NCBI GenBank assembly: GCA_964621595.1
Contig: CAZUPO010000002.1
Location: forward strand, 12,047 to 76,046
Length of the DNA stretch: 64,000 bases
Direction: 5' to 3'
From: an uncultured Candidatus Saccharibacteria bacterium
Lineage (GTDB): Bacteria; Patescibacteriota; Minisyncoccia; Phycocordibacterales; UBA5272
This document shows positions 1 to 64,000 of this stretch, piece after piece. The translations under genes and the position numbers were made by a program. The notes below the pieces were generated by a model, which worked only from the letters and a program-made list of their open reading frames with translations, was not told where the DNA came from and searched no databases. Position 1 is the first letter of the stretch, and the number at the start of each line of letters is the position of its first letter.

Positions 1-441
1 TTGAACGATAACTTGCTTTGCTGTTTGTGCAGCAATACGACCAAAATCATCTTGGTTGTCGAGGGGGAAGATGATCTCTTCGCCAAGTTCAGCATTTTTC
101 TTCAACATCTTTGCGGTTGTAAGCAAAATATGTCTTTCTTCGTTGTAACGTGGAAGAAGTTCTTCTCCTTCTTGCGGCACGACTGCGGTCTCTGCACTTT
201 CTTCATCTTCTGTAACCATACGAACAGTACTTTCGTCAGCAACGATCTTTACTTGTTCAAATGTCGTTTCGCCTGTATCAAAATTAATATTACAGCGAAT
301 GATCTGTCCTCGCTTACCATATTCTTTTTGGTATGCGGCTGCGAGAGATTTTTCAACAGCATCAACTACCTTTTCATGAGAAATTTTCTTTTCTTGTTCG
401 AGTTGCTCGAGGGCAACTTTGAGAGCTTTAATATCTAACAT
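1..441 (-). CDS. nusA: Transcription termination/antitermination factor NusA, N-terminal part; gene continues past window start
   Basis: Minus-strand frame from ATG (rc of 439-441) translates MLDIKALKVALEQLEQEKKISHEKVVDAVEKSLAAAYQKEYGKRGQIIRCNINFDTGE...FGRIAAQTAKQVIVQ (NusA N-domain plus start of S1). No stop before position 1. The listed + ORF 1..438 is its antisense shadow. Confidence 0.65.
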   Translation of the reverse strand, partial: MLDIKALKVALEQLEQEKKISHEKVVDAVEKSLAAAYQKEYGKRGQIIRCNINFDTGETTFEQVKIVADESTVRMVTEDEESAETAVVPQEGEELLPRYNEERHILLTTAKMLKKNAELGEEIIFPLDNQDDFGRIAAQTAKQVIVQ

Positions 442-583
442 ACTTTTAGTTATTCGTAATGTAGTAATTCTTTGGTGAATTACGGTCAATTTTTTAATAA
501 AAATGGCCGGCCACAGGGCCGACACACAACAGAAACACACACATCCAAGACACGAAATATATTATATCATAGATTTCCACACT

Positions 584-612
584 TTGCAAGTGGCTCTCTG
601 GTCTGTTAGTAT
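584..612 (+). promoter_or_regulatory. Putative sigma70 promoter for GC-rich cassette 1 (TTGCAA-N17-TAGTAT)
   Basis: -35 TTGCAA at 584-589, 17-nt spacer, -10 TAGTAT at 607-612. A 7-bp stem hairpin CTCCGAG/CTCGGAG lies at about 637-659 between promoter and SD. Confidence 0.4.
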
Positions 613-684
613 TACTAATTGAGTAGCACCTTTAATCCTCCGAGAGATCACCTCGGAGCCCACCCCCCAAAGAAGGAGGTCGTG

Positions 685-1254
685 ATGTCGAGAAAAACGT
701 ACGAGGTGGCAATTCCCTTCTCGATCAATCACCCCTTCCAGGGTGAAATCGAGCGGTGCGTGTGGGATTTGCAACTGGTGGTGCAAAACACGCTATCGTT
801 GCAATGGTGGGAAATACCCCGCTCCCCGCATATCGCGTTCCTGCCGCCCTTTCAAGCGGAAAAGAAAGACATGAGGAAGCAGGTTCCGGTCTTTCGAAGT
901 CGCATGGCTGACTGGAAATTGCCCAAGGCGACGCTCGGTAACGTCTGGTTGTGGGCGGCAGGGGACGGAACAATGGAACTCGTTCTTGGCGTCACCATGG
1001 AGGAATCGTTCCTTCGCCACGCGCAAAGGATCTGCGCCGAGATGTGGGGGGTGGGGAAATATTTCAGCCCCCGTATCACGGTCGGGAGAGGACAAAGTAG
1101 CGGACTCTCGATCGAGGAAGTGAACGCGCGCTTGCAGGCCAATGGACTGGATGAAGTCTCGGCCAAGGTGGCCGGTGCCCGCTGTCTGGACATTCCGCTT
1201 CCGGAGGCCTGCGAGGTGTTGGAATCGGGCGGTGTGCTGGGGTTGACTTACTAA
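685..1254 (+). CDS. Hypothetical protein in GC-rich cassette 1; possibly a degenerate 2H phosphoesterase (LigT-like) fold
   Basis: SD AAGGAGGT at 670-677, 5 nt before ATG at 685. The track ORF 619..1254 begins upstream of the SD. GC-rich codons. Two motifs at LigT-like spacing, HIAFL and RITVGR (compare HxTx...HxTxxR). Confidence 0.5.
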   Translation: MSRKTYEVAIPFSINHPFQGEIERCVWDLQLVVQNTLSLQWWEIPRSPHIAFLPPFQAEKKDMRKQVPVFRSRMADWKLPKATLGNVWLWAAGDGTMELVLGVTMEESFLRHAQRICAEMWGVGKYFSPRITVGRGQSSGLSIEEVNARLQANGLDEVSAKVAGARCLDIPLPEACEVLESGGVLGLTY

Positions 1255-1332
1255 ACCCCACCCCGCGGCATTTGATTCCAAACAAATAACAACCAATCTT
1301 GGGCGGATAGGAGGACCGCACCAAGATGTAAT

Positions 1333-1360
1333 GGGCCGCGCAAGTGCGCGGCCCATTTTC
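1333..1360. terminator. Rho-independent terminator, bidirectional position
   Basis: GGGCCGCGC-AAGT-GCGCGGCCC perfect 9-bp stem followed by ATTTTC. Sits between the convergent cassette-1 CDS and the ABC ATPase gene. Confidence 0.6.
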
Positions 1361-1386
1361 AAATATAAAAATTATTGAGAGTACTA

Positions 1387-2064
1387 TTATCCAACAACCA
1401 TCCCATCAGAGAGTTTGATGATGCGGTCGGCGAGTTTGCCATACTCTTCTTCGTGAGTCACCATGACAATGGTCAATCCTTCTTCTTTGTTTAATTTTTT
1501 AAAAATATCCATAACATTCCTTGAAGAGAAAGAATCGAGGTTGGCGGTTGGTTCGTCGGCAAATAAAATTTTTGGCTTGTGTGTTACAGCACGCGCAATC
1601 GACACTCGCTGCTGTTCTCCACCAGAGAGTTCTGATGGAAGATTATTTTGTCTGTGATCAAGATTAACACTTTTAAGAACTTCAAGCGCTCGAGTCTTGG
1701 CATGTTCCATAGTAATACCCTGCATAAGAAGAGGAACCATAATATTTTCAAGGGCGGTTAACTCCGGGAGCAACGAATAATCCTGGAAAACATATCCGAG
1801 TTCTGTAAGGCGGTAGTGTGTTTTCTCTTCATTGTTAAGGCGATCCACGATACGACCACTTAATTTAATAGAACCTGAGGTTGGAGTATCTAGAAGTGAC
1901 ATTTGATACATGAGTGTAGACTTACCAGCACCTGAACGTCCCATGATTGCAACAAATTCACCCTCTTCGACAGTAAGTGATATTCCCTTCAAAACCTGTG
2001 CGACCTCTGTGCCGTCGGTAAAACTTTTTGTTAACTCATGGACTTCGATAATGTGTTTTTTCAT
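1387..2064 (-). CDS. ABC transporter ATP-binding protein (MacB/LolD-like)
   Basis: Walker A GRSGAGKST, ABC signature LSGGEQQRVSIARA, Walker B ILFADEP. Confidence 0.9.
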   Translation of the reverse strand: MKKHIIEVHELTKSFTDGTEVAQVLKGISLTVEEGEFVAIMGRSGAGKSTLMYQMSLLDTPTSGSIKLSGRIVDRLNNEEKTHYRLTELGYVFQDYSLLPELTALENIMVPLLMQGITMEHAKTRALEVLKSVNLDHRQNNLPSELSGGEQQRVSIARAVTHKPKILFADEPTANLDSFSSRNVMDIFKKLNKEEGLTIVMVTHEEEYGKLADRIIKLSDGMVVG

Positions 2065-2073
2065 ATAGATGTT

Positions 2074-3402
2074 TTAATCATTTCTACCAAGAATTGCGTT
2101 TAGGGTGTTCTTGCTTACGATGAGTCGTGCTGGTAAATACCCTGCAAGAACAGACACGCCGAGCACCAAGATAAATTTAATGGCGACCGAGAGAGGTTCC
2201 GCAACGAGCACAATACTTGCAAAAGGAGTATCGATTGGGTATCGGTCAATAAGTGGTTTTAGGAATGCAAATATAAACACAAGAGCACAGAGTGAACCTA
2301 TCACAACATAAAATAATGCTTGGCAGATATAACTAAACTCAATAGCGAATTCAGTTACACCTATACCTTTCATAATCCCGATTTGTCTACGACGGGTAAG
2401 TGCATTGATGTAAATAATAATAAAGATGGTGATAAGAGCAACCACAACAGAGACAGAACCAAGGATTGTGCCTATAATATTAAAAAATAATTTTATGTTA
2501 ACCAAAAACTCTGGCGCCCCTTCTTCGGCAGTATTTATTTTTGCATACTGAGAAAATCCATTATTTACCAGTGGCATTTTTATAATGTACGGATCAACAC
2601 CTGGTTTTACGCGAATGGCTATCTCGGAAACGTCTCCATCACTTTTTCCTAGCATCTTTTTTAATTCACTATCGAGAATGTACGCACGTGATGCCACGAA
2701 GGCGACTTTTGAATCTATAATTCCTCGTACAATGAAGTCTTGTGTAACGGAAGAACTTTCATCAAGTGTTGTTTCTAATTCTCGACCAGGATTACCGGGG
2801 GTAAACGCAGCTTTCGCACGTGAAACCGTTACGCGAACTGTGCTGCCTGGCTTTACGTCTCGAAGAAGCGACACAAGATCCGCAACGCGAGAGTACTTTT
2901 GGAGATATGCGGAGCCAAGCACAATCCCGCGCGCGTCTCCTTCTTTCAACCACTCACCCTCAACAACAGCACCTGAGAGGCGTGTTGTTGACTCTTCGGA
3001 CACAGGGTCGACACCAGCAATTTGATTACTAACCACGTTGGCGTCTTCTTCGCTTCTTTTTTCCCACCAATTTGCTTCTATTTTTGCTCCGGCAACTATT
3101 CGTTTACTGAAACTCTCTACTTCTTGAAATGATGAGAGCAGACTCGTAATATCTCCGGTTCTCTCTATATAGTTCTTTTCATTTCTGTTGTTAATGAACA
3201 AATCCCCGGTCCACTGCTCTTTGAACGCACGAGATGATCCTTCGATAATACCAACAAGGAACCCACTCGTTGCAACCAGATTAAAAAAGGTAAGCATCAT
3301 GATAAACACGATGAGTCCTGTTGTCCATTTACTGGTACGTAACACCTGGCGAATGGCTAAGAAAAAGCCGAGTCTGATTGTATTTTTAGTTCGAGAGAAC
3401 AT
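2074..3402 (-). CDS. ABC transporter permease, FtsX/MacB family
   Basis: 442 aa. N-terminal TM, large periplasmic region, C-terminal cluster of TM helices. Directly upstream of the ATPase gene. Confidence 0.8.
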   Translation of the reverse strand: MFSRTKNTIRLGFFLAIRQVLRTSKWTTGLIVFIMMLTFFNLVATSGFLVGIIEGSSRAFKEQWTGDLFINNRNEKNYIERTGDITSLLSSFQEVESFSKRIVAGAKIEANWWEKRSEEDANVVSNQIAGVDPVSEESTTRLSGAVVEGEWLKEGDARGIVLGSAYLQKYSRVADLVSLLRDVKPGSTVRVTVSRAKAAFTPGNPGRELETTLDESSSVTQDFIVRGIIDSKVAFVASRAYILDSELKKMLGKSDGDVSEIAIRVKPGVDPYIIKMPLVNNGFSQYAKINTAEEGAPEFLVNIKLFFNIIGTILGSVSVVVALITIFIIIYINALTRRRQIGIMKGIGVTEFAIEFSYICQALFYVVIGSLCALVFIFAFLKPLIDRYPIDTPFASIVLVAEPLSVAIKFILVLGVSVLAGYLPARLIVSKNTLNAILGRND

Positions 3403-3472
3403 GCAAGATATACAGAGTATACCAGCAAGAAGCCTTACAACCCCCGTTCACTCATAACCACTGTGTGGAAAA

Positions 3473-5095
3473 TTAGTTTTCCTTTTGTGCAGCGCGAGTA
3501 CCAATCTCCGGCATAAGAAGAACGTCCCCTGGTTTGAGCCCTCCTGTTATTTCAATGAGACCATCTGCGCCCCTCATACCGAGTGATACGGATTGAATAA
3601 CTTCTCGTTTATCGTCTTGGAGAATAACAGATCCGAAAGTATCGTTTGTTGTTGTAACAAAACGAGCGGGAACAGCAATGGCGGAAACTTTTGACTGGGT
3701 CACAATGTTTACGTTTGCAGTCATGCCAGACTTGATACGATCATCGTGTTCCTTGAATGTTATGGTCACTTTATACATCGGAACCGTTCCTTCTGTGGTT
3801 GCTGTTGGAGAAATACGAGTAACGGTCGCTGGGAAAACTGAACCCTTTCCGTACGCATCAAGGGTTACCTCTACTTCGCTTCCCTGTATAACTTTTACTA
3901 TATCAATCTCAGGTACTTTTGCTTCTATTTCAAAAGCGTCTGCCCCAATCATGGTAATGACAGTTTTACCAAGTGTTGCTGTTTCTCCTTCTGTAGCAGA
4001 GACATCACCAATAATACCGTCAAACGGTGCTACTATTTTTGTTTTTGAAAATGCCTGGCGCGCTTGCATAAGATTCGCCTCGTATTGTGTAACGACGGCT
4101 GCTTGGGCTTTTATTTTGTATGGATCGGTACCAGCCTTTGTGAGATCAAGGTCTCGCGCTGCTTGCGTATACGTATTTTTCGCCGTTGTGAGGGAGGTTC
4201 GTTTGGTACTAAGATCAGAGAACAATGTTGTCATTGTCGTGCGAACTGTTGAAAGGGTTGTACGATACGTATCGAGTGAACTATTTTGCACACTACACGC
4301 AGTAAGAAGAAGATTAGAGATATTACCAATAAGGGCATTAGTTTGTACTGTGGCGTTGTAACCCTCCTCAATAACCGCATCAATTGAGTCACGGGTAGAG
4401 ATGGTAGTGATTGTTGAACTTTTTTTCTGATATGAAGCAAGGATGTTTTCTATATCTGTTCTTCCTTTTTCTATAACGGATTGAAGTGACTGATCACAAG
4501 AAGTAAACGAGAGTACATAGTGATCTCCCTGACTAATAAAAAGTCCCGCCAACTTATTCTTGAGCACATCTCCGGTTGTTGCTTCAACATTACGAATCAC
4601 GTCAGGAATAACAAGATAGGTTTGATCGAGTGAATCCTTTGCGTTTTGATATGTCTGCTCTTTGATGGCAATCTCTTCTTTGCGTGGTCCTTCTTTGAGT
4701 TGATCTAGCGTGATGTTCGCATTAGCAAGCACAGCCTCCGCTGAGAGAACTGCCGCCTCTTGGTCTCCTGAAGAAAGACTTGCTAAGGTTTGATTCTGAC
4801 GAACACGATCTCCTGTTTTTACAAAGACTTTTGAGATGGTTCCGGATGTCTGAAAGGAGAGGGAGGCATCTTTGGAAGACTGTACACTTCCAGAGACTTG
4901 AACATACTGCTTAATTGGGATCATGGAAACTGTATAACTTTCTTTTTCTTTCTTGTGTGTGCCCATATAGGCGAAAAATGCTACCGCAACGACGCACGCA
5001 AGGAGCGCAGCGTATCTCCCTGATTTATGAGAAATATGGTACAGGGCGCCGTGTAAAAAACGTACGTGCTTATGAGCACTTTTCAATGAATCCAT
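3473..5095 (-). CDS. HlyD/MacA-family membrane fusion (periplasmic adaptor) protein
   Basis: N-terminal TM anchor, long coiled-coil/beta-barrel-like body. First gene of an adaptor-permease-ATPase operon. Confidence 0.7.
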   Translation of the reverse strand: MDSLKSAHKHVRFLHGALYHISHKSGRYAALLACVVAVAFFAYMGTHKKEKESYTVSMIPIKQYVQVSGSVQSSKDASLSFQTSGTISKVFVKTGDRVRQNQTLASLSSGDQEAAVLSAEAVLANANITLDQLKEGPRKEEIAIKEQTYQNAKDSLDQTYLVIPDVIRNVEATTGDVLKNKLAGLFISQGDHYVLSFTSCDQSLQSVIEKGRTDIENILASYQKKSSTITTISTRDSIDAVIEEGYNATVQTNALIGNISNLLLTACSVQNSSLDTYRTTLSTVRTTMTTLFSDLSTKRTSLTTAKNTYTQAARDLDLTKAGTDPYKIKAQAAVVTQYEANLMQARQAFSKTKIVAPFDGIIGDVSATEGETATLGKTVITMIGADAFEIEAKVPEIDIVKVIQGSEVEVTLDAYGKGSVFPATVTRISPTATTEGTVPMYKVTITFKEHDDRIKSGMTANVNIVTQSKVSAIAVPARFVTTTNDTFGSVILQDDKREVIQSVSLGMRGADGLIEITGGLKPGDVLLMPEIGTRAAQKEN

Positions 5096-5173
5096 GCATG
5101 GAAGTGTATCACGTTTGAACTCTTAGCCCCTGAGGATAGTGACGCCTGTGATATACTTCATTGAAGAAATTTT

Positions 5174-5947
5174 ATGGCAAAATTCACATCACCTCTTATA
5201 GTCGGCAACTGGAAGACAACACCAGACACACTCGCAAGTGCAGTAAAGTTCGTAAAGCAACTTGAACGAAAGTGCCTAACACTTGGTAAAAAAGTTCCAA
5301 AGAAATGTTACTTTATTGCAACACCTGATATTTTTATACCCCATCTTGCACCACTTGCTAAACATGGCTACATTGGATCACAAAATGTTTCTGGCATAAC
5401 GCTCGGTCAAGAAACTGGGTTTACAATTCCTTCTCAGTTACTTTCCGGTGGTGCGGCCTTTACAATTATTGGTCACAGTGAGGTGCGAAAACGGGGTGAA
5501 CATACTGAAGACCGAGCAAAAAAACTTTGTCTTTCTTTGCAAGCAAAACTTCCGACAATACTCTGTGTTGGTGAAAAGGTGCGGGATAAGCATGGCAACT
5601 ACCTCCAAGAGTTAGAGGAAGATCTCAAACGATCTCTTGCGTTGGTAGAGCGAAGATTTTTTGAAAATCTTATTATTGCATATGAACCAATTTGGGCCAT
5701 TGGTGGGAAGGTGCCCGCAACACAAGCAGAATGTTTTGAGGTTGTCATCGCAATACGCCGAGCACTTGCCTCTCTTTCTGGAATTGATCATGCAAAAAAA
5801 ATAAAGATTCTCTACGGAGGAACCGTGAAAAAAGACAACGCTAGATCGTTCCTTGAAGAGGGCGGGGTTGATGGTTTGCTCATTGGTAGATCCTCCCAAG
5901 AAGTCTCATCCTTTGTGGAAATTATTAGTTCTTGTTACTCTTCTTAG
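5174..5947 (+). CDS. tpiA: Triosephosphate isomerase
   Basis: IVGNWK, IIGHSEVR, AYEPIWAIGG and YGGTV motifs. Confidence 0.9.
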   Translation: MAKFTSPLIVGNWKTTPDTLASAVKFVKQLERKCLTLGKKVPKKCYFIATPDIFIPHLAPLAKHGYIGSQNVSGITLGQETGFTIPSQLLSGGAAFTIIGHSEVRKRGEHTEDRAKKLCLSLQAKLPTILCVGEKVRDKHGNYLQELEEDLKRSLALVERRFFENLIIAYEPIWAIGGKVPATQAECFEVVIAIRRALASLSGIDHAKKIKILYGGTVKKDNARSFLEEGGVDGLLIGRSSQEVSSFVEIISSCYSS

Positions 5948-5987
5948 GTACTAGTCTTACATTTTTAATACGCACCACACCAAAACT

Positions 5988-7115
5988 ATGAATACAACCT
6001 GGCGATCACATCAAGCACCTGATCCAAAAGATCTGCACGACAAAAGGGTACTGATTCGACTTGATTGGAATATGCCAGTTACAAATGGTGAGATCACAGA
6101 TTTGAGCCGTTTCGATGTAACAGTTCCTTACTTAAAAGAACTTGCGTTTGCTGGCGCGAAGATTATAATCATGACCCACTTTGGGGAAAAGGGTGAGTCG
6201 CTGAAAGTTATTGCTGATCACGCCAAAAAAGAGTTGCCTTTCATTTCTTTCACCGAATCACAACAGTTCGACGAACTAGAAAAACTTTCTCGAGATCTTC
6301 CTCGTGGCGAAGCTCTTTTGCTTGATAATGTTCGGTTATTCAAGGGAGAAACAGACAACCTTCCTTCTCTTGCACAATCGTTTGCAAACTTAGGTGATGT
6401 GTTTATCAACAATGCATTTTCTGTATCGCACAGATCTCATGCAAGTGTTGAGGGTGTCGCAAGAAAAATGGCTTCATACTTTGGTCCTACGTTTATGAGA
6501 GAACTTGAAAACCTCACCAAGGCGCTTGCTCCTGTAAAACCCGCGATCCTTGTTGTCGGTGGAGCAAAAATTTCGACAAAATTAGATCTTATCAAACAGT
6601 ATCTTGATCAGGGTGTGCAAGTGTTCGTTGGTGGAGCTATGGTACATAATATTTGGAAAGAACGTGGTCTTGAGATTGGGAAAAGTTTATACGACCCTTC
6701 ATATAAACTCGCTGAGTCTTTCGTGCGACACCCCATGCTTCTAACCCCGGTGGATGTAGTGCTCGCGGATGGTAGTACGTGTGATTTTGATAAAATTCCA
6801 ACTGATGGTGTGGTGGTTGATTGTGGTAATAAAACAGTTGCCATGCTTGAACAAATCATGAAAGATGCAAAGACTGTTATAGCAAACGGTCCGCTTGGGC
6901 TTTATGAGAAGGGTTGGCTTCATGGGAGTGAACAGATCCTTACAAACTTATCTAATTTACCCGTTGATTCTTATATAGGCGGAGGAGATACCGTATCCGT
7001 TGCTCACTCTCTTCATCTTTTAAAAAAGTTTACATTTGTCTCTCTTGGTGGGGGGGCGATGCTTGATTTTCTTGCTTCTGGTACACTTCCTGGCATAGAT
7101 GCTGTCACAAAATAA
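5988..7115 (+). CDS. pgk: Phosphoglycerate kinase
   Basis: KRVLIRLDWNMP N-terminal motif, IIMTHFG and VVGGAKISTKLDLI motifs. About 375 aa. Confidence 0.9.
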   Translation: MNTTWRSHQAPDPKDLHDKRVLIRLDWNMPVTNGEITDLSRFDVTVPYLKELAFAGAKIIIMTHFGEKGESLKVIADHAKKELPFISFTESQQFDELEKLSRDLPRGEALLLDNVRLFKGETDNLPSLAQSFANLGDVFINNAFSVSHRSHASVEGVARKMASYFGPTFMRELENLTKALAPVKPAILVVGGAKISTKLDLIKQYLDQGVQVFVGGAMVHNIWKERGLEIGKSLYDPSYKLAESFVRHPMLLTPVDVVLADGSTCDFDKIPTDGVVVDCGNKTVAMLEQIMKDAKTVIANGPLGLYEKGWLHGSEQILTNLSNLPVDSYIGGGDTVSVAHSLHLLKKFTFVSLGGGAMLDFLASGTLPGIDAVTK

Positions 7116-7680
7116 AGACTCGTCGGTTATATCTTCTGTAGGGGATGCTGTTGCCCTTAAAAACCTCATTATACAAGCCAAATCTGGTAATAAAGAGGCG
7201 TTTGGTGGCGTCTACTCCATGCTCTACAAACCGCTCTATAGATATGCCTTCTCCCGATCACGGTCAAAGGAGTTGGCAGAAGACATTTCTCAGCAAACGT
7301 TCCTTCGTTTTTACGAAGCACTTCCCGGATATAAACACGAGACGTCTCCGCTTGCCTATCTCTTCACCATTGCAAAGCGACTCCTCATCAATCATGCAGA
7401 AAAGAAAACTTTTTCTTCGATTGATGAGTATCTGATTGAAGAACTTCCTGCGCAAGACGACATTCTCGAGGAAGAGCATGTGCGGATACTCGCGGAGAAC
7501 ATAAATGATCTTTTGCCAAAACTTCAACCCGATGAAGAAGAAGTAATCAGACTCTTTTTCTACGCAGAACTTTCGTACAAAGAGATAAGTGCTGTTATGG
7601 ATCGTGAAGAAGTGTATCTCCGCAAGATAAAGGAGCGTGCACTCAAGAAATTGCGCATACTATCTCGTCATCTTCTATGA
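7099..7680 (+). CDS. ECF-type RNA polymerase sigma-70 factor
   Basis: Sigma70 region 2 (YRYAFSRSRSKELAEDISQQTFLRFYEAL) and region 4 (EEVIRLFFYAELSYKEISAVMD). Overlaps the pgk 3' end by 17 nt. Confidence 0.8.
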   Translation: MLSQNKDSSVISSVGDAVALKNLIIQAKSGNKEAFGGVYSMLYKPLYRYAFSRSRSKELAEDISQQTFLRFYEALPGYKHETSPLAYLFTIAKRLLINHAEKKTFSSIDEYLIEELPAQDDILEEEHVRILAENINDLLPKLQPDEEEVIRLFFYAELSYKEISAVMDREEVYLRKIKERALKKLRILSRHLL

Positions 7681-8012
7681 CAAAAACCCCACATCAAAAA
7701 ACAATAGAGCAAGCGCTTCACATGTATAAGGAGACCGTATCGCCCTCCGAAAAAAATCTTCAAGTACTTTTGTCTCAAATACCAGAGCAACACAATCACG
7801 AAGTGCGGCGAGCGGTACGCTCCCCTTATATATGGGTTACTATTACTCAAGTGGTTACTGTTTTTGCCATTGTGCTTGTTTTCTTGCCTTCGTATACAAC
7901 ACCTTCATATGAACGAGATCCATTTTATACAATTGATACTCAAGTAGACTCTTTTGAACAAGGGTTAGACACCGAGGACGCAATTCGCAGTTTGGAAGAT
8001 GTTGCTTTATAA
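7677..8012 (+). CDS. Putative membrane-anchored anti-sigma factor
   Basis: ATGA overlap with the sigma factor stop. Single TM helix YIWVTITQVVTVFAIVLVFL. Inferred from position only. Confidence 0.4.
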   Translation: MTKTPHQKTIEQALHMYKETVSPSEKNLQVLLSQIPEQHNHEVRRAVRSPYIWVTITQVVTVFAIVLVFLPSYTTPSYERDPFYTIDTQVDSFEQGLDTEDAIRSLEDVAL

Positions 8013-8029
8013 TACATACTACTAACCCT

Positions 8030-8566
8030 ATGAAACCACTCCTTATACCATTCGTTACTGCGGCCCTGCTTCTGCCAATATGTACCTTTGCACAAACGGC
8101 AAGCACCACTCCGGTGGTCACTAAGAACCAGTCTTTTGTGGATTGTTCTGAGAAAGCAATAGACGCTCGGGACGAATCAATAAAAACTGCGCGGAATCTC
8201 TATAACAAAGAAATGGAGAAAGCGATGATCATAAGAAAAGATTCAGAGAAAAAAATTCTTCTCATTGAAAATGACGCGGATAAGAAGGTTGCACTTAGGA
8301 AAGCGGTCGAGGAATATAAACGCACAGTCACAGAAAACCAGGGCAATCTCAAGGAATCACGCGAGTTAATTTGGGCTGCTTTTGATAAAACAATAGAGCA
8401 ATGCCGTACCCAAAGAAAAAATGCTCAGAAATCAGAGGTTTCTATAAAAAAACAGGTGGAGCAAAAAAGTATTTCTCAAGAGGGGCGGGCAGAGGAGAAG
8501 GAAAGCAGGGGGGCTTCATTAATTAATTCGATTAAACAAACATTCGGAGCAACTCGTGGACATTGA
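8030..8566 (+). CDS. Secreted hypothetical protein, K/E-rich, two Cys
   Basis: Signal peptide MKPLLIPFVTAALLLPICTFAQT. Helical K/E-rich body. Confidence 0.5.
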   Translation: MKPLLIPFVTAALLLPICTFAQTASTTPVVTKNQSFVDCSEKAIDARDESIKTARNLYNKEMEKAMIIRKDSEKKILLIENDADKKVALRKAVEEYKRTVTENQGNLKESRELIWAAFDKTIEQCRTQRKNAQKSEVSIKKQVEQKSISQEGRAEEKESRGASLINSIKQTFGATRGH

Positions 8567-8598
8567 TACGCTTGGCCACATGATATACTTTTTCTACT

Positions 8599-9000
8599 AT
8601 GAATAAAGTTAATCTTGTTGTGGCTGTTGTAATTTCTTCCTTATTTATTACACATGCCGCCACCTACAATAAAGAACTCTACACACAATGTGAGCGTGTC
8701 GCGCACGAGAAAAAAAATTCTCTCTTAGCAAAAGGGCTGAAAGACTACACTAAACGAAGCGAGGAGATTCGTCGCAAGGCGGCCACGAAGTTTACCTCTA
8801 TCAGTTGGTACGTAGACACCTCATATCGCCTGAATTCAAAACAGATTCTCGACGCCAGAAAGAAAGAATATGACGAACTAGACGCAACAATGAAGGAGTT
8901 GCGAAAAGGGGTTAACGAAACGTACAAAGCAGAAGAGGCGCTGTGTGAACTAAACTTTTTACAAAAGGATACAACGACAAAAACTTCTTCCCCGAAATAG
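8599..9000 (+). CDS. Secreted hypothetical protein, likely paralog of 8030..8566
   Basis: Signal peptide. Same two-Cys K/E-rich architecture as the upstream gene. Confidence 0.5.
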   Translation: MNKVNLVVAVVISSLFITHAATYNKELYTQCERVAHEKKNSLLAKGLKDYTKRSEEIRRKAATKFTSISWYVDTSYRLNSKQILDARKKEYDELDATMKELRKGVNETYKAEEALCELNFLQKDTTTKTSSPK

Positions 9001-9005
9001 AACTC

Positions 9006-9824
9006 TTAAGATTTTTTTACTAGTTCTTTCTTTTCAATCATTTCTCGTATTCTCTTGTTGGCATCAACCTTTACACCATGGTCTTTTATAAATGAATACA
9101 TCGCGAGTATCATTTTTTGAATATCACTGTGTCGTATTTCTATGACGAGCTGATCGTCGAGTGCCAAAAGATACAGCGAATCCTTAAAAGCAAATATTTG
9201 CCCTGAGTGGTTAAAATATTTCTTATCAGCATACACGGTGGAACTTGTTCTTCCTTCATAGTCCCTTGCCCACTCATCGCCGAGTGCATTAAAATGATCT
9301 TCTAACCACCCCATAGGAACGATAAGTTCTGTTATAAGAGAATTCTTTTTAATTATTCTGTTTGTTTCGTTAATTTCTTCTTGGGTAAATGTTGCAAGCC
9401 AACTCTCAAGAGGTGTCACGTCGGTGAGCGCAAGGAATCGTTCTTGCTTGTGGGCCATAAACATCGTAAAAAATATTTTTCTTACTGCCTCTTTTCCTCG
9501 ATGTACTACAATTGTGCTGTCTTCTACTCCAACAACCTCTTCACGCCCATCACTTAACTGTAAAAGTGACTTTTTTAATTCATAAAGTGTTTCTGCTAAT
9601 TCTTTACTGTTTGTAAAATGCCAAGACTTTTTTCCTTCAAGGATTCGTGAGTCCGCAATTCCTCTCTTTTTAAGTTTTTGTAAAATAACATACACGGCTG
9701 GTCTTGTAACCTTTGTATGTCTAGCAATGGAAAGGGGTGTAATGTGCCCCTTTTGTAGCGCCTCAAGTACTTTTTGTTCTTTGTTAGATAAACCTAGTAT
9801 GTGTAACTTTTTTTGTATTTCCAT
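9006..9824 (-). CDS. Putative HTH transcriptional regulator (TrmB/MarR-like N-terminus)
   Basis: N-terminal winged-helix-like segment LSNKEQKVLEALQKGHITPLSIARHTKVTRPAVYVILQKLKKRGI. Confidence 0.5.
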   Translation of the reverse strand: MEIQKKLHILGLSNKEQKVLEALQKGHITPLSIARHTKVTRPAVYVILQKLKKRGIADSRILEGKKSWHFTNSKELAETLYELKKSLLQLSDGREEVVGVEDSTIVVHRGKEAVRKIFFTMFMAHKQERFLALTDVTPLESWLATFTQEEINETNRIIKKNSLITELIVPMGWLEDHFNALGDEWARDYEGRTSSTVYADKKYFNHSGQIFAFKDSLYLLALDDQLVIEIRHSDIQKMILAMYSFIKDHGVKVDANKRIREMIEKKELVKKS

Positions 9825-10038
9825 GTCTAGAGTATACCTACTTTTACTAATTTTGTAAAGTTTTTATGACATATTATACAACTACTATGTCCTTTAAATA
9901 TAATGATATTTAGCATAATTTACTAAATTACAACTTTATTTTTTACTGTCAATATATTTTCTGGCATACTGCTTTCAGACAAGAAAAGTTCCTTGAATCT
10001 AATGGGTCGCGACCTTATAGCGAGAAAGGAGGTGACTT

Positions 10039-10167
10039 ATGATGAGCGCCGAGGTTGTGGGCTTCTCGGGTGCCAGTTGCGACAAGCAGCGACCGACACG
10101 TACCGAGAAGGTCTCCGCCCTCAAGGCGCCGTCGAAGGGTGCAACATCCCCTTCCAAAGGCACCTAA
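10039..10167 (+). CDS. Small ORF encoding 42-aa peptide MMSAEVVGFSGASCDKQRPTRTEKVSALKAPSKGATSPSKGT; candidate precursor or leader peptide
   Basis: Strong SD AAAGGAGGTGA at 10026-10036, ATG at 10039, TAA at 10165-10167. GC-rich. Different frame from the listed 9993..10274 ORF, which has no SD. Confidence 0.35.
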   Translation: MMSAEVVGFSGASCDKQRPTRTEKVSALKAPSKGATSPSKGT

Positions 10168-10201
10168 GGGTGAAGCCTTCCCTGCAAAGGCAGGCAGAGT
10201 T

Positions 10202-10302
10202 GGGGGGAAACTCTGTTAATAAAACCCCCAAGCAGTCAATCAACAACTTAGTGACATTACGGTTGTTGATTTAGCCCGGTGAGCGTACTTCACCGGTTTT
10301 CT
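10202..10302 (+). promoter_or_regulatory. Three consecutive hairpins between the peptide ORF and the radical SAM gene; the last resembles an intrinsic terminator or attenuator
   Basis: GGGGGG...CCCCC at 10203-10229. AATCAACAAC/GTTGTTGATT at 10238-10271. CCGGTGA-GCGTACT-TCACCGG plus TTTTCT at 10276-10302. Confidence 0.45.
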
Positions 10303-10373
10303 ATCGGGGATGTAATTGAATATTGCATCTCAGTAGAGAACCTTGAAATCAAAACTACATAGGGAGAAATTCC

Positions 10374-11288
10374 ATGATCGCCATGACTGCTGTGCTACCT
10401 GCGGTTGGTGGTTGCAATCTCAAGTGCGCGGGATGTTTTATTAATCAGCGCAAAGAGACCAATACCATCGACATGCGTACTGAGGACTACTTGAGATTTT
10501 TCAAGGAAACCCTCGCGATGCCGGAAGTCAACTCGTTTTCCATCCAGGGGCACGAGGCGCTTCTTCCCAGTGTGTACGAACTCACCAAGGAGTTGCTACA
10601 CATGAGCTGGGATGCCGGGCTGGTGACGTTGCTCGTCACCAATGGCGTGTACCTCAAAGAGGTCGCGCATGAGATTGTGCAAATCACTGACAGCATCATC
10701 GTGTCGGTAGATAGCCACAATCCGGCCCTGCATGACCTCTCGAGAGGAGAGCAGGGTGCCTGGCAAAAAACCATTGGCGGCATACAAGCCGTTCGTGATT
10801 GCTTTGAGGACGGAGTGGTTGGCGATGAGGTGTTCTCAAAATACATCTCTGTTGCATCCATTCTTTACCCGGGCAAGGTTGATCGCCTCCTTGGAATGCC
10901 GGAGCTTCTCAAGAAGCTTGGTGTTACCAACTGGGTGATAAGCCCGCTTATTTCCTTGAAAAGGGGAGGATACCACGACTCTGATTACATCCGCGTGAGG
11001 GAAAACCTCCTTCAACTTACCGAAATGGGTAAGACGCACGGTGTCAGGGTTGCTCTTTCCGACGAGTTTCGGAAACTAGAGCATGTGGAAGACCTTTTCA
11101 AGGCCTTGAGCGTCGATACGCTGGACAAAAATGCGACAATCGTAAGGTTGTCTCCTGATGCTTCAGTACGCGTCGGAAGAGAGATTCTTCAAGAAGAATC
11201 TTTTCGCAAATGGGACAGGAGAGAAGATCCTGTTGAGTTCCTCAAGGGGGCTCTTGCCGAATACAAGATTCGGTACTCCAATGTCTAG
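10374..11288 (+). CDS. Radical SAM enzyme (CxxxCxxC), no obvious SPASM domain
   Basis: GGCNLKCAGCF motif at residues about 12-21. SD AGGGAGA 7 nt upstream. GC-rich codon usage. Confidence 0.8.
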   Translation: MIAMTAVLPAVGGCNLKCAGCFINQRKETNTIDMRTEDYLRFFKETLAMPEVNSFSIQGHEALLPSVYELTKELLHMSWDAGLVTLLVTNGVYLKEVAHEIVQITDSIIVSVDSHNPALHDLSRGEQGAWQKTIGGIQAVRDCFEDGVVGDEVFSKYISVASILYPGKVDRLLGMPELLKKLGVTNWVISPLISLKRGGYHDSDYIRVRENLLQLTEMGKTHGVRVALSDEFRKLEHVEDLFKALSVDTLDKNATIVRLSPDASVRVGREILQEESFRKWDRREDPVEFLKGALAEYKIRYSNV

Positions 11289-11576
11289 AATGGGCATCGA
11301 CCGCAGACCTTGGTCTGACTGCGGTATATAAATTAACAAGGACATCTGGTGGCGGTGAAATAAACGACACACAGGTACGTGAAGAGGTATAAAAGACTAA
11401 AGCCCTTCACAAAGCTCCATTGGTAGACGCGCTTAGACTACCCGCTGTGAACCGAGCGTGATCGTGGTTATGGGGAATTGAGTGTCTACACCTCTTCCCC
11501 ATCTTTATAAAGTTTCTAAAGTAATTTAGGAATTTTTAGAGATATGTTCTTTAAAACCAACCTAAGGGAGATACAC

Positions 11577-11954
11577 ATGAGCACCATGATCAATGTCCTC
11601 GTTGTTGACGATGAAGCATACATGATGGAAGTGGTGGCCTGGATGGCCAAAAAGTCTGGGGTCAATATGAGCCGGGCTAGCACCAGGGTGGAGATGGAAA
11701 AATTCCTGGGAGAATCGTCCTTCGACGCCATCCTCATGGATGGCAACCTCTCCGGATGGGGTACGACGCATGAACCCAATTTCCCCGGAGCATGGGTGGT
11801 GCATGAGCTTCGTGGTCGTGGTATCACAACGAAGATCTTCATGTTTTCGTCCGATGAGGAGCGTCTTGCGGAAGGAATCGCGCTGGGTGCAAATGGGGTC
11901 TTCAGCAAAAGGAAGAGTGACTGGAAGGAACTCGTCCAACTCGTGAAGAGTTAG
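11577..11954 (+). CDS. Stand-alone response-regulator receiver (CheY-like REC) domain protein
   Basis: INVLVVDDE acidic pocket, ILMDGNL phospho-acceptor Asp, FMFSSDEE and FSKRK motifs. SD AAGGGAGA before ATG 11577. No output domain. Confidence 0.7.
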   Translation: MSTMINVLVVDDEAYMMEVVAWMAKKSGVNMSRASTRVEMEKFLGESSFDAILMDGNLSGWGTTHEPNFPGAWVVHELRGRGITTKIFMFSSDEERLAEGIALGANGVFSKRKSDWKELVQLVKS

Positions 11955-11961
11955 GCACGAA

Positions 11962-11989
11962 GGGGCAACGAAAGTTGCTCCTTTTTTAT
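11962..11989. terminator. Hairpin terminator between the convergent REC gene and xth
   Basis: GGGGCAAC-GAAA-GTTGCTCC then TTTTTTATTT. Confidence 0.55.
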
Positions 11990-12757
11990 TTATACTGTCA
12001 CCTCAAGTGACACGGGGCAATGATCACTACCGTACACATCGTTCAGAATTTCTGCTTTCATAACTTTTTGTTTACTCTTCTTATTCACAAAAAAGTAATC
12101 TATTCTCCATCCGATATTTCTCTCACGTGCGCGAGTCTTTTGATCCCACCAAGAATATTTCACCACCTCGGTGTGCAACTCTCTAAAAATATCAACGAAG
12201 CCCTCCTGAATCACACGATCAATCCATGACCTCTCTACTGGTAGAAAGCCAATACTGTTTTCGTTTTCTTTTGGTCGCGCAATATCAATTTCCTGGTGAG
12301 CAACGTTTAGGTCTCCACAGAAAATAACCGTCTCGTATTTTTTCTGAAGGGCGCTGACATGCTTAAGAAATTTATCGTAGTATCGTAGTTTAAATTGGAA
12401 ATGCTCTTCGTCTCGACCCCCGTTTGGCATGTAACACGTTACAAATGCAAATGTTTTGAAATGCACGGTAATCGCACGGCCCTCAATATCAAATGAATTG
12501 TCTCCAAGACCATACTGCACTTTTTCTGGTTTTATTTTTGTATATACCGCCGTCCCTGAATAACCCTTTCGTTCCTTGGCACTATCAAAGTATGAGTAGT
12601 ACCCTGGTGGATTTTTTATTTCCTCCGAAAGTTGATCTGGTGTTGATTTTGTTTCTTGAATACCTATGATGTCGGCGCCCATAGAAAATAACTCCTGGAG
12701 TCCTCCCTTTTTATGCATTGCCCGTATTCCATTTACATTCCAAGAAATACATTTCAT
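11990..12757 (-). CDS. xth: Exodeoxyribonuclease III (AP endonuclease, Xth family)
   Basis: MKCISWNVNGIRA...GADIIGIQETK. Start chosen at the MKCISWNVNG Met; the track ORF extends 40 codons further upstream. Confidence 0.85.
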   Translation of the reverse strand: MKCISWNVNGIRAMHKKGGLQELFSMGADIIGIQETKSTPDQLSEEIKNPPGYYSYFDSAKERKGYSGTAVYTKIKPEKVQYGLGDNSFDIEGRAITVHFKTFAFVTCYMPNGGRDEEHFQFKLRYYDKFLKHVSALQKKYETVIFCGDLNVAHQEIDIARPKENENSIGFLPVERSWIDRVIQEGFVDIFRELHTEVVKYSWWDQKTRARERNIGWRIDYFFVNKKSKQKVMKAEILNDVYGSDHCPVSLEVTV

Positions 12758-12819
12758 GTGCTGTTGAATGATATTTAAAGAATACTCTTTTTGATTCAAA
12801 AAACAAAACCGTACTGTCT

Positions 12820-13512
12820 CTACACACCAAAACGTCGATTTCGTTTTGCATATTCCGCAAGGGCTTCGCGAAAACACTCCTTCGTAAAATCCGGGAAATT
12901 CCTTTCATCAAAGATCCATTCTGCGTAGGCACCCTGCAGGGGCATGAATCCCGATGTTCTTTTTTCTCCACTTGTTCGAATGATAAGATCTGGGTCTGGG
13001 ATATTGAGGCGTCGTGTGTCCAGGTATGAAAATATTTCTGAGTCGCCACGAGCAAGCATTTCTTGTGTTGCTCTTTCTACCTCATCATGGCCACCATAGT
13101 CTACGGCCATACATATACAAAAATCAGAAAAATCTTTTGTATCTTCTTCGATTGCTTCTATTGCTTTTTGAATACGAGGAGAGAGGCGATCTTTTCTTCC
13201 GAGATGCACTACTTTTGTTTTTTCTTGTAGTGCTTCCTTATGTAATTCTTCTAGGCCGTGCGCAATAAGTAGTGAGAGTTGGTTTACTTCATCCTTTGAT
13301 CTTGACCAGTTTTCTGTAGAGAACGCCCATAGGGTTAAGTACAAGACTCCTTCATCTCTTGCACTTCGTATAAGTTCTTTTATACGAGCATATCCTTCCA
13401 TGTGCCCCGCGGCAGCCGGAAGACCGCGTTCTTTTGCCCAGCGACGGTTACCGTCGGGGATAATCGCAACGTGTTGCGGAACGTGTTGCGGGGGAGTGGC
13501 GTCAGAATCCAT
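12820..13512 (-). CDS. uppS: Undecaprenyl diphosphate synthase
   Basis: HVAIIPDGNRRWA and YLTLWAFSTENWSR motifs. Confidence 0.9.
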   Translation of the reverse strand: MDSDATPPQHVPQHVAIIPDGNRRWAKERGLPAAAGHMEGYARIKELIRSARDEGVLYLTLWAFSTENWSRSKDEVNQLSLLIAHGLEELHKEALQEKTKVVHLGRKDRLSPRIQKAIEAIEEDTKDFSDFCICMAVDYGGHDEVERATQEMLARGDSEIFSYLDTRRLNIPDPDLIIRTSGEKRTSGFMPLQGAYAEWIFDERNFPDFTKECFREALAEYAKRNRRFGV

Positions 13513-13540
13513 AAAGTTTATAAACTATATCATATATTAT

Positions 13541-13570
13541 TATAAAAAAAGAAACTGAGAGGGGTCCTCT
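13541..13570 (-). terminator. Terminator for the small GC-rich ORF (minus strand)
   Basis: On the minus strand GAGAGG-ACC-CCTCTC followed by a 9-T run (A-run 13544-13553 on +). Confidence 0.45.
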
Positions 13571-13590
13571 CGGTCGTGCAACCGGTGCAC

Positions 13591-13836
13591 TCATTCACCC
13601 GCACCGGGGCGCCCGCACCTGCGATGAAAGCAGGGCTCTTCCTCCGGAGTCCCACACTCTTTCACGGTGCAGGACTTGCTTGGAGGAAAGAACGTGTCGC
13701 TGAGCGGGGGTTTCCAGCCATCGTTGAACGGAAGCGTCACCAGCCCCGCAGCGACCATCTGGCGCCCGGCAGAGCTGGCGACCGGATGACTCACGCTTGC
13801 CTCGTCAGCGGTCGGTGTATTGGCGTCTCGAGCCAT
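13591..13836 (-). CDS. Small GC-rich hypothetical protein (81 aa) with C-terminal four-Cys cluster
   Basis: SD AAAGGAGGA then ATG (rc of 13834-13836). MARDANTPTADEAS...CTVKECGTPEEEPCFHRRCGRPGAGE. Promoter-like TTGACT-N16-TACACT upstream on minus at about 13851-13885. Confidence 0.45.
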   Translation of the reverse strand: MARDANTPTADEASVSHPVASSAGRQMVAAGLVTLPFNDGWKPPLSDTFFPPSKSCTVKECGTPEEEPCFHRRCGRPGAGE

Positions 13837-13890
13837 ACCATCCTCCTTTTCGGTTAAAGTGCTTTCAGTGTACAATAATTTTATAAAAAG

Positions 13891-14847
13891 TCAACCATGA
13901 TCCTTCTTTCTTTTGGTGTGGAACTTCTCAAACTGATCCCTCAGGAATTTGTTGGTAACGTTGGTATAGATCTGTGTCGTTGCAATCGACGCATGACCAA
14001 GCATCATTTGTACCGTACGTAAATCCGCTCCATTATAAAGAAGATCAGTTGCGAATGAGTGACGTATGACGTGTGGTGTGCACTTCTTGGCAATGCCTGC
14101 ACGCTCGGCATACTTGTTCACTGTGCGCTCTACACTGCGCGGGGTAAGGCGAATAGATTCTTCTTTTTCGATACGTGCCGCGGCCCGAGGCGAGTGATCA
14201 ACAAACATTGCTTCATCTATATCTACCCTCTCTCGAAGATATGCTTTCACTGCATCATGAGCATGAGAAGACACAAAAACCACGCGAATTTTTCCACCCT
14301 TTCCACGTACGGAAATTTCTCCATTTCCAAGATCAATATCTCTATCGAGTGAACAGAGTTCGGACACGCGAAGCCCAGTTGAAAAGAGAAGTTCAAGCAT
14401 GGCGCGGTCACGCAAACCAGCGAGGGTCTTTGCATCCGGCGCCGAAAGAAGAAGAGAGAGTTCTTTTTCACTAATTAAATCAAGTTCTCTCCCGACTGTC
14501 TTTGCTAGTTCAATTCGCTCTGGATCATACCCCTTGATACCTTTGCGGCGCACATATTTGAGAAATGCTCGAAGAGCTATGAGGTGATAGTTCTGTGTTT
14601 TTTTATCGAGCGTTTCTTGTGCTTGCCCTTTTTTCTGTTTGCGTGCTGGGTGACGATTTAAATAAATTCGATACTCTCGCATGAGTGCTTCTGTAATTTC
14701 AGAAGGGGAGGAAACTTTGTGAACCTTTTCAGCGAATTCTAAAAAGCGAGAAATGTAGTGATCGTAGTTGCGCACAGTGAGTGCTGATCGACCTTTTTCG
14801 ATTTCGATGTATTGTAAAAAATCTTGTTTGAGAGAAAACAAATCCAT
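13891..14847 (-). CDS. Tyrosine site-specific recombinase XerC/XerD family
   Basis: C-terminal catalytic region HVIRHSFATDLLYNGADLRTVQMMLGHASIATTQIYTNV (R..HxxR..Y). Start taken at MDLFSLKQ. Confidence 0.85.
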   Translation of the reverse strand: MDLFSLKQDFLQYIEIEKGRSALTVRNYDHYISRFLEFAEKVHKVSSPSEITEALMREYRIYLNRHPARKQKKGQAQETLDKKTQNYHLIALRAFLKYVRRKGIKGYDPERIELAKTVGRELDLISEKELSLLLSAPDAKTLAGLRDRAMLELLFSTGLRVSELCSLDRDIDLGNGEISVRGKGGKIRVVFVSSHAHDAVKAYLRERVDIDEAMFVDHSPRAAARIEKEESIRLTPRSVERTVNKYAERAGIAKKCTPHVIRHSFATDLLYNGADLRTVQMMLGHASIATTQIYTNVTNKFLRDQFEKFHTKRKKDHG

Positions 14848-14902
14848 TCTCACAAGTATACTCCAGTGTCGCACAATATTACCCAGACTTGTTCACCTGG
14901 TC

Positions 14903-14945
14903 ACCAAAATAAAAAGAACGCCCTCCTCGCGGGGGCGCGAAAGAG
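14903..14945 (-). terminator. GC-rich hairpin terminator downstream of the 14975..15595 gene
   Basis: CGCCCTCC-TCGCG-GGGG-CGCGA-AAGAGGGCG compound hairpin, then a T-run on the minus strand. Confidence 0.4.
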
Positions 14946-14974
14946 GGCGGGTTGGGGGTCGGTCGGAAGGATGA

Positions 14975-15595
14975 CTACCGGCTGGAGAAGGGGAAGGCGA
15001 TGACCTTGATCGCCAACTCCTCGGCAATCGTCTCGCCGTCGCGATTTGCCACAGACGTCATCCACCGTTCGACATGCAGGAGGTTGTTCTCTCGGTGCAC
15101 CGAGACCGTCGTCTCGACATTACCGTTTAGACGCATCGCGATGGTCTCGAATCCGATGAGACCCTTCATGATGTTACCGTCGTCGTCGATGAGGACGATG
15201 CGGCACGTCTTCAGGTACCGCGGCAACATGCGCACGACCACGTCACCGGTGGTGCAACTGCCGGGGTTCTTGAGGGCGGTGATCGGTCGAGGCAACCTGC
15301 GCTCCTCGATCAGATCGCTACCTCGATAGACCGTAATCGAACGCGATCCGCCTCGCATGAGGTGCGTGCTGCGCTCTTCCTTGCCGGTCTCGAGCGACCG
15401 CTCCGAGATGATGAACCCCTCGGATGCGGCGGTCACGACCGCCATGGTGTCGTAGGACACCGGCAGGCGAACCACCTGGCCAGAGGTGCGCTCGACGCGA
15501 TAACCTGTGACCTGGTAGAGGTACTTCCCTTCGTCACCCTGGGCAAACGCGCCGAAGGAAACGAAGGAAAGGACAAACAAGATGAGGGTGTGCAT
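14975..15595 (-). CDS. Secreted hypothetical protein (206 aa), GC-rich cassette 4
   Basis: Signal peptide MHTLILFVLSFVSFGAFAQG. SD AAGGAGG 6 nt before ATG. GC-rich codons. Confidence 0.55.
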   Translation of the reverse strand: MHTLILFVLSFVSFGAFAQGDEGKYLYQVTGYRVERTSGQVVRLPVSYDTMAVVTAASEGFIISERSLETGKEERSTHLMRGGSRSITVYRGSDLIEERRLPRPITALKNPGSCTTGDVVVRMLPRYLKTCRIVLIDDDGNIMKGLIGFETIAMRLNGNVETTVSVHRENNLLHVERWMTSVANRDGETIAEELAIKVIAFPFSSR

Positions 15596-15649
15596 GCGGC
15601 CTCCTTGAGGCTTAGCGGGTTTAGGGATTGGGGGAACTGAAGGATTTTT

Positions 15650-15678
15650 ATACTACAATGTTTTTTGTAATGAGTCAA
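15650..15678 (-). promoter_or_regulatory. Putative sigma70 promoter (TTGACT-N17-TAGTAT) for the 14975..15595 gene
   Basis: On minus: -35 rc of 15673-15678, -10 rc of 15650-15655, 17-nt spacer. Divergent from the rpsO promoter. Confidence 0.45.
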
Positions 15679-15743
15679 ATTTCGCAATTGCCTATATTTC
15701 TTAAATCCCAGAAAATGCTTGTTTTTCTTTATGTTCCTGGGGG

Positions 15744-15772
15744 TTGCATTTTTAAAAAAAGTGTGCTACTAT
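15744..15772 (+). promoter_or_regulatory. Putative sigma70 promoter of rpsO (TTGCAT-N17-TACTAT)
   Basis: -35 at 15744-15749, -10 at 15767-15772. Confidence 0.45.
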
Positions 15773-15795
15773 ATAGGGATAGACATTTAAATACT

Positions 15796-16059
15796 ATGCT
15801 AACAGCGCGAAAAAAGACTAAGGCTATTAAAGACGCACAAATTCATGTGAAGGACACAGGGTCTCCTGAGGTTCAAATTTCACTTTTGAGTAAGAAAATT
15901 ACAGAACTTACAAACCATCTTAAGGTTCATAAGAAGGATAACCACTCACGTCGTGGACTTATCCATATGGTTGCTTCACGTAGAACACACCTCAAGTACC
16001 TAGAAACAACAAACAAGAAGCGTTATTCTACTATCGTGAGTAAACTCGGTCTTAAGTAA
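15796..16059 (+). CDS. rpsO: 30S ribosomal protein S15
   Basis: [69 protein letters not shown]. The track ORF starts 56 codons upstream, inside the promoter region. Confidence 0.9.
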
Positions 16060-16177
16060 GATCTTCACTATCCTTTTTCTTCTATCGCGCCCCGTGGTAT
16101 ACAGTGTCTTGGGATCTATTTTTTAATACGTAATCAGTTTTTGGAACATATAACCAAAAACATATCTATATACAATT

Positions 16178-16804
16178 ATGTCAGTTATAAAACACGGCGA
16201 CCAGCGTGTCGCAGTATTTATCGATACACAAAACCTGTATCACAGTGCAAAAAATCTCTACAATTGCAAAGTAAACTTTGGTGCCATTATGGAGACGGCC
16301 GTAGGGAAACGAAAACTAATCCGCTCCATCGCGTATGTTATTACCACAGAAGCTGGAGATGAGACAAACTTCTTCGAGGCTCTCACAAAAATTGGAATTG
16401 AGACCAAAACGAAAGACCTGCAAGTTTTCTACGGTGGAGCAAAGAAGGCCGATTGGGATGTTGGGTTGGCGGTTGATGCAATTCGACTCGCCCCAAAGGT
16501 TGATACCATTGTCCTTGCAACGGGGGATGGGGACTTTGTTCCTCTTGTGAATTTCCTTAAGGAGCACTTTGGTGTACAAGTTGAGGTCGTTTCTTTTGGA
16601 AGATCATCGGCGACAAAACTTCGTGAGGCGTGTGAGGATTTTGTCGATATGTGTGAGCAGCCAGAAAAATATCTTATTGGATATCGCATCCGACGCACAC
16701 CACGAAAATATAAACCCACTGATCGCCGTAAGGTTGCTGAAAAAACCGATGCCACTGTCCAAAGTTTTTCAGATGAAGATCTGGGCATATTTGGTGGTGA
16801 GTAA
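16178..16804 (+). CDS. NYN-domain (LabA-like) protein
   Basis: VAVFIDTQNLYHSAKNL...LATGDGDF, typical NYN/LabA fold motifs. Confidence 0.7.
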   Translation: MSVIKHGDQRVAVFIDTQNLYHSAKNLYNCKVNFGAIMETAVGKRKLIRSIAYVITTEAGDETNFFEALTKIGIETKTKDLQVFYGGAKKADWDVGLAVDAIRLAPKVDTIVLATGDGDFVPLVNFLKEHFGVQVEVVSFGRSSATKLREACEDFVDMCEQPEKYLIGYRIRRTPRKYKPTDRRKVAEKTDATVQSFSDEDLGIFGGE

Positions 16805-16911
16805 TAATTCGTTTTTATGTTTTGAAAAACGAACCTCGTTACGATGGTAACGGGGTTTGTTTTTCACAGGTGAACTAAAAATCATCCGCAAAAATCTGGT
16901 ACACTTCTACT

Positions 16912-17670
16912 ATGGCTGTACCCATTGAAACATTTGAACACAATATTGCGGAAGAGATACGCAACAAGGAGGCATCACTAACGGATATTGCATCCGCTAC
17001 CGATGAAACAAAAAAAGTAGACGCCGCGCAGCAACAAGAAGAAAAGCACACCTCTCATCTTTTTATGATCGCAAGTGTACTTATTCTGTGTGCTGTTATT
17101 GGGATTGTTTCTCTTGGGTACCTTTACGCGGTTGGGAAATTTGATCCATTCAAACCAACAGAGCAGGAACTTGCTGCAGAAAAAGAAAAGCAGTTGCGAC
17201 CAACGACTTCGCTTTCCTCTATATCCCCGACACTTAATACTGCTCTTGGTCGATATGTTGCTCGAGTAGAAAAATCAAACAAAGGCGTCGTACTCTACCT
17301 AAATGCATATCCTCCAGTCTTCACCTATATGCTTAAGAATGAGTCCTCATATGCCGACGAACTCTCGGCAGCAATTGGTGTTGCACGAGAAACAAAGGGT
17401 GTTAAACGGGACACTGTTACCGTTGCTACAAGTAGTACGGTGGTAGATGGAACAACCACACTTGTAACATCTGTCTCAACGTCAACAGAGGTGTACTTTG
17501 CTCCTCCTTTTGCTTTTAATGATATTACTGTAAGTAATCAAAACATGCGCATAGCAACCTCTGGTTCAAGCACCGTTGTCTACGCATTCTTGGGAGACAG
17601 GGCACTTCTTATTTCCACATCAACCCAAGGCATTCTCTCTCTTCGCAGTAGCACACTCAATGCAAAATAA
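16912..17670 (+). CDS. Hypothetical membrane-anchored S/T-rich protein
   Basis: Single TM LFMIASVLILCAVIGIVSLGYLY. No recognisable domain. Confidence 0.45.
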   Translation: MAVPIETFEHNIAEEIRNKEASLTDIASATDETKKVDAAQQQEEKHTSHLFMIASVLILCAVIGIVSLGYLYAVGKFDPFKPTEQELAAEKEKQLRPTTSLSSISPTLNTALGRYVARVEKSNKGVVLYLNAYPPVFTYMLKNESSYADELSAAIGVARETKGVKRDTVTVATSSTVVDGTTTLVTSVSTSTEVYFAPPFAFNDITVSNQNMRIATSGSSTVVYAFLGDRALLISTSTQGILSLRSSTLNAK

Positions 17671-19224
17671 ATGAGCGTTGGAACATTATCAACAGCACAT
17701 ATTGTTGGTTTAGAGGGACAAAAGGTCGACGTAGAGGTTGATGTTTCTAATGGACTCTTCCACGTTTCCATTGTTGGGTTGCCGGACAAAGCAATCGATG
17801 AGAGTCGAGACAGAATTCTCTCTGCGCTAAAAAATAGTGGACTTAAAAATCCAAAAACAGAAAATCATCGAGTAACTGTTTCTTTGTCGCCTGGACATAA
17901 CAAGAAGGAGGGGTCACATTTTGACACACCGATACTCCTTGCATACCTTGTCGCATCCAAGCAACTACACATTCCAAAAGATGTTGGGTGGTTTTTTGGC
18001 GAACTTTCTCTTACAGGTGAACTTATCCCTCTTCAAGGAACACTATCCCTTGTAGAGTGCGCGAAGAGACATGGTGCTACCGCTGTCTATGTGCCATATG
18101 CCAACAGAGAAGAGGCGGCGCTTGTCGGGGATCTTGTTGTGTACGGATGTAAGACAATAGAAGAGATTGTTTTACATCTTGGGGGGGAAACTTTTGGTAA
18201 AGGCCTTATTTCCTCAATTACCCCAACACCAAAAACTCTCATCACATACAAAGAACCGGGATCACTCATAGATTTTAAAGATATAAAAGGTCAAGCAACA
18301 GCAAAGCGTGCGCTTGAAATTGCGGCAGCTGGGGGACACAACATCGCACTCTACGGACCGCCAGGAACTGGGAAGACACTTCTTGCCAAAGCCTTCACGG
18401 GGATACTTCCACCACTTACACAAGAAGAGATACTCGAAGTAACTCGTATTCACTCTCTAGCAACAACCTCTCGTGATCTTGTGACACATCCGCCACTTCG
18501 TGCCCCACATCATACCGCTTCATATGTATCGCTTGTGGGTGGTGGAGCAAGTCCACGACCAGGGGAGATAACTCTTGCACACCGCGGGGTACTCTTTTTA
18601 GATGAGTTTCCGGAGTTTGATACAAAGGTCATCGAGTCCCTACGTGAACCACTAGAGGAGGGGAGTATCACAGTCTCTCGGGCCAAAGGAACGTTTTCTT
18701 TTCCGGCGTCGTGCACACTCTTAGCCGCAATGAACCCGTGTCCATGCGGCTACACCGGGAGTAAAGTAAAAAGGTGTGTCTGTAAACCATCAGATATCGC
18801 TCGTTACGTGAGAAAGTTGTCTGGCCCAATTGTGGATCGTATTGATATGTGGGTTCCTGTTCAACATGTAGATTATGCAACGCTTACCTTGCGTGAGGGA
18901 GCAGAACACAGTGAAATAGTTCGGGAGAGAGTTCGTCGGGCAAGAGAGTTTGCTCAAAAACGGTTTACGCAACACTCGATGTCTAGTACAAAAAATAAAG
19001 ACATTAAATCCAAAGATATTCAAACCCTTGTTCCATTAGAGAAATCTGTTGCGGCGTCTCTCGAGAGATTAAGCAAGAGTGCTTCTCTTTCACCACGCTC
19101 GTACCATCGAGTGCTGCGACTTGCAAGAACTATCGCTGACTTACGAGAAAGCGCTACTGTGGAAGAGCAGGACATCCTTGAGGCTTTCCAATACAGACCA
19201 AAACTTTATCAAGAATTACTTTAG
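17671..19224 (+). CDS. comM: Mg-chelatase-like AAA+ ATPase YifB/ComM family
   Basis: IKGQATAKRALEIAAAGGHNIALYGPPGTGKTLLAKA. C-terminal ChlI-like region. Confidence 0.85.
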   Translation: MSVGTLSTAHIVGLEGQKVDVEVDVSNGLFHVSIVGLPDKAIDESRDRILSALKNSGLKNPKTENHRVTVSLSPGHNKKEGSHFDTPILLAYLVASKQLHIPKDVGWFFGELSLTGELIPLQGTLSLVECAKRHGATAVYVPYANREEAALVGDLVVYGCKTIEEIVLHLGGETFGKGLISSITPTPKTLITYKEPGSLIDFKDIKGQATAKRALEIAAAGGHNIALYGPPGTGKTLLAKAFTGILPPLTQEEILEVTRIHSLATTSRDLVTHPPLRAPHHTASYVSLVGGGASPRPGEITLAHRGVLFLDEFPEFDTKVIESLREPLEEGSITVSRAKGTFSFPASCTLLAAMNPCPCGYTGSKVKRCVCKPSDIARYVRKLSGPIVDRIDMWVPVQHVDYATLTLREGAEHSEIVRERVRRAREFAQKRFTQHSMSSTKNKDIKSKDIQTLVPLEKSVAASLERLSKSASLSPRSYHRVLRLARTIADLRESATVEEQDILEAFQYRPKLYQELL

Positions 19225-20363
19225 AACGGGTTCTTTGCTCCGCGAACTTCGAAGTGAAGATGGGGGCCGGTTGATCGTCCTGTGTTACCAACCTCACCAA
19301 TAACATCGCCCTGTCCAACTTGCTGACCAGCAGAAACATATACCGCGCGTAGGTGAGCATAGACTGTTTGAACGTTGCCCTCATGAGCGATAATAATCAT
19401 GTTTCCATATCCACCGTTATATCCACTGCTTTTTGCAACGATAACAATACCGGATGCCGAGGCAAGGACTGGGGTACCAGGTGTTGCGCCTAGATCAATT
19501 CCATTGTGCCCGTGGAGACCTTGTGTTTTGCGAGCATTTACAACAGGACGTACGAAGAATCCAGAGGGCGCACTATATGCATAACTATTAAGTATCTTTG
19601 AGTGAACCTTGGAGGAGGTCTTTGGTTTTGGTTGTGCAACTGTAATTTCTCCGTCTGGTACTATCAAAATATCTCCCTGAGAAAGTTTTCCATCGACGGA
19701 GACACCGTTATATTTTGCGATATCATCAGCATCTGCTTTATATTTTTTAGCGATACCACTTACAGTCTCACCCTTTCTAACGGTATGCTTGATGCCAGTG
19801 ATAGGCAAAATAACAAGAGAGTCTCCTGGAGTGAGGGTCTGTGACTTTAGATCGTTCGCCCATATGATTGTGTTTTTAGAAACATTAAAAAGTTTGGCAA
19901 CAGTTGCAAGTGTGTCTCCCTTCTTCACCTCATACACACTAATCTCGTCCGTCTGAGGAAAGTCGACATCTTCTGTAGAGAGGCGAAGTGGCCCTGATGT
20001 TACTGTGAGAGCATCACTGTCTGTTGCATCTTGATCAATATCATCCTCGGCATCATCATCGATGACGGTTGCCTTTGGGAGGGCAATTGTCTGAGATGTT
20101 GGGGTAACCTCTTCAGCGCTTGCAACGTCTCCAAGAAAAATTGTTTTCACTTTTGTGGTGAATGACGACAAGACGCCAGCGTGCGCTCGCGAGGGTGCAG
20201 AAAAACACACAAAGGAGACAATGAGGATGCTATAGAGCGTTCGGTAGGAACGTTTGTGAGAAGATACTACGATATTGTTCGAAGTAATTAAGGGGGTGGA
20301 GCGAAACGAATCGCAAGATTTGGGTAGTTTTGTTACCAAAACAAGTGCTACCCCTACGGGCAT
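19221..20363 (-). CDS. M23 family metallopeptidase with two LysM domains
   Basis: Two LysM repeats (YEVKKGDTLATVAKLFNVS, HTVRKGETVSGIAKKYKAD). C-terminal M23 motifs HNGIDLGA and HLHFEV. Confidence 0.85.
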   Translation of the reverse strand: MPVGVALVLVTKLPKSCDSFRSTPLITSNNIVVSSHKRSYRTLYSILIVSFVCFSAPSRAHAGVLSSFTTKVKTIFLGDVASAEEVTPTSQTIALPKATVIDDDAEDDIDQDATDSDALTVTSGPLRLSTEDVDFPQTDEISVYEVKKGDTLATVAKLFNVSKNTIIWANDLKSQTLTPGDSLVILPITGIKHTVRKGETVSGIAKKYKADADDIAKYNGVSVDGKLSQGDILIVPDGEITVAQPKPKTSSKVHSKILNSYAYSAPSGFFVRPVVNARKTQGLHGHNGIDLGATPGTPVLASASGIVIVAKSSGYNGGYGNMIIIAHEGNVQTVYAHLRAVYVSAGQQVGQGDVIGEVGNTGRSTGPHLHFEVRGAKNPF

Positions 20364-20475
20364 GATTATATCATGGGGGGGATATTGACTTCAAAGGAGA
20401 AATGTCGTTTTAGATGTGGAGAAGTCACTTAAAATCATTGTACTGTAAGGTATACTGCTATCAACACACTTTCTT

Positions 20476-21594
20476 ATGCGACGACAATTTACTGAAGAAA
20501 AACAAACGGCGGAACAAAACCTCGACACAAGGATTGGAACCTTTAGACCTTCTCATCAAAAACCCAAGAAACCTATTCCATTTTCTATTAAACAAATAGA
20601 GGGGAACGGCGTTGGCGCAGAAGTAAAAAAAATTTCCCACGAAGACCTATTCTCCGTCCATAAAAACAGGTTCGAGAAGGCCTTTATAGATTCTCTTGTT
20701 AAGAAAGGGTTTGCCCCAGAACAAATTATGCGTGTGTTAGAAATTTTTCAAGACCATGAAGAAGACCGTCTCCTGGTGGCGAAAGAGAAAAATCCTGTTA
20801 TGTTTGCAGAATTTGAATACAGACGACTTGGTATTTCTGTTCCGGCCGCACCAATTCTTCGAACTAAACATACCACGAAGCGCATCACTCTCCCGTCCAT
20901 CATCAACCTTATACCAGAAGACGTTATAAAGGAGGTGCGTGAAAAAATTACCCTCAATGACATCCGAACAGGGCGATACAAGAAATCTGTCTCGAAAAAA
21001 ACGCTTCATGAAGATACCCTGCGGCAAGAAATTGACTCTCCGGCTGTTCAACAAGAGAATGCTCGCGAATCCGGGACTGTCTCTCGATTAAAAGAAATCG
21101 AGCCGCTATACGCACGACTAGAAGAACTCTACGGTGATTCAATACTTAAATATGCTGGACCAATTTCTACCTCCGTACAAGAGCCGCGAAAAGTCTCTCC
21201 TGTGCACGAAGAAAAGAAACGTTCTCAATCAAACTGGAGAACAGCCCTACAACACAGTACGGATGAGCACACCACAGATCTCTTGAAGGCACTTGAGACG
21301 ACTGGAAATGAAGATACGTTCTTTGCAAACTTTGCTTCTTTGTATGTGGCAAATAATCCCTCCGCACTAGAAAATGTAAAAGGCTGGAAAGCATACGACG
21401 TTCTCTATCTCGAAACATTTTCTCCACTGGACACTCACGAGAAGCGTCTAGAGGTGAGCAAGATGATTTCCGCAATGGAAACTATTGCGAAGTTGATAAA
21501 CCCATCATTTTCTATTACCAAAGATATGCGCGTCAGGGAGTTATATGACGCACTTCGTGGGCTTATTATAGAAGCAGATAGATTGCTCGCATAA
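20476..21594 (+). CDS. Hypothetical protein
   Basis: Long ORF. No recognisable motif. Confidence 0.45.
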   Translation: MRRQFTEEKQTAEQNLDTRIGTFRPSHQKPKKPIPFSIKQIEGNGVGAEVKKISHEDLFSVHKNRFEKAFIDSLVKKGFAPEQIMRVLEIFQDHEEDRLLVAKEKNPVMFAEFEYRRLGISVPAAPILRTKHTTKRITLPSIINLIPEDVIKEVREKITLNDIRTGRYKKSVSKKTLHEDTLRQEIDSPAVQQENARESGTVSRLKEIEPLYARLEELYGDSILKYAGPISTSVQEPRKVSPVHEEKKRSQSNWRTALQHSTDEHTTDLLKALETTGNEDTFFANFASLYVANNPSALENVKGWKAYDVLYLETFSPLDTHEKRLEVSKMISAMETIAKLINPSFSITKDMRVRELYDALRGLIIEADRLLA

Positions 21595-21599
21595 ATTCC

Positions 21600-21887
21600 A
21601 TGAATTTTTCGATTCTTTTTCAACAACTACCTCAAGATTTTAACTTATCAGTACTAAACGAGGAGGATCGACCTGAGGTTCTTTTGGAGATTGTAAAAAC
21701 TATTCAGAAACAATTTCTTTCTGACATATACGACATTGTGGGGAAAGAAAAGTTTGATGCGCTCGTAGCATCAAGTGCCATGGGGGAGGAATTTTACGCA
21801 ACGACACTTAAACACCTGGTGCCAAGTTATGAAGAAGTATTTGTGCTTTCTAGGATGAAAATAGTCGACGCTTTTCACAAAAAATAA
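21600..21887 (+). CDS. Small hypothetical protein
   Basis: ORF only. Tightly spaced after the previous gene. Confidence 0.35.
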   Translation: MNFSILFQQLPQDFNLSVLNEEDRPEVLLEIVKTIQKQFLSDIYDIVGKEKFDALVASSAMGEEFYATTLKHLVPSYEEVFVLSRMKIVDAFHKK

Positions 21888-21918
21888 TCTCTGCTCTGTG
21901 TGATACAATAAGAGTCCT

Positions 21919-23856
21919 GTGACAACACACATTACTCTCAACAAGGCACAACTTGAAGCCGTCACACACTCGGAAGGCCCACTTCTTATTATCGCTGGTG
22001 CTGGTGCTGGAAAAACAAAAACAATAACTGAGCGCATTGTTCGCATTGTAAAAGAGGGGGCAGACCCTCGATCCATTCTCGCGGTAACATTTACCAACAA
22101 GGCTGCCAAAGAAATGCGTGAGCGTATTGTGTCACGACTCATTGAAGAGGGGTGTATCGAGAGAGATAATCCGTATCATCACACCCCTATTATCAAAACC
22201 TTCCACTCTCTTGGCCTTATGATACTGCGTCGAGACGGGCATCTGCTTGGTCTTCCTAAAACGATGACGATCGTGGACTCCGCTGATTCTCTCTCTATCA
22301 TTAAACGCTCGCTGGAGTCTCTTGGTATAGATCCCAAAACACACGATCCGACAAAAATTCGAGTCATTATAAGTAGAGAAAAAGGTAACTTCACCACGCT
22401 CACTGACTATCAAAAAAAAGTTGCGACCACTCAGATGGATGTGGTTGCTCGTGTCTGGAAACTGTACGAGGAAAATCTCCGAAGAGAGGGGTCGGTTGAC
22501 TTCGATGACTTGGTTGTTCTTGCAGTAAAACTTTTAGAAGAACATTCTAGTGTTCGGGAACACTATGTGCGTACTTTTACATACGTTCACGTGGATGAAT
22601 ACCAGGACACCAACGAGGCACAGTACGTATTTGTTAAGTTACTTGTAAACCCAGCAACAAATAATATTTGTGTGGTGGGGGACGGCGACCAGACAATTTA
22701 CACCTGGCGCGGTGCAAATATTAATAACATTCTCAATTTTGAAAAAGATTTCGAAAATGCTCGCGTTGTTCTTCTCGAGGAAAACTATCGCTCTACAGAA
22801 TCAATACTCCGCCTGGCAAATGCTGTTATTACGAAAAACACCGTGCGTAAAGACAAGCGACTTTTTACCTCACATCAAGGGGGTGACCCAATCACTGTAC
22901 TGCCTTCCTGGGATGAGACGTCAGAAGCGGAAAATATTGCCGTGCGTTGCAAAGAACTGATCGCTGGGGGAACAGACCCTCAATCTATTGCTGTTTTGTA
23001 TCGGGCAAACTTTCAGTCTCGTGTTTTGGAAGAATCTTTTATACAGCAATCTGTGCCCTATGTACTTTTGGGAACAAAGTTTTTTGAGCGAAGGGAGGTT
23101 AAGGATGTTCTTAGTTATTTGCGCGCTGCGAGGAACCGCACATCCCTTACAGATCTGCGTCGGGTACTAGAAACACCTAAGCGTGGTATCGGCAAGGTAA
23201 CAATTGCAAAACTTTTTGCAGGAGAGGAACTCTCTGCTGCCGCTCAACAAAAAATTGCCGGTGTTTTTTCTTTCCTGGATACACTGCAACAACTTTTAGA
23301 AACAGAGTCACTGTCGTTCGTGTTGCAAAAAATAATTGTGGACTCCGGTATAGAGAAGGAACTTCTCGAGGGTAGTAGTGAAGATCGAGAGAGACTAGAA
23401 AACGCTCGCGAACTTGTGTCGCTCACCGTGCGTTATGATGGCACCCCAGGGAAAGACATTGTTGATACATTTCTTGAAGAGGTGTCTCTGCAGAGTGATC
23501 AGGATGATAACGACGAGGCTCGGGGTGGGGTGCGCCTCATGACGGTGCATGCAAGTAAGGGCTTGGAATTTGATGTTGTTTTCATTGCTGGACTTGAACA
23601 AGATCTTTTCCCACACAAAAACATAGGCGGAAGAAAACAAACAAAGGAGGAAGAGGAGGAGGAGCGCAGACTTTTCTATGTGGCTGTAACCCGCGCACGA
23701 AAAAAATTATATGTATCCTACGCAGAACTTCGAACGATTTTTGGACAAAAGCAAATAAATGCACCAAGCGAATTTCTTGAAGATATTCCTTCTGATATTA
23801 ATGATGAGGCGGAACTCTACTACAAGCAAGGTGGAGGTACTGTCGTCTACATTTAG
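21919..23856 (+). CDS. pcrA: ATP-dependent DNA helicase PcrA/UvrD family
   Basis: AGAGAGKTKTIT (motif I), TFTNKAAKEM, VDEYQDTN (motif II), and VTRARKKLYVSYA near the C-terminus. Confidence 0.9.
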   Translation: MTTHITLNKAQLEAVTHSEGPLLIIAGAGAGKTKTITERIVRIVKEGADPRSILAVTFTNKAAKEMRERIVSRLIEEGCIERDNPYHHTPIIKTFHSLGLMILRRDGHLLGLPKTMTIVDSADSLSIIKRSLESLGIDPKTHDPTKIRVIISREKGNFTTLTDYQKKVATTQMDVVARVWKLYEENLRREGSVDFDDLVVLAVKLLEEHSSVREHYVRTFTYVHVDEYQDTNEAQYVFVKLLVNPATNNICVVGDGDQTIYTWRGANINNILNFEKDFENARVVLLEENYRSTESILRLANAVITKNTVRKDKRLFTSHQGGDPITVLPSWDETSEAENIAVRCKELIAGGTDPQSIAVLYRANFQSRVLEESFIQQSVPYVLLGTKFFERREVKDVLSYLRAARNRTSLTDLRRVLETPKRGIGKVTIAKLFAGEELSAAAQQKIAGVFSFLDTLQQLLETESLSFVLQKIIVDSGIEKELLEGSSEDRERLENARELVSLTVRYDGTPGKDIVDTFLEEVSLQSDQDDNDEARGGVRLMTVHASKGLEFDVVFIAGLEQDLFPHKNIGGRKQTKEEEEEERRLFYVAVTRARKKLYVSYAELRTIFGQKQINAPSEFLEDIPSDINDEAELYYKQGGGTVVYI

Positions 23857-23888
23857 AATTCCTTCATAATCATGGTAGATTTGGTGAT

Positions 23889-24698
23889 ATGAAAGCCAAG
23901 AAGCAATTTGGGCAGAATTTTTTAACTTCCGTTCCGGCACGAATAAAAATTGTTCAGGCGGGCAATATAACCCCAGGTGAATGGGTAGTAGAGGTGGGGC
24001 CAGGAACCGGATTCCTGACGGAAGAATTACTGCGCGCTGGCGCACGTGTTCTTGCTCTAGAAAAAGATAGGGATCTTCTGCCTCTTCTTCGTGAAAAGTT
24101 TTCGCACGCAATTGAAAATGGACACCTTGTTCTACAAGAACAGGACGTCTTGTCATTTATGCCAGAAGATATGCCTGTGCTCGGAGAGGGGTACAAAGTT
24201 ATCGCCAACATTCCATATTACATAACCGGGGCCATCTTTAGACACTTCCTTGCGCGCCCCCACAAACCAACCACCATGGTTGTTCTTATCCAAAAAGAAG
24301 TCGCTGAGAGGATTGTGGCTCGGGATGGTAAAGAGTCTATTCTATCCTTGTCAGTATCAGTATATGGAAAACCTCGCATTGTTACGCGGGTAGATAAGGG
24401 GAGTTTTAACCCTCGCCCAAATGTCGATAGTGCCGTACTCGCCATAGACTCTATTTCTCAGATTTTTTTTAAAAACCCATACGAAGAGGAGATGTTTTTC
24501 AAGATGGTGCACGCTGGGTTTCTTCATAAAAGAAAACTTTTGGTTTCCAACCTACAACACATATTTCCTTCACTTCCTATGCGCAAACTTTTTGAAGAGT
24601 CTTCTGTAGATGTCTCTATTCGGGCGGAAAAACTTTTGTGTGATGATTGGATTCGTTTAGTACGAACCATACTCTTGGCAACCAAAACTGGACACTAG
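23889..24698 (+). CDS. rsmA: 16S rRNA (adenine1518/1519-N6)-dimethyltransferase
   Basis: KKQFGQNFL N-terminal motif and VVEVGPGTGFLT SAM-binding motif. Confidence 0.9.
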   Translation: MKAKKQFGQNFLTSVPARIKIVQAGNITPGEWVVEVGPGTGFLTEELLRAGARVLALEKDRDLLPLLREKFSHAIENGHLVLQEQDVLSFMPEDMPVLGEGYKVIANIPYYITGAIFRHFLARPHKPTTMVVLIQKEVAERIVARDGKESILSLSVSVYGKPRIVTRVDKGSFNPRPNVDSAVLAIDSISQIFFKNPYEEEMFFKMVHAGFLHKRKLLVSNLQHIFPSLPMRKLFEESSVDVSIRAEKLLCDDWIRLVRTILLATKTGH

Positions 24699-24755
24699 TG
24701 GTTATCCTCAGGTTTGTACCTCTCGCTTGGGTGCTAGTGGGCTATACTTTGTACT

Positions 24756-25691
24756 ATGGACAAAGAAAGCACCTTACAGTCAAGAACCCTGGGCGCACTT
24801 GGGTTGTTTATTCTCTTACTTATTCTCTCAGCAGCAATTCCTTCATCGTGGTTTACAAAAAAAACACCCTCTAAACACAGCCCCATAAACCTACGGGCCA
24901 TTATCGAGGCGAGTAAATCGGCGCATGATACAAACCATGACGGGGCTGTTACTTGGCAAGAACTCATAGAACAAAGTTTTGATGATGCAACGTCAAGCAT
25001 TGCACAGTTAAAGAAAGACTTTCCGCCCGATCCAAAAGTTCTCGAGGAATTAAATGACCCCAACAACCTCACGAGTTCTCTCACAAAAAAACTCTTTGTT
25101 GCGAGCAGTTTGATGGAGGGGAATGAGTCTACAGACGAAGCAGCAAAAAATCGTTTACTGTCTCGAATGATACAAGAAGAGGCAACCAAAATTGCCCAGA
25201 CAAAATATGCTGTTGAAGACATTACTCTAACCAAAGGAGATAGTAAAGGTGATCTAAAAACATATGGTAATGCCGTCGCCCCAATTATAAAAAACCTTAT
25301 AAACACTACAATTATTACTAATGATTTAGCGGCAATTAACTCCTTCACCCAAACCAGAAATCCTTCCGATCTTGCTGAAATAAAGAAGAACAATGATCGT
25401 GTTGGTCCTCTTATAACCAAACTTCTTGCAACACCGGTGCCCCCATCTCTTGCCCTGCAACACTTAGTTATCATAAACCGCCTCGCTTCTTACAAAGACA
25501 TTCTGAATGCCTTGGCCGGAGCAGGCAGCGACCCCCTACGCGCCAGCCTTGTGATGGGAAATTATACAGATGCTGTAGTGTCTGTTGGGACCGTTCCGGC
25601 TCAACTAAAAAACTTGTTTGATTCCAAAAATGTCGTTTTCTCCTCAAATGAACCTGGATATATATTTACAAGTGGGTATACTTATAAATAA
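24756..25691 (+). CDS. Hypothetical membrane-anchored/secreted protein; first gene of the T4SS-like cluster
   Basis: N-terminal TM LGALGLFILLLILSAAI. No domain match recognisable. Confidence 0.45.
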   Translation: MDKESTLQSRTLGALGLFILLLILSAAIPSSWFTKKTPSKHSPINLRAIIEASKSAHDTNHDGAVTWQELIEQSFDDATSSIAQLKKDFPPDPKVLEELNDPNNLTSSLTKKLFVASSLMEGNESTDEAAKNRLLSRMIQEEATKIAQTKYAVEDITLTKGDSKGDLKTYGNAVAPIIKNLINTTIITNDLAAINSFTQTRNPSDLAEIKKNNDRVGPLITKLLATPVPPSLALQHLVIINRLASYKDILNALAGAGSDPLRASLVMGNYTDAVVSVGTVPAQLKNLFDSKNVVFSSNEPGYIFTSGYTYK

Positions 25692-25697
25692 TCTTGT

Positions 25698-27605
25698 ATG
25701 AAAAAACATTTTGTTCTTATACTCATGCTCGTTGCTGTTGTGTGTGCGCCTACACGCAGCTATGCTCTGGTGGTAGAGTGTCCGCTTTGTTCTAAATATG
25801 CAAAGCAGGTGGAGGAGTGGTTCACAGAAAAAGCATCTCTTGTAAAAGAAACTATTAGTTCAAATCAGAACACGATCACCGCGACACAACAAACCCTCGC
25901 CACAGTAAACTCAAACGTTATTCGACCGATGAACGATGCCATGAACCTCGTGGCACTTGCTAACACTCTTACTAAAAATGCCAACCTTGTAACACAGCAA
26001 GGTCTTCTAAAACAAGACCCTGAGCAGTATTTAAAAACCGTCGGTACTCAGGTCGTTATGGCTAACCTTGCAAACATCCAATCAAGCGGAGGTATATACG
26101 GGAGTGATGTTTACAAATCTGTTGTCGCGAGAACGCGAGAGACCAGTAATCCGATGACAAACCTAAACCGACTTACTCAATCAAGCATTCCCAGCCAAAT
26201 ACAAGATGAGGTATGTGATACTGGAGAACTAGAAGAATATGCAAAAGAAGAGGCAACGGATGAAGATGGAAATATAAATGACGAGGACTACGAATACTAC
26301 AAAGAACTATACTACGATAGTTTTTGCACCGGGGAGCCGAGCCAAGATAAAGAACTAGCACAGCGATTAACTGCTGTGGATGGTGCCAGGGGTGGAAATG
26401 ATCTTAACCGAATACTTTCCAAAACAGATTGTGATAACACCTACTGTCGAACGGAGCGTGCGTCTAACGAAATAGAAAAAATTAAATCTCAAAAAATCGC
26501 AACTGCCCAGAAGGAACTCGATTACGGGCAGGGTATAGCGGGTCCCAAAATATGTACTCAACGAAGTGAGCCGGACACTAATGGAGAAACATACTGCTTA
26601 AAGGAGGTTAGTATCACGCGAGCGTCCGATTTAAGTGCTGCTTTCCAGAAAAACACTACTGCGGAGATTGACAGACTGATTGCCACCTACGGAACTGGTG
26701 GTACACCGAGTTTTCTAAGCGGTGTATTTGATTTGGCAAAGGGAGTATTTGGTATCGCGGCTACAGGGTACGGCATATATCAAAATGGTAGCGCTTCACT
26801 CAATAAACTCGAGGGTGCGGCGGACAACCTTGGCAACAACCTGGACTCGTTCGCTGGTGGAAGTGATGCAAAGATTGGATCCTCTGGTGTTCAGGTTGCA
26901 AGCAATGGAAGTCTCTCTGGGCTTCTTTCTTCTGGAACATCCGGGCGGACTGCTTCCTACCAAAAAGACCTAACTGCCGGGAGTAAGGCACAGACATCTA
27001 TGTACAGTTCTGTCGTTGATCAGATGCGAACACATTTGGACAGTTTGACCCAACTTGAGAGTTTAGATAATGATTACTTGAGTAAAATATCGAGCAACCA
27101 AAGTTCACTTGAAAGTATGAAAGCATGTTACGAGGCGCTCACACGTGACTACGGTGCGTCACGAATTATTTATCTAGAGGGAGGAGGTACCACAACCGTT
27201 CCAGGACTCTTTCCTTCGAACGACCCGCGCCTAACTTCTGCGCTTGACTACTATAACCGCCAAACAAATAAAAACAATTCTTTGCAGAATACGGTGAATG
27301 CAGAAATTTCCACTACGATACCCCAAGCTAGAGCATTCATACAACAAACCAAGGACGCGGTGGCAAACTCCCTCTCTTCGGAAGAAATCTACGATCTCTT
27401 TAACTCATACCAGACCGCGATTTCAAGCAAACAATTACCGGTCCTAACAGCAAGCTCTCAGCGAGAAGCCGAAGTAATGGGCTACGATAGCGATACACAG
27501 ATGGCGCGTGAGGAGGGTGGTATAATCTTCGAATTCCAAAAAACTTGCTCTACGACTCGCGATGACATCATACGTCAAATGTCACAAAGCCAAACTTCAT
27601 TCTAG
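25698..27605 (+). CDS. Large secreted hypothetical protein (635 aa)
   Basis: Signal peptide MKKHFVLILMLVAVVCAPTRSYA. Ser/Thr/Asn-rich. Confidence 0.5.
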   Translation: MKKHFVLILMLVAVVCAPTRSYALVVECPLCSKYAKQVEEWFTEKASLVKETISSNQNTITATQQTLATVNSNVIRPMNDAMNLVALANTLTKNANLVTQQGLLKQDPEQYLKTVGTQVVMANLANIQSSGGIYGSDVYKSVVARTRETSNPMTNLNRLTQSSIPSQIQDEVCDTGELEEYAKEEATDEDGNINDEDYEYYKELYYDSFCTGEPSQDKELAQRLTAVDGARGGNDLNRILSKTDCDNTYCRTERASNEIEKIKSQKIATAQKELDYGQGIAGPKICTQRSEPDTNGETYCLKEVSITRASDLSAAFQKNTTAEIDRLIATYGTGGTPSFLSGVFDLAKGVFGIAATGYGIYQNGSASLNKLEGAADNLGNNLDSFAGGSDAKIGSSGVQVASNGSLSGLLSSGTSGRTASYQKDLTAGSKAQTSMYSSVVDQMRTHLDSLTQLESLDNDYLSKISSNQSSLESMKACYEALTRDYGASRIIYLEGGGTTTVPGLFPSNDPRLTSALDYYNRQTNKNNSLQNTVNAEISTTIPQARAFIQQTKDAVANSLSSEEIYDLFNSYQTAISSKQLPVLTASSQREAEVMGYDSDTQMAREEGGIIFEFQKTCSTTRDDIIRQMSQSQTSF

Positions 27606-27658
27606 ATTCTAGTGGATTTTAAACAGTCTTTTGTTTCCTTTGTGGTACACTACGTGAT

Positions 27659-30157
27659 ATGAGAAGGGTTTTGATTCCTCTTTTTTCTCTTGCTATTATA
27701 TGGTCGCTTTTTATTCCTGCCACGGTTCATGGAGCAGTTACTGACGCAGAAATAAAAGCTCTGCGAGATGAGGCGAGAACATACTCAAGCTATAACGGCT
27801 TTGACAATGGTGGGGTGTTTTTGATTAATTATCAAGAGATTGTAGCAAGCACTGCTGCGCGACTAAAAAATGACCCGGACGTCAACAAAGAACAATTAAA
27901 AAAATATATACTCGAGGGAATTCCTGGCGCAACCGACCCAAACCAACAAGGTTTTATTCCCTATTTGCAAAAAAAACTATCCGACTGTTCGGACAGGGGA
28001 TACCTTTCTGCTGCCCTAAATACAGTTTTTGGAAATTCAACAGCACAGTGTATCAAACTTACCGAGGCCGCAATCGCAAATGCAGAAATACAGTTGAAGG
28101 GGGCGACTGTTCGAGATGAAAAAAATGGTGGGGTCATTACTCAGGCAGAAGCCTCGACGCAAATTCAAAATGCGGGAGCGGAAGGAAGTCGGAAGGTTGC
28201 GGCGGCTATAGCGCGATTTGAAAACGCAAAATGTCAAAGTCTCTGGGATGCAACTTTTATTGATTGTATCGATGTTGCGGTGGCGTGGATTATTAAACAC
28301 TACTTCCTACAAATCGCTGGGTTCGTACTCTGGCTCAGTGCGAACATGATGAATTACGCCATAAAGATAGCCATCCTCCAGTTTTCTCAATGGGCGCCAG
28401 CGGCGTTCTACGGTGTGTGGGTGGTGGTGCGTCAAGTTATATCGCTGTTTGTTGTGTTTGCGGGGTTGTGGCTTGGAATGATGTACATTCTGGACAGAAA
28501 ACAGGAGTTTGAGCGTTTCGTGCCATATCTCATCCTCTTTGCGCTATTTGTTAACTTTTCATACCCATTTGCCAGAACACTGATAGACGTCTCTAATGTT
28601 ATTTCTTTGAATATCTACACGAGTGTATTCGGTGCCGAGGCTCTGTCTAACGACGTAATGTCATCGAAGTCCCCCGGGTCCATCATTACCAACCGCCTCG
28701 GACTCGTAAATATTGTAGACCTGGCAACCGGTACAAAAGCAGCAGACAGTGGATTTCTTAACAGTCTCGACAGTGTTCCAGGCGCGCTTACTGCTGTTGT
28801 TTTCATTCTCTATTCCGCATACGTGTTTTTTATGGCTACGGCTATCCTCGTTACACGAACTGCTGTGCTTGTCTTTGTTATCATAGGGTCTCCACTTCTC
28901 TTTGTTGATAGTGTTGTGCCGGCACTAGGAGAACAAGCTAAAAAACTCAGAGGAATTTTTGTCGACCAACTCACTGTGGGACCAGTCTTTACTATTCTCT
29001 TGGCCATAACACTCAAGTTTTTGGATTCCTTGCGGCAAAGTGGTCCACTTAGTTCTATATCTACCGGGATAAACGCTGCATCAAACGCCACCGCGGGAAG
29101 GCAAGATACGGTACAAATATTCTTTGGACTTCTTCTTATGATTGTTGCCCTGCATCTCATGCTGAAAATAACGAAAAGTGTTGCTGGAAAGGCTGGTGCG
29201 ATGGCGACAGATTTTATGGGGAAGGTTGGGGGCATGGCAAGCGGCGTAGCAGTTGGTGCAGCAACTGGTGGAGTTGGGTTACTTGGTCGTGCAACTGTTG
29301 GTAGTCTTGCGGCGAAGGCGCGTGACAGCAAGTGGATGACAAACAACCAAGATTCTTTTCTTGGTAGGCGTGCGTACAATTTAAGTAATTCATTAGCGTC
29401 GAGTTCATTTGATGCTCGTAACTCATCCGTCGCCAAGGCTGGATTCAATAAACTTGGGCTTTCTAGAGGGATGGGCTCGGGGCAGAAGGGTGGTTATGAT
29501 GCTGATGTAACAAATAAAATGAATGACCGTCGTGCGCGGTTAGGTAGAATTCAAGTAACAAATGACGACGGAACTATAAATAAAGAAGGTGCTGCAGCAA
29601 AGCAGCGTTTCTATGAAAAAAATAAGGATCTTGGGGGCGGTAAGTTTGGTAAGGAAATGGTTGACAAGGATTGGGATGAGGCTATTGCTGCAAATAAAAA
29701 AATTGATGCTTATGTTTCAAAAACTGGAGAAAAAAAGGAGGCCTACTTTAACGCTCAAACTGACCCAATACTCAAGGAGCAGATGAAGGCTGTCCAGGTA
29801 AGCAAAGACCAGCTTGCGGCAAATCAGGCTCTTGCTCAATCTAATCAAGCGCTCGCGACAGAGATGCGGGAGACTCGCAATGCAAAATCAGGGGTTGGGG
29901 TTGCTGCGGCCGGGGCGGCAACTGCTACGGCGGCAACTCCTATACAGGTAAATGTTACTGATGGTAAAACAACAGGGCTATCTCTAGAAACTCCAACGGA
30001 GGCATCCTACAGAGTAAGAGGACTATCCCTTGAAACTGACAAAGAGGCTTCTGCTCGAGTGGCACTTGATAAAACAAAAAGTGGCACCGAAAACCGAGTG
30101 GATCATAACCTTGTAGATCATCAGAAGCATGTGGAGGAAGAGTTGTTTGCTTCTTAA
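27659..30157 (+). CDS. Polytopic membrane protein, VirB6/TrbL-like candidate (832 aa)
   Basis: Signal peptide, about 8 hydrophobic helices in residues about 200-520, Gly/Ala-rich low-complexity C-terminal region. Position just upstream of VirB3/VirB4-like genes. Confidence 0.45.
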   Translation: MRRVLIPLFSLAIIWSLFIPATVHGAVTDAEIKALRDEARTYSSYNGFDNGGVFLINYQEIVASTAARLKNDPDVNKEQLKKYILEGIPGATDPNQQGFIPYLQKKLSDCSDRGYLSAALNTVFGNSTAQCIKLTEAAIANAEIQLKGATVRDEKNGGVITQAEASTQIQNAGAEGSRKVAAAIARFENAKCQSLWDATFIDCIDVAVAWIIKHYFLQIAGFVLWLSANMMNYAIKIAILQFSQWAPAAFYGVWVVVRQVISLFVVFAGLWLGMMYILDRKQEFERFVPYLILFALFVNFSYPFARTLIDVSNVISLNIYTSVFGAEALSNDVMSSKSPGSIITNRLGLVNIVDLATGTKAADSGFLNSLDSVPGALTAVVFILYSAYVFFMATAILVTRTAVLVFVIIGSPLLFVDSVVPALGEQAKKLRGIFVDQLTVGPVFTILLAITLKFLDSLRQSGPLSSISTGINAASNATAGRQDTVQIFFGLLLMIVALHLMLKITKSVAGKAGAMATDFMGKVGGMASGVAVGAATGGVGLLGRATVGSLAAKARDSKWMTNNQDSFLGRRAYNLSNSLASSSFDARNSSVAKAGFNKLGLSRGMGSGQKGGYDADVTNKMNDRRARLGRIQVTNDDGTINKEGAAAKQRFYEKNKDLGGGKFGKEMVDKDWDEAIAANKKIDAYVSKTGEKKEAYFNAQTDPILKEQMKAVQVSKDQLAANQALAQSNQALATEMRETRNAKSGVGVAAAGAATATAATPIQVNVTDGKTTGLSLETPTEASYRVRGLSLETDKEASARVALDKTKSGTENRVDHNLVDHQKHVEEELFAS

Positions 30158-30169
30158 GAACTATCATCT

Positions 30170-30919
30170 ATGAACCCTTCCTACATAATCTCTGATAAAA
30201 ATAAACTAAAGGAACTCTTCGAACAGTCCCACACTGATATTAAGGCCCTTATCAAAGGAGGTGAGGCAAAGCGTATTGTTGCAACACTCTCGGAAAAATA
30301 CAAAATTCCTGCCGCAAAAACAATTCCTCTCTCCAATATCATTGTCTATGTACTTATCGGTGCACTCGAGCCAGAAAACACCGTGCAAGCAATTATAGAT
30401 CTTGTTGAAGTAGATGAAAAAACTGCTAACCTGATTGCGACTGACCTAGATAAAGATATTTTTCAACGCGCGCGACAAATCATGCTTGGCAACACAGATG
30501 ATGTTGTAAAACTTGAGTTCAAGGGGGAAAAGACCCCTGATGAGTTGCGCAAGGAAATTATGGATACCACAAAACAAAAGAGTGGTATAACCACACCTCA
30601 GTCCTCCAGTGCTCAAACAAAGCCTTCAGTAACGCCAAGTGGGTCTCGTTCGGCCCTCATGGAACAACTGCAAATACTTGGGAATATTCCAAACGACCGA
30701 GAAATAGAGGACCGCCTTAAGACTATTCAAAAGCAAATAGCGGAGATAAAAAAGAAAGAAGATGATGACAAAACCCTTCACTCTCCAGTTGCTTTAAAAA
30801 GTTTTATGTTTGGAGAAAAGGGCAAGGAGCTCGTTGCTCCTAAAGCGCGAACCGCCACCTACAGCGTTGCTCCAACTCAATATAACGTCGACCCGTACCG
30901 AGAGGTAACCGAAGAGTAG
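30170..30919 (+). CDS. Hypothetical protein in the T4SS-like cluster
   Basis: ORF only. One hydrophobic segment. Confidence 0.4.
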   Translation: MNPSYIISDKNKLKELFEQSHTDIKALIKGGEAKRIVATLSEKYKIPAAKTIPLSNIIVYVLIGALEPENTVQAIIDLVEVDEKTANLIATDLDKDIFQRARQIMLGNTDDVVKLEFKGEKTPDELRKEIMDTTKQKSGITTPQSSSAQTKPSVTPSGSRSALMEQLQILGNIPNDREIEDRLKTIQKQIAEIKKKEDDDKTLHSPVALKSFMFGEKGKELVAPKARTATYSVAPTQYNVDPYREVTEE

Positions 30920-30982
30920 TCCGGTGCACGGTCTTTACACTGGAGTATATATTTCTCTGGTTCTCTTGATATACTACTACGT

Positions 30983-31420
30983 ATGCAATTCCGAGTGCCA
31001 CAATTTATAGATATAGAAGACAAGGTGATTGGACCTCTTACTTTCAAGCAGTTTGGATATATCATCGGGGCAGGGGGTCTTTCTTTTCTCATATGGACAT
31101 TTATCCCCATAAAAGCCATTGCTATCATTCTTATAGTTCCGGTTGCCGCCCTTTTCCTTGCTCTTGCGTTTGTGCGTTTTAATAACCGTCCTTTTGCCGA
31201 TCTTTTAGAAAGTGCTTTTGCATACTACACGGGACCAAAAATATTCACCTGGAAACAGCCCATCCCAAAAACAACCGGGAATGAAGCAAAAATAGATCAG
31301 ATTGTAGCAGACACAACAAAAGAGGTTATTATTTCCAAAACGAACAAAGATCGTCTGCACGATCTCGCACTTGGGCTGGATGTTCTTGATACTAACCCAC
31401 AGAAAGATAGGCCTCTATAG
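30983..31420 (+). CDS. Small two-TM membrane protein, VirB3-like candidate
   Basis: Two hydrophobic helices (GAGGLSFLIWTFIPI, IAIILIVPVAALFLALAFV). Immediately upstream of the VirB4-like ATPase, as virB3 typically is. Confidence 0.4.
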   Translation: MQFRVPQFIDIEDKVIGPLTFKQFGYIIGAGGLSFLIWTFIPIKAIAIILIVPVAALFLALAFVRFNNRPFADLLESAFAYYTGPKIFTWKQPIPKTTGNEAKIDQIVADTTKEVIISKTNKDRLHDLALGLDVLDTNPQKDRPL

Positions 31421-31447
31421 AAATTTCTACGGTATACTCATAAATAT

Positions 31448-32086
31448 ATGGCAAAAGGAAAGGCAACACAAGAAATTGTCCCTATTGATCGTATTCGTGA
31501 CGGCATCATTCTTCTTGATGGAGGTGAGTTTCGTGCGGTTGTTATTACCAACTCACTCAATCTTTCTCTCAAAAGCGAAGATGAACAATCTGCAATACTG
31601 ATGCAATTTCAGTCGTTTCTTAACTCACTCGATTTTCCTGTTCAATTTTTTATAGAATCGAGGCGCCTTAACATTAAGCCTTATATAGATATGCTTCAAG
31701 CAAGGAGCAAGGAGGTGAAGGAGGATCTTCTAAAAATACAGATACACGAATACATAGGATTCATTACGAAGTTTACTGAAGAAACAAACATCATGACCAA
31801 ACACTTCTTCATCGTAGTGCCATACTACCATCCCGGTGAAGATGCGGTGACTGCTTCTTCTCTTTTATCAATCGGTGCGACAGACTTCACATCAAAGAAG
31901 TCTCAGGCTGCCTTTGATGCGGCGCGTATCCAAATAGAGCAGCGTATCTCGACCGTGCTCCAGGGGTTGGCGCGCTTTGGAATACGTGGGCAAAAACTTG
32001 GCACAGAAGAAGTGGTAGAATTATTCTACAAGCTCTTTAATCCTAGCGAGCAGAATCGTGATGCACCTAAGGTGGAAGAAAAATAA
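31448..32086 (+). CDS. N-terminal region of a VirB4/TraE-like conjugal ATPase encoded as a separate ORF
   Basis: 212 aa. Stops 2 nt before the ATPase ORF, in a different frame. Confidence 0.45.
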   Translation: MAKGKATQEIVPIDRIRDGIILLDGGEFRAVVITNSLNLSLKSEDEQSAILMQFQSFLNSLDFPVQFFIESRRLNIKPYIDMLQARSKEVKEDLLKIQIHEYIGFITKFTEETNIMTKHFFIVVPYYHPGEDAVTASSLLSIGATDFTSKKSQAAFDAARIQIEQRISTVLQGLARFGIRGQKLGTEEVVELFYKLFNPSEQNRDAPKVEEK

Positions 32087-32088
32087 GT

Positions 32089-33906
32089 ATGGGAATATTC
32101 GATTTTTTAAATTCAAAAAAGAAAACAAGTCCGGTGTCTGCCGTTCTTCCAGAACAGGTATATAAGATCGCGGAGATGCAGTTGAAGGATGTTATTGCGC
32201 CGAGTGCTCTTGGTGTGACTCCAAAAGATATTAATCTTGGCGAGGTAATGCTTCGATCGTTCTTTGTTATATCATACCCGCGCTTCCTCAACGATAATTG
32301 GTTGAGTCCGATTATCAACCTCGACAAGGTGTTCGACGTAGCAATCCATATATCACCCCTTAGCACAGGGGAGGTGATGAAAACATTCCAGCGAAAAGTT
32401 GCTGAAGTGGAGAGTCAGATTATGACAAGAGAAGAGAAGGGGCTTGTCCGCGACCCGACACTTGATGTTGCATACCAAGATCTAGAAGACTTGCGAGATG
32501 GCCTTACTCAAGCCCAAGAAAAGATGTTTGAGGTGTCGCTCTATATTTCTATTTATGGTCACAACGAGGACGAGATTGTCAAAGCAGAAAATGAAATAAA
32601 AAATATTCTTGAGAGTAGACTTATCTACGTAAAGCCAGCCCTTTTCCAACAGGATACAGGGTTTCTCTCTACCATCCCACTCGCTCGAGATCTTTTGAAT
32701 ATCAAGAACAAACTAAATACATCACCTCTTTCTTCCTTCTTCCCATTTGTTTCTTTTGATCTCTCCTCTGATAAGGGTATTTTGTATGGACTTAACCGCC
32801 ACAATGGAAGTCTCATTCTTTTTGATCGTTTTTCACTTGAAAACTACAACTCTATAGTATTTGCAAAATCTGGTTCTGGAAAAAGTTATCTCACAAAACT
32901 AGAAATTCTTCGAACCCTCATGTTTGATACCGAAGTTATTATTATCGACCCAGAACGTGAGTATGAATTTTTGGCAGAGTCTGTCGGCGGAAGATACTTT
33001 GATATCGCCCTAACCAGTGATCACCATATCAATCCATTTGATTTGCCTCATCCGGCTGTTGATGAATCTCCTTCTGAGGTGTTACGTTCCAACATCGTTA
33101 ACCTGGTTGGACTCTTCCGTGTTATGTTGGGAGGGCTCACACCAGAAGAAGACGCCATTATCGATCAAGCCATCACAGAAACATATGCTTTGAAAGACAT
33201 TACCGGTGATGCTGATTTTACAAAACTTGAACCACCTCTTCTCTCGGACTTCGAGATGGTGCTCGCTGGAATTGAAGGGTCTGAAGATTTAATTCAACGT
33301 CTTTCAAAATATACAAAAGGGACTTGGTCTGGATTTATTAACAAGCCATCAAACGTAGATATTAATAAAAAGCTGGTCTGTTTCTCTATCCGCGATATGG
33401 AGGATGAGTTGAAACCTGTTGCGATGTACATCGTGACTCACTTCATATGGAATGCTGTTCGCAAAGATTTGCGCAAGCGATTGCTTATCGTAGATGAGGC
33501 GTGGATTATGATGAAAAACGATGACACGGCCTCGTTCCTCTTTGGTCTGGCAAAGCGGGGGCGTAAATATTATCTTGGACTCGCAACCATCACCCAAGAT
33601 GTTGGTGACTTCTTAAAATCACCCTATGGTTTACCCATCATTGCAAACTCTTCTATACAGGTACTTCTCAAACAATCTCCCTCTTCTATCGATATAGTAC
33701 AAAAAACATTTAATTTGACCGATGAAGAAAAGTATCTTCTCCTTGAATCTGGCGTAGGGGAGGGAATCTTTTTTGCAGGTCTTAAACATGTGGCCCTCAA
33801 GGTTGTTGCTTCATATACTGAAGATCAGATTATCACGAGTGACCCATCACAACTTATAAAAATAAAGCAAATGAAAGATGAACTAGGTCAAGCAAAGCAA
33901 CTATGA
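32089..33906 (+). CDS. VirB4/TrbE/TraE-family type IV secretion ATPase (C-terminal ATPase module)
   Basis: Walker A FAKSGSGKSYLTK. Walker B/DEAW-like LLIVDEAWIM. 605 aa. Confidence 0.8.
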   Translation: MGIFDFLNSKKKTSPVSAVLPEQVYKIAEMQLKDVIAPSALGVTPKDINLGEVMLRSFFVISYPRFLNDNWLSPIINLDKVFDVAIHISPLSTGEVMKTFQRKVAEVESQIMTREEKGLVRDPTLDVAYQDLEDLRDGLTQAQEKMFEVSLYISIYGHNEDEIVKAENEIKNILESRLIYVKPALFQQDTGFLSTIPLARDLLNIKNKLNTSPLSSFFPFVSFDLSSDKGILYGLNRHNGSLILFDRFSLENYNSIVFAKSGSGKSYLTKLEILRTLMFDTEVIIIDPEREYEFLAESVGGRYFDIALTSDHHINPFDLPHPAVDESPSEVLRSNIVNLVGLFRVMLGGLTPEEDAIIDQAITETYALKDITGDADFTKLEPPLLSDFEMVLAGIEGSEDLIQRLSKYTKGTWSGFINKPSNVDINKKLVCFSIRDMEDELKPVAMYIVTHFIWNAVRKDLRKRLLIVDEAWIMMKNDDTASFLFGLAKRGRKYYLGLATITQDVGDFLKSPYGLPIIANSSIQVLLKQSPSSIDIVQKTFNLTDEEKYLLLESGVGEGIFFAGLKHVALKVVASYTEDQIITSDPSQLIKIKQMKDELGQAKQL

Positions 33907-34871
33907 AGCACATACTACTCTTGGCTTGTGTTTGGATTATGTTGGGGTGGGGAGTCTCCACCTTCGCGGCATATGATGGATTTATCGTAATTGATCCACC
34001 GAACCCAGAGCCAAATTCTTCAGTAACCCTAACCCTTCGAAGTTACTCCCTTGATGTTGATAATGCAATGGTTACATGGGTCTCTGGTGGGAAAGAACTT
34101 CTGAAAGGGTACGGAGAGAAGAAAATAACCGTTCGCACCCGGGGAGCGGGAGAAAACATCGTTGTTTCGGCCAAGGCTGAAACTGATGCGGGGGATTTTT
34201 TTATAACAAGTGTTACACTTGTCCCACAGTCGGTTGCAATCGTCTACGAAACACCAGAGAGTTACGTCCCTACATTTTATGAAGGAAGGTCGCTCCCTGG
34301 AGAGGGGTCAATTGTGAAATTTGTCGCAATGGGAAATATTTCCGAGAACGGCAGGGTTGTTCCTCCTTCCAGTCTTTCATACTCTTGGTTTGTAAACGGT
34401 GAGTTGCGCGAGCAGTCTTCTGGAAGAGGGAGGCAGTCTGCTCTTATCCCGCTAGATATTTTGAGTGACTCAACAGAAATAAAAGTCGTTGCGCGATCGT
34501 CCTCGGGCGTAACGGCTGAGAAAAAAATTGAAGTGTTTCCTCATCAAGTTCTCCCTCTTTTTTACACATATAGTGATATTTTTGGAACCGATTTTACAAA
34601 ATTGGTTTCGAGGCGTTTTGAGGCAACAAAACCATTCACCCTTGCGTTTGAACCTTTTTATTTTTCAAAAAATGGTATGTACGAGGACACGGCTGCTGTT
34701 GTGTGGACACTGGATGGACTTCCTGTTACTCCATATCGAGCAAAGAAACTATTATTTGAACCAAAGAAAAATAGTTACGGCTCAAAAACGTTAAAGATTT
34801 CGCTTCAGCAAGAGAAGCGCTACCTACAGGATACCGAAACTTCTTTGAATCTTATTTTTGATACCCGCTAA
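33903..34871 (+). CDS. Secreted hypothetical protein
   Basis: Signal peptide MKHILLLACVWIMLGWGVSTFA. ATGA overlap with the preceding gene. Confidence 0.5.
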   Translation: MKHILLLACVWIMLGWGVSTFAAYDGFIVIDPPNPEPNSSVTLTLRSYSLDVDNAMVTWVSGGKELLKGYGEKKITVRTRGAGENIVVSAKAETDAGDFFITSVTLVPQSVAIVYETPESYVPTFYEGRSLPGEGSIVKFVAMGNISENGRVVPPSSLSYSWFVNGELREQSSGRGRQSALIPLDILSDSTEIKVVARSSSGVTAEKKIEVFPHQVLPLFYTYSDIFGTDFTKLVSRRFEATKPFTLAFEPFYFSKNGMYEDTAAVVWTLDGLPVTPYRAKKLLFEPKKNSYGSKTLKISLQQEKRYLQDTETSLNLIFDTR

Positions 34872-34876
34872 ATACC

Positions 34877-35707
34877 ATGAATCAGCCATCATATACGGAA
34901 CTTGAACCTAATTTTGCTGGACCGGTAACTACACTCAAGCCCCAGTTCTTTGGATCCTCTGTAACCTTTTTCGCCTCCTCCTCTTTTCTCTACACACTGC
35001 TATTCTCAGCGATTGTAGTATCTGCTGGAGGAATGATTATTTATGGAGCGATACTTAGGTTGGTTCCTTCTGCAAGTAGTGAGGCGAAGTCTAGGGAGAT
35101 TTTTTGGAGGGTTCTTAAGGGTGTGGTTGGAACATTTTCGTTTGCTCTTATATTTCTTACGTTTAATAGGGATTTACTCCGGGGGGATATTGATTTCGGA
35201 ATACTGCGAGCGGGGGTCGGGTCGGGAGGAATAACTACCTCACAAGATAATCCTGATAGACCTGTAGCACCCCCATCTCCAGGATCCAGAACGACCGCAC
35301 CACCGGAAGAGTGGTGGAAAGCTATTAATGAATCTCCGGAGGTTCGAAAGCGTTTGGGGGCCCGTGGAATAACATTCAACAATAATACCTGTAGAAACCC
35401 CGCGGAGACCGCTTGTACAACCGTGGGGGGCTTACCAGAAGACACCCTTGCCATGCTTGAACAATTAAAAGACTACTGCCCCGGCGAACTTATGGTAACA
35501 GGGGGAACGGAAGCGGGGCACAGTGCACATGGGCCCGGCAAAAGAGCTGTGGACCTATCTCGAAAAAGTGCTGCCTTTAATGCTTGTGTTGAAGGATTTG
35601 AGCCGACAAGAAATCCTGGCTTTTGTCACGCCGCATATAAAAAATTCGGCTATACTTTTTGTAATGAGGTGAGTTCTCAGCCCCATTGGCACGTGGATAT
35701 ACGTTAA
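34877..35707 (+). CDS. Membrane-anchored peptidoglycan peptidase: shared TM/pilin-like N-module fused to peptidase M15 (VanY-like) domain
   Basis: N-terminal hydrophobic module FFASSSFLYTLLFSAIVVSAGGMIIYGAIL. C-terminal SAHGPGKRAVDLS (SxHxxGxAxD) and EVSSQPHWHVD (ExxH) motifs of zinc D-Ala-D-Ala carboxypeptidase-like hydrolases. Confidence 0.6.
   Translation: MNQPSYTELEPNFAGPVTTLKPQFFGSSVTFFASSSFLYTLLFSAIVVSAGGMIIYGAILRLVPSASSEAKSREIFWRVLKGVVGTFSFALIFLTFNRDLLRGDIDFGILRAGVGSGGITTSQDNPDRPVAPPSPGSRTTAPPEEWWKAINESPEVRKRLGARGITFNNNTCRNPAETACTTVGGLPEDTLAMLEQLKDYCPGELMVTGGTEAGHSAHGPGKRAVDLSRKSAAFNACVEGFEPTRNPGFCHAAYKKFGYTFCNEVSSQPHWHVDIR
34966..35196. repeat. 231-bp segment identical to 37167..37397 (direct repeat copy A)
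   Basis: Base-for-base identical stretch by inspection from TTTTTCGCCTCCTCC to GGGGGGATATTGATTT. Encodes the shared N-terminal module of the two hydrolases. Confidence 0.85.
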
Positions 35708-35742
35708 GACCTTACGCGTCTTACTTGCTATACTTTAGGAAC

Positions 35743-37077
35743 ATGAGTAGACGAATGCTTTTCTTTGTTGTTGGTGTTGCGATTTTTACACTCGGCGTGC
35801 TTGTTTGGTTTTTTACACAAACAACAACGTCTTCTTCGGGATCAATCATCAATAAAACAAATCCTCTTTCTCTGCGCGATTTTCCTAAGCGTTTTCAATT
35901 CATAGGCAATCCAGACACAGAGGAAGAGCAGGGTACCTCAACAACCGAGATAACACTTGCCACTCCCCAGATACTCACCAAAATTTGGGACAAACCCTCA
36001 TCTGGTCAGGCGTTTGTTGTGAAAGAGTATTTAAGAGAAGTTTCTTCAACATCAACCATTATAAAAGCAAGCACCTCAACGAAAGCAACCACAACTGAAC
36101 AAGTGGTTGTAAAGAAGACGCTGCGAGCGACCTCAACCATTCTTATGTTTGTTGATAGAGAAACCGGACATATTTATGGTTTTAGTTTTGATACAAATAA
36201 AGTATTTCAGATAAGTAACTCGACGTTCCCGGGCATTCATGATGCATATATAATTTTTGATGGCACAACGGTTGTGATGAGATATGAAGACGAGGAAAAG
36301 CGAGCAATTGTTGGTATTATGGCGACAATACCCTCCGTCGCCCAAGGTCAAGATCCTCGACCTTTAGAAAACATAACATACCTACCCTCACAGGTTATCT
36401 CTGTTGCCTCGAGTCCGGATAAAACACTTCTATCCTACGTGGTAGATAGCGGCACAGATGTTGCAGTATATACCATGTCAAAAACAGGGACTCAACTCAT
36501 TACCAAAACACCATTTAAGGAATGGTCTCTCGTGTACGGTGGCAACACACTGCATGCATACACAAAGCCATCAGCTTATGTTGAGGGATATATGGCAAAG
36601 TTGCCCACCTTTGAAATGGTTACGCCGGGAAGAACGGGTCTTATTAGTCTCCCTTCAAACTCTTCTTCCATGATTACCAGCATGTGGTCAAATAAAGGGC
36701 TTTTAACATACATAACTTCTTTGGGGAAAGATACGGTATTACCCATCAAAACACTTGCGTCAAAATGTGCTTGGGGAACGCAACAATTTATACTCTGCGC
36801 GGTTCCACGCTCACTACCGCGAGGTAGTGAGGGGCTGCCGGATGATTGGTATCAGGGTCGCGTGTCATTTGATGACACATTTATTCTCGTTGATTCCAAT
36901 ACGGGAGAAACCTCTCCTCTTTTCTCTTTTGATGGAATGAATGGTCTCCCATTTGATGTGACTAATATTATTCTTTCGGAAGATAGTTCTCTTGTTTCTT
37001 TTATACGAAAACAGGACGGTTCTTTATGGTTATTAAATACAAACCTCCTTTCTGGCGCAGGTGAAACAAACCCGTAA
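35743..37077 (+). CDS. Secreted/membrane-anchored hypothetical protein between the two hydrolase genes
   Basis: Start taken at MSRRMLFFVVGVAIFTLGVLVWFF (TM/signal anchor). The track ORF begins 19 codons earlier, overlapping the previous gene. Confidence 0.45.
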   Translation: MSRRMLFFVVGVAIFTLGVLVWFFTQTTTSSSGSIINKTNPLSLRDFPKRFQFIGNPDTEEEQGTSTTEITLATPQILTKIWDKPSSGQAFVVKEYLREVSSTSTIIKASTSTKATTTEQVVVKKTLRATSTILMFVDRETGHIYGFSFDTNKVFQISNSTFPGIHDAYIIFDGTTVVMRYEDEEKRAIVGIMATIPSVAQGQDPRPLENITYLPSQVISVASSPDKTLLSYVVDSGTDVAVYTMSKTGTQLITKTPFKEWSLVYGGNTLHAYTKPSAYVEGYMAKLPTFEMVTPGRTGLISLPSNSSSMITSMWSNKGLLTYITSLGKDTVLPIKTLASKCAWGTQQFILCAVPRSLPRGSEGLPDDWYQGRVSFDDTFILVDSNTGETSPLFSFDGMNGLPFDVTNIILSEDSSLVSFIRKQDGSLWLLNTNLLSGAGETNP

Positions 37078-37080
37078 CTT

Positions 37081-38067
37081 ATGAACAACGCCGATTATCG
37101 CGCTCTTGAGCCTGGGGTTGTGGCTAATATAACAAGTTTAAAATATCCTGTTGGTGGGGTTAGTTCTTTTTTCGCCTCCTCCTCTTTTCTCTACACACTG
37201 CTATTCTCAGCGATTGTAGTATCTGCTGGAGGAATGATTATTTATGGAGCGATACTTAGGTTGGTTCCTTCTGCAAGTAGTGAGGCGAAGTCTAGGGAGA
37301 TTTTTTGGAGGGTTCTTAAGGGTGTGGTTGGAACATTTTCGTTTGCTCTTATATTTCTTACGTTTAATAGGGATTTACTCCGGGGGGATATTGATTTTAG
37401 TGTTCTTGGTGTTGGTGCTAAGAATATGATATCGAGTATAAGTGGCGCCCCTTCATCTTCAAATAGTACTTCCGCGTCATGTCCTTCAGCAGACTCATTA
37501 AAGCAAACCCTCTCTGGCGGGGGGGATGTCTGCGCTGGGGCGCGATGCTCTGCACTAAGTGGGTGTAGATTCAGAGACTATCTGTCTATAATAAAAAGTG
37601 AATCTGAAAAACAGGGGGTGGATTACAAACTGGCGATAGTAATCATGTGTAAAGAATCCACAGGAAAAAGAGACGCTACTAATGACAACAGGGACGGAAC
37701 ATATGATTGTGGTCTCATGCAGATAAATCAAAGGGGGCCTTGCACGCCAGATTCATTCATACCTGAAAAAAATATTGCTGAGGGTGTTCGTCTTATAAAA
37801 GAAAAAACTGGTCCTTCAACCTCAAGAAATTATCCTGGCGCACCACAACTTGGAAATCTTTTTGCGGCATACAACTGTTGTGCGAGGGGGGCAGCTCCAT
37901 ACGAAGCAAGTGTGGACTGTACAACTGGAAGCGGCTGGCCTTCGACACTTCCTAAATGGGCGTGTCCAATAAATCCGGGGTCCGGACCTTCAAACATGTG
38001 TACAGTACGAAGTTACGCCTGTGATTTAAACGCTTGCTATAAAGACAGTTCCTTAGAGGGGCTTTAA
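37081..38067 (+). CDS. Membrane-anchored lytic transglycosylase (VirB1-like SLT domain) with the shared TM/pilin-like N-module
   Basis: The same N-module as 34877..35707. C-terminal SLT catalytic motif KESTGKRDATNDNRDGTYDCGLMQIN (ES...GLMQ). Confidence 0.65.
   Translation: MNNADYRALEPGVVANITSLKYPVGGVSSFFASSSFLYTLLFSAIVVSAGGMIIYGAILRLVPSASSEAKSREIFWRVLKGVVGTFSFALIFLTFNRDLLRGDIDFSVLGVGAKNMISSISGAPSSSNSTSASCPSADSLKQTLSGGGDVCAGARCSALSGCRFRDYLSIIKSESEKQGVDYKLAIVIMCKESTGKRDATNDNRDGTYDCGLMQINQRGPCTPDSFIPEKNIAEGVRLIKEKTGPSTSRNYPGAPQLGNLFAAYNCCARGAAPYEASVDCTTGSGWPSTLPKWACPINPGSGPSNMCTVRSYACDLNACYKDSSLEGL
37167..37397. repeat. 231-bp direct repeat copy B (identical to 34966..35196)
   Basis: See copy A. 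Confidence 0.85.
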
Positions 38068-38772
38068 GTGTGCGAGTTTGTTTTTCATATATATATCTTG
38101 TCCATAGCCGATGGTGTTACTAACAACAAAGTAGAGGGCAATGGCTGAAGGGAAAAATGCGGACATAACTGTAGTAATAACCGGAAGAACGTAGAGAATT
38201 TGGATTCTCATTGATTTCATGAGTTGGTCCTGAAACGTTTCCTCGTGTGAGGCTTTCTTGGTAACCATGCTAGTGGTTTGCCTTCGGGCAAGCATAAATG
38301 AGGAGATTCCGGCGAGCACAGCCAAAATAATACTTTTTTGTGTCATATCAAAAAAACCAAACGCTAGTGTGTGTAGGGACTCTGGAAAAGATAGGAAGGT
38401 ATAGAGAGAGGTTGGGTCATTGTGCATCCCTTTGAAAAAAACTTGGTACAGCGCAATAATCACAGGAATTTGAAGTAGTGGACCAAGAATCCCTGCGAAT
38501 GGGTTGAGTTTTTCTTTTTTATAGAGATCCATCATTTTTTGAGATGCCTCTCTTGGATCCTTTTTCTGTAATTCTCGTATTTTTGCCATCTCTGGCTCTA
38601 ATCTCTTCATAAGATATTGGGTGCGAAGGGCAGAAATGTTAAGTGGGAGAAGAATAAACTTTACAACAAGGGTTACTATGATGATGGCAATCCCAATGTC
38701 GTGTAGAGGGGTATTAGAAAGAACAAAAACAAGGAGATTGTAAATTGGTTCGTAAAAAATAGTGTGGAACAT
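38053..38772 (-). CDS. yidC: Membrane protein insertase YidC (short form)
   Basis: Oxa1/YidC-like multi-TM protein. Conserved position downstream of rnpA. Confidence 0.8.
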   Translation of the reverse strand: MFHTIFYEPIYNLLVFVLSNTPLHDIGIAIIIVTLVVKFILLPLNISALRTQYLMKRLEPEMAKIRELQKKDPREASQKMMDLYKKEKLNPFAGILGPLLQIPVIIALYQVFFKGMHNDPTSLYTFLSFPESLHTLAFGFFDMTQKSIILAVLAGISSFMLARRQTTSMVTKKASHEETFQDQLMKSMRIQILYVLPVITTVMSAFFPSAIALYFVVSNTIGYGQDIYMKNKLAHLKPL

Positions 38773-38789
38773 GGAATTATATTTTTACT

Positions 38790-39095
38790 TTATGTAAGTT
38801 GATGTAACATTTCTTCTTTAACCTCTTTAAAATCTTTATGAAGAATGGTTTTTTTGGGGTAGATAATAAAAAATCCTGTTATTTTTGGTGTAACTCCTTC
38901 GAGTATAGAGTATACCCTTCTTTTTGCTTTATTACGAAGGACGGCTATTTTTATTTGTTTTTTTGATATAACACACGCAAATTTAGTATCTTTGTTAAAG
39001 GAGTGTGCTATATCAAACAACGACCCTCTAATAATTATTTTGGGTTTTATTCCTTTAAAATCTATTGTCGAGAGACGCTTCTTTTTTGGAAGCAT
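38790..39095 (-). CDS. rnpA: Ribonuclease P protein component
   Basis: Basic 101-aa protein (KKRLSTIDFKGIK...ISKKQIKIAVLRNKAKRRV). rpmH-rnpA-yidC synteny. Confidence 0.8.
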   Translation of the reverse strand: MLPKKKRLSTIDFKGIKPKIIIRGSLFDIAHSFNKDTKFACVISKKQIKIAVLRNKAKRRVYSILEGVTPKITGFFIIYPKKTILHKDFKEVKEEMLHQLT

Positions 39096-39104
39096 GAGTG
39101 ATAT

Positions 39105-39239
39105 TTAGACGGAAAGTTTCTTGCGACCAGCACTTCTTCTGCGAGAAATAACCTTTTTTCCTCCCTTACTCTTCATACGAACACGAAAGCCGTGTGTTGT
39201 GGCTCTCTTTTTTCTTTTAGGTTTATATGTTACAGACAT
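39105..39239 (-). CDS. rpmH: 50S ribosomal protein L34
   Basis: Minus-strand translation [44 protein letters not shown] (44 aa). Not in the ORF track because it is under 60 aa. The + ORF 39121..39393 is antisense to it. Confidence 0.85.
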
Positions 39240-39344
39240 GGGTATATTTTACACGATTTTGGGTGATAAATCAATATCTTTAAAACGGTGTACTGTGTGG
39301 GTCAAGTTGTGGCAATTTTTAGCACGTGTATACTACATACCATC

Positions 39345-40682
39345 ATGGACTACGGCCAACTCTGGAACAGCGCACTTTCTCAGATCGAACTAGAGCTTTC
39401 TCGTGTTAATTTTAACACCTGGTTTAAAAATACTCGTATTGTTGATTATAAGGATGGGGAGGTGACTATTGGGGTCCCTAATGAGTTCGTAAAGGATTGG
39501 CTTAATCAAAAATATCATAAATTTATTTTAAGAATACTTCGTACAATACACGAGGGTGTTCGCTCTGTTGTTTTTTCTGTTGTAAAACCAGAAAATTTAC
39601 AGAAGAAGTCTCAGCATATTGCCATCACCGGCCAAACACTTCCTCTACAAGATTTATACATTAATAAAGATGATGGATTAAATCCTCGATATACCTTTGA
39701 GAACTTTATTGTTGGTTCTTTTAATGAGGTTGCGTACGCATGTTCGCAGGCTGTTCTAAATGGTCTTGGTATTGTTTATAACCCTTTGTTTGTTTATGGA
39801 AAAACAGGGCTTGGAAAAACTCACCTTATGCAAGCAATTGGAAATACAGTGAAAAAGAAGCATCCTGATCGAAAGGTTTTTTATACTTCGCTTGAAAAGT
39901 TTTACATGGATTATGTAAATGCGACGAACCTAAATAAAATAAATAGTTTTAAGGAAAAATACCGTAAGTACGATGTTTTTATAATGGATGATATTCAGTT
40001 TATTAATGGTAAGGAAAGAACACAGGATGAACTTTTCCATTTATTTAATTCTCTTTATGAGATGAATAAGCAGATTGTTTTTTCTTCCGATGTTCATCCA
40101 AATCTTATTGTTGGGTTGGAGGACCGTTTACGCTCTCGCTTTAATCAGGGAATGATTGTTGATGTAAATATCCCATCCGTTGAGTCTCGACTTGCAATCC
40201 TTCAATCAAAGGCGAAGGATTTTCGAGAAAAAATACCCCTTGAGGTTCTTCAGTTTGTTGCGGATACTGTCCAGGGGAATATCCGTGAGTTGGAGGGTGT
40301 TATGAATTCAATTGTGAGTCATATTCAAATAAAACAGCAAGTTCTTACTCTTCCTGATATAAAAAATCTACTAAAGAATAGTGTTCGTGTGAAGAAAAGT
40401 ATTTCTATTCCTGAGATTGTTAAGATAATAGCGGATTATTATCACATCCCTGATGTATATATTTACAACAAAACACGCCGCAAAGATGTTGTAAAACCAC
40501 GCCAGATTGTTATGTATATCCTTCGCGAGGATTTTGATATTTCATATCCGATGATTGGGGACCGCTTAGGGGGACGAGATCACACAACAGTTATTCACTC
40601 GTATGAAAAAATTAAGAATATTTTAAAAACAAATCAACAACTAACTCGTGAGATCGAAGAAATTCGTGGAATGCTTGCTTAG
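39345..40682 (+). CDS. dnaA: Chromosomal replication initiator protein DnaA
   Basis: Start taken at MDYGQLWNSAL. AAA+ Walker A GKTGLGKTHLMQAIG. C-terminal DNA-binding domain. Confidence 0.9.
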   Translation: MDYGQLWNSALSQIELELSRVNFNTWFKNTRIVDYKDGEVTIGVPNEFVKDWLNQKYHKFILRILRTIHEGVRSVVFSVVKPENLQKKSQHIAITGQTLPLQDLYINKDDGLNPRYTFENFIVGSFNEVAYACSQAVLNGLGIVYNPLFVYGKTGLGKTHLMQAIGNTVKKKHPDRKVFYTSLEKFYMDYVNATNLNKINSFKEKYRKYDVFIMDDIQFINGKERTQDELFHLFNSLYEMNKQIVFSSDVHPNLIVGLEDRLRSRFNQGMIVDVNIPSVESRLAILQSKAKDFREKIPLEVLQFVADTVQGNIRELEGVMNSIVSHIQIKQQVLTLPDIKNLLKNSVRVKKSISIPEIVKIIADYYHIPDVYIYNKTRRKDVVKPRQIVMYILREDFDISYPMIGDRLGGRDHTTVIHSYEKIKNILKTNQQLTREIEEIRGMLA

Positions 40683-40906
40683 TGTGGATTACTTCTGTGT
40701 ATAATCTGGGGAATACGTTGGTGTAGTTTGTTTACTGTTTATATAGAGGTCTCTTTTTAAAACACTTATTAACAAACTCTCTTTGTTTTTTATATAAACA
40801 ACCATGTTAGTTTTTCTTTATTTATATTCAAAAATAAGGTTTTTTATACTTTTCCACCGATTCCACAGACCTATACTTAGTATTATATTTTATATATACT
40901 AAAGAC
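40683..40906. promoter_or_regulatory. Candidate replication origin (oriC) between dnaA and dnaN
   Basis: AT-rich 224-bp intergenic region with a DnaA-box-like TGTGGATTA at about 40683-40691, a partial box TTCCACAGA at about 40860-40868, and AT-rich unwinding-element-like stretches. Conserved dnaA-dnaN context. Confidence 0.4.
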
Positions 40907-41998
40907 ATGAAATTCGAATGTAAATCTGATGTGTTTATAAAAGCAGTTGCGCAAGTTTCTCGAGCACGTAGTAAACAACAATCCCAAAATTATTTACAAG
41001 ATATTAATATAAGTCTTGAGAATCACCTTCTTACTCTCCGAGCCACTAATTTAGAGTTGTTTTGTGAAAAAAGTATTCCAGTAAAGGGGATTGTTAATGG
41101 GCACTGTTTATTACAAGGGGAGACATTACTTAGAATTATCTCAACCCTTCAGAATATAAATTCATCTCTTGTATGTGCTGTGGAGGATGGTGTCTTTACT
41201 ATTACAACAGAACAGGGTGTTATAGAAATAAAAATTACTCCGCAGGAAGATTTTCCTACACTACCCCCACAAGGAGAGATACTCGGAGTTATTTCAAAAG
41301 AGAACCTCACAACCCTACTAAAAGAAGTTTCTTTTTGTGCTGCAACAACAGAAATAAAACCAGAAATATCCTCCGTATATCTATACACAAAAAATGACCT
41401 TATTTATAGTGTTTCTACGGACTCCTACCGCCTGGCGGAGAAAACGCTATCCAATGAAAAGGGGATAGAATTCTCAGTGCTTATACCACAAAAACACATA
41501 GGAGATATTCTTCAGATTATACAAGAGGAAAAAGAAGAACTAACTCTTTCCCTCTACGAGAGTATTTTTTCTATTAGTTCACCAAACCTTACCCTCTCCA
41601 TTCACACAATTACAGGACAGTTCCCAGATTATAAACAACTATTCCCGAAAGAATTTACAACAACAGTTACCCTCACAAAAGAAGAATTACAAAAAGCACT
41701 AACCCTCACCACATATTTTAACGAAACATATTCGCAGGTGGAGTGTGTATTTGCAAACGATAAATGTACCCTGCACAGCAGAAGTGAAGCAGTTGGACAA
41801 GTCACACACAGTATTAAAACTTCACACGTAGGTGAACCGATAGAAGTAAAATATAATAACAGATATTTCCTCGAGGTACTCCCGTACCTAAAAGGTGAAA
41901 CAATCACATGTATGTTTACCACCCCACAGAGACCTGTTTTTCTACAAAGCAAACAAGATGCGAGTTTTACCTACCTACTCATGCCCCTTACTAGGTAG
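40907..41998 (+). CDS. dnaN: DNA polymerase III beta subunit (sliding clamp)
   Basis: 363 aa. MKFECKSDVFIKAVAQVSRA N-terminus typical of DnaN. Position after dnaA. Confidence 0.9.
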   Translation: MKFECKSDVFIKAVAQVSRARSKQQSQNYLQDINISLENHLLTLRATNLELFCEKSIPVKGIVNGHCLLQGETLLRIISTLQNINSSLVCAVEDGVFTITTEQGVIEIKITPQEDFPTLPPQGEILGVISKENLTTLLKEVSFCAATTEIKPEISSVYLYTKNDLIYSVSTDSYRLAEKTLSNEKGIEFSVLIPQKHIGDILQIIQEEKEELTLSLYESIFSISSPNLTLSIHTITGQFPDYKQLFPKEFTTTVTLTKEELQKALTLTTYFNETYSQVECVFANDKCTLHSRSEAVGQVTHSIKTSHVGEPIEVKYNNRYFLEVLPYLKGETITCMFTTPQRPVFLQSKQDASFTYLLMPLTR

Positions 41999-42007
41999 GG
42001 TTGTTGT

Positions 42008-42241
42008 ATGGATGAGAAACTCTTCAGTAAATATAAAAAAGCGATCGAAGAACAAAAGAATACTAAGACAGAAATACTGGTGTATATAGAAACAACCACA
42101 GGAGTTGTTTTGGGAGAAGATGAAATTATCATCACAAAAAATACCATAAAGATCACAACTTCATCAGCCAAGCGAAGCAAACTCCTTCAAAAAAACATAT
42201 ACAAACATCTTAAAGATAAAAATATTTCAGTAACACTATAA
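42008..42241 (+). CDS. Small hypothetical protein downstream of dnaN
   Basis: 77-aa ORF. Positionally comparable to small DUF proteins that follow dnaN in other bacteria. Confidence 0.35.
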   Translation: MDEKLFSKYKKAIEEQKNTKTEILVYIETTTGVVLGEDEIIITKNTIKITTSSAKRSKLLQKNIYKHLKDKNISVTL

Positions 42242-42247
42242 ACGCAC

Positions 42248-44401
42248 TTATTGAACTATAGTCGGAGGAATCTCAGTTGTAGTTGGGGCACCACACACAG
42301 AGTCGTTCTTTTGAATCCATCGCGCAATACCTGTTTCCCAGAGATCATATTGAGGGTCACTGCTTGGATTTTCTGGATAAGGGCCATTGGGATCTTGCTT
42401 TATGACAGATCGAAGAATTGTGTGAACTCCATCACTATCGCAGTAACTTCCTTTCAAAATTGGTTTTGTGGATAGGTTTGGAAGAGGTTCTGGAAAATAT
42501 TCTATAGAAGATGTTCCTATGGCTTCCACCATCGCTTTGTGCCAGATAGGGGCAAGCACAAACCCAGCAACCTTTTTATCGATCGGGGTATTATCATTGT
42601 TTCCGCCCCACATACCAACAACCACAGAAGGGGTATACCCAACTACCCAAACATCACGATAATCGTTTGTGGTGCCTGTTTTTACCGCAACAGGACGATT
42701 TTCGAAGTAGAGAGCAGAGTGTGATCCGTACGAAGGTACGCGAGCCCCTTCGTCGGACAGAACACTCGATATAAGTGATGTAACCGACTCAGGCAGCACT
42801 GGGGCCTCATCCGAAGAATATTTTTCTAAAAGATTTCCATCAACATCCCTCACCTCAAGAATCCCAACAGGCTTGTTATAAATGCCGTTGTTTGCAAAAA
42901 CCCCATAAGCATTGGTGAGTTCAAGAAGAGTTATTTCTCCACCACCAAGAACAAGAGACAGCCCATACCTATTTGGATCAGAAATAGTTGATAAACCCAT
43001 TTGTTGGGCAAGGTGAATTGCATTATCGAGCCCGGTTAGGTAAAGAGTTTTTACGGCGGGTATATTTAGCGACTGTGCGAGGGCGTTTCGTATTGTAATA
43101 GGGCCACGAAATTTATTGTCGTAATTTTCCGGCATATAACAGGCCTCTTTTTTGATCCCAGGCTTTGGATTACCATCCGCATCACAGAGCGCACTAAATT
43201 GTGTAGGAACGTCGAACAACACAGTTTCTGGTGTATATCCGAGATTAAATGCTGCCGCGTACACAATAGGTTTGAACGAAGATCCTGGTTGTCGCGCAGC
43301 TGTTGCGATGTTGAACTGGCCAGGAATTTCGGTGTCGAAAAAGTCACGGGAGCCAACAAGTGAAAGTATTTGTCCGGTTTTTGGATCAATCGCTACAAGT
43401 GCCGCGTTTTTTGCATTAAACTTCTTTGCATTTTCAAGTGCACCTTCTTTAACAATATCTTCTAGTTTCTGCTGAAGAGGATAGTCTATTGTGGAGACAA
43501 CTTTTAGTCCACCATTTTGAACAACATCTCTCCCATACTTCTCCTCTAGTTGCTCTCGAAGATACATGACAAAATGAAGAGCCTTCCCACTATTGGATTC
43601 ATTTTTTTCAAAAGCAACAACCTCTTTTTGAGAAGTTTCGCGCTCGGCTTTTGTTATGTAACCCAATTCATACATTTTATCTAGGACGAGATTTTTTCTC
43701 GCCTCAAGAGCATCACGATGTTTCCCGTACGGAGAATAGTATGTTGGAGATTGAGGGAGGGCTGCCAAGTACGCCGCTTCTGTTAAGGTGACCTCCTTCG
43801 CATGTTTCCCGAAGTACGCAAGTGATGCCTCCTCCACCCCATAAATAGTCCCACCGTACGGGCTTTCGTTTAAGTAAATTTGAAGTATTGAGTCTTTAGG
43901 CAACTGGTTGTCTAGTTTTAAAGAAAGAATAATCTCCTTTAGTTTTCGTGTAACAGTTTTTTCTCGCGACAGGAGGGCATTTTTTACAACTTGTTGAGTT
44001 ATTGTCGATCCACCCTGAGAAAATCCGCCAGAGGTAAGGTTGGCAACTGCCGCGCGTATAAATGACGTCGGACGGAACCCATTATGTTCGTAAAAGTGTG
44101 CGTCCTCGATCGATATTGTGGCCTGTTGAATGTATGGACTTATTTCAAAAAGAGGCACCTCGGTTCTCTTTATGTTGTCGTGAATGTTGTAGAGCACCAC
44201 CTTCCCAGTCCTATCATATATCTTTGTTGAGTTTGCAACAAAACGATTTTCGAAGTTGTTAAAATCTGGCAACTGAACTGTTGAAAGCCATGCGATAAAG
44301 AGGCCTGATGCCACCAAAACAGATGACAAACCAAGAAAAAATACTTCACGCAGAATCTTGCGCTTAATACGCGATTGTCTGACAGAATACGGAGAATGCA
44401 T
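42248..44401 (-). CDS. Class A penicillin-binding protein (PBP1A: transglycosylase + transpeptidase)
   Basis: N-terminal TM. GT51 motifs (EDAHFYEHNGF, GGSTITQQVVKN). Transpeptidase SxxK (SSFKP). 717 aa. Confidence 0.9.
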   Translation of the reverse strand: MHSPYSVRQSRIKRKILREVFFLGLSSVLVASGLFIAWLSTVQLPDFNNFENRFVANSTKIYDRTGKVVLYNIHDNIKRTEVPLFEISPYIQQATISIEDAHFYEHNGFRPTSFIRAAVANLTSGGFSQGGSTITQQVVKNALLSREKTVTRKLKEIILSLKLDNQLPKDSILQIYLNESPYGGTIYGVEEASLAYFGKHAKEVTLTEAAYLAALPQSPTYYSPYGKHRDALEARKNLVLDKMYELGYITKAERETSQKEVVAFEKNESNSGKALHFVMYLREQLEEKYGRDVVQNGGLKVVSTIDYPLQQKLEDIVKEGALENAKKFNAKNAALVAIDPKTGQILSLVGSRDFFDTEIPGQFNIATAARQPGSSFKPIVYAAAFNLGYTPETVLFDVPTQFSALCDADGNPKPGIKKEACYMPENYDNKFRGPITIRNALAQSLNIPAVKTLYLTGLDNAIHLAQQMGLSTISDPNRYGLSLVLGGGEITLLELTNAYGVFANNGIYNKPVGILEVRDVDGNLLEKYSSDEAPVLPESVTSLISSVLSDEGARVPSYGSHSALYFENRPVAVKTGTTNDYRDVWVVGYTPSVVVGMWGGNNDNTPIDKKVAGFVLAPIWHKAMVEAIGTSSIEYFPEPLPNLSTKPILKGSYCDSDGVHTILRSVIKQDPNGPYPENPSSDPQYDLWETGIARWIQKNDSVCGAPTTTEIPPTIVQ

Positions 44402-44437
44402 ATCAACTATAGTACCACAACCTTACCTTAGATCTCT

Positions 44438-45679
44438 GTGTATGGTAGGATTATATGTATGGAAAAAATAATCACCGACGAGACAAAAATAGACGAACTT
44501 CTTACACGTGGGGTTGAAGACGTTATTGTAAAAGAAGATCTTAAGAAAGAACTTCTTTCTGGTCGCCAATTACGTATCAAACTCGGCATCGACCCAACGG
44601 GTGCCAAGATCCATATTGGTCGTGCCATCCCACTTCGCAAACTCCGCGAGTTTCAAAAACTAGGACACCAGGTTGTTCTCATTGTTGGTGACTTTACCGC
44701 ACAGGTTGGAGATGCTTCTGACAAGACAGAAAAGAGACCAATGCTTTCCCGTGCGCAGATTGACGAAAACTTAAAAGACTACAAAAGCCAAATATCAAAA
44801 ATACTAGACATCTCAAAAACCGAGTTTGTTTATAACAACGACTGGTTGTCTAAATTAACGTTCGGAGACCTGACCTCTCTCGCAGAGTGTTTTACTGTGC
44901 AACAAATGCTCGCTCGCCGAAATTTCAAAGATCGATACGACGCAGGAGTTGAGATATCTCTTCGTGAATTTTTATATCCAATTATGCAGGGATATGATTC
45001 CGTCGCCGTTAAAGCTGATGTTGAACTCGGTGGTTTCGATCAACTATTTAATCTAAAGGCGGGCCGTGTTATTCAGGAACATTTTGGTATGACAAAACAA
45101 AACATCATCACCTTCTCTATGCTCGAGGGAACCGATGGAAGAAAAATGTCTACAAGTTGGGGGAACATTATCTCAATTGTTGATGATAAAGATACTATGT
45201 TTGGGAAAGTGATGTCTCTCCACGATGATCTCATTATTAAATACTTCACCCTCTGTACAGATGTTTCACTCGAAGAGATACAAAAGATTGAAATAGCCCT
45301 TACTAAAGGAGAGAATCCAAAAGAACTCAAATTACGCCTGGCTAGTGAAATCGTGACCCTCTACCACAACGAAAAAGATGCCTCCCTTGCTAAGACAAAT
45401 TGGATCGAAACATTTTCGAAAGGGGGTCTTCCGGAAAACATACCAGAATGTGCAGGAACAAAAGACGAATTAATTGTTGATTTACTTATTGCAAAAGAGA
45501 TTGTTGCATCAAAAACAGAGTGGAGACGCCTTATCGAAGAGGGTGCTGTAACAGATGCCGACAATAATCCGATAACTGACCCTAAAGAAACTGTGCGAAA
45601 TGTTACTCTCCGTATTGGGAAAAAAAGGTTTGCAAAAATTATTATTACAGAAACAAAAGAGGGTACACAAAACAAGTAG
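44438..45679 (+). CDS. tyrS: Tyrosine--tRNA ligase
   Basis: HIGH-type motif (GAKIHIGR), KMSTS motif, C-terminal S4-like region. Confidence 0.9.
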   Translation: MYGRIICMEKIITDETKIDELLTRGVEDVIVKEDLKKELLSGRQLRIKLGIDPTGAKIHIGRAIPLRKLREFQKLGHQVVLIVGDFTAQVGDASDKTEKRPMLSRAQIDENLKDYKSQISKILDISKTEFVYNNDWLSKLTFGDLTSLAECFTVQQMLARRNFKDRYDAGVEISLREFLYPIMQGYDSVAVKADVELGGFDQLFNLKAGRVIQEHFGMTKQNIITFSMLEGTDGRKMSTSWGNIISIVDDKDTMFGKVMSLHDDLIIKYFTLCTDVSLEEIQKIEIALTKGENPKELKLRLASEIVTLYHNEKDASLAKTNWIETFSKGGLPENIPECAGTKDELIVDLLIAKEIVASKTEWRRLIEEGAVTDADNNPITDPKETVRNVTLRIGKKRFAKIIITETKEGTQNK

Positions 45680-45955
45680 TCCCTCAAAGGGTAAGTATTC
45701 TACCAGTACCCTTCGTCGTTTGCTTGAAAGGCAATATCTATTTCGTCCGCCGCCTCGTCCTCTTCACCAAAGAAAGTAACCACCTCCTCTTCCTCTACAA
45801 ACACCGCCTCATCAAACACCGCCTCGAGCGCATCTGGGTTTATTTCTACAGAACTTTTTGACTCCTCTTCTACTAGCATAATTGAATTATTGTAAGCAAA
45901 GATAACACTTTATCAAAAACCTTGCAAGAGGTGTGTAACTAAAAAAGAAAGAACA

Positions 45956-46462
45956 TTACAATAATTCAGAAATAATGGCCGTTTTGCGGTGTGCGCTGTG
46001 GGTAAGAGCAACTGCGAGCGCATCTAGTTCGTCATCGAGTGTTTTCTTTGGAAATGATGTTTTAAGGAGTTTTGGAACCATAAGAGCAACATCGTCTTTC
46101 GTCGCTTTCCCATATCCTGTCACCGCTACTTTTACTTGTGGAGGAGAGTATTCAAACACCCTCAAATTATTATGTGCTGCTAAAAAAAGACAAACACCAC
46201 GCACCTCTGCAACCCCAATTGCTGTTTTTTGGTTGGTGGTGAAGAAAAGATTTTCCATCGCCACCTCGTTTGGCCTGTAGCGCTCCAAGAGGACGGAGAG
46301 TTCATCCCCTAAATGAAGAAGACGCTTTTCGAAAGAATCCTTTCGATTTGTAACAAGACATGTAGAGAAGACCAAGGTCTCTTTCGAACCATCTTTATCT
46401 ATACACCCAACACCAAGTCGATCAAATCCGGGATCTATTCCTAGAATACGTACAGAGGCCAT
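45956..46462 (-). CDS. ruvC: Holliday junction resolvase RuvC
   Basis: MASVRILGIDPGFDRLGVGCID N-terminal catalytic motif. 168 aa. Confidence 0.85.
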   Translation of the reverse strand: MASVRILGIDPGFDRLGVGCIDKDGSKETLVFSTCLVTNRKDSFEKRLLHLGDELSVLLERYRPNEVAMENLFFTTNQKTAIGVAEVRGVCLFLAAHNNLRVFEYSPPQVKVAVTGYGKATKDDVALMVPKLLKTSFPKKTLDDELDALAVALTHSAHRKTAIISELL

Positions 46463-46463
46463 T

Positions 46464-47447
46464 TTATTTTTTGAAATTAGTCATCGCACGCTCGGTTGCT
46501 TTTCGTCCGCGAGCAGTACGTTCAATCATGCCTATTTGTAATAGGTAGGGTTCGATCACATCTGAAATAGTGTCTTCCTCCTCTCCGGTTGCCGCCGAGA
46601 GAGTATTAACACCAACGGGCCCGCCGTTAAATGTATTAACGAGAGATTCGAGAATGAGTCTCTCCGGGGTTCCGATACCAAACTCATCTATTTCTAGAAG
46701 TGAGAGAGTAGCATTCACAACCTCCTTGTCTATTTCTGCCTTGTGTACTTGTGCGTAGTCGCGGGTGCGTTTCAAGTAGTAGTTGGCGATGCGTGGGGTG
46801 AAGCGCGATCTGCGCGCGATCTCCTCTGCTGCGTCATGGGGAATAGTTGTACCCAAAATTTTTGCACTATTTGAAACAATTGTCGCAATCTCTGCCTCCG
46901 AATAGTATTGTAAACGATATACACCGCCGGAAAAACGTGATCTAAGCGGAGAAGAAAGAAGAGATACGCGCGTTGTCGCACCGATTAGGGTAAATGGAGG
47001 AAGGTCGAGTTGTATTGTTCTTGCAGAGGGTCCCTTACCAATCACGATGTCTAACTTCCCAGACTCCATCGCAGGGTATAAGACCTCCTCGATCATTTTG
47101 TTTAAGCGGTGTATCTCATCAACAAAGAGAATATCACCCGGACTTAAGTTGGTGAGGATTGCCGCAAGGTCACCAACCTTCATGATTGCTGGTCCACTCG
47201 ATAGTTTTAAATTGGCGCCGAGTTCTTTTGCAATCAGGTGTGCGAGTGTTGTCTTCCCAAGTCCTGGTGGCCCATACAAAAGAATATGTTCCGGAGGTGT
47301 TTTGCGCTCCCTCGCCGCAGTTAAGAGGATGTGTAGGTTCTTTTTTATGACTTCTTGGCCGATATAATCTGCAAACGTATCGGGTCTCAGGGTGCTGTCG
47401 AGGTGACGACTCTCCTCGAGTTCAATTGTTTGCTTGTCGACGTTCAT
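46464..47447 (-). CDS. ruvB: Holliday junction branch migration ATPase RuvB
   Basis: GPPGLGKTTLAHLIAKELG Walker A. AAA+ plus winged-helix C-terminus. Confidence 0.9.
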   Translation of the reverse strand: MNVDKQTIELEESRHLDSTLRPDTFADYIGQEVIKKNLHILLTAARERKTPPEHILLYGPPGLGKTTLAHLIAKELGANLKLSSGPAIMKVGDLAAILTNLSPGDILFVDEIHRLNKMIEEVLYPAMESGKLDIVIGKGPSARTIQLDLPPFTLIGATTRVSLLSSPLRSRFSGGVYRLQYYSEAEIATIVSNSAKILGTTIPHDAAEEIARRSRFTPRIANYYLKRTRDYAQVHKAEIDKEVVNATLSLLEIDEFGIGTPERLILESLVNTFNGGPVGVNTLSAATGEEEDTISDVIEPYLLQIGMIERTARGRKATERAMTNFKK

Positions 47448-47720
47448 AAATAGGGGGAGGAGGGGATATTTGACAAAAAATTATAGTATGATATAATGGT
47501 CCACATACACAGAGGTTTGTGAAGTTGCTAGCAGTATCTGTACGGTTCGTTTGACAAAACCTATACATCTCTAAACAATCGGGAGTTTCTCTCATCTTCC
47601 ATGACGAAGGACGGTCTGGTCGCACTTTGTTTGCGTACTGTGCCTATCCTTACGAAGGATTATTCTTCACCAAGGGGTTGCTTAGAGATGTATGGGTTTT
47701 TGTTTTGTCTAAAAACGTAT

Positions 47721-49424
47721 TTAGTAATCACCGTAAAGATCAACAACGCGCCCAACTTCCTCGAAGGAGGTTATTCCTTCCAGTGTTTTTAGTATAGCAT
47801 CTTCACGGAGTGTAGGGATTCCCTGATTTTTTGATGCAATCATGATCTCTCTCTCACTTGGATTGGTTATGAGAACCTTTTCTACTTCAGCAGTGATAAC
47901 AACCCCTTCAAATATTCCAATACGCCCCTTGTATCCAGTACCATCACAATGCAAACATCCAACAGGGCGGTAGAGTTTATATCCAACATCGGGTTTGTGT
48001 CCAAGCATAGAGTCCTCCTTTCCATCAGTTTTCATAACCCCAAGTATAGTGGTGATGACGCGAGTCTCCTTTTCGTTAGATAGATATTCTTCCTTACATT
48101 CAGGACAGAGTTTTCGCACAAGACGCTGTGCCAGCGAGAGGGAGAGCGCCCCCGCGATCACTTTTGGATTTACTCCGAGGTCAATCAGTCGTGGGATGGT
48201 ACCAGCAGCGTTGTTGGTGTGCAGGGTAGAGAACACCAGGTGGCCAGTAAGGGCTGCATTGATCGCAACCTTGGCGGTATCTTCGTCACGGATTTCTCCC
48301 ACCATGATTATGTCCGGATCTTGGCGGAGTGCCGCACGAAGACCAGAGAGAAAGGTATAACCTTTTTTAGGATCAACTTGTGTTTGAGTGATTCCCTCAA
48401 GGTGGTATTCAACAGGATCTTCGATAGTAATAATTTTTGTTTCTGTGGTGTAGGTGGTGCGGAGGAATGCGTAGAGGGTTGTCGTTTTTCCTGACCCTGT
48501 TGGACCAGTTGTGAGAATAACACCATTTGGTTTTGCAAGAGATCTCTCCACGATCTCACGCAACTTCTCCGGAAATGCTATTTGGTGTAAATCAGAAACA
48601 GTGTTTCGTGGATCAAGAAGCCGCATCACAAAACTCTCCCCGTAATTTCCTGGGACAACAGACACGCGCACATCCACCTCCACCTCCCCCAGGTTCACAC
48701 TGAAGCGCCCATCTTGAGCGTTTGCGGTTGTTGAGAGTTTAAGACCAGAGAGAAGTTTGATACGACTCTCGATACTTTTTAGGGACTCAAAATCAAAGAA
48801 AGAAATATCCTCAAGAATTCCATTAAGACGGTAGCGCAAACGCACCCTCTCTTCTTCGGGCTCGATGTGGATGTCGCTTGCACCGAACTTCAGTGCCCCA
48901 GCAACCATAAGTTCCATGATGCGACTTGTTTTGTAGAGAACGTTAGAGGTGGTTAACTTTTCAAATACATCGCGCAACTCCTCGACTGTATCAAAACTCG
49001 CCATGAGTTTCGTCATCTTCTCTGGGGTTAGTTCGAGCATGCCGCTCTCTACATTGGAAAAGCGTTGTAGATCAGCGTATCTATCGTACACGTGACGAAG
49101 GGACGCGTGTGAACACATGAAAAGAAGTATTTGATAATTTTTTTCTTCAAGCGGACGAAGGACCTCCTCCATTGCAGGGTTATCTGGTGAAAGAGAGGCG
49201 ACGTACAACTTCTTCCCAACGAGTTTGAAAGGGGCGATGTTTGCACGCTCAGCATCTTCTTTTGAAATGACAAGGAGAGCGTCTGGTTCAGGCGCAAGAC
49301 CACGCAGGTCAGCATACGGAAGCCCATACTTATCGGAAAGTATCTTTACCAACTCCTCCTCCTCATCTTTGTGGAGGTCTTGGATTGCGAGATTTTGTTT
49401 TTCATCATTAAAAACAACAGACAT
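47721..49424 (-). CDS. Type IV pilus/type II secretion assembly ATPase (PilB/GspE family)
   Basis: N-terminal GSPII_E_N-like domain. Walker A TGPTGSGKTTTLYA. Tetracysteine motif CPECK...CLHCDGTGYKGR. Confidence 0.85.
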   Translation of the reverse strand: MSVVFNDEKQNLAIQDLHKDEEEELVKILSDKYGLPYADLRGLAPEPDALLVISKEDAERANIAPFKLVGKKLYVASLSPDNPAMEEVLRPLEEKNYQILLFMCSHASLRHVYDRYADLQRFSNVESGMLELTPEKMTKLMASFDTVEELRDVFEKLTTSNVLYKTSRIMELMVAGALKFGASDIHIEPEEERVRLRYRLNGILEDISFFDFESLKSIESRIKLLSGLKLSTTANAQDGRFSVNLGEVEVDVRVSVVPGNYGESFVMRLLDPRNTVSDLHQIAFPEKLREIVERSLAKPNGVILTTGPTGSGKTTTLYAFLRTTYTTETKIITIEDPVEYHLEGITQTQVDPKKGYTFLSGLRAALRQDPDIIMVGEIRDEDTAKVAINAALTGHLVFSTLHTNNAAGTIPRLIDLGVNPKVIAGALSLSLAQRLVRKLCPECKEEYLSNEKETRVITTILGVMKTDGKEDSMLGHKPDVGYKLYRPVGCLHCDGTGYKGRIGIFEGVVITAEVEKVLITNPSEREIMIASKNQGIPTLREDAILKTLEGITSFEEVGRVVDLYGDY

Positions 49425-49577
49425 GCCAACAGTATAACAAAGGAGTTTAAGGGATTTTCATTATTTTTTGCGCATCTGGGGAAAGGTTGTGAGGAGAGTA
49501 TTTTTCTGGGGAGGTGGGGGGATGTGTTTTTGTAGAAAAAGAGTGTAAAAAAGAAGGGAAAAATAAGGGGCTAGGGC

Positions 49578-49605
49578 TTGACAAATCTGTATTTTTATGT
49601 ATACT
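49578..49605 (+). promoter_or_regulatory. Near-consensus sigma70 promoter (TTGACA-N16-TATACT)
   Basis: -35 TTGACA at 49578-49583, -10 TATACT at 49600-49605. Confidence 0.5.
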
Positions 49606-49709
49606 TATAGATAAGTTCGTAGGGGTGGCTCTAGGGCCAACTCTCACGAAATTCCATTGTAAATCAAGTAGTTCTAACGCTGCGGGAGACCGCGGAGAAG
49701 GAGAGAATC

Positions 49710-50351
49710 ATGCAACGCCTTATCATCGCGGCGATCCTCGTCGCGAGCGCCCTCCTCGGAGGGTGCGCAGGGATGCCCGGGTTTGGAGATACGGGTGCAG
49801 TTGGGGGTGAGGTCATTACCCTGCGCTGCGCAGATCCCGACCCCGGCTATCGCGGACTACCCAACGGAAGTTGGGTGAAGGGCCCCTGCTACAACTGGCA
49901 GGTCGCAGAGCCCGGCCACACCGGGGGATATACCCGCCAGATCAGAACGGGCTCCAGCAACGCATGCCGTACGGCGATGGAAGTCGCAGGGATCGGTGTT
50001 GGGGTTGGTGTTGGTGCCCTGTCCACCACGCAGAAGAACAGGCTGGCTGGCATGCTCATTGGTGGAGCCGTCGGGTACGGGGGTGGTTACCTCATCGGTA
50101 ACACCTTCTGCAGCAAGAACACCGTCGAGGGTATCCTCGCCGGTGGTGGTACTCGGCCCTCCGTCAAGTACTACGACGGGGCGCCGACGGTCAAAGGGGG
50201 TGTGACCTGCGCCCTCCGCCACAACGACCGGCTGGTCGCCGACTTCTTCGACAAGAAGAAGAACCCGGAGGGTATCGAGATTCCCTCTCAGGGCGCAGGC
50301 GAGCAGTGCCGGGCCGCCATCGAGCGAGTCCGGAAGCAGGCGGGGATCTAA
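49710..50351 (+). CDS. Lipoprotein with glycine-zipper motif (SlyB/17-kDa-antigen-like), GC-rich cassette 5
   Basis: Lipobox LLGGC after the signal peptide. GIGVGVGVGALS...GMLIGGAVGYGGGYLIGN glycine zipper. SD AAGGAGAG 6 nt before ATG. Confidence 0.6.
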   Translation: MQRLIIAAILVASALLGGCAGMPGFGDTGAVGGEVITLRCADPDPGYRGLPNGSWVKGPCYNWQVAEPGHTGGYTRQIRTGSSNACRTAMEVAGIGVGVGVGALSTTQKNRLAGMLIGGAVGYGGGYLIGNTFCSKNTVEGILAGGGTRPSVKYYDGAPTVKGGVTCALRHNDRLVADFFDKKKNPEGIEIPSQGAGEQCRAAIERVRKQAGI

Positions 50352-50374
50352 TTCCCGCCGCGAGCAACAACTTC

Positions 50375-50410
50375 GAGGCTGGGCCCTGTGCCCAGCCTCT
50401 TTCATTTTTA
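50375..50410 (+). terminator. Rho-independent terminator
   Basis: GAGGCTGGGC-CCTGT-GCCCAGCCTC perfect 10-bp stem followed by TTTCATTTTTAT. Confidence 0.7.
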
Positions 50411-50477
50411 TATAAAAGCATTGCAAAATAAGGATTTTTTAGTACCCAATCCCAAAAGAGTAAAGTATAAATAGGGG

Positions 50478-50506
50478 TTGACAAATAGAACTGAACCTGA
50501 TATAAT
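50478..50506 (+). promoter_or_regulatory. Perfect-consensus sigma70 promoter (TTGACA-N17-TATAAT)
   Basis: -35 at 50478-50483, -10 at 50501-50506. The 118-nt leader has two GACTTAAGTT direct repeats (50515-50524 and 50541-50550) and a CCGCGGA-TAT-TCCGCGG hairpin at 50589-50605, abutting the SD. Confidence 0.55.
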
Positions 50507-50624
50507 ATACCCATAGACTTAAGTTAGTGGAAGATAGTTCCGGACTTAAGTTGTCTCGTTCCCCATCAACCTCATCAACAAAACCCAAACCGCGGATATT
50601 CCGCGGAGAAAGAAGGAGATCACC

Positions 50625-51314
50625 ATGTTTGGATACTTGCGCGCGCTGCAAGGCGCGCACAACACGCAGTGGCAAGGTCAGGCGCGCGGCCGTTTCGGCC
50701 GTCGCGCGGGGGCGATCACCTTCTGGGCGATCGTCATCCTCATCCTCCTGCTGTCCCTCTGGGGCAGCTGGAAACTCTCGTCCGCGGCCAACAACCAGGA
50801 CGAGCTGGTAGCGAACCTGCGCCAGCAGGTCACTACCCTGACCGGCGCGGACACCCGCGCCACCGTCTGCCAGACGGAGCTTGACAAGAGCAATACCGAA
50901 CTGAAGCAGGTGAAGTCCTTCTTCCCCGAGGGGGTCAACCTCGAGGGGGTCAAGAAGGCCTGCGCGGTTCTCACCCCGGCAGGTCCGACCAGGACCTCGG
51001 TCCCGACCGGTAGCGGCCGTGCGGCTCCCACCGCTCCGACCAACGCCGCGTGTACCACCTGCGCCTCCCCGGCGCAGACCATCCGCGTGGTGTTGGAGCA
51101 ACAACCCGCGCCGGCGCCCGCCACCCCGGTGGCGCAGCGCGAGGAGCCGAAGGCGCCGGTCGTCGAGATGAAGCCGTGCACGTACTACGTGAACGGCGTC
51201 TCGAAGGCAACCACCAGGTTACCCGAAGGTTCGTCCTTCGAATCGGAGTGCCGCCGCTGGACCGACGGCCTCGCGGCCGCCGGCAAAAAGAAATTCTCCA
51301 ACCAGGTGGACTAA
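50625..51314 (+). CDS. Membrane-anchored coiled-coil / Pro-Ala-rich hypothetical protein, GC-rich cassette 6
   Basis: Basic N-terminus, TM AITFWAIVILILLLSLWGSW, coiled-coil, Pro/Ala/Thr-rich linker, Cys-containing C-terminus. SD AAGGAGA. Confidence 0.55.
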   Translation: MFGYLRALQGAHNTQWQGQARGRFGRRAGAITFWAIVILILLLSLWGSWKLSSAANNQDELVANLRQQVTTLTGADTRATVCQTELDKSNTELKQVKSFFPEGVNLEGVKKACAVLTPAGPTRTSVPTGSGRAAPTAPTNAACTTCASPAQTIRVVLEQQPAPAPATPVAQREEPKAPVVEMKPCTYYVNGVSKATTRLPEGSSFESECRRWTDGLAAAGKKKFSNQVD

Positions 51315-51346
51315 GGATCCACCTAGGGGGTCACAAACCCCCACTC

Positions 51347-51385
51347 AAGCCGCCAGCGCACCCCGCCGGCGGCTTCTCTTTTTGC
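51347..51385 (+). terminator. Rho-independent terminator (preceded by a second small hairpin GGGGGT...ACCCCC at 51326-51342)
   Basis: AAGCCGCC-(14-nt loop)-GGCGGCTT followed by CTCTTTTT. Confidence 0.55.
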
Positions 51386-51388
51386 CTA

Positions 51389-51417
51389 TTGACATTTCTA
51401 AATAAAGATAGTATAAT
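51389..51417 (+). promoter_or_regulatory. Perfect-consensus sigma70 promoter (TTGACA-N17-TATAAT) for the surface-repeat protein gene
   Basis: -35 at 51389-51394, -10 at 51412-51417. AT-rich leader with no SD, unlike the two upstream cassettes. Confidence 0.55.
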
Positions 51418-51467
51418 ATAAGAACTAAAGTAAATTTAACACCCATAAGTTGAATTAATTTAAACAC

Positions 51468-53477
51468 ATGAAAAACAAAATTATTAAAGCAAACATCGTA
51501 ACCGCAGTCCTTTTCACGGGCATTTTTATGCTTGCTGTTGGAACCGCGTCTGCGCAGTCTGATGGTTTTGGATATAACTACGTAGATGTACCAAGTGGTT
51601 ATAACTATGTAGATACTTCTGACTACGGAACAACGAATGTAAATTCAGGAACAGGCTACAACTATGTAGACACTACTACTGCCCCTTCGACATCGTTTGG
51701 CTACAACTATGTAGATTCTTCATCCCCATCAACAACTTTTGGTTATAACTATGTAGATAGTACAGATAATTCTGGTTATGGAACGACAAATGTCTATACA
51801 AACACACCAACGGTTGGATACACAGGATCATCGTTCCTCAGCGGCTTCGGAGGACTTAGTGGATTTGGATACACTCCTTCCTACTACTCTTCTGGTATTG
51901 GATACACAACATATGGGTATACCAACTACGGATCTAATCCAACAACACAGTGTCCTTCAGGAACCAATTATGTAAATGGTGTATGTCAGCCAAATACACA
52001 GTGTCCTTCTGGTACCAACTATGTAAACGGCGTGTGTGTTCCGACAACACAATGTCCAGCAGGAACAACCTACAGCAATGGATCATGTGTTGTTAACTCA
52101 GTAAGTTGTCCATCAGGAACAACCCTTGTGAACGGAGCGTGTGTTGTAAATACAACCACATGTCCAGCGGGCACAACTCTTGTAAATGGTGTATGTACTA
52201 CAAACATCACTACTTGTCCCGCAGGAACAACTCTCATAAACGGTGTATGTACAACTAATATAATTACTCCTACGTATGTATGTCCAAATGGAACGACAGT
52301 AAACTACTCATACCAGTGTCCTACGACAACATACACATATCAAACATGTTGGGACGGAACAACTATTCCACTTAACTCAGTATGTCCTAATCAGTACAAA
52401 CTTTGTCCAAACGGAACAAGTATCCCTGTTAACCAAACATGTTACTACGGAACAACATACACATACGCTGTTCCTCAAACTATTATCAAGTTCAACAATG
52501 TTGTAACATCTCCTGCAACACAGGTGACAAACAACTCAGGTCGTTGTAACGGTATCGGACTTATCGCAAACGGCGCTGCGTCAACTGGATGGTTCGAATA
52601 CGGAGAAACATCATCTCTTGGTCGCGAAACAGCGCATGCGTCCATCGGCAACAACCACACTGCACCATTCTCTAACCTTCTTACAAACCTCAAGCCAAAT
52701 ACTCGCTACTACTGTCGCGCTGTAATGCAGAATCAGTATGGAGTTGTAAAAGGGGAGATCGTTGGATTCACTACAAAGGGAACAAAAGTTACATACGTAA
52801 CCCCAGTTGTAAAAACAGTTGTTAAAAAGGTTGAAAAGAAGCCAGAAGTAACTTGTACAGACGGCACAACTTCATGGGTAAAGAACGGATCTGCAACGGT
52901 AACCTCTACTGTACAAGGAGATAAGTTGGTAGCACTCACCGTTGATAACACATTCTCTCGTTACGCAGCAGGATCACCAATAACATACAAGATCTCATAC
53001 AAGAATCTATCAGATTCTACTCTCACAGGAGTTCTTGTCTCAGTGGTTCTTCCAGCAGAAATCGAAATTACAAGCGCAAGTGCTGGTACCTACGATGTAA
53101 TGACTCGTACCCTTACAGCGAATGTCGATATTCTCGGAGCACGCAGTGAAGGAACAATCACCATCGAAGGCGTTGTATCAAAAGATGCATCTATCGGTAA
53201 GAGTGTCGTTACAACTGGATACATTGTTTACACCGTACCAAGTACAAAACTTCAAGACGAAGTTACTGCGTATACTGTCGGATCAATCTCCCCAAGTGAT
53301 GCAACTCTCAAGTCAGATACAGGTGCAAAGAAGGTGTACGATCTAGGCGGAAGTGAACGTAGTTTCCTACCAAACACTCTCGTGGAATGGTTAGCACTCA
53401 TCGCAATTGTCTTCATCGTATTCATCCTTGCACGAAGCATTTATCTCTCTTACCAGGGAGATAAAGAAGGACACTAG
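51468..53477 (+). CDS. Large cell-surface repeat protein with C-terminal TM anchor
   Basis: Signal peptide. Six GYNYVD-containing repeats. About eight Cys-bracketed repeats (QCPSGTNYVNGVC / TCPAGTTLVNGVC). C-terminal hydrophobic anchor LALIAIVFIVFILARS. Confidence 0.6.
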   Translation: MKNKIIKANIVTAVLFTGIFMLAVGTASAQSDGFGYNYVDVPSGYNYVDTSDYGTTNVNSGTGYNYVDTTTAPSTSFGYNYVDSSSPSTTFGYNYVDSTDNSGYGTTNVYTNTPTVGYTGSSFLSGFGGLSGFGYTPSYYSSGIGYTTYGYTNYGSNPTTQCPSGTNYVNGVCQPNTQCPSGTNYVNGVCVPTTQCPAGTTYSNGSCVVNSVSCPSGTTLVNGACVVNTTTCPAGTTLVNGVCTTNITTCPAGTTLINGVCTTNIITPTYVCPNGTTVNYSYQCPTTTYTYQTCWDGTTIPLNSVCPNQYKLCPNGTSIPVNQTCYYGTTYTYAVPQTIIKFNNVVTSPATQVTNNSGRCNGIGLIANGAASTGWFEYGETSSLGRETAHASIGNNHTAPFSNLLTNLKPNTRYYCRAVMQNQYGVVKGEIVGFTTKGTKVTYVTPVVKTVVKKVEKKPEVTCTDGTTSWVKNGSATVTSTVQGDKLVALTVDNTFSRYAAGSPITYKISYKNLSDSTLTGVLVSVVLPAEIEITSASAGTYDVMTRTLTANVDILGARSEGTITIEGVVSKDASIGKSVVTTGYIVYTVPSTKLQDEVTAYTVGSISPSDATLKSDTGAKKVYDLGGSERSFLPNTLVEWLALIAIVFIVFILARSIYLSYQGDKEGH

Positions 53478-53521
53478 GAGAAACAATAAATGCCTTATGT
53501 GAGCCAGTGTCAATAAGAAAA

Positions 53522-53550
53522 ACGAGCCCCGCAATAAGGGCTCGTTTTTC
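53522..53550 (+). terminator. Rho-independent terminator after the surface protein gene
   Basis: ACGAGCCC-CGCAATAA-GGGCTCGT followed by TTTTTC. Overlapped by the GTG-initiated track ORF 53507, which is therefore probably over-extended. Confidence 0.6.
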
Positions 53551-53569
53551 TATGGTATTATTGGATGAT

Positions 53570-54028
53570 ATGAGAGAGGTTTTTGTTGTTACAGAGGGGG
53601 ATATCAAAGAACTTGCCGAGAAGGTTTTTTCGATTGTTCGCGCTGATTCGACACCGAGTGCCAAGGTGCTTTTTCTCGAGGGAGAACTCGGCTCAGGAAA
53701 AACAACATTCACAAAAGAATTTGCGGAATTACTCGGCATACCGAAAGAAGATGTTATGAGTCCAACATTTATTCTCAAAAAAGAGTATCCTGCACACTCC
53801 CCACACTTTCGAAAACTCATCCACGTAGATGCGTATCGATTTGCAACCCCAGAAGAAGGCAAGGTTCTTAGGTTAGAAGAGGATGCGCAGAATCCAAACA
53901 CCGTCCTAGCGATCGAGTGGCCAGCGCGCCTGCGGGGCATACGTCCGCAGATGCGCATTATGTTCGAGACGGTTGATGATACAACGCGAGAGGTAACGCT
54001 TATATATGGAGAGGACGCACATGACTAA
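53570..54028 (+). CDS. tsaE: tRNA threonylcarbamoyladenosine biosynthesis protein TsaE (YjeE)
   Basis: P-loop FLEGELGSGKTTFTK at the position expected for TsaE. Start placed at MREVFVV, after the terminator. Alternative ATG at 53552. Confidence 0.7.
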   Translation: MREVFVVTEGDIKELAEKVFSIVRADSTPSAKVLFLEGELGSGKTTFTKEFAELLGIPKEDVMSPTFILKKEYPAHSPHFRKLIHVDAYRFATPEEGKVLRLEEDAQNPNTVLAIEWPARLRGIRPQMRIMFETVDDTTREVTLIYGEDAHD

Positions 54029-56372
54029 GAAGTTTACAAACACCGTTGTTTTGCTCGACGCTCACGCGATACTCCACCGCGGATTCCATGCGATGCAGGG
54101 TTTTGCAACTCGTGATGGGAGACCAACAGGGGCGCTCTACGGATTTCTCACGATGGTTCTTAGAATCTACGAAGATATAAAGCCCAACTACATTGCAGCG
54201 TGTTTTGATTTGCCTAAGCCAACATTTCGTCACACAAGCTATGACGGTTACAAAGCTGGACGACAAAAAGCAGACGACGCTCTCATTGAACAGATCCAAG
54301 AATCGTACAAACTTTGTGAAGCGCTCTCTATACCCGTGTATACAGCGGAAGGATTCGAGGCGGATGATCTCCTTGGTACTCTTGCGGAGCAACTAAAGAA
54401 AGATCCAAACACGCGAGTAATAATTGCAAGTGGGGATATGGACACATTTCAACTCATTGATGGTACAAAAGTACTCGTCTATACAATGCGCAAAGGAAAC
54501 GAGACGGCGCTATATTCTCGCAAAGAGGTGATTGAACGTTTTTCTTTTCCACCAGAACACATACCGGATTACAAGGCTTTCGCGGGCGATAGTTCTGACA
54601 ATATTATTGGGATTGCGGGTATTGGTGACAAGACGGCGACGGAACTTATCAAACATTATGGAACAGTTGAAAGTGTTTATAAGGTTCTAAAAAAAGACCG
54701 AAACAAACTTCTTCAGGATGGATTCAAGGAGCGGGTTGTTGGGCTACTCGAGCAAGGGGAGGACGACGCCCTCTTTTCTAAAACACTTGCAACCATTCGA
54801 CGAGATGCACCGGTCACCTACGCACACCAAGACAAAGAGTGGTTGCGTAGTATTGATCTAGAAACATACAAAGCAATGTGTGAGAAATACGAATTTCGTT
54901 CTCTTCGTTCACGACTAGAACAGTTGCGCGGGGAGGGGATACAACTTCCAGAAGATAAAGAAGAAGAGGCGGTAGAGGTATCTCAAGAGGACCTAGAAGA
55001 GTTGAGGGTTATGGTGAACCTTCTTCACAGTGAGATGACAAATGCGCCACTTGATGAGATACAGCGGGTTACGGGTAAAAAAGATGTCGCAGGGATGAAA
55101 GAATTTCTAACGAAGAGTCTCGAAGATGAAGGGTTATATGATCTTTTTATAACCATGGAAAAACCTCTCATGGCATGTGTGCGCGAGATGGAGGTAAACG
55201 GGATCACCGTTGATGTTGATCTTCTGAAAGAGATGAGCAAACTTCTCCACAAAGAAGTAAAAACGCTCGAGAAAAAGATTCACACTCTCGCTGGGGAAGA
55301 ATTTAACATCGCTTCCCCAAAACAACTCGGAGAAGTGTTGTATGAAAAACTGGCCCTTGGGACAAAGATAAAAAAGACAAAGACGGGTCAGAAGAGCACA
55401 GGTGTGCACGAACTTGAGAAGATTGTGGGAGAACATGAAATAGTCCCGCTTATTATTGAGTACCGAGAACTAACAAAACTACTCTCTACATACATAGACA
55501 CCCTACCAACATACGTGAAAGAGGATGGGCGGATTCATGCACATTTTGTGCAGACGGGGGCAGCAACCGGGCGCTTTAGTTGTGAGGATCCTAATTTGCA
55601 AAACCTACCAATAAAAAGTGAGTTGGGACAAAAGGTAAGAGGGGCATTTGTTGCACCAAAAGGAAAAGCACTTCTCTCGTGTGACTACGGGCAAATAGAC
55701 TTGCGTTCTGCCGCCATTCTTTCACAAGATGAAAATCTGCTCGATATTTTTAAGAAGGGAATAGATGTTCACACAGGAACAGCAGCGAGAGTCTTTGGTG
55801 TAAAAGAAGACAAGGTAACACCAGAGATGCGTCGCAAAGCAAAGACTATTAACTTCGGGATCCTCTATGGCATGGGAGTGACCTCACTGAAAGAAGGTAT
55901 GGGGGTGGAGAGAAAGGAGGCGCAGGAGTTCTACGATCAATACAAATTTACATTTTCGAAACTCATGAATTATCTCGAAGAAGTGAAGGCATATGCATGG
56001 AAGCACGGGTACACCACAACCCTCTTTGGGCGCAGACGAGAGATACCACTTCTCAAGAGCCCTCTGCCATACTTGCGAGCACAGGGAGAGCGCATCGCCA
56101 TTAACGCTCCGATTCAAGGAACAACAGCGGACATTATCAAACTCGCCCTACTTGATGCGAAAGAATACATCACAGAAAAAAATTTAGAAGATGATGTAAA
56201 AATTTTGCTTCAAATTCACGATGAACTTATTTTTGAAATTGTAGAATCAAAAAAGGACACAATCGGAAAAGAGCTTGTAACCGTGCTGGAGAACGTTTTA
56301 CACAAACGAGGTATCGACAGTGTCCCGCTCCTTGTATCGTGTTCAGTTGGTAAGAACCTTCAAAAACTTTAA
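54006..56372 (+). CDS. polA: DNA polymerase I
   Basis: N-terminal 5'-3' exonuclease (VVLLDAHAILHRGFHA). C-terminal pol motifs (RRKAKTINFGILYG, QIHDELIFE). Confidence 0.9.
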   Translation: MERTHMTKKFTNTVVLLDAHAILHRGFHAMQGFATRDGRPTGALYGFLTMVLRIYEDIKPNYIAACFDLPKPTFRHTSYDGYKAGRQKADDALIEQIQESYKLCEALSIPVYTAEGFEADDLLGTLAEQLKKDPNTRVIIASGDMDTFQLIDGTKVLVYTMRKGNETALYSRKEVIERFSFPPEHIPDYKAFAGDSSDNIIGIAGIGDKTATELIKHYGTVESVYKVLKKDRNKLLQDGFKERVVGLLEQGEDDALFSKTLATIRRDAPVTYAHQDKEWLRSIDLETYKAMCEKYEFRSLRSRLEQLRGEGIQLPEDKEEEAVEVSQEDLEELRVMVNLLHSEMTNAPLDEIQRVTGKKDVAGMKEFLTKSLEDEGLYDLFITMEKPLMACVREMEVNGITVDVDLLKEMSKLLHKEVKTLEKKIHTLAGEEFNIASPKQLGEVLYEKLALGTKIKKTKTGQKSTGVHELEKIVGEHEIVPLIIEYRELTKLLSTYIDTLPTYVKEDGRIHAHFVQTGAATGRFSCEDPNLQNLPIKSELGQKVRGAFVAPKGKALLSCDYGQIDLRSAAILSQDENLLDIFKKGIDVHTGTAARVFGVKEDKVTPEMRRKAKTINFGILYGMGVTSLKEGMGVERKEAQEFYDQYKFTFSKLMNYLEEVKAYAWKHGYTTTLFGRRREIPLLKSPLPYLRAQGERIAINAPIQGTTADIIKLALLDAKEYITEKNLEDDVKILLQIHDELIFEIVESKKDTIGKELVTVLENVLHKRGIDSVPLLVSCSVGKNLQKL

Positions 56373-56382
56373 GTCACACCCT

Positions 56383-57012
56383 ATGTTGTACGTACTTGTT
56401 GGCACAGATCAAACAAAACGAAAAGAAGCATACGAAAAACTCGCACATCTTGGTCGGGTTACCAACCATATTTACAGCGAGCATGTTTCGCTTGTGGAGC
56501 CGCTCATCGACGCAACAAGCCTCTTCGGGGATCGCATTGTGGTTCTTATGATACAAACCCTTGAGAACGCTGCACAAAGAGAAATTGTTACAGAACTTCT
56601 ACCCAAATTACAAAAGTCCTCAAACATTTTCATTATCGACGAGCCGCTTGCTGATGCTAATCGGGTGAAGTCTCTTCAAAAGCACGCACAAGAACTCTAT
56701 GATGCGCGCCCGCCGAAACGCAAGGATGTTGATCTGTTCACAATTTGTTCACTACTTGAAAGGAGAGACAAGAAAGAGGTATGGCTGGAGTGGCGAAAAA
56801 TTTCTCCGCTTGAAACAGGGGAGGCACTACAGGGTATTCTTTGGTGGAAATGGAAAACAGTGTGGGAGAACACACTTCTCGGGCGCCCTAGTAAATATAC
56901 AAAAGAAGAATGTGAATTTTTTGGAGGAAAACTGTTACGTGCCCCAATACGGGCTCATCGTGGTGAAGGGGACCTAAAACTTATTTTGGAAGAAATCATT
57001 TTGTCTATATAA
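56383..57012 (+). CDS. Hypothetical protein, weakly DNA polymerase III delta (HolA)-like
   Basis: Start taken at MLYVLVGTDQ, just after the polA stop. N-terminal clamp-loader-like segment. Weak evidence. Confidence 0.3.
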   Translation: MLYVLVGTDQTKRKEAYEKLAHLGRVTNHIYSEHVSLVEPLIDATSLFGDRIVVLMIQTLENAAQREIVTELLPKLQKSSNIFIIDEPLADANRVKSLQKHAQELYDARPPKRKDVDLFTICSLLERRDKKEVWLEWRKISPLETGEALQGILWWKWKTVWENTLLGRPSKYTKEECEFFGGKLLRAPIRAHRGEGDLKLILEEIILSI

Positions 57013-57019
57013 TACAACC

Positions 57020-57616
57020 ATGAAACAACAAGTACTAGTTATTCACGGCGGAACCGCATTCGCTTCCTATGAGCAGTATCTAGACTATCTTACAAAGAAG
57101 GAGATAACCCTCGAGAGACTTCTTTCTAAGGGGTGGAAAGAAATGCTACAAGAGAAACTGGGTAGCGACTATCAGGTCTTTACTCCAACCATGCCCAACG
57201 GTAGTAATGTTCATTACATAGAGTGGAAGATAATGTTCGAAAAAATATTACCCCTCCTCGATGACAGCCTTATCCTCATAGGACACTCCCTCGGAGGAAT
57301 ATTTTTAATGAAATATCTTTCAGAAAACACAACTACAAAAACCATCACGAAACTTATTGTAGTTGCGCCACCATTTGATAACGCTTCCGGTGAAGACTTG
57401 CAAGAATTTGCTTTGAACAAAGAAGTACTTCGTACTTTGCATACAAGGGTAGGGAAAATCGTACTGTATCAGAGCAAGGATGATGTTGTTGTCCCGCCAG
57501 AGAATGCAGAGCACTACAAAGACTTCATTGAAGGGCTAGAATTAAAGATGTTTGAAGATAGGGGGCATTTCACCACAGAAAACTTTCCAGAAATTGTGGA
57601 AGAGGTGAAGGGGTAG
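57020..57616 (+). CDS. Alpha/beta-hydrolase family serine hydrolase (YdeN/RBBP9-like)
   Basis: VLVIHGG...GHSLGG nucleophile elbow. C-terminal His-containing segment. Confidence 0.6.
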   Translation: MKQQVLVIHGGTAFASYEQYLDYLTKKEITLERLLSKGWKEMLQEKLGSDYQVFTPTMPNGSNVHYIEWKIMFEKILPLLDDSLILIGHSLGGIFLMKYLSENTTTKTITKLIVVAPPFDNASGEDLQEFALNKEVLRTLHTRVGKIVLYQSKDDVVVPPENAEHYKDFIEGLELKMFEDRGHFTTENFPEIVEEVKG

Positions 57617-57631
57617 GAAACACTTTACATA

Positions 57632-58300
57632 TTATCTTTTTTCAACTACTTCAACCCGAGAAGGATTACGAAGGATACGAATAAATTTATACTTAAAACG
57701 ACCAGTGAGGTGTTTTATTACTTGTTTTGCAACCCAAGAGGGATCGAGCATTGTAGACGCCCCTCGTGGACTTTTTTCCCAAAACCTAGTATTCATTCCA
57801 GCTGGCCCAGCAACAAGAACCTTCCCAAGGCGATCATCTAGTGATAAAGAGTTAGATAACATACCCAGCCCTGCTTTTACAGCAGTGTATACAGGTTCAA
57901 GTAGACGAGGGGTCCACTGAGATGTTGATGTAACGGCAATGAAGTTATCAAGAGACCTTTGTTTAGTGAGAATTTTTTTAATAAGTAGTATTGGAGCAAG
58001 AAGTCCAACATGAATCATTGCATCCACATCATCTCTACGCAGATCAGTCAGCGTTCCTTCTTGATAAAATCCCGCAGCGTAAACAAGGATATCTATATGG
58101 GGGAGTTTTGTGACGAGGGAGGAAATATCTTTTTCTACCGTTTTCTTATCAAGATTAATTTTAAAAAATATACAAACTTTACTGCGCGGATCACGTCTTC
58201 CAGTAATAAAAACACGATGTGTTTTTGCTAAAAGTAAAGCAATCTCAAGACCGAGTCCAGAACTTCCGCCAACAATAAGAGCAACTTGTTCCTTCTTCAT
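57632..58300 (-). CDS. Short-chain dehydrogenase/reductase (SDR) family oxidoreductase
   Basis: Start taken at MKKEQVALIVGGSSGLGLEIA (TGxxxGxG-type Rossmann motif). YxxxK-like YTAVKAG. Confidence 0.8.
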   Translation of the reverse strand: MKKEQVALIVGGSSGLGLEIALLLAKTHRVFITGRRDPRSKVCIFFKINLDKKTVEKDISSLVTKLPHIDILVYAAGFYQEGTLTDLRRDDVDAMIHVGLLAPILLIKKILTKQRSLDNFIAVTSTSQWTPRLLEPVYTAVKAGLGMLSNSLSLDDRLGKVLVAGPAGMNTRFWEKSPRGASTMLDPSWVAKQVIKHLTGRFKYKFIRILRNPSRVEVVEKR

Positions 58301-58433
58301 TTTTTTATTGTAACAGAAACTACTAATTCTCCAAAAAATACAGTGTTTTACTGTTGTGTGTAATGAAAACACTCATTAAACTAGCATTCTAAATCAAATT
58401 GAAGAGATTTCTCTTTAGTTTTTGTTTTACCGT

Positions 58434-58454
58434 TGTGCCCCCAGCAGGAATCGG
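58434..58454. repeat. 21-bp direct repeat identical to the 3' end of tRNA-Lys (59175..59195); candidate att-site remnant
   Basis: TTGTGCCCCCAGCAGGAATCG is identical at both sites. The flanking sequence does not fold into a tRNA. Confidence 0.6.
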
Positions 58455-58575
58455 TCACAAATCTGCCTCGTCGCTGACTTCTCGAAGCAGATTCGCGACC
58501 CCGTTCGAGTATGAAGCCCTCAGTTCAATTAATATAAAAAGAAAGAGCGCTGATTAAGCGCTCCACCAACTCGAG

Positions 58576-58965
58576 TCATGGGACTGAGTTGACAATTTTT
58601 TCTGGGACACTGAAGAATAAGATTACCCATCTAAGTGGGTTAATGTCTTCCAGGTATTCTCGATGTACCCAGTCGTTGTACGTATATGTCTCAGGCATTG
58701 GCCTACGTCGCACCAGATCTGTGTGCACCGGAGCAACCATACCATTTTCACGGCGTCCTTTGAACGTTCGTATGTTGCGCATTCTGAGCCAATTCTTGTA
58801 CCTTCTGCGCCTATAGGATTTTGTGGTGAATACGTAGTACAATTTTAATCCAAATGGCTCAAGAATGAAGTAAACCAAAGGGGAAGTTACAAGTCCGAGT
58901 GTCCCGGCAAAAAAATAGACGATGAAAAACACCACAAGATTAAACCTGTTCATGCTTTGCTCCAA
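58576..58965 (-). CDS. Hypothetical small membrane protein with Arg-rich tail, inside the repeat-bounded segment
   Basis: 129-aa ORF. Two hydrophobic helices, then an RRRRYKNWLRMRN basic region. Confidence 0.3.
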   Translation of the reverse strand: MEQSMNRFNLVVFFIVYFFAGTLGLVTSPLVYFILEPFGLKLYYVFTTKSYRRRRYKNWLRMRNIRTFKGRRENGMVAPVHTDLVRRRPMPETYTYNDWVHREYLEDINPLRWVILFFSVPEKIVNSVP

Positions 58966-59177
58966 TCAAAAAACAAGTTAATATATATTAACACTATTAA
59001 AACATCTTGTCAACTATCTGTGGGGTGAATTCAACCCTCAAGTATAACAATATTTCCTCTTAGAATTGTTCCAACTTCATACCAAACCCTCAGAGCCGAA
59101 GACTTGTATTCGATTACTGACAAAAGCCAAGCAGTTAGTTTTTTCTGTTTGCACATAATTTGTTGCACAAATTTTTG

Positions 59178-59250
59178 TGCCCCCAGCAGGAATCGAACCT
59201 GCGACCGTTTGCTTAAAAGGCAACTGCTCTACCGACTGAGCTATAGGGGC
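59178..59250 (-). tRNA. tRNA-Lys (anticodon UUU)
   Basis: rc gives GCCCCTATAGCTCAGTCGGTAGAGCAGTTGCCTTTTAAGCAAACGGTCGCAGGTTCGATTCCTGCTGGGGGCA. 7-bp acceptor, D-arm GCTC/GAGC, anticodon loop CUUUUAA, T-arm GCAGG-TTCGATT-CCTGC. Confidence 0.85.
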
Positions 59251-59546
59251 ATTCATTAGTGTTTTGAAAAGATGCTATACAAAATTTTTTGCATACTGCT
59301 TTTCTCAATAATGTTTCACTATCCTATCACAAAAGACAATATTTTTCTAGTAATGGAAGGGCTATTGTGAGAGGGTGCTCGTCCCAAAAGTTTTGAGAGT
59401 TCCGTCTGCGTTTAGTCCAACATACGGCCGACTAGCATCATCACGAAGTGGTCCACCAGTTATATACCAAAGAATCCACACTGCCCAAAATATAAGAAAG
59501 ATTTTAAAGAGGGTCCACATATGTAGAAGTATAGCAAAAAAGTTTA

Positions 59547-60467
59547 CTATTTTTGACAGGTAGTACAAAAATGTGCGCTGCGACCACCGACTGTTTTCTT
59601 ATGAATTATTCCAGAACAATCTTTTTTGGTACAAGGTTGTTTTGTTCTAAGATAAACGTTGTGGTTGTGGTGGAATGCTCCGCGCTCCCCAGATACGTTT
59701 CGGTAGTCACTTGTACTATCTCCACCAAAATCAATTCCCTTCGAGAGAACTTTTTTCATGGCAGCATATAAAAGAGGCCACTCTGAATCACGAACTTTTT
59801 TGGGTATTCGTGTAGGTAAAATGTGGGCAAGGTGAAGCATTTCATCTGAGTAAATATTTCCAATCCCGGCAATTATTTTTTGATCCATGAGAACAGTTTT
59901 TATCGCGCGCGCCGGGGAGAGGAGTACACGTTCTCGAAATTTCTCGAGCGTGAAGTTTTTTTCCAACGGCTCTGGACCCAAATGTGAAAATCGCCCAGTT
60001 TCTAGAGAAGACGTTCTTTCTACTACAATGGTGCCAAACTTGCGTGAGTCACAAAATACCAGGTGGTTGTTATTTGAAAGTGTAAACACAACATGAATGT
60101 GTCGATTGTATGGATCAGAAAGAGCGGAATTTTTTTGCTTGGGAATCCACGCCCACTCTTTCCCGTTGTAGTGTTCATTATGTACGTAACTACCGTACAT
60201 AAGGTGACCGGTCATTTTCATGTGTATGATCACCGTGCAACCATTTTCTAAATCGATAAGGATATGTTTTGCGCGACGACGAACACGAAGAATTTTTGTT
60301 CCGAGAGCGTACTTTTTAAAATATGAAAAATATCCTCGATCCTTGATGGTGTTCTTTGCGAGTTTGGAGGTGCTCCACATGTCGGACCACACATCCACAA
60401 ACCTTTTTCCAGGTAGGATTTTTTGTAGTCCAGTGACTGTTGTATGAACTTCTGGTAATTCTGGCAT
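59547..60467 (-). CDS. fpg: Formamidopyrimidine-DNA glycosylase (Fpg/Nei family)
   Basis: N-terminal MPELPEV catalytic motif (start chosen there). C-terminal zinc finger CTKKDCSG...CTTCQK. Confidence 0.85.
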   Translation of the reverse strand: MPELPEVHTTVTGLQKILPGKRFVDVWSDMWSTSKLAKNTIKDRGYFSYFKKYALGTKILRVRRRAKHILIDLENGCTVIIHMKMTGHLMYGSYVHNEHYNGKEWAWIPKQKNSALSDPYNRHIHVVFTLSNNNHLVFCDSRKFGTIVVERTSSLETGRFSHLGPEPLEKNFTLEKFRERVLLSPARAIKTVLMDQKIIAGIGNIYSDEMLHLAHILPTRIPKKVRDSEWPLLYAAMKKVLSKGIDFGGDSTSDYRNVSGERGAFHHNHNVYLRTKQPCTKKDCSGIIHKKTVGGRSAHFCTTCQK

Positions 60468-60590
60468 AGGTATCTTGTAGAGTATAGAAAAAGATAGAAA
60501 TTCGCAATGGTTACATTTATCACACTTTCTGGTAGTATGGTACCTGAATCCCAGTATTTTAGGGAAAAACCAGTCAACCGAGGAGATACC

Positions 60591-61268
60591 ATGAAACACG
60601 TCGGAGGCGGCGAGCGGCGCCGCAACAGAAAGATCACGGCGCAGATCCGCCGCGCGATCAAGAACGGCTTCACGTACTACGCAAGGACGGTGTGCGGGCG
60701 CCCGCGAAGAATCCCGAGCGAAGTAACCGCACCTGCGAATCCTGCACCGGTGGCAAAGGTCGCGGAGGAAGACAATTCCTACCTCCAGATCAAGCTTGCG
60801 GATATCCGGGTGGGCGCCGAGCTCTACAGTTGGGAACTGCTTCGGATGTCTGCGGCAGGGATCAACACGCTCGGGGATCTCTATGCGGTCGGCTTCTCTG
60901 GTTTCCTCGCAACACCGAATCTCGAGAAGGGGACCATTCTGAAGATCGGCGGGTGGTTGCGGGTAAACCGGTACCCGATGATTCCCGAGATGGGAAATGG
61001 GTTACGGTTGGAATTCACGAAGTTCAGCGTCACGCCGGTGACCAGTCTTCCCCTTCGGCAGATGACGATGAATTCCTTCGAGCGGGCTAGCATCAGGACA
61101 CTCGGGGAGGTCTATCGTCTGGGCTTCTCGGGGCTGAAGCACGTCCTCGGTCGCCATGGATTTGGTGCCAAGAGGAAGGAAGACATCATCCAGGCGCTCC
61201 AGAACATCGGGGCTCCGCCGCTCAACGAGATGGGCCACAACGAAGACTGGGCTCCGAAAGGAGGATAG
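60591..61268 (+). CDS. GC-rich protein with two tandem RNA polymerase alpha C-terminal-domain (alphaCTD)-like helix-hairpin-helix modules
   Basis: SD GAGGAGA before ATG 60591. Repeats AAGINTLGDLYAVGFSGFLATPNLEKGTILKIGGWL and RASIRTLGEVYRLGFSGLKHVLGRHGFGAKRKEDIIQALQNIG resemble alphaCTD (ANCLKAEAIHYIGDL...[20 protein letters not shown]). Basic N-terminus. Confidence 0.55.
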   Translation: MKHVGGGERRRNRKITAQIRRAIKNGFTYYARTVCGRPRRIPSEVTAPANPAPVAKVAEEDNSYLQIKLADIRVGAELYSWELLRMSAAGINTLGDLYAVGFSGFLATPNLEKGTILKIGGWLRVNRYPMIPEMGNGLRLEFTKFSVTPVTSLPLRQMTMNSFERASIRTLGEVYRLGFSGLKHVLGRHGFGAKRKEDIIQALQNIGAPPLNEMGHNEDWAPKGG

Positions 61269-61281
61269 AAGGAGACCAGGA

Positions 61282-61309
61282 AAGGGGTCGCGCGTAAGCG
61301 CGACCCCTT
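61282..61309. terminator. Perfect 12-bp stem hairpin between convergent genes
   Basis: AAGGGGTCGCGC-GTAA-GCGCGACCCCTT. Weak T-tract. Confidence 0.5.
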
Positions 61310-61314
61310 AACAT

Positions 61315-62583
61315 TTATACACCCGCGCGCAGTTTTTCTAATTCTTCTCGTACGACCTGAGCATCATCCCAAGGAATTTTCTTTCCCTGTTCTACCATTA
61401 TGTACGGATCAGTACCTTTACCAGTTATAAGTATTGTGTCCCCGGCATGCGCTCGTCTAAGAGCGTGAGCAATTGCCTCTCGACGATCGAGAATGATGGT
61501 TGGATTATGTCGGGTTACACCAGCGGCCACCTCACGGATTATTTTCTCAGGATCCTCATCGTACGGATCTTCGTTGGTTATAATTATTTCATCGCAATAT
61601 TCATCCGCAATACTTCCAAGTACGGGTCGTTTCCAGGAGTCACGCCCACCGCCTGTGGATCCAAGCACACCAATCTTTCGTGATGAGGGAAATGTTTCAT
61701 ACAACTTACGCAAACTGTCGTCAGTATGAGCGTAATCAACAATAACGGTAAAATTTTGCCCCACCTCGACCCTCTCCACACGACCTCGGATAAGCGAGAG
61801 GGATTCGATACCAGCCTTTGACTGTTCTACAGAAATTCCAAACGCTTCAGCGAGCTTGATCGCGGCAAGTGCATTTAGTATGTTGAACTTTCCTGGTAGA
61901 GGAATAGTAATCTGTACACCGCGGTATTCGATCATGCTACTAGTTTGTGTTTCAAACACGATACGTACATCCTTAAGAGAGTACCCAATATTTTTTTCTA
62001 TAGCGTAGATAAGAAATGAATGACCGTGTTTGTTGTCTACATTTGCGACTGCCACACGTAAAGGCTTTTGGCTTTTTGCGAGTTGCTTCGCAAGTTTGAG
62101 TTTGGCGTTTTTATAATTTTCAAAAGACCCATGACTTTCTATGTGTTCTGGAGAAAGGTTGGTGAAAACAAGAGCGTCCATGTCGATCCCTACATGTCGA
62201 GAAAAGCGCGCCCCCTCAGAGGTCATCTCAATAATTGCTACATGACAGCCAGCATCGAGCGCTTCCCGTAAGAATTTTTGAGTAAAAAACCTCCCAGGCA
62301 TTGTCATCTTGTATTTATTTGGTTGAGTACGTTCTCCAACTTTGAAACGAATGGTTGAAAGAATTGCCGTCCTGTATCCAGCCGCCTCAAATACCGCGTT
62401 TACAAACTCAACTGTCGAGGATTTTCCTTTTGTTCCGGTAACACCCACTACCAGTATTTTTCGAGAAGGTTTTCTGTAGAGAAGGGTTCCTGTGCAAGCG
62501 AGTATGTAGTGATAGAGAGGTTGGAGAGCCTTGTACACCTTCCTCGGAACTATTTTTTCTACGCTTCGCAAAAGTGTTTCCAT
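61315..62583 (-). CDS. Mur ligase family protein (MurE-like; lacks typical N-terminal domain)
   Basis: GVTGTKGKSST P-loop, NLSPEHIESHG, DYAHTDDSL and ITGKGTDPY motifs. Confidence 0.75.
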   Translation of the reverse strand: METLLRSVEKIVPRKVYKALQPLYHYILACTGTLLYRKPSRKILVVGVTGTKGKSSTVEFVNAVFEAAGYRTAILSTIRFKVGERTQPNKYKMTMPGRFFTQKFLREALDAGCHVAIIEMTSEGARFSRHVGIDMDALVFTNLSPEHIESHGSFENYKNAKLKLAKQLAKSQKPLRVAVANVDNKHGHSFLIYAIEKNIGYSLKDVRIVFETQTSSMIEYRGVQITIPLPGKFNILNALAAIKLAEAFGISVEQSKAGIESLSLIRGRVERVEVGQNFTVIVDYAHTDDSLRKLYETFPSSRKIGVLGSTGGGRDSWKRPVLGSIADEYCDEIIITNEDPYDEDPEKIIREVAAGVTRHNPTIILDRREAIAHALRRAHAGDTILITGKGTDPYIMVEQGKKIPWDDAQVVREELEKLRAGV

Positions 62584-62589
62584 ACGTGT

Positions 62590-63150
62590 TTATTGTAAAA
62601 GAGAAAGAGCCTCCTTTAAAAGAACGTTAGTTGTCTTTTTTTCAGTAGATAATTTTTGAAGGGTTGTGTGTATTTCTTTCGGAGAGTAGCCAAGTGCTTC
62701 GAGTGCAAGACGGACCTCGAAGGTGTTGTCGTCTTCTTCCTTTCCGAGAAGGTGATTTAATTTCCCCTTGAGTTCAATAATAATTTTTTCCGCAGTTTTC
62801 TTTCCGATGCCCGGGGTATGTGAAAGCGAGTCCGCGTCAGCATGTTCTACTGCCTGAGCAATCGATGACGGAGAATGCACGGAGAGCATGGCAAGAGCAG
62901 ACTTGGGGCCGATACCGGATACGCTTGTTAATTTTTCGAACAAGAAAAGTTCAAGCTCGTCCCTGAATCCAAAGAGAGTGATCTGATCTTCTCGTACATG
63001 TGTATGAATATATAGTTGTATAGGAGAGCCCTCTGTGGAGGAGAGTGTCACAGGCAGGGGGCACAAGACACGATAGCCAACACCCTGCACCGAAACAATG
63101 AGAGAATTATCTTTAATGGTGAGTACTGTTCCAGTAAGGTGACCGATCAT
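62590..63150 (-). CDS. ruvA: Holliday junction DNA helicase RuvA
   Basis: Start taken at MIGHLTGTVLTIKDNSLIVSVQGVGYRV (RuvA domain I). HhH domain GIGPKSALAML. Encoded apart from ruvB/ruvC. Confidence 0.85.
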   Translation of the reverse strand: MIGHLTGTVLTIKDNSLIVSVQGVGYRVLCPLPVTLSSTEGSPIQLYIHTHVREDQITLFGFRDELELFLFEKLTSVSGIGPKSALAMLSVHSPSSIAQAVEHADADSLSHTPGIGKKTAEKIIIELKGKLNHLLGKEEDDNTFEVRLALEALGYSPKEIHTTLQKLSTEKKTTNVLLKEALSLLQ

Positions 63151-63366
63151 AGAGAGTTGGGCGATCTGTAGCATTACTAGTGTTGTCGTTTTGAAACACG
63201 AGTAAAGAGATACAAATTCACCTATGGTTATAAAGTATATCACGGGCACTCACCCGCTTGCCCGAGCGCATTTTTTATGTTACTATAGAAGTATATTTAC
63301 ATTAGATTCTGTCTGGTCTAGGCAGGGTCAATCACTGAATTATCAATAATACTCAATCGAATTTTT

Positions 63367-63636
63367 ATGGCTATTACAAGAAATGCAAAACGAGCAATAC
63401 GAGTTAGTGATCGAAAACGAGTTACTAATGACAAACTTCGTCGAACCATGCGCGAAGCGGTGAAGATTGTTCGCAAAGATGTTGCCGGTAAGGACAAGAA
63501 GGCTATCAAGACCGACCTCTCGCTTGCGTTTAAGGCACTCGATAAGGCTGTAAAGCACGGAACTATCAAGAAAGGACAAGCAAATCGTAAGAAATCACGT
63601 CTAGCAAAAGCAGTTGCAAAGATGGAAACAAAGTAA
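63367..63636 (+). CDS. rpsT: 30S ribosomal protein S20
   Basis: MAITRNAKRAIRVSDRKRVTNDKLRRTMREAVK... typical S20. 89 aa. Confidence 0.9.
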   Translation: MAITRNAKRAIRVSDRKRVTNDKLRRTMREAVKIVRKDVAGKDKKAIKTDLSLAFKALDKAVKHGTIKKGQANRKKSRLAKAVAKMETK

Positions 63637-63637
63637 C

Positions 63638-63667
63638 AAAAGCCCCCAAGAGGGGCTTTTGTTTTAA
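63638..63667 (+). terminator. Rho-independent terminator of rpsT
   Basis: AAAAGCCCC-CAAGA-GGGGCTTTT followed by GTTTT. Confidence 0.7.
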
Positions 63668-63744
63668 TTGCACCCTTGATAACCTTGGCTACAAAACTAG
63701 ACTGTTTTACTGGAGGTAGTTTTGCAACCATTTAGGTTTTTAAA

Positions 63745-63840
63745 AATGGAACCGCCTCTCGCATTGCTATGCTCGAGACCCGCACTCGCTCTTCGCGAGT
63801 TGCGGCCCTTGGTTCGATTCCTTCCTCAATCAGTCCAGTA
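63745..63840 (+). other. Possible small structured RNA or tRNA-derived fragment carrying a T-loop-like GGTTCGATTCC motif
   Basis: Long bulged hairpin CCGCACTCGC...GCGAGTTGCGG at 63781-63807. GGTTCGATTCC at 63811-63821 without pairing T-stem or acceptor. Followed by the strong terminator at 63846. Confidence 0.2.
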
Positions 63841-63845
63841 AAAAT

Positions 63846-63886
63846 AAAGTAGTCCTCCGAATTTTGGAGGACTACTTTATTTTTAT
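63846..63886. terminator. Bidirectional rho-independent terminator
   Basis: AAAGTAGTCCTCC-GAATTTT-GGAGGACTACTTT, 13-bp stem, flanked by T-runs on both strands. Ends the minus-strand tRNA-Arg transcript and any + strand RNA upstream. Confidence 0.7.
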
Positions 63887-63887
63887 G

Positions 63888-63959
63888 TGCTCTCGGCAGG
63901 AATCGAACCTACATCGCAAGTACCGCAAACTCGCATTCTATCCATTGAACTACGAGAGC
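63888..63959 (-). tRNA. tRNA-Arg (anticodon GCG as read from the fold)
   Basis: rc gives GCTCTCGTAGTTCAATGGATAGAATGCGAGTTTGCGGTACTTGCGATGTAGGTTCGATTCCTGCCGAGAGCA. 7-bp acceptor GCTCTCG/CGAGAGC, anticodon stem CGAGT/ACTTG, loop UUGCGGU, T-loop TTCGATT. Confidence 0.7.
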
Positions 63960-64000
63960 ATTTTGTTTTTGTTATAAAAACAGTATTTAGAATACTACAA

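Follow-up and report, generated by a model that had tools for sequence, protein, structure and literature searches.

GC-rich, Shine-Dalgarno-led gene units in an uncultured CPR bacterium: candidate cassettes for accessory genes at conserved hot spots

Enterobacterial O-antigen (rfb) clusters are hypervariable surface-antigen loci with a persistently atypical GC content, mRNAs of the ompA/lpp type combine high expression with a stabilising 5' stem-loop, and Actinobacteria and Deinococcus mix leaderless and Shine-Dalgarno (SD)-led gene sets. The seven GC-rich units analysed here resemble each of these in part. Like phage morons and small horizontally acquired islets, they are one-gene units or small operons, each having its own promoter and terminator, and are marked by an atypical base composition, heterogeneous products and presence or absence between relatives. 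They lie in a stretch of 64,000 nucleotides, referred to as a whole as the window, whose host is placed by kinship with 55 PolA loci from Paceibacterota/Nomurabacteria MAGs as an uncultured Paceibacteria/Nomurabacteria-like CPR bacterium. We consider it reasonably probable (about 0.6) that the segments serve as cassettes for the expression of accessory genes, sit at conserved hot spots and have various origins, most of them within the lineage.

Composition and expression signals of the units

The window has a GC content of 0.437, and the GC3 of host genes is about 0.38 (range 0.25-0.45). The seven units (C1 to C7) reach a GC content of 0.51-0.67, with a GC3 of 0.60-0.87 in their ORFs, and profiles of both measures across the window are not uniform, the islands standing out at 620-1361 (GC 0.57), 9976-11983 (patchy, 0.44-0.54), about 13560-13885 (0.54-0.61), 14842-15652 (0.58), 49618-51403 (0.61) and 60523-61362 (0.56-0.58). 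GC-rich segments in an AT-rich host, as given in a preliminary description of this DNA, are thus confirmed, as is the functional heterogeneity of their products; its seven segments stand with the amendment that the one at 9990-11990 is a three-gene unit and that C5 and C6 form one two-gene locus. C3 and C4 sit on the minus strand, which corrects that description. The reading frames chosen agree with codon-position GC and with public gene calls. The GC3 shift is uniform over all codon families, with G- and C-ending codons affected alike, and GC changes abruptly where the transcript units begin and end. Ribosomal-protein genes within the window show no GC enrichment, which speaks against GC content simply following the level of expression.

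All nine cassette ORFs are preceded by a GGAG/GAGG core with an anti-SD duplex energy of -7.9 to -18.9 kcal/mol. Against a background of GC-matched 22-mers from inside the cassettes, 14.5% of which reach -7.9 kcal/mol, this corresponds to P~3e-8. The same energy is reached by only two of 53 host starts (Fisher p=3e-9 versus cassettes), which reveal no SD enrichment over background (15% versus 17.8% at -6 kcal/mol or below), so that the earlier claims of a canonical SD before each cassette ORF and of host genes lacking one both hold after GC control. In 17 of 52 host genes, a -10 box with at least five of six matches ends 4-11 nt before the start codon, a placement found in 4.7% of control ATGs (p=1e-10). 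Judged from motifs and not from mapped transcription starts, as are the leaders assigned to the cassettes, many core genes of the host thus appear to be leaderless mRNAs without an SD. The cassette promoters are of the host type (extended -10 or consensus) and lie 30-118 nt upstream of the ORFs. The pattern TTGACx-N16/17-TAnnnT, previously ascribed to every unit, is matched at 9-12 of 12 positions by C3, C4, C5 and C6, while C1, C2 and C7 were found to use an extended -10 box (TGnTAnnnT) alone. A GC hairpin followed by a T-run terminates every unit (-15.7 to -29.6 kcal/mol), as already described, and terminators of this kind are also present after host genes.

We infer that the SDs of the cassettes are functional, in which case the ribosome would keep its anti-SD, a conclusion drawn from the SDs themselves and not from a 16S 3' end. 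The anti-SD motif is reportedly missing in about half of Parcubacteria (PMC9297842). Genes with an SD but a GC content like that of the host are present in one relative, L078, so an SD need not go with high GC.

Units and their hot spots

The seven segments probably represent a second gene class typical of the whole lineage, made up of small accessory units at conserved intergenic hot spots. Each would be read from a host-type sigma-70 promoter, near-perfect in C5 and C6, into a leader of 30-115 nt that often opens with a stem-loop and leaves the SD unpaired. Translation would start in dependence on the SD, the coding sequence is rich in GC, and a strong intrinsic terminator would end the transcript. 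The mRNA could be stabilised by its 5' hairpin and its GC-rich coding part, which could also raise expression.

The C5 unit (49578-50399, plus strand) carries an ORF (49710-50351) for a 213-aa lipoprotein with a glycine zipper, which matches, over its C-terminal part, ORFs of the syntenic islands in L036 and L043. Its promoter, TTGACA-16-TATACT, agrees with the consensus at 11 of 12 positions, its 98-nt leader has a 5' hairpin and a second hairpin just before the SD, and its terminator lies at 50375-50399. Directly downstream, C6 (50478-51374, plus strand; ORF 50625-51314) encodes a 229-aa product with a TM anchor, a coiled coil, a Pro-rich linker and a Cys module, and displays a GC3 of 0.87, a promoter with all 12 consensus positions and a TG, a 112-nt leader with a 5' hairpin (z=-3.0) and a double-hairpin terminator at about 51326-51374. 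A competence/pilus ATPase gene (pilB) adjoins this locus. The same position holds a GC-rich island in most relatives, whose host GC is 0.36-0.47, and at least 17 related species carry GC-rich, SD-led surface-protein genes there. An SD precedes each of the 24 island ORFs examined; 22 of them combine a promoter of 11-12 of 12 positions with a leader of 45-127 nt, whose first 45 nt fold into a hairpin (mean z=-2.1, p=2e-6). The GC3 of the islands rises and falls with that of their hosts (r=0.64, slope 1.15, offset +0.33), as computed on raw species values irrespective of phylogeny and on islands picked by a host-relative threshold. The closely related L016 and L019 share 85-90% identity in the flanks and 79% in the N-terminal part of island gene 1; the C-terminal modules of this gene are swapped, and island gene 2 is unalignable. 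C5/C6 would thus be an old resident locus of two surface proteins that diversifies fast and in place by mosaic recombination.

The C2 unit (9942-11984, plus strand) extends from an extended -10 promoter (9942-9970) to a terminator at 11959-11984 and comprises genes for an SD-led basic peptide of 42 aa (10039-10167), a radical-SAM enzyme (10374-11288) and a REC-only response regulator (11577-11954), with a hairpin attenuator at 10276-10296, all on the plus strand. Divergently transcribed, about 200 bp from the C2 promoter, is a gene for a TrmB-family HTH regulator (9006-9824, minus strand; Pfam TrmB), which is AT-rich (GC 0.37) and leaderless. It adjoins the peptide and radical-SAM genes in all four genomes examined and diverges in step with the radical-SAM gene; it is inherited together with C2. 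In four lineages, one of them GC-rich, the GC of the TrmB gene is 0.10-0.14 below that of the radical-SAM gene, and GC goes with gene class within this co-inherited module. The module is missing at this site in L063-L066 and L070, and homologues of its radical-SAM enzyme (C2b) occur in related CPR contigs only, at other chromosomal positions. C2 may be regarded as a TrmB-peptide-radical-SAM module moving among CPR genomes.

The remaining units, C1, C3, C4 and C7, would be species-specific orphans at variable hot spots, which can also capture foreign ORFs, for example hfq in a relative. C3 (13557-13894, minus strand) has a promoter TTGACT-16-TACACT (13894-13867), a leader of about 30 nt, an SD AAGGAGG, an ORF (13836-13591) for 81 aa of no family, called as a gene in public assemblies, and a terminator at 13571-13557. 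Its site is empty in L063 and L064 and holds hfq in L065; this hfq is proteobacterial-type (betaproteobacterial-type), GC-rich and SD-led with lineage-type signals, showing that the lineage does take in truly foreign genes of GC-rich donors that use an SD. C4 (14919-15678, minus strand) has a promoter TTGACT-17-TAGTAT (15678-15650), an SD AAGGAGG, an ORF (15595-14975) for a 206-aa orphan with a signal peptide and a terminator at about 14949-14919. As a distinct block of some 770 bp, it lies between the rpsO promoter and the conserved leader of xer, where L065 and L066 lack it. Between C3 and C4 lies the gene of an XerC/D-like tyrosine recombinase (13891-14847, minus strand), which is leaderless, of host GC, flanked on both sides by variable cassettes and 79-84% identical in relatives. 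An identity as integron integrase was rejected (114 bits versus a cutoff of 265; XerD 235 bits), and we treat xer as context of C3 and C4, inferring no action on the cassettes from adjacency.

C1 (587-1360, plus strand) is read from a weak -35 with an extended -10 (TTGCAA-N17-tgtTAGTAT, about 587-615) through a leader of about 65 nt with a hairpin and an SD AAGGAGG (673-679) into an ORF (685-1254) for a 189-aa orphan, ending in a terminator at 1331-1356; its junctions were recovered in at least six assemblies. C7 (60530-61308, plus strand) has an extended -10 tgGTAGTAT (60530-60538), a leader of about 50 nt, an SD GAGGAG, an ORF (60591-61268) and a terminator at 61283-61308. Its 225-aa orphan product, which has a basic N-terminus and two HhH/RNAP-alpha-CTD-like repeats, matched only itself among 1.84e9 representative proteins, and the fpg-mur junction that it occupies is empty in at least five relatives. 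For C1 and C4, no homologues were detected outside their own species in searches of 1.8-5.8 billion proteins, which also covered C7; homology of C1 and C6 to syntenic ORFs of relatives was without statistical support.

Origin of the units and of their GC excess

The preliminary description had proposed horizontal acquisition. Atypical accessory genes, the empty C2, C4 and C7 sites and the hfq import agree with this; the single donor that it supposed is not supported. A history of independent imports at different times, the sources being several SD-using donors of high GC (perhaps the bacteria that host the symbiont) and the imports entering at permissive hot spots and gaining host promoters later, is a possibility to which we give roughly one chance in four. 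The hfq of L065, the empty sites and a GC3 shift of the uniform kind typical of GC-rich genomes all speak for it, and HGT into Patescibacteria, among them MAGs of this very clade, has been documented (PMC12455944). The orphan look would be due to unsampled donors or fast-evolving proteins. However, C1, C4 and C7 lack homologues among billions of metagenomic proteins, freshwater bacteria included, C2b has relatives in CPR genomes only, the GC excess at C5/C6 lasts through at least 17 species, tracking host GC3 with conserved promoters and leaders, and the GC offset is maintained inside the co-inherited C2/TrmB module.

In the within-lineage reading that we prefer, the GC excess might be kept by selection at the level of the transcript unit and would not be a fading donor signature. 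This is the weakest step of the proposal and we hold it tentatively, as somewhat doubtful. A uniform GC3 shift is also expected from foreign ancestry, and the GC3 of C6 is extreme for a resident gene.

GC-biased gene conversion at recombination hot spots, where frequent allelic exchange would push GC3 up, appears improbable. Though it would fit the modules swapped between close relatives, the uniform rise of G- and C-ending codons, a lasting GC excess that tracks the host and the competence/pilus ATPase gene beside C5/C6, it does not fit GC boundaries that coincide sharply with transcript units, or a co-inherited TrmB gene that stays AT-rich so close to the C2 promoter. The offset of +0.33 GC3 is also far above the effects of gene conversion reported in bacteria.

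Recent moron-like import of all seven as self-contained foreign units from one high-GC, SD-using donor, as first suggested, is largely refuted and very improbable. The atypical composition with its uniform shift, the SD at every ORF, the own promoter and terminator of each unit and the heterogeneous products were in its favour. A single source is contradicted by the spread of GC3, by the host-type promoters and by the same architecture in 17 related genomes, a recent one by the age of the C5/C6 locus, GC-rich and SD-led across the clade with GC3 tracking the host, a high-GC donor by the orphans and the CPR-only relatives of C2b, and a moron-like nature by the lack of prophage context and of viral or phage hits; no shared repeats or att sites were found among the cassettes. 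Chimeric assembly, contamination or engineered inserts, which abrupt composition changes alone would suggest, are refuted, since every junction was recovered at at least 99.98% identity in independent JGI, ENA and Logan assemblies, so that the units are neither chimeric nor engineered, and since dozens of MAGs obtained in other studies have analogous islands at these sites. The population is clonal in the assemblies compared.

Comparison with known systems

Unlike phage morons and islets, the cassettes lack a prophage or mobility context and a detectable donor, their GC is above and not below that of the host, their promoters are host-type, and in at least one locus the atypical GC has been retained clade-wide with no drift toward the host. 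Integron gene cassettes are likewise small heterogeneous units beside a tyrosine recombinase, here xer flanked by C3 and C4, but this recombinase scores as XerC/D and not IntI, and our units have their own promoters, share no attC-like repeats and are spread over five loci. As in Actinobacteria and Deinococcus, both initiation modes occur in one genome, with some 6-7 nt between the -10 box of leaderless genes and the ATG; here, however, the SD-led minority is accessory, fast-evolving and set apart by about +0.3 GC3.

C5/C6 and their counterparts resemble ompA/lpp mRNAs in their consensus promoter, long predicted leader opening with a hairpin, accessible strong SD, strong terminator and envelope (lipo)protein product, although these leaders lack sequence similarity to ompA, where the coding GC excess has no counterpart either. 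With rfb clusters, the cassette loci share a fixed position between conserved flanks, a content that is mosaic or replaced in close relatives, cell-surface products and a long-lived compositional offset; they differ in encoding proteins and not polysaccharide-synthesis enzymes, in an offset toward high GC, in each gene being its own transcription unit and in an initiation mode unlike that of the core genome.

Composition and expression signals of the GC-rich units

The window has a GC content of 0.437, and the GC-rich segments listed in the preliminary description were confirmed in it by sliding-window GC and per-ORF statistics, with which the island coordinates were checked. C1 lies in an island at 620-1361 (GC 0.57; ORF 685-1254, plus strand). 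The patchy island of C2 at 9976-11983 (GC 0.44-0.54) carries three plus-strand ORFs, for a 42-aa peptide (10039-10167), a radical-SAM enzyme (10374-11288) and a REC-only response regulator (11577-11954). C3 (island at about 13560-13885; ORF 13591-13836) and C4 (14842-15652, GC 0.58; ORF 14975-15595) are on the minus strand, while C5 (49710-50351) and C6 (50625-51314), which share the island at 49618-51403 (GC 0.61), and C7 (60523-61362, GC 0.56-0.58; ORF 60591-61268) are on the plus strand. GC at third codon positions (GC3) is 0.60-0.87 in the island ORFs and 0.25-0.45, about 0.38, in neighbouring genes; the frames deduced from codon-position GC are those to which the Shine-Dalgarno (SD) sequences point, and public gene calls concur.

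A GGAG/GAGG core precedes all nine cassette ORFs, with anti-SD pairing energies of -7.9 to -18.9 kcal/mol. The weakest of these values is reached by only 14.5% of GC-matched 22-mers from cassette interiors (P~3e-8 for nine of nine), and pairing at the cassette level was seen at just 2 of 53 host starts; the SD ascribed to the cassettes is confirmed. Likewise, every unit ends in the expected GC hairpin and T-run, a simple terminator in each case; terminators are present at host genes too. The TTGACx-N16/17-TAnnnT promoter proposed for every segment was found for C3, C4, C5 and C6, but C1, C2 and C7 display extended -10 boxes only. Generic promoter and terminator scans gave no enrichment over shuffled sequence, near-perfect sites alone being informative. 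As the cassette -10 boxes lie 30-118 nt upstream of the start codon, the cassettes possess true leaders. Compared with one another, they revealed no common repeat or att-like family.

Host genes had been described as devoid of SDs, and this was borne out: 15% of their starts pair at -6 kcal/mol or below, against a background of 17.8%, which is no enrichment. A -10 box (at least 5/6 match) ends 4-11 nt before the start codon in 17 of 52 host genes versus 4.7% of control ATGs (p=1e-10), with a modal spacing of 6-7 nt, and this spacing without an SD is the predicted signature of leaderless mRNA. Given the true leaders of the cassettes, the contrast between the two gene sets goes beyond the presence of a motif and is, as read from sequence, one of translation-initiation mode. 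We infer SD function here from the conservation of SDs across species, since a survey reported the anti-SD motif in only about 48% of Parcubacteria 16S genes (PMC9297842) and no 16S 3' end was found in the 90 loci examined. Some host genes are leadered yet SD-less, as seen at 51468-53477 (plus strand), where a 12/12 promoter is followed by a leader of some 50 nt without an SD; the gene encodes a large DUF11/CLIPPER-type surface protein that contains YNY-type repeats as well as Cys-containing tandem repeats 51-54 nt in length.

Two further features of the host sequence were observed. A perfect 12/12 sigma-70 promoter with TG (47470-47497, plus strand) is followed by about 200 ORF-free nt with a T-rich end; the element (47470-47700) sits between two minus-strand genes, has no Rfam match even at E<=1, and is a candidate small RNA. 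At gathering thresholds, Rfam returned two tRNAs only. A 230-nt direct repeat, 100% identical between 34967-35196 and 37168-37397, lies within two different host genes, one for a 276-aa protein of unknown function, the other for an SLT-domain transglycosylase of 328 aa. The two products thereby share the same N-terminal membrane segment, about 77 aa long; the repeat looks like a recent gene conversion between paralogues.

The C5/C6 locus in related genomes

PolA retrieved 55 loci from Paceibacterota/Nomurabacteria-type MAGs, most relatives showing 62-73% identity and the most distant 45%. In most of them a GC-rich island lies 2.6-4.5 kb upstream of polA, at the position of C5/C6, between a pilB-like ATPase gene and the gene for a large DUF11/CLIPPER surface protein, in genomes whose GC ranges from 0.36 to 0.47. 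The island ORFs, which group into several small families, mostly have no BLAST-detectable homology to C5 or C6; by tblastn, the C-terminal part of C5 matches L036 (82 aa at 41%, E=8e-9) as well as L043. By inspection, all island ORFs appear to encode secreted, lipoprotein or membrane-anchored products, in which low-complexity linkers occur together with small modules bounded by Cys. Neither C5 nor C6 was matched by HMMs of the full-length families or by a glycine-zipper HMM, although Pfam found glycine zippers weakly, and an HMM of the relatives' two-Cys C-terminal module gave a marginal hit to C5 (E=0.0026, 386 ORFs) and none to C6. The architectural likeness of C5 and C6 to the proteins of relatives is therefore one judged by eye, save for the tblastn matches of C5.

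All 24 island ORFs examined are SD-led, and 22 of them have a promoter matching 11-12 of 12 consensus positions (TTGACA/T-N16-17-TATACT/TATAAT) with a leader of 45-127 nt. The first 45 nt of these leaders form a 5'-proximal hairpin stabler than in shuffled sequence (22 leaders, mean z=-2.1, p=2e-6, from predicted start sites), the sequence of which varies from genome to genome. The leaders of C5 and C6 have the same layout and a second hairpin directly before an unpaired SD; against Rfam they gave nothing credible at E<=1. Only four 11-12/12 promoters were found in the 60 kb of the window that were scanned, of which two belong to C5 and C6 and one to the adjacent surface-protein gene.

Pairs of genomes revealed how the locus changes. 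Between the close relatives L016 and L019, whose flanks are 85-90% identical, the N-terminal 150 aa of the first island gene are orthologous (79% nucleotide identity) with exchanged C-terminal modules, and the second gene is unalignable as DNA while keeping a C6-like architecture; between L037 and L038 the entire island is unalignable, with flanks 76-79% identical. Across 18 genomes, GC3 in the islands rises with that of the host (r=0.64, p=7e-4, slope 1.15) and lies on average 0.33 above it, with islands chosen by a host-relative threshold and kinship ignored. This locus has a GC3 excess in at least 17 species, its GC3 following that of the host, and no decay towards host composition was seen among them. 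Synteny, the conserved SDs, promoters and leaders, the mosaic pairs and the GC3 tracking together indicate that C5/C6 is probably an old resident locus with quick in-place diversification and a constant GC excess, which would exclude recent import. In one ENA assembly of this strain (L006), 48 nt that span the C5 terminator hairpin (50364-50411) are missing, owing either to a true indel or to a slip in assembling the hairpin.

Turnover at the other sites

Large protein-database searches took in C1, C4, C7 and the radical-SAM gene of C2. C1 and C4 had no homologues in a word-indexed protein search, and C7 matched only itself among 1.84 billion representatives in full phmmer. Neither viral contigs (C5, C7), a phage collection (C1, C4) nor plasmids (C1, C4, C6) gave a match. 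AlphaFold2 models of the orphans C1 and C4 were unusable (pLDDT ~38).

The radical-SAM protein of C2 (PF04055 at E=2e-11; CxxxCxxC motif CNLKCAGC) has only 14 relatives among 5.8 billion clusters, and the three contexts examined are all CPR contigs (L078, L080, L082). Each carries, at a different chromosomal position, the same mini-module as the window at 9006-11984: a divergent TrmB-like regulator, a basic peptide of 42-47 aa (44-47 aa in the three contigs), a hairpin attenuator (10276-10296 in the window) and the radical-SAM gene; the response regulator is an extra gene of the window copy. Peptide and radical-SAM genes are SD-led in every copy examined, the element TTCTATCAAGG-hairpin-CTTGTAGAGA upstream of the radical-SAM gene is conserved in four genomes, and TrmB and radical-SAM diverge in step with promoter and SD hairpin conserved. 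The module and the adjoining gene at 8599-9000 are absent from the window's site in L063-L066 and L070. From its CPR-only contexts at differing positions, this absence and the joint divergence, C2 is apparently a module moving within the clade. Leaderless TrmB has a GC 0.10-0.14 below that of the SD-led radical-SAM gene in all four lineages, including L080, with a genome of 55-60% GC; since this gap lies inside a co-inherited module, the GC difference would go with gene or transcript class and not with origin. The small ORF upstream of the radical-SAM gene, present in all four genomes, is positioned as a RiPP precursor would be, and the mini-module may be a new RiPP-like system confined to CPR bacteria. 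Pfam found only Radical_SAM and Fer4_12 in the enzyme, with no SPASM or RRE domain, and its neighbours (TrmB, the response regulator) include no dedicated protease or exporter, which makes its RiPP status a lead only.

The positions of C1 and C3 hold GC-rich islands in some relatives and none in others, those at the C1 position being in L065, L067 and L072; C1 and the L065 ORF at its position are not significantly similar (E=0.72). C4 occupies about 770 bp as a discrete block, flanked by a conserved xer leader and a conserved rpsO promoter, with no target-site duplication found at its junction. The block is absent from L065 and L066; in L070 its place is taken by 3.6 kb of other sequence. Between xer and rpsO, L070 also shows palindromes (TACCTCCCCCAAAGAGGTAGGGGTGGTGGGCTAC) repeated about every 70 nt, at 9340-9620 and 12374-12541, which may represent a CRISPR array or else a REP-like element. 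In at least five relatives the fpg-mur junction, which houses C7 in the window, is empty, with 13-78 bp; elsewhere it contains 160-2,280 bp of varied content. The recombinase gene between C3 and C4 (13891-14847) is the most conserved gene of that region; it scores 235 bits for both XerD and XerC, and 114 bits for the integron integrase TIGR02249 (cutoff 265). An action of it on the cassettes would be hypothetical.

At the position of C3, between uppS and xer, the Paceibacteria contig L065 carries an SD-led, GC-rich hfq (14584-14847, minus strand; GC3 0.72). Its product scores above the NCBIfam Hfq equivalog cutoff and shares about 86% identity with the Hfq structure PDB 3sb2, from Herbaspirillum, a betaproteobacterium. 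By this resemblance, an RNA chaperone of betaproteobacterial type has clearly been transferred across phyla into a CPR genome. The gene is flanked by a host-type promoter and a GGCCGCGC-GTAA-GCGCGGCC terminator similar to those of C1 and C7, so that true imports from another phylum do reach these slots and bear lineage-type signals. A near-identical all-G/C stem (GGCCGCGC / GGTCGCGC) occurs in the terminators of C1 (1331-1356), C7 (61283-61308) and L065 hfq (14530-14555), with 4-nt loops of AAGT in C1 and GTAA in the other two, and could be due to convergence or to a shared terminator module. For MAGs of this clade, a published study reports horizontal transfer into Patescibacteria, the donors being mostly other Patescibacteria (PMC12455944).

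Origin of the GC excess and comparison with known systems

The GC3 shift affects every degenerate codon family, raises both G- and C-ending codons and is accompanied by modest changes in amino-acid usage, which fits a different substitution equilibrium or foreign ancestry. The main rival to our reading is that some cassettes were acquired from several donors, a weaker form of the single high-GC, SD-using donor proposed in the preliminary description. Their composition is atypical for the host, as such a source would require (GC3 0.60-0.87 versus about 0.38), and relatives have empty sites for C2, C4 and C7, but not for C5/C6, with a mixed picture at the positions of C1 and C3. The closest homologues were not found in any non-CPR donor lineage: C1 and C4 had no match, C7 matched itself, the relatives of the C2 radical-SAM protein are CPR where checked, and C5 has syntenic CPR islands only. 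Recent foreign ancestry fails for C5/C6, as an old resident locus, and for C2, as a within-clade module; a single donor is not supported. Biased gene conversion as the cause of the GC excess agrees with the observed mosaicism, but the GC boundaries are sharp at the edges of transcript units and the TrmB neighbour is AT-rich. Classical translational selection is ruled out, the shift being uniform with G- and C-ending codons both rising. Engineered or chimeric inserts are rejected, as all junctions of C1-C7 recur at 99.98% identity or more in independent JGI, ENA and Logan assemblies; the contigs of this species are all clonal.

The description best supported is that of a putative class of accessory cassettes, shared across the lineage, which are GC-rich, leadered and SD-dependent and sit at conserved hot spots of a genome with an AT-rich, largely leaderless core. 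As recent foreign ancestry and gene conversion fit poorly, selection on the transcript (stability, structure or expression) is tentatively favoured as the cause of the GC excess, and it agrees with the consensus promoters, 5' hairpins, accessible SDs and strong terminators; since the window's ribosomal-protein genes show no high GC, we consider it possible but rather less than an even bet. A fuller model, to which we give a probability of roughly one in five, would give Paceibacteria genomes two gene regimes that differ in composition and in mechanism, an AT-rich, mostly leaderless core and a minority of genes in conserved "expression slots", each assembled from a consensus promoter, a leader with a 5' hairpin, an SD and a GC terminator. 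The slot ORFs would turn over by mosaic recombination and now and then by foreign capture, as for hfq, and their GC-rich transcripts would be held about 0.3 in GC3 above the genome by transcript-level selection. The slots would thus be a self-promoted, non-integron cassette system, with SD initiation as a separate channel.

CPR bacteria, or Patescibacteria, represent a large uncultured share of bacterial diversity, and their gene expression is barely understood. A persistent GC excess tied to transcript class is a potentially interesting feature of the cassettes. If our reading is true, recent horizontal transfer in CPR genomes could no longer safely be deduced from atypical GC, a proxy on which both island-calling tools and MAG decontamination depend. 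The SD-led genes would form a compact and recognisable group, probably of surface and effector genes, such as the lipoprotein and anchored-protein pair beside pilB and the peptide-radical-SAM module, and would be prime candidates for episymbiont host interaction. Whether leaderless and SD-dependent initiation are two separately regulated channels in organisms with reduced ribosomes, some of which reportedly have no anti-SD, would then become a testable question.

With phage morons the cassettes have in common their own promoter, terminator and atypical GC, but the prophage embedding was not seen. Their flanking genes are nusA and an ABC transporter gene, uppS, xer and rpsO, pilB and the DUF11 surface-protein gene, and fpg and a mur ligase gene, and no viral or phage relatives of C1, C4, C5 and C7 were found, which speaks against the moron-like origin suggested earlier. 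An integron does not fit either, as the recombinase scores as XerC/D and not IntI, a shared repeat or attC family is missing, and each cassette, dispersed with the others over five loci, has its own promoter. C2 shares the radical-SAM gene and a small putative precursor ORF with RiPP-like clusters, differing from them in the domains and accessory genes named above. The 5'-end hairpin on a long leader, known from ompA-type mRNA, is found in silico in C5, C6 and the island leaders, and the host genes with a -10 box near the start codon and no SD would follow the leaderless-mRNA organisation. The cassettes are akin to genomic islets, hypervariable surface loci and mixed leaderless/SD genomes.

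Follow-up and report, generated by a model that had tools for sequence, protein, structure and literature searches.

A putative RiPP-like cassette of CPR/Patescibacteria pairs a radical SAM enzyme with a small cationic peptide gene, a TrmB-family regulator and a covarying intercistronic RNA

The locus described here lies in a 64,000-nucleotide stretch of Candidatus Saccharibacteria DNA (the window). Compared with ~20 related CPR loci, the set that defines the cassette, its sequence indicates a conserved three-gene cassette of CPR/Patescibacteria, tiny bacteria that are uncultured: a divergent gene for a TrmB-family regulator, one for a small cationic peptide and one for a ~300-aa radical SAM (rSAM) enzyme. 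The order of regulator gene (minus strand), small ORF (plus strand) and rSAM gene (plus strand) recurs in the window, L001/L010, L004/L021, L011 and L007/L014, and also in L022, L085, L059, L096/L097, L100, L103 and L104. The elements that a first-pass annotation had listed between 9990 and 11990 (peptide ORF, Shine-Dalgarno (SD) site, hairpins, rSAM gene, receiver domain and terminator) were all found where it placed them or close by. It overlooked the conserved partner, the divergent TrmB-family regulator at 9006-9824, and a covarying pseudoknot within the hairpin region. The features are as follows.

9006 to 9824, minus strand: TrmB-family transcription regulator (winged HTH, coiled coil, TrmB-like C-terminal domain), divergently transcribed and conserved as the third gene of the cassette
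9939 to 9971, plus strand: promoter-like block TTTTTTACTGTCAA-N12-CTGGCATACT, with -35-like TTTACT (9942-9947) and -10-like CATACT (9965-9970)
10004 to 10024, plus strand: short stem-loop directly 5' of the peptide SD, read by eye, recurring in relatives with differing sequences
10023 to 10035, plus strand: extended SD site of the peptide gene, AGAAAGGAGGTGA, all 13 nt of which match the canonical anti-SD complement
10039 to 10167, plus strand: small cationic peptide gene, 42 aa, MMSAEVVGFSGASCDKQRPTRTEKVSALKAPSKGATSPSKGT (alternative start 10042; motif VGFSG at residues 7-11), the proposed rSAM substrate
10181 to 10194, plus strand: hairpin H1, CCTGC-AAAG-GCAGG, 13 nt past the peptide stop codon
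10195 to 10229, plus strand: H-type pseudoknot with stem S1 (10195-10199/10211-10215), stem S2 (10202-10206/10225-10229) and A-rich loop 3, TTAATAAAA (10216-10224)
10237 to 10271, plus strand: hairpin CAATCAACAAC...GTTGTTGATT of the MFE fold, specific to the window lineage
10276 to 10305, plus strand: terminator-like hairpin CCGGTGA-GCGTAC-TCACCGG followed by TTTTCTATC, from the consensus scan
10297 to 10340, plus strand: long conserved hairpin H4, base TCTATC.../...GTAGAGA, variable interior, its 5' arm being the U-tract of the terminator
10341 to 10350, plus strand: conserved single-stranded block CCTTGAAATC (GTTCTTTGAAA in homologs), from alignments A2 and A8
10374 to 11288, plus strand: gene for a 304-aa radical SAM enzyme whose one [4Fe-4S] motif is C14-x3-C18-x2-C21 (Pfam Radical_SAM)
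11577 to 11954, plus strand: stand-alone CheY-like receiver domain (REC; Pfam Response_reg), outside the conserved cassette, a lineage-specific insertion that separates the rSAM gene from xth
11959 to 11984, both strands: bidirectional terminator common to REC (plus) and xth (minus), a strong hairpin flanked on either side by T-runs

GC content is 0.51 from the peptide gene through the rSAM gene and 0.53 in REC, against 0.44 for the whole window, and the peptide-rSAM pair exceeds its background by 2-10 points in 10 of 11 related loci. The raised GC behind the initial description of a GC-rich island is therefore real, but since it is typical of this gene pair in nearly all relatives, it is no evidence for a recent island in this genome. 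The REC gene (44 bits against a Response_reg cut-off of 30.2) resembles the cassette in GC, lies co-oriented 288 nt 3' of the rSAM gene and retains the equivalents of CheY D12, D13, D57, T87 and K109, an intact phospho-acceptor set; these features would favor the first-pass idea of a peptide-modification module phospho-regulated by an orphan REC. However, ~100 fetched loci contain no REC homolog, and a search of 5.8 billion proteins returned only the protein itself, a database singleton. Because REC is found in this genome only, the idea fails and can be regarded as effectively refuted by absent co-occurrence. The rSAM-REC spacer also holds two hairpins, one of them terminator-like; L007/L014 carry the same Exo_endo_phos gene (xth) directly 3' of the rSAM gene, and related loci have other genes there, without REC. 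On this comparison, REC is an unrelated neighbor and its position beside the cassette a coincidence of adjacency. The bidirectional terminator reported at the end of the module is present, with 11 pairs followed by TTTATTTATA in the terminator scan.

The regulator matches the Pfam TrmB HTH model (29.2 bits against a cut-off of 25.6), and its AF2 model (pLDDT 87.5) finds TrmBL2 (5bpd) and TrmB (3qph) as best Foldseek matches, both at full length. Wherever a CPR-clade locus includes the upstream sequence, a divergent homolog of the regulator gene is present there. As with archaeal TrmB/TrmBL2, the TrmB architecture of the regulator is complete, judged by fold and the HTH match, whereas the gene is bacterial (CPR) and its C-terminal domain diverges too far for Pfam. 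The regulator family is far commoner than the rSAM family, with at least 124 close relatives, and only a subset pairs with the cassette. The block at 9939-9971 is kept in the window, L010, L021, L011, L096/L097 and the contig end of L109, and falls below threshold in a consensus promoter scan; its conservation makes it a candidate promoter, and an operator may lie there too.

The 42-aa ORF bears the signature of a true gene, as first proposed. Positional orthologs with SD sites occur in 12 related loci, and substitutions summed over five pairs show a third-codon-position excess (53/48/85 by codon position); this retention and bias set it apart from a chance reading frame. Between L096 and L097, the peptide ORF is 92.8% identical and the rSAM gene 87.7%. 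Complementarity of the SD averages 9.4 nt for peptide genes (maximum 14) versus 5.5 nt for rSAM genes. The stem-loop preceding the peptide SD takes the forms TCGC/GCGA, CAGTAC/GTACTG, CACT/AGTG, CCTCAA/TTGAGG and CCCAA/TTGGG in different loci, as read by eye. All cassette peptides have net charges from +2 to +9 and are strongly basic, Ala/Lys-rich or amphipathic (e.g., SFGSFLRRAFRFARTL). They share an N-terminal motif of three hydrophobic residues followed by [A/S][G/N/R] (VGFSG in the window), which, as defined after the sequences had been seen, 12 of 21 cassette peptides have within their first 10 residues, versus 1.8% of background ORFs. Several orthologous peptides repeat it 2-3 times; L021, L011, L100 and L103 lack it or have a degenerate form, and such weak peptide conservation counts against a RiPP-like reading. 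The single Cys in an SCDKQ context, singled out at first pass, is not conserved, and several orthologous peptides lack Cys altogether.

The folded RNA between the peptide and rSAM genes is previously undescribed. The hairpin trio reported there is real insofar as hairpins lie at 10181-10194, 10195-10215, 10237-10271 and 10276-10296, but the region contains more than three helices. H1, independently predicted by RNAalifold, shows compensatory changes in four of its five pairs with all cells paired. Stem S2 of the pseudoknot covaries as GGGGG/CCCCC, GTTGC/GCAAC, GAGAG/CTCTC, GCGG/CCGC, TCACC/GGTGA and GGAAG/CTTCC. Across H1, S1 and S2, 89 of 89 cells are paired, versus 44-58% in slid controls, in a hand-curated alignment of 6-7 sequences, two of them close relatives. 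The hairpin at 10237-10271 is unmatched in the aligned homologous leaders. The next one, called by the consensus scan at 10276-10296 plus TTTTCTATC, is terminator-like as originally described; a GC-rich hairpin occupies the equivalent site in all homologous leaders, with canonical U-tracts in L100 and L103 and weaker ones elsewhere, and every upstream-ORF locus has a hairpin or terminator between the peptide and rSAM genes. For H4, also present in the window MFE fold, RNAalifold on MAFFT alignment A8 gives 17 pairs, at least eight with compensatory changes. The block that follows, at 10341-10350, repeats 9990-9999 of the 5' leader in direct orientation and may be a processing site or an operator.

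Such a leader invites comparison with a ligand-sensing riboswitch or translation-coupled attenuator, in which the pseudoknot would be the aptamer, 10276-10305 the expression platform switching the rSAM gene and the ORF a regulatory leader peptide. The covarying hairpin and pseudoknot fit this reading: as in preQ1-I and other H-type pseudoknot riboswitches, a 5-bp stem has a loop that pairs with the 3' tail, and an A-rich linker (UUAAUAAAA) precedes the tail, all of it in the leader of an mRNA, with a terminator-like hairpin following. H1 also begins ~13 nt past the stop codon in five of seven loci by inspection, approximately at the leading edge of a terminating ribosome. Yet P2 is 4-5 bp and sequence-variable, unlike the conserved CUA of preQ1-I, H1 is an extra hairpin stacked 5', and the element is intercistronic, after an ORF, with a downstream gene other than a queuosine gene. 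Loops diverge in L010 and L021 while stems stay, the reverse of what a ligand pocket would show. The pseudoknot module is missing from L014, L096/L097, L100, L103 and L059, all of which keep the ORF and hairpin. Moreover, no alternative antiterminator pairing was found, and 10170-10373 matches no known Rfam family or riboswitch, even in a 146-nt search. Ribosome-stalling leader peptides usually conserve their C-terminal part, whereas the N-terminus is the conserved part here. Switching by ligand or ribosome is thus quite improbable as the main role of this region.

The rSAM enzyme (Pfam Radical_SAM, 44.8 bits against a cut-off of 29.5) lies outside known families. No NCBIfam model comes near its cut-off, and the enzyme groups neither with QueE, PflA, NrdG or another housekeeping family nor with viperin. 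Of the outcomes that the first-pass annotation had named as fatal to its proposal (a housekeeping rSAM family, an ORF that is not conserved or expressed, a riboswitch match), none was thus encountered. Only the three cluster Cys are invariant in a 14-sequence alignment, which contains no SPASM/twitch auxiliary-cluster cysteines, and no RRE is present. For the AF2 model (pLDDT 82.8), Foldseek and PDB profile neighbors are BlsE, SkfB, DesII, viperin, SuiB and anSME at TM about 0.6, with SkfB, SuiB, TigE, EpeE and anSME among the top structural matches. Sequence neighbors belong mostly to the SPASM/twitch clade, home to the majority of peptide maturases.

The best structural and profile match, however, is BlsE, followed by DesII and viperin (TM 0.59-0.64; similar size). 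These three enzymes lack an auxiliary cluster and act on nucleotide-linked small molecules, which speaks against a RiPP-like role for a likewise single-cluster enzyme. An alternative is therefore that the window enzyme acts on a nucleotide or sugar-nucleotide, the ORF being an unrelated basic protein or leader peptide that shares the operon. Weak N-terminal matches to pVip models (PADLOC, NCBIfam), the rSAM_BlsE model as top NCBIfam match of the L012 homolog and a split P-loop/PRK-like kinase gene downstream in L001 agree with this, as do soil-clade relatives (31-36% identity), which lack such a peptide and have an uncharacterized ~490-aa protein as partner, a further point against the RiPP-like reading. 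But the family models score far under their cut-offs (viperin 41 against 180 bits, BlsE 59 against 400), with viperin matches confined to the generic N-terminal cluster-binding core and BlsE matches reaching only ~residue 200. No nucleotide- or sugar-metabolism gene is conserved beside the CPR-clade enzyme in related loci, where peptide genes are, and no viral relatives were found. A small-molecule substrate would also leave unexplained the cationic peptide genes with extreme SDs that adjoin the rSAM gene in two arrangements, with tandem copies; we consider it unlikely, though the likeliest of the alternatives.

The second arrangement is found in a sister clade (L012, L013, L025 and L087/L023; 40-41% rSAM identity), which has no upstream ORF; directly 3' of the rSAM gene it instead has 28-29-aa peptide genes, 2-3 in tandem and with SDs of 6-14 nt. 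Their starts (MGALYAG, MVAGYAG, MTVVVSG) show the same kind of motif, homology to the upstream-type peptides being putative and not statistically established. Adjacency is thus kept while order is inverted and copies are multiplied, which fits a precursor-maturase pair and not a cis-acting leader ORF, as downstream tandem copies cannot serve as leaders. These comparisons point to a link between peptide and enzyme at the protein level, as in RiPP systems.

Several features resemble rSAM/SPASM RiPP systems such as the sactipeptide sbo-alb/AlbA system, SkfA/SkfB, streptide SuiA/SuiB and ranthipeptides. Firstly, a small precursor gene adjoins the rSAM gene, in tandem copies in the sister clade. 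Secondly, a stem-loop or partial terminator separates precursor and maturase genes, the classic RiPP layout. Finally, the enzyme core is closest in sequence to their clade, with SkfB and SuiB among the top fold matches. The layout is real and kept across CPR genomes, but the "classic RiPP" label given at first pass needs qualifying. With no SPASM/twitch Cys motif, the window enzyme has no auxiliary cluster, and it lacks a PqqD-like RRE, its rSAM motif beginning at residue 14 of only 304; most rSAM peptide maturases have both cluster and RRE, which counts against the RiPP-like reading. No Cys, Trp or Lys is conserved as a target in the peptide, whose N-terminal motif and basic tail reverse the usual leader-core order. 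The absence of a protease and dedicated exporter from the cassette is a further difference and a further point against. A further parallel is EpeX/EpeE (YydF/YydG) of Bacillus subtilis, a small ~320-aa rSAM without RRE and a ~49-aa peptide with hydrophobic target residues. EpeE is among the fold matches, albeit at TM of only about 0.5, and unlike the window enzyme has more than one [4Fe-4S] cluster (PDB entry descriptions: 'clusters'). In rSAM epimerases the H-atom donor is a conserved Cys (PMC8326336), and the window enzyme has none outside the SAM cluster.

The peptide might also be no substrate at all. It could serve the enzyme as a subunit, activator or chaperone, or act on its own as a cationic antimicrobial or nucleic-acid-binding peptide tied to the rSAM gene by co-regulation only. 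Its basic, Ala/Lys-rich or amphipathic character and the missing RRE would suit this, as would a MacAB-type exporter adjoining the cassette in L096/L097. In the window, however, the exporter block is 5 kb off and part of a conserved ABC-TIM-PGK neighborhood. Extreme peptide SDs, a weak rSAM SD and tandem paralogs imply an excess of peptide, which suits a substrate or product and not a subunit, so that we hold such a role to be rather improbable.

We therefore put at about even the chance that the locus is a RiPP-like peptide-modification cassette of CPR/Patescibacteria, in which the rSAM enzyme modifies the 42-aa peptide while RNA and TrmB regulate. In this model, the TrmB-family regulator would control the divergent promoter near 9940-9970. 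The first product of the transcript would be the cationic peptide, translated at high levels through its 5' stem-loop and very strong SD. The structured RNA that follows (H1, pseudoknot, terminator-like hairpin and H4) would terminate in, or be processed to, a stable short peptide mRNA, and only a fraction of transcription or translation would reach the weak-SD rSAM gene, yielding much substrate and little enzyme. The single-cluster enzyme would then modify the peptide via a 5'-deoxyadenosyl radical, most likely at the N-terminal motif, with the basic C-terminal tail serving recognition or the activity of the product. On this evidence from sequence and models, the cassette is probably a new RiPP-like family.

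Between 9990 and 11990, the window carries every element first described there, namely a small ORF with its Shine-Dalgarno (SD) sequence, hairpins, a radical SAM (rSAM) gene, a CheY-like receiver (REC) gene and a terminal hairpin. Together with a divergent TrmB-family gene (9006-9824, minus strand), the small ORF and the rSAM gene make up what we read, with about even confidence, as a new cassette of RiPP-like type from CPR bacteria, in which a TrmB-family regulator accompanies an abundant cationic precursor, a putative minimal, single-cluster rSAM maturase and, between their cistrons, a structured RNA. No account of such a TrmB-peptide-rSAM cassette was found in the literature searched. The features of the locus are as follows.

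9939-9971: conserved block TTTTTTACTGTCAA-N12-CTGGCATACT in the TrmB-peptide intergenic region
10039-10167, plus strand: 42-aa peptide ORF with the SD AGAAAGGAGGTGA, all 13 nt of which are complementary to the canonical 3' end of the 16S rRNA
10181-10194, plus strand: hairpin H1, after the peptide stop codon
10195-10199 with 10211-10215, plus strand: pseudoknot helix S1
10202-10206 with 10225-10229, plus strand: pseudoknot helix S2
10276-10296, plus strand: terminator-like hairpin, then TTTTCTATC (consensus terminator scan)
10374-11288, plus strand: rSAM gene, 304 aa, with C14-x3-C18-x2-C21 (Pfam)
11577-11954, plus strand: REC gene, 125 aa (Pfam receiver domain)
11959-11984: strong terminal hairpin (terminator scan)

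The enzyme belongs to the radical SAM superfamily (Pfam PF04055, 44.8 bits against a cut-off of 29.5). Its AF2 model (pLDDT 82.8) has a beta/alpha core that fits rSAM structures, and the Foldseek neighbours of the model include BlsE, SkfB, DesII, viperin, SuiB, TigE, EpeE and anSME (TM about 0.5-0.64); a profile search of PDB sequences yields only BlsE, SkfB and anSME. Among the best 25 of 46 NCBIfam matches, which are mostly rSAM/SPASM proteins, no model comes near its cut-off (best 54 bits against 380). Peptide maturases of the rSAM/SPASM-twitch type possess a C-terminal SPASM or twitch domain, with conserved cysteines as ligands for one or two auxiliary clusters of the Fe-S type, and a PqqD-like wHTH (the RRE), usually N-terminal. 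The window enzyme differs from them in having neither. Pfam and a cysteine alignment of 14 homologs give no SPASM/twitch domain: C14, C18 and C21 of the CxxxCxxC motif are invariant across the 14, no cysteine outside the motif is invariant or near-invariant, and the last 75 residues of the window rSAM are free of cysteine. RRE/PqqD is likewise without a Pfam match, the cluster motif is reached already at residue 14, and the model has no added N-terminal domain. With no family near cut-off, no SPASM/twitch domain or RRE and only the cluster cysteines invariant, the enzyme is thus a single-cluster offshoot of a SPASM/twitch-like clade.

HMM classification also sets the rSAM outside the housekeeping families. 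QueE is found neither among the best 25 of 46 NCBIfam matches nor among the PDB profile matches. The PflA/NrdG activases are absent among the NCBIfam matches listed, PFL-AE is the 45th fold match (TM 0.48), and no glycyl radical enzyme gene lies near the rSAM in the window or in the inspected relative loci. MoaA has no model near cut-off among the NCBIfam matches listed and no PDB profile match. An epimerase mechanism is rejected because rSAM epimerases require a conserved H-donor cysteine (PMC8326336), which is missing from the window enzyme family. A viperin-type defence role is rejected as well: the pVip matches cover the N-terminal core only (NCBIfam viperin_w_prok, 40.8 bits against a cut-off of 180, residues 13-120; PADLOC, 44 bits, residues 13-121), leaving the C-terminal NTP-binding region uncovered, and no rSAM relatives were found in viral contigs. 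Among the structural neighbours, the nearest with a single cluster have nucleotide-linked small molecules as substrates, which keeps alive the reading, unlikely in our estimate, that the rSAM is a small-molecule enzyme sharing its operon with an unrelated peptide.

A word-index search returned only 14 rSAM relatives (47-100% identity), and an exhaustive profile search gave 99 cluster representatives at E<=1e-30. About 100 loci were fetched, and those with named genome records are Patescibacteria/CPR MAGs (Paceibacterota, Parcubacteria, Saccharibacteria). In a phmmer survey of every ORF, which took in roughly 95 loci, every CPR-clade locus that includes the sequence upstream has a divergent TrmB-like gene there. 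A different, likewise undescribed partnership is found in about 30 soil-metagenome loci, where rSAM relatives of 31-36% identity follow, on the same strand, a gene for a protein of about 490 aa (L066:1287-2759, plus strand); this protein has no Pfam match and a conserved C-terminus, …LSIDGMKI..AHA.EKLRHHGFLLLRLDEF.KF, and Opp-like ABC transporter genes come next in some of these loci. In the Paceibacterota locus L001 (5917-6785, plus strand), the rSAM is followed by a 67-aa ORF and then by two fragments in differing frames, one P-loop and one PRK/uridine-kinase-like, which resemble a nucleoside kinase gene broken by a frameshift.

The divergent gene scores 29.2 bits against Pfam PF01978 (cut-off 25.6), and Foldseek gives full-length matches to TrmBL2 and TrmB as well as to the TrmB sugar-binding domain 2f5t; as modelled, its product is a full-length TrmB/TrmBL2-type protein, whose N-terminal wHTH and C-terminal effector domain are accompanied by a coiled coil. 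The family is commoner than the rSAM, with at least 124 close relatives. The conserved block of its intergenic region recurs at the extreme end of the contig that bears the closest TrmB homolog. That contig (L109:1-45; 65% identity) stops exactly within the block; on the peptide-rSAM side the assembly may have broken, or strains may differ. Also near the TrmB gene, in the stretch 7099-8012 (plus strand), an ECF-type sigma factor gene overlaps the start of a 111-aa ORF with a hydrophobic segment, whose product could be an anti-sigma factor. After this ORF, immediately upstream of the TrmB gene, come two small proteins that look secreted.

Gene callers and our own scan place an SD-preceded ORF of 30-53 aa between TrmB and rSAM in the window and in L010, L104, L011, L021, L014, L022, L085, L096/97, L100 and L103, and a longer one (97 aa) in L059. 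A sister clade (L012, L013, L025 and L087/L023; rSAM identity 40-41%) lacks the upstream ORF throughout, has a TrmB-rSAM spacer of 143-158 nt in L012, L013 and L025, and instead carries, 3' of the rSAM, a tandem set of two or three ORFs of 28-29 aa whose SDs are very strong, such as MGALYAGGLARKRSWKQFLRRAFRFFKAQ, MVAGYAGRL... and MTVVVSGTLKPK.... In all, SD-bearing small ORFs adjoin the rSAM in 12 loci with the ORF upstream and in four or five with it downstream. Complementarity of the SD averages 9.4 nt (up to 14 nt) for the peptide genes against 5.5 nt for the rSAM genes. The small ORF is a genuine gene, associated with that of the enzyme. This adjacency, kept despite inverted gene order and multiplied copies, and the contrast of strong and weak SDs argue for a relationship at the protein level, which would be that of substrate or product to enzyme, and against a cis-regulatory leader role. 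Of the classic RiPP layout (precursor, partial terminator, rSAM) proposed in the first-pass annotation, the linkage of a precursor gene to a modifying enzyme across genomes, the generic trait of a RiPP cassette, stands; the SPASM/twitch cysteines and RRE do not accompany it.

The peptide sequence itself is weakly conserved, but its substitutions across five ortholog pairs number 53, 48 and 85 at codon positions 1, 2 and 3; between L096 and L097 the peptide ORF, at 92.8% identity, is better kept than the rSAM gene at 87.7%. Four other contigs of the source organism, looked at for population-level dN/dS, are 100% identical. Every cassette peptide has a net charge of +2 to +9. An N-proximal motif of three hydrophobic residues followed by [A/S][G/N/R] reads VGFSG in the window and VVLAN, VVFAN, YGFSN or LILAR in others, and is present two or three times per peptide in L014, L085, L096, L104 and L059. 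The motif was defined post hoc; 12 of 21 cassette peptides have it within residues 1-10, against 1.8% of 824 background ORFs. The single cysteine of the window peptide, singled out earlier for its SCDKQ context, is not conserved, and it was dropped as a modification site because several orthologous peptides are cysteine-free. That the peptide is instead a partner of the enzyme or an independent effector we consider improbable.

The leader between the peptide and rSAM genes is highly structured and conserved. H1 is followed by S1 and S2, with an A-rich loop 3 (TTAATAAAA), and in seven carrier loci S2 takes the forms GGGGG/CCCCC, GTTGC/GCAAC, GAGAG/CTCTC, GCGG/CCGC, TCACC/GGTGA and GGAAG/CTTCC. 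Since MAFFT and CM alignments mis-registered L010 and L021, a hand-registered, N-padded alignment of six sequences was used, with L021 checked by script. All 89 of its 89 cells pair (44-58% in slid controls), nine of 15 pairs show compensatory changes, and none of 500 shuffles reaches the observed value for four of five measures (one of 500 for the fifth). The fold is that of an H-type pseudoknot, in a hand-made alignment of six to seven sequences; L021 fits it too, with a per-locus chance of a perfect 5-mer of 0.04-0.34 under tail-shuffling. Run on the MAFFT alignment without editing, RNAalifold independently finds H1 and S1 again, and adds a long hairpin, H4 (10297-10340), with many compensatory pairs, whose 5' arm is the U-tract of the 'terminator'. 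In homologs another long hairpin lies directly against the rSAM SD; it is lost from the window. The pseudoknot is limited to the window's subclade: a covariance model run over 40 loci matched only its seven training loci, and loci outside the subclade keep only the order ORF, hairpin or terminator, rSAM, with canonical terminators in L100 and L103.

A riboswitch or attenuator would be compatible with a RiPP-like cassette, and the pseudoknot recalls the topology of preQ1-I. Rfam 15, however, gives nothing at gathering scores in the whole window, chance-level matches only in 9850-12050, 10165-10310 and the L022 leader, and no match with 146-nt or 231-nt searches, so that preQ1-I and other known riboswitches are rejected and 10170-10373 lies outside them. 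L010 and L021 also keep the stems but not the loop sequences, for which reason a structural role, be it in ending or processing the transcript, in mRNA stability or in stoichiometry, seems to us likelier than ligand sensing; a riboswitch or attenuator has a low probability. A direct repeat, AGTTCCTTGAATC at 9987-9999 and AACCTTGAAATC at 10338-10350, marks the start of the peptide leader and the stretch just 5' of the rSAM SD. Homologs retain GTTCTTTG at both sites, as a tandem double in L096/L097, and the repeat may serve as an operator or for processing.

The GC-rich island of the first-pass annotation is real in composition (GC 0.51-0.53 across the features of 9990-11990 against 0.44 for the whole window) but not as a recent horizontal acquisition. 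The peptide-rSAM pair lies 2-10 GC points over background in 10 of 11 loci, and raised GC is thus intrinsic to the gene pair. A block of MacAB-like ABC, TIM and PGK genes, at 1387-7115 in the window, adjoins the cassette directly in L096/L097, and the Exo_endo_phos gene xth lies 3' of the cassette in L007; these neighbours, common to relatives, indicate that the locus is largely vertically inherited. The ABC genes of the block encode a MacAB-type tripartite exporter (ABC ATPase, FtsX permease and HlyD-like adaptor; 1387-5095, minus strand) beside TIM and PGK; it is 5 kb off in the window and touches the cassette in L096/L097 (2270-5900). The window holds other GC-rich islets in this genome of 44% GC. 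One is an 81-aa ORF (13594-13836, minus strand; GC about 0.58) with a strong SD (AAAAGGAGGATGGTATG), four cysteines near its C-terminus (…SKSCTVKECGTPEEEPCFHRRCG…), a terminator-like hairpin and T-run 3' of it (about 13553-13575) and no Pfam or Rfam match. A 206-aa ORF (14975-15595, minus strand; GC 0.60-0.62), far over the genome average, has a signal-peptide-like N-terminus, MHTLILFVLSFVSFGAFAQG.

The REC gene is a genuine receiver (Pfam, 44 bits against a cut-off of 30.2), with all five signature residues present: D11/D12, D55, S90 and K111 align with CheY D12/D13, D57, T87 and K109. It was at first paired with the rSAM as a possible phospho-regulated module. Among about 100 loci, however, no REC homolog occurs outside the window, and a search of 5.8 billion proteins returned no relatives, leaving it a singleton. 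In L007/L014 the Exo_endo_phos gene, which in the window comes after REC, stands directly 3' of the rSAM. This makes REC a lineage-specific insertion rather than an rSAM partner; a REC-regulated module is very improbable indeed, and the misleading pairing is discarded. The 288-nt rSAM-REC spacer (11289-11576), which may be a scar of the insertion, contains the hairpins CCGCAG...CTGCGG (11301-11324) and GGGGAA...TTCCCC (11472-11500), the latter followed by ATCTTTAT; the roughly 140 nt between them have no obvious feature.

CPR/Patescibacteria genomes are tiny, and to our knowledge few natural-product genes have been recognised in them. More tentatively than the RiPP-like cassette itself, we propose a previously unrecognised CPR RiPP class, in which a minimal single-cluster rSAM free of SPASM, twitch and RRE elements would modify the N-terminal hydrophobic motif of small cationic peptides, at a precursor:enzyme ratio set by the new pseudoknot RNA, itself perhaps signal-sensing. 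Such a regulator-peptide-rSAM cassette would be compact and easily cloned (about 2 kb), could reveal radical peptide chemistry done without an auxiliary cluster or RRE, and offers a new covarying RNA pseudoknot between two cistrons for study. It could also yield a modified cationic peptide that may mediate CPR-host interactions; if the proposal is true, the cassette peptides could act as effectors in the episymbiotic lifestyle of CPR organisms.

Follow-up and report, generated by a model that had tools for sequence, protein, structure and literature searches.

A tightly packed gene cluster lies between ksgA and dnaA

We analysed a 64,000-nucleotide stretch of contig CAZUPO010000002.1, hereafter the window. 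Positions 24756–38067 hold 11 plus-strand open reading frames (ORFs) that are tightly packed and operon-like, with gaps of -4 to 63 nt, which bears out the 13-kb co-directional cluster described in an earlier note on this DNA. The cluster is flanked by ksgA on one side and by yidC, dnaA and dnaN on the other. It encodes a TrsD-like protein, a VirB4 ATPase, a PrgI/VirB3 protein, a VirB6-like polytopic protein, two cell-wall hydrolases and five others (g1, g2, g4, g8 and g10) that are lineage-specific and received no family assignment in Pfam, NCBIfam and PDB searches. The features are as follows.

24756–25691, +: g1, 311-aa extracytoplasmic protein with one N-terminal membrane anchor (hydrophobic segment, residues 11–29)
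25698–27605, +: g2, 635-aa secreted, fast-evolving protein with conserved cysteines and an N-terminal signal-like segment
27659–30157, +: g3, 832-aa extended VirB6-like polytopic membrane protein (predicted fold matches VirB6)
30170–30919, +: g4, 249-aa protein with an invariant C-terminal D-P-Y motif (D241, P242, Y243)
30983–31420, +: g5, PrgI family, the VirB3 equivalent of monoderm type IV secretion systems (T4SS)
31448–32086, +: g6, TrsD-like protein, a free-standing VirB4 N-terminal domain (NCBIfam alignments)
32089–33906, +: g7, VirB4 ATPase, central and C-terminal domains (NCBIfam, Pfam, PDB, Walker motifs)
33903–34871, +: g8, 322-aa secreted protein (signal segment)
34877–35707, +: g9, VirB2-like pilin hairpin (residues ~31–96), disordered linker and LAS-fold zinc peptidase (144–276)
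34967–35196, +: direct repeat copy 1, 230 nt, 100% identical, encoding the pilin hairpin in g9 (repeat search)
35743–37077, +: g10, ~444-aa membrane-anchored extracytoplasmic protein (N-terminal anchor)
37081–38067, +: g11, VirB2-like pilin hairpin plus SLT/goose-lysozyme-type lytic transglycosylase (VirB1 equivalent; Pfam SLT)
37168–37397, +: direct repeat copy 2, 230 nt, in g11 (repeat search; gene-conversion tract)

We placed the cluster near the origin because of its yidC-dnaA-dnaN neighbourhood; a DnaA-box scan, which found no enrichment over chance across the window, was not used to place oriC. Consensus promoter and terminator scans yielded nothing informative.

The VirB4 ATPase is encoded by two genes

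We found that g7 scored above the curated cutoff of the NCBIfam model "VirB4-like conjugal transfer ATPase, CD1110 family" (367.7 bits, cutoff 325), matched Pfam TraG P-loop/AAA_10, and carries intact Walker A (residues 260–266) and Walker B (residues 465–472) motifs. Its best solved relative is Thermoanaerobacter VirB4 (4ag5, E 2e-40), with TrwK reaching only E 2e-7; g7 is therefore a VirB4 and not an FtsK/HerA protein. The two matches, to the CD1110 family and to 4ag5, led us to reject FtsK/HerA, the one identity against which the earlier note had set its VirB4 ATPase, and g7 is closer to monoderm VirB4 than to either FtsK/HerA or diderm VirB4. More than 8000 homologues were found, and 557 species-representative genomes encode a VirB4 relative. 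The closest of these (86–100% identity) belong to Paceibacteria, Parcubacteria or Nomurabacteria metagenome-assembled genomes, and the top named relatives are all Patescibacteria; the best plasmid matches are 29–36% identical, and their hosts are all Bacillota or Actinomycetota, which are monoderms.

The preceding gene, g6, aligns to positions 2–163 of the CD1110 VirB4 model (E 2e-7) and also to Mbov_0397 VirB4 (E 6e-11) and TrsD/TraD (E 5e-6), in each case below the curated cutoff, and 79 of 80 loci have it as an ORF of its own. VirB4 is thus split in two, a TrsD-like N-terminal protein (g6) and an ATPase body (g7), a feature that the earlier note overlooked.

Membrane and secreted components

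The VirB3-like small membrane protein that had been proposed was confirmed in g5 by Pfam PrgI (E 2.1e-11, 44.6 bits, cutoff 27); it has two membrane segments and was found in 74 of 80 loci. In the VirB6-like g3, a signal peptide and a variable outer domain at the N terminus precede a helical membrane core (residues ~200–530), which is conserved; the hydrophilic tail is again variable. The exact g3 protein is absent from the protein database, where its best match is 47–51% identical; VirB4 and g11 were found there exactly.

Secreted proteins had also been claimed, and N-terminal signal or anchor segments are indeed present in the proteins beginning at 24756, 25698, 33903 and 35743. For g1, Pfam, NCBIfam and PDB gave no matches, and its syntenic homologues at 28 loci are 25–40% identical. 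Seven cysteines are invariant in the alignment of g2, which shares only 20–28% identity with its syntenic homologues and has no PDB or Pfam match. The secreted g8, found in 70 of 80 loci, is a candidate wall-spanning structural part, with no match of its profile in PDB. For g10, the ORF is open from 35686, the listed start; its homologues (410–450 aa, conserved across loci) align from an internal ATG, and the start is most likely 35743. Its profile likewise had no match in PDB. The remaining protein, g4, is probably cytoplasmic: it shows no clear membrane helix, with a borderline hydrophobic peak at residues 48–66 (score 1.63, threshold 1.6), belongs to no PDB or Pfam family, and was found at the same position in 37 loci. 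Overall, searches of the g1, g2, g3, g4, g8 and g10 profiles against PDB sequences, together with Pfam scans of their homologues, returned nothing usable. Sequence searches also gave no match to a VirB8-like (NTF2-fold) component among the cluster proteins; VirB8 was rarely found in Patescibacteria by a phylum-wide survey (PMC12102498).

N-terminal VirB2-like pilin hairpins on both cell-wall hydrolases

The two hydrolases, g9 (276 aa) and g11 (328 aa), each carry an enzyme domain. The fold of g9 is that of LAS (hedgehog/DD-peptidase) zinc peptidases, and it has the LAS zinc ligands His, Asp and His-x-His, with H215, D226, H270 and H272 invariant. The M15 model matched neither g9 nor, among the matches listed, its 26 syntenic homologues; M15 was also missing from the best 25 of 35 families for 44 diverse g9 relatives, and g9 had no PDB sequence match. 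The M15 peptidase of the earlier note is corrected accordingly: the protein folds like a LAS enzyme, and the M15 label found no model match. The SLT transglycosylase named alongside it was recovered in g11 by Pfam SLT (E 1.9e-7, 31.1 bits, cutoff 21.3), with goose-type lysozyme matches in PDB.

What had been overlooked is that both hydrolases start with a VirB2-like module, a two-helix hairpin fold as in conjugative pilins. Against the pilin models PF18895 and PF04956, g9 and g11 themselves do not reach E 0.01; among 45 relatives that align to them end to end, 34 matched T4SS_pilin (best E 7e-11) and 4 matched TrbC/VirB2. The first 113 residues of g11 are 79% identical to g9. This paired-hairpin pattern recurs in 15 related genomes, where the modules are 78–99% identical within a genome, and the module diverges between species. 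Gene conversion homogenises the two hairpins within each genome. Neither the fusion of VirB2-like hairpins to both hydrolases nor their gene conversion was found in the literature searched. There is no free-standing pilin gene array in the window, and the sole two pilin modules are the hydrolase fusions. One tentative possibility is that the hydrolases are more than membrane-anchored enzymes and, as pilin-module subunits, enter the same T4SS assembly site or pilus-like tube, giving an "armed" structure that could cut both glycan strands and peptide cross-links in the cell's own wall or that of a host; recurrent conversion would then keep the modules of a genome interchangeable, and their fast divergence between species would perhaps track a fast-evolving partner or host.

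With two peptidoglycan hydrolases in the cluster, five components lacking T4SS homology, and an M23/LysM peptidase, a class A PBP and yidC nearby in the window, we also considered a cell-wall remodelling or division module that has retained a VirB4-like ATPase and is not a transport machine. This is very improbable, as VirB3, VirB4 with TrsD, VirB6-like and VirB2-like parts stand together in canonical order, yidC, dnaA and ksgA are ordinary origin-region neighbours, and the operon contains no division or elongation genes.

The cluster is vertically inherited and lacks conjugation genes

We found no relaxase of any MOB class (Pfam, NCBIfam) and no type IV coupling protein (T4CP; VirD4 or TcpA) among the ~60 ORFs of the window or in the 6.7 kb past its left end, in agreement with the earlier note, which had recognised neither a relaxase nor VirD4. 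Those 6.7 kb are housekeeping sequence (nusA, ppa, tig). No flanking direct repeats, tRNA or integrase mark the cluster's borders: tRNAs lie more than 20 kb away, and the sole integrase-family gene in the window (13891–14874) is Xer-like, has housekeeping genes around it and lies 10 kb from the cluster. Composition, previously called host-like, is indistinguishable from that of the surroundings (GC 0.436 in the cluster, 0.438 in the remaining window).

To these observations a synteny comparison adds that the order ksgA, g1 to g11, yidC (minus strand), dnaA, dnaN holds in 80 species-level genomes of Paceibacteria, where the cluster occupies the same position in the chromosome. Across these 80 loci VirB4 is 71–89% identical; in the more distant loci (VirB4 71–77%), DnaA is 40–73% and DnaN 27–47% identical, so that VirB4 is there more conserved than either.

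These results bear on whether the cluster could supply the mating pore of an ordinary integrative and conjugative element (ICE), with the genes for relaxase, coupling protein and integrase located beyond the window. The PrgI, VirB4 and SLT hydrolase genes do follow the order seen in Gram-positive conjugative plasmids, VirB4 exceeds the curated cutoff of a conjugal-transfer family, and the flank data past the window cover the left side only. The 80-genome synteny, the borders without repeats and the matching GC largely refute this reading, as do the conservation of VirB4 above DnaA, the housekeeping left flank and the scarcity of relaxases, present in just 103 of the 3,035 Patescibacteria genomes surveyed (PMC12102498); we regard an ICE as highly unlikely. 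Because relaxase, coupling protein and element borders are absent, synteny extends over 80 genomes, VirB4 is conserved over DnaA and the composition matches, we conclude that the cluster is a vertically inherited core machine and not an ICE. A T4CP homologue is likely to be present elsewhere in the source genome, since the survey detected such homologues in 2,918 of the 3,035 genomes, for the most part at a great distance from virB4 (PMC12102498).

A proposed machine at the host interface

The earlier note's central suggestion, a non-conjugative chromosomal T4SS-like apparatus and not a mobile element, is thus upheld by the 80-genome synteny, the grouping of VirB4, the Paceibacteria affinity of its closest relatives, and the lack of relaxase, T4CP or border in the window or left flank, and it agrees with published accounts (PMC10633639, PMC12102498). 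Neither observation that the note had named as refuting it, an ATPase of FtsK/HerA type or an adjacent relaxase or T4CP gene, was made; host attachment or DNA uptake, which it mentioned, are candidate roles. We propose, with a probability of roughly 0.85, that the cluster encodes a machine derived from the MPF-FATA conjugation systems of monoderms, uncoupled from the initiation of DNA transfer and serving the host interface. VirB4, made up of TrsD-like protein and ATPase body, would attach to the single membrane via PrgI/VirB3 and the extended VirB6-like protein. The LAS-fold peptidase and the SLT lytic transglycosylase are each tethered by a VirB2-like hairpin and a flexible linker, jointly supplying both cutting activities that one-chain Gram-positive VirB1 proteins combine; they may open the symbiont's own wall, and possibly that of the host, at the machine. 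Of the proteins lacking homologues, the four with a signal or anchor segment could form the wall-spanning and surface part, or could be cargo. Since relaxase and coupling protein are absent in cis, the machine presumably does not conjugate and may build a channel for protein export to the host or for taking up macromolecules from it. Functional tests of such a T4SS come solely from Saccharimonadia, a class distant from Paceibacteria (PMC11665869).

An alternative is import of host DNA, RNA or other macromolecules via a pilus-like tube, as by Helicobacter ComB or Sulfolobales Ced, which would feed a cell that is unable to make nucleotides. Relaxase and T4CP, neither of which is present, are required for DNA export and not for import, and the T4SS has been put forward, in a PNAS perspective, as a candidate route of nucleotide acquisition because in S. 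epibionticum comEC is dispensable and the T4SS essential (PMC11665869). According to a 2026 preprint, a cultured relative takes up host RNA and has tubes that extend to the host (10.64898/2026.06.21.733656); these tubes, seen by microscopy, are candidate T4SS structures. The weak, partial match of g7 to CedB, an archaeal ATPase of DNA import (E 2e-10, far under the cutoff), reflects the shared ATPase core only, we recognised nothing in the cluster that would bind nucleic acids, and the sequence gives no sign of transport direction. We consider an importer rather unlikely.

This T4SS matters in that the ultra-small Patescibacteria, which live attached to other microbes, account for much of bacterial diversity, and the T4SS is among the few machines shown to be essential for this attached lifestyle (in Saccharibacteria). 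The window does not add a novel type of system; as a clean and complete Paceibacteria example, it shows strong conservation of the locus, and the hairpin-hydrolase fusion with its gene conversion provides a handle on wall crossing and possible pilus building.

Comparison with known systems

Relaxase-free T4SS, some of them also T4CP-free, include Bordetella Ptl, Brucella VirB, Helicobacter ComB and Sulfolobales Ced, which are used for protein export or DNA import and not for conjugation (PMC12102498, PMC11665869). Ptl, Brucella VirB and ComB, however, are diderm systems with VirB7, VirB9 and VirB10, and Ced is archaeal; their relatedness to the cluster lies in the VirB4 core only.

The MPF-FATA systems of monoderms (pCF10 Prg/Pcf, pIP501 Tra, pGO1 Trs, the CTn2 CD1110 family and Clostridium perfringens pSXP-169_2) are closer. 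Shared features are a CD1110-family VirB4 above the curated cutoff, a TrsD-like protein (as in pGO1), a single-membrane architecture without VirB7, VirB9 and VirB10, and the order PrgI, VirB4, SLT, which on the C. perfringens plasmid is preceded by MobC, relaxase and VirD4. Unlike these systems, the cluster has no relaxase, MobC, VirD4, oriT or adhesin, its VirB4 is split, it contains pilin modules that the Gram-positive systems lack, it divides wall cutting between two proteins where MPF-FATA has one SLT+CHAP protein, and it is chromosomally fixed and vertically inherited.

The closest counterpart is the T4SS of the Patescibacteria clade, which is likewise chromosomal and adjoins dnaA and ksgA, has TrsD plus VirB4, PrgI/VirB3, a VirB6 or, here, VirB6-like protein and VirB2-like pilin modules, has genes for a peptidase and for a lysozyme-type hydrolase shortly after virB4, and lacks relaxase and T4CP in cis (PMC10633639, PMC12102498). 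In Southlakia epibionticum, epibiotic growth requires the homologous Saccharibacteria locus, SEML1_0006-0019, in which neither a relaxase nor a T4CP is recognisable (PMC10633639). The phylum-wide survey of Quinonero-Coronel et al. 2025 describes the same gene set, the TrsD association, proximity to dnaA/ksgA and the scarcity of relaxases, and the ksgA/dnaA context here agrees with its description for Paceibacteria (PMC12102498). The system has thus already been described, by Wang et al. 2023, as essential in Southlakia epibionticum, and by the 2025 survey, and the finding is therefore already known. In contrast to the surveyed Patescibacteria T4SS, the window has no free-standing pilin array, both modules being fused to hydrolases, and whereas paralogues in the survey's VirB2 arrays are at most 54% identical (PMC12102498), the modules described here are 78–99% identical within a genome.

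Gene content and genomic neighborhood of the cluster

[quoted passage not shown] Gaps between neighboring ORFs range from -4 to 63 nt, which is packing like that of an operon, and the co-directional cluster described in the earlier note is confirmed. With uvrD and ksgA upstream and yidC, dnaA and dnaN downstream, the cluster lies in the usual replication-origin neighborhood.

Cluster genes (g1 to g11, numbered 5' to 3') and their neighbors
21919-23856, uvrD/pcrA, upstream of the cluster
23889-24698, ksgA/rsmA, upstream of the cluster
24756-25691, +, g1, N-terminal membrane anchor
25698-27605, +, g2, fast-evolving, signal peptide, seven invariant cysteines
27659-30157, +, g3, VirB6-like protein
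30170-30919, +, g4, probably cytoplasmic, invariant D-P-Y motif at the C-terminus
30983-31420, +, g5, PrgI family protein, the monoderm VirB3 (44.6 bits, cutoff 27)
31448-32086, +, g6, TrsD-like protein, 212 aa
32089-33906, +, g7, ATPase with NCBIfam and Pfam matches
33903-34871, +, g8, signal peptide
34877-35707, +, g9, LAS-type peptidase
35743-37077, +, g10, N-terminal membrane anchor, start most likely at 35743
37081-38067, +, g11, SLT lytic transglycosylase (31.1 bits, cutoff 21.3)
38053-38772, -, yidC, opposite to the cluster, 3' end overlapping g11
39288-40682, dnaA, past yidC
40907-41998, dnaN, past dnaA

The remaining ORFs of the window are housekeeping genes: besides uvrD, ksgA, yidC, dnaA and dnaN, these include tpiA, pgk, uppS, rpsO, tyrS, ruvABC, polA, tsaE, fpg and genes for a class A PBP and a Mur ligase. 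Among them lie a Xer-type tyrosine recombinase (13891-14874, - strand), 10 kb upstream of the cluster, and a ComM/Mg-chelatase-like AAA protein (17671-19224, + strand) that does not adjoin it; ComM is associated with competence in other bacteria. An M23/LysM peptidoglycan peptidase (19221-20363, - strand) adjoins a 372-aa ORF without a family match (20476-21594), and this pair (19221-21594) is found about 3 kb upstream of the cluster. A PilB/T2SSE-type ATPase (47721-49424, - strand; Pfam T2SSE E 2e-116) is a component of the type IV pilus, the other surface machine reported to be essential in Saccharibacteria. Finally, a GC-rich island at about 49000-52000 (GC 0.54 vs a background of 0.44) has ORFs at 49710-50351, 50625-51314 and 51468-53477. 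Its products are a glycine-zipper protein whose signal, LGGC, resembles a lipobox, a Pro/Ala-rich protein with a membrane anchor, and a DUF11 surface protein of 669 aa whose gene contains a 51-nt tandem repeat (51937-52066).

Motor and membrane components

The ATPase g7 scored 367.7 bits against the NCBIfam model "VirB4-like conjugal transfer ATPase, CD1110 family" (curated cutoff 325), was also matched by Pfam TraG P-loop and AAA_10, and has both Walker motifs intact, A as KSGSGKS (260-266) and B as LLIVDEAW (465-472). The solved structure closest to it comes from a monoderm, Thermoanaerobacter (VirB4, 4ag5, E 2e-40), with diderm TrwK reaching only E 2e-7. FtsK/HerA, the identity that the earlier note had set against its own VirB4 call, is therefore rejected for g7. 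The preceding protein, g6, covers the first ~160 positions of the same NCBIfam VirB4 models and also aligns with the TrsD/TraD family, in each case below cutoffs. In the window VirB4 is split into a TrsD-like N-terminal protein (g6) and an ATPase body (g7). The two ORFs (31448-33906) are in different frames with 2 nt between them. A frameshift error is not the cause, since 79 of the 80 related loci keep the split.

The other components named in the earlier note were recovered as well: its VirB3-like small membrane protein is the PrgI family protein g5, its secreted proteins include g2 and g8 with their signal peptides, and its SLT transglycosylase is g11, for which the PDB matches are of the goose-lysozyme type. 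The protein g3 has a signal peptide, an outer domain at its N-terminus, a multi-helix membrane core and a hydrophilic tail; the core is conserved, and the outer domain and the tail vary. The TrbL/VirB6 model gave a weak match in 1 of 20 g3 homologues (E 0.0034), and because helical bundles carry a high background, we grade support for VirB6-like as good and strict membership of VirB6 as no more than possible. Both terminal regions of g3 are hypervariable; the exact protein was absent from a collection of 5.8 billion proteins (best match 47-51% identity), which does contain the exact VirB4 and SLT protein of the same contig. No family was found for g1, g2, g4, g8 or g10 in Pfam, NCBIfam or PDB sequence profiles; g8 and g10 are present throughout the loci examined, and g1, g2 and g4 fade with distance.

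VirB2-like hairpins on both wall hydrolases

The earlier note had called g9 an M15 peptidase, which was right in kind, a zinc cell-wall peptidase. H215, D226, H270 and H272 are invariant across the g9 family and agree with the LAS zinc-ligand pattern. Membership of M15 is unsupported: no M15 model matched g9 itself, and M15 was absent from the families listed for 26 syntenic homologues and from the 25 most-matched of 35 families among 44 diverse relatives. A PDB sequence profile search with g9 was empty. In the AlphaFold model of g9 (pLDDT 78.7 overall, >90 in the C-terminal domain), a hairpin of two helices (31-60 and 66-96) is joined by a disordered linker (109-139) to an alpha/beta domain (144-276).

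Searching 1.84 billion proteins with a profile built from g9 and its relatives yielded 835 cluster representatives (E <= 1e-10), most of them aligned end to end. Pfam T4SS_pilin was matched by 34 of 45 diverse members (best E 7e-11) and TrbC/VirB2 by 4 of 45. Over their first 113 residues g9 and g11 share 79% identity, and 230 nt of hairpin-coding DNA are 100% identical between 34967-35196 (g9) and 37168-37397 (g11); a six-frame search found no further copies in the window. Given the pilin-model matches in relatives and this shared N-terminus, both hydrolases are VirB2-like hairpins carrying an enzyme on a flexible tether, a feature that the earlier note had missed.

In four more distant Paceibacteria loci (L052, L061, L063 and L068, ~12750-15100), a larger product, of 330-780 aa, is encoded between g8 and g10. 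It combines a signal peptide and a large outer domain with an internal two-helix hairpin, and in some cases the LAS peptidase comes after the hairpin. At the g8-g10 position, the hairpin is thus a movable module.

We compared the hairpins in 15 related Paceibacteria genomes with both hydrolase genes, which are separate assemblies with varied naming schemes (loci within L002-L032, e.g. L003:12795-13652 and 14963-15991). In all 15, the DNA of the two hairpins has shared runs of 71-395 nt without a mismatch, and the protein identity of the hairpins inside one genome is 78-99%. Across 14 genomes including that of the window, median identity is 90% within a genome and only 50% between genomes, where it is equal for like and unlike genes. 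This pattern indicates repeated gene conversion. Since it recurs in separately assembled MAGs, an artefact of assembly is unlikely. For comparison, VirB2 paralogues in arrays share at most 54% identity (2025 survey, PMC12102498). A full-text literature search of incomplete coverage returned no paper linking pilin modules on hydrolases to gene conversion.

A core-genome locus

Neither a relaxase nor a VirD4/TcpA/FtsK-type coupling protein turned up in searches of the window with Pfam (~60 ORFs) and NCBIfam (cluster proteins and unannotated ORFs), and the 6.7 kb past its left end, a flank where the earlier note suggested looking for them, held nusA, ppa, tig and other core genes. Composition is host-like, with a GC of 0.436 in the cluster vs 0.438 elsewhere in the window and tetranucleotide usage in agreement. 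The cluster is not flanked by direct repeats or tRNA genes.

The most telling test against a mobile element is synteny, a comparison the earlier note had also proposed. Using one genome per species, we found relatives in 557 genomes and compared the best 80 loci (L001-L080). The order ksgA - cluster - yidC - dnaA - dnaN was held wherever the contig was long enough, with VirB4 identities of 71-89% across these loci. In the more distant loci (VirB4 71-77%), identity was 40-73% for DnaA and 27-47% for DnaN, and across these Paceibacteria VirB4 is more conserved than neighboring DnaA, DnaN, YidC and KsgA. A gene that keeps to one site and exceeds DnaA in conservation belongs to the core genome and is not cargo. 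An ordinary ICE is very improbable given this fixed site, the host-like composition, the missing borders and the lack of a relaxase or coupling protein in the window. Together with the VirB4 identity, these results support both the observation of the earlier note and its non-conjugative interpretation.

Proposed role and comparison with known systems

By homology or fold, the cluster comprises a VirB4/TrsD motor, a membrane platform made of PrgI and the VirB6-like protein, and two pilin-tethered wall hydrolases with one glycan-cutting and one peptide-cutting activity between them. The secreted or anchored proteins without a family may form the wall-crossing part or be cargo. Such a machine would serve host contact, not conjugation, and we put the probability of this identification and general role, a host-contact T4SS, at 0.85. 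A variant in which the machine is an importer is possible though doubtful; a pure wall-remodelling module is highly unlikely.

Among plasmid VirB4s, the best matches to g7 (29-36% identity) are all from Bacillota or Actinomycetota. A C. perfringens plasmid shares the core order of two small proteins, PrgI, VirB4 and a large SLT protein; its VirB4 is unsplit, unlike that of the window, and its core is directly preceded by MobC, a relaxase, DUF3801 and a VirD4-like protein. Of such a system, the window contains the mating-pore half and lacks the DNA-processing half.

In Saccharibacteria, a homologous cluster is essential for epibiotic growth by Tn-seq, resembles Gram-positive conjugative T4SSs, has pilins and shows no recognisable relaxase or coupling protein (Wang et al. 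2023, PMC10633639). A survey of 3,035 genomes placed Patescibacteria VirB4 in a monophyletic clade within MPF-FATA, with TrsD, PrgI, VirB6, VirB1 and VirB2 near virB4, relaxases in only 103 genomes, and the Paceibacteria T4SS close to dnaA, dnaN and ksgA (Quinonero-Coronel et al. 2025, PMC12102498). A 2025 review treats these systems as new superfamily members (PMC12857230). For their role, delivery of effectors and acquisition of nucleotides have both been proposed (PMC11665869). In a cultured relative, structures resembling tubes and uptake of host RNA are described by a 2026 preprint (10.64898/2026.06.21.733656). The T4SS of the window is an already known system, in which the fused, gene-converted pilin modules are the only element that is possibly new.
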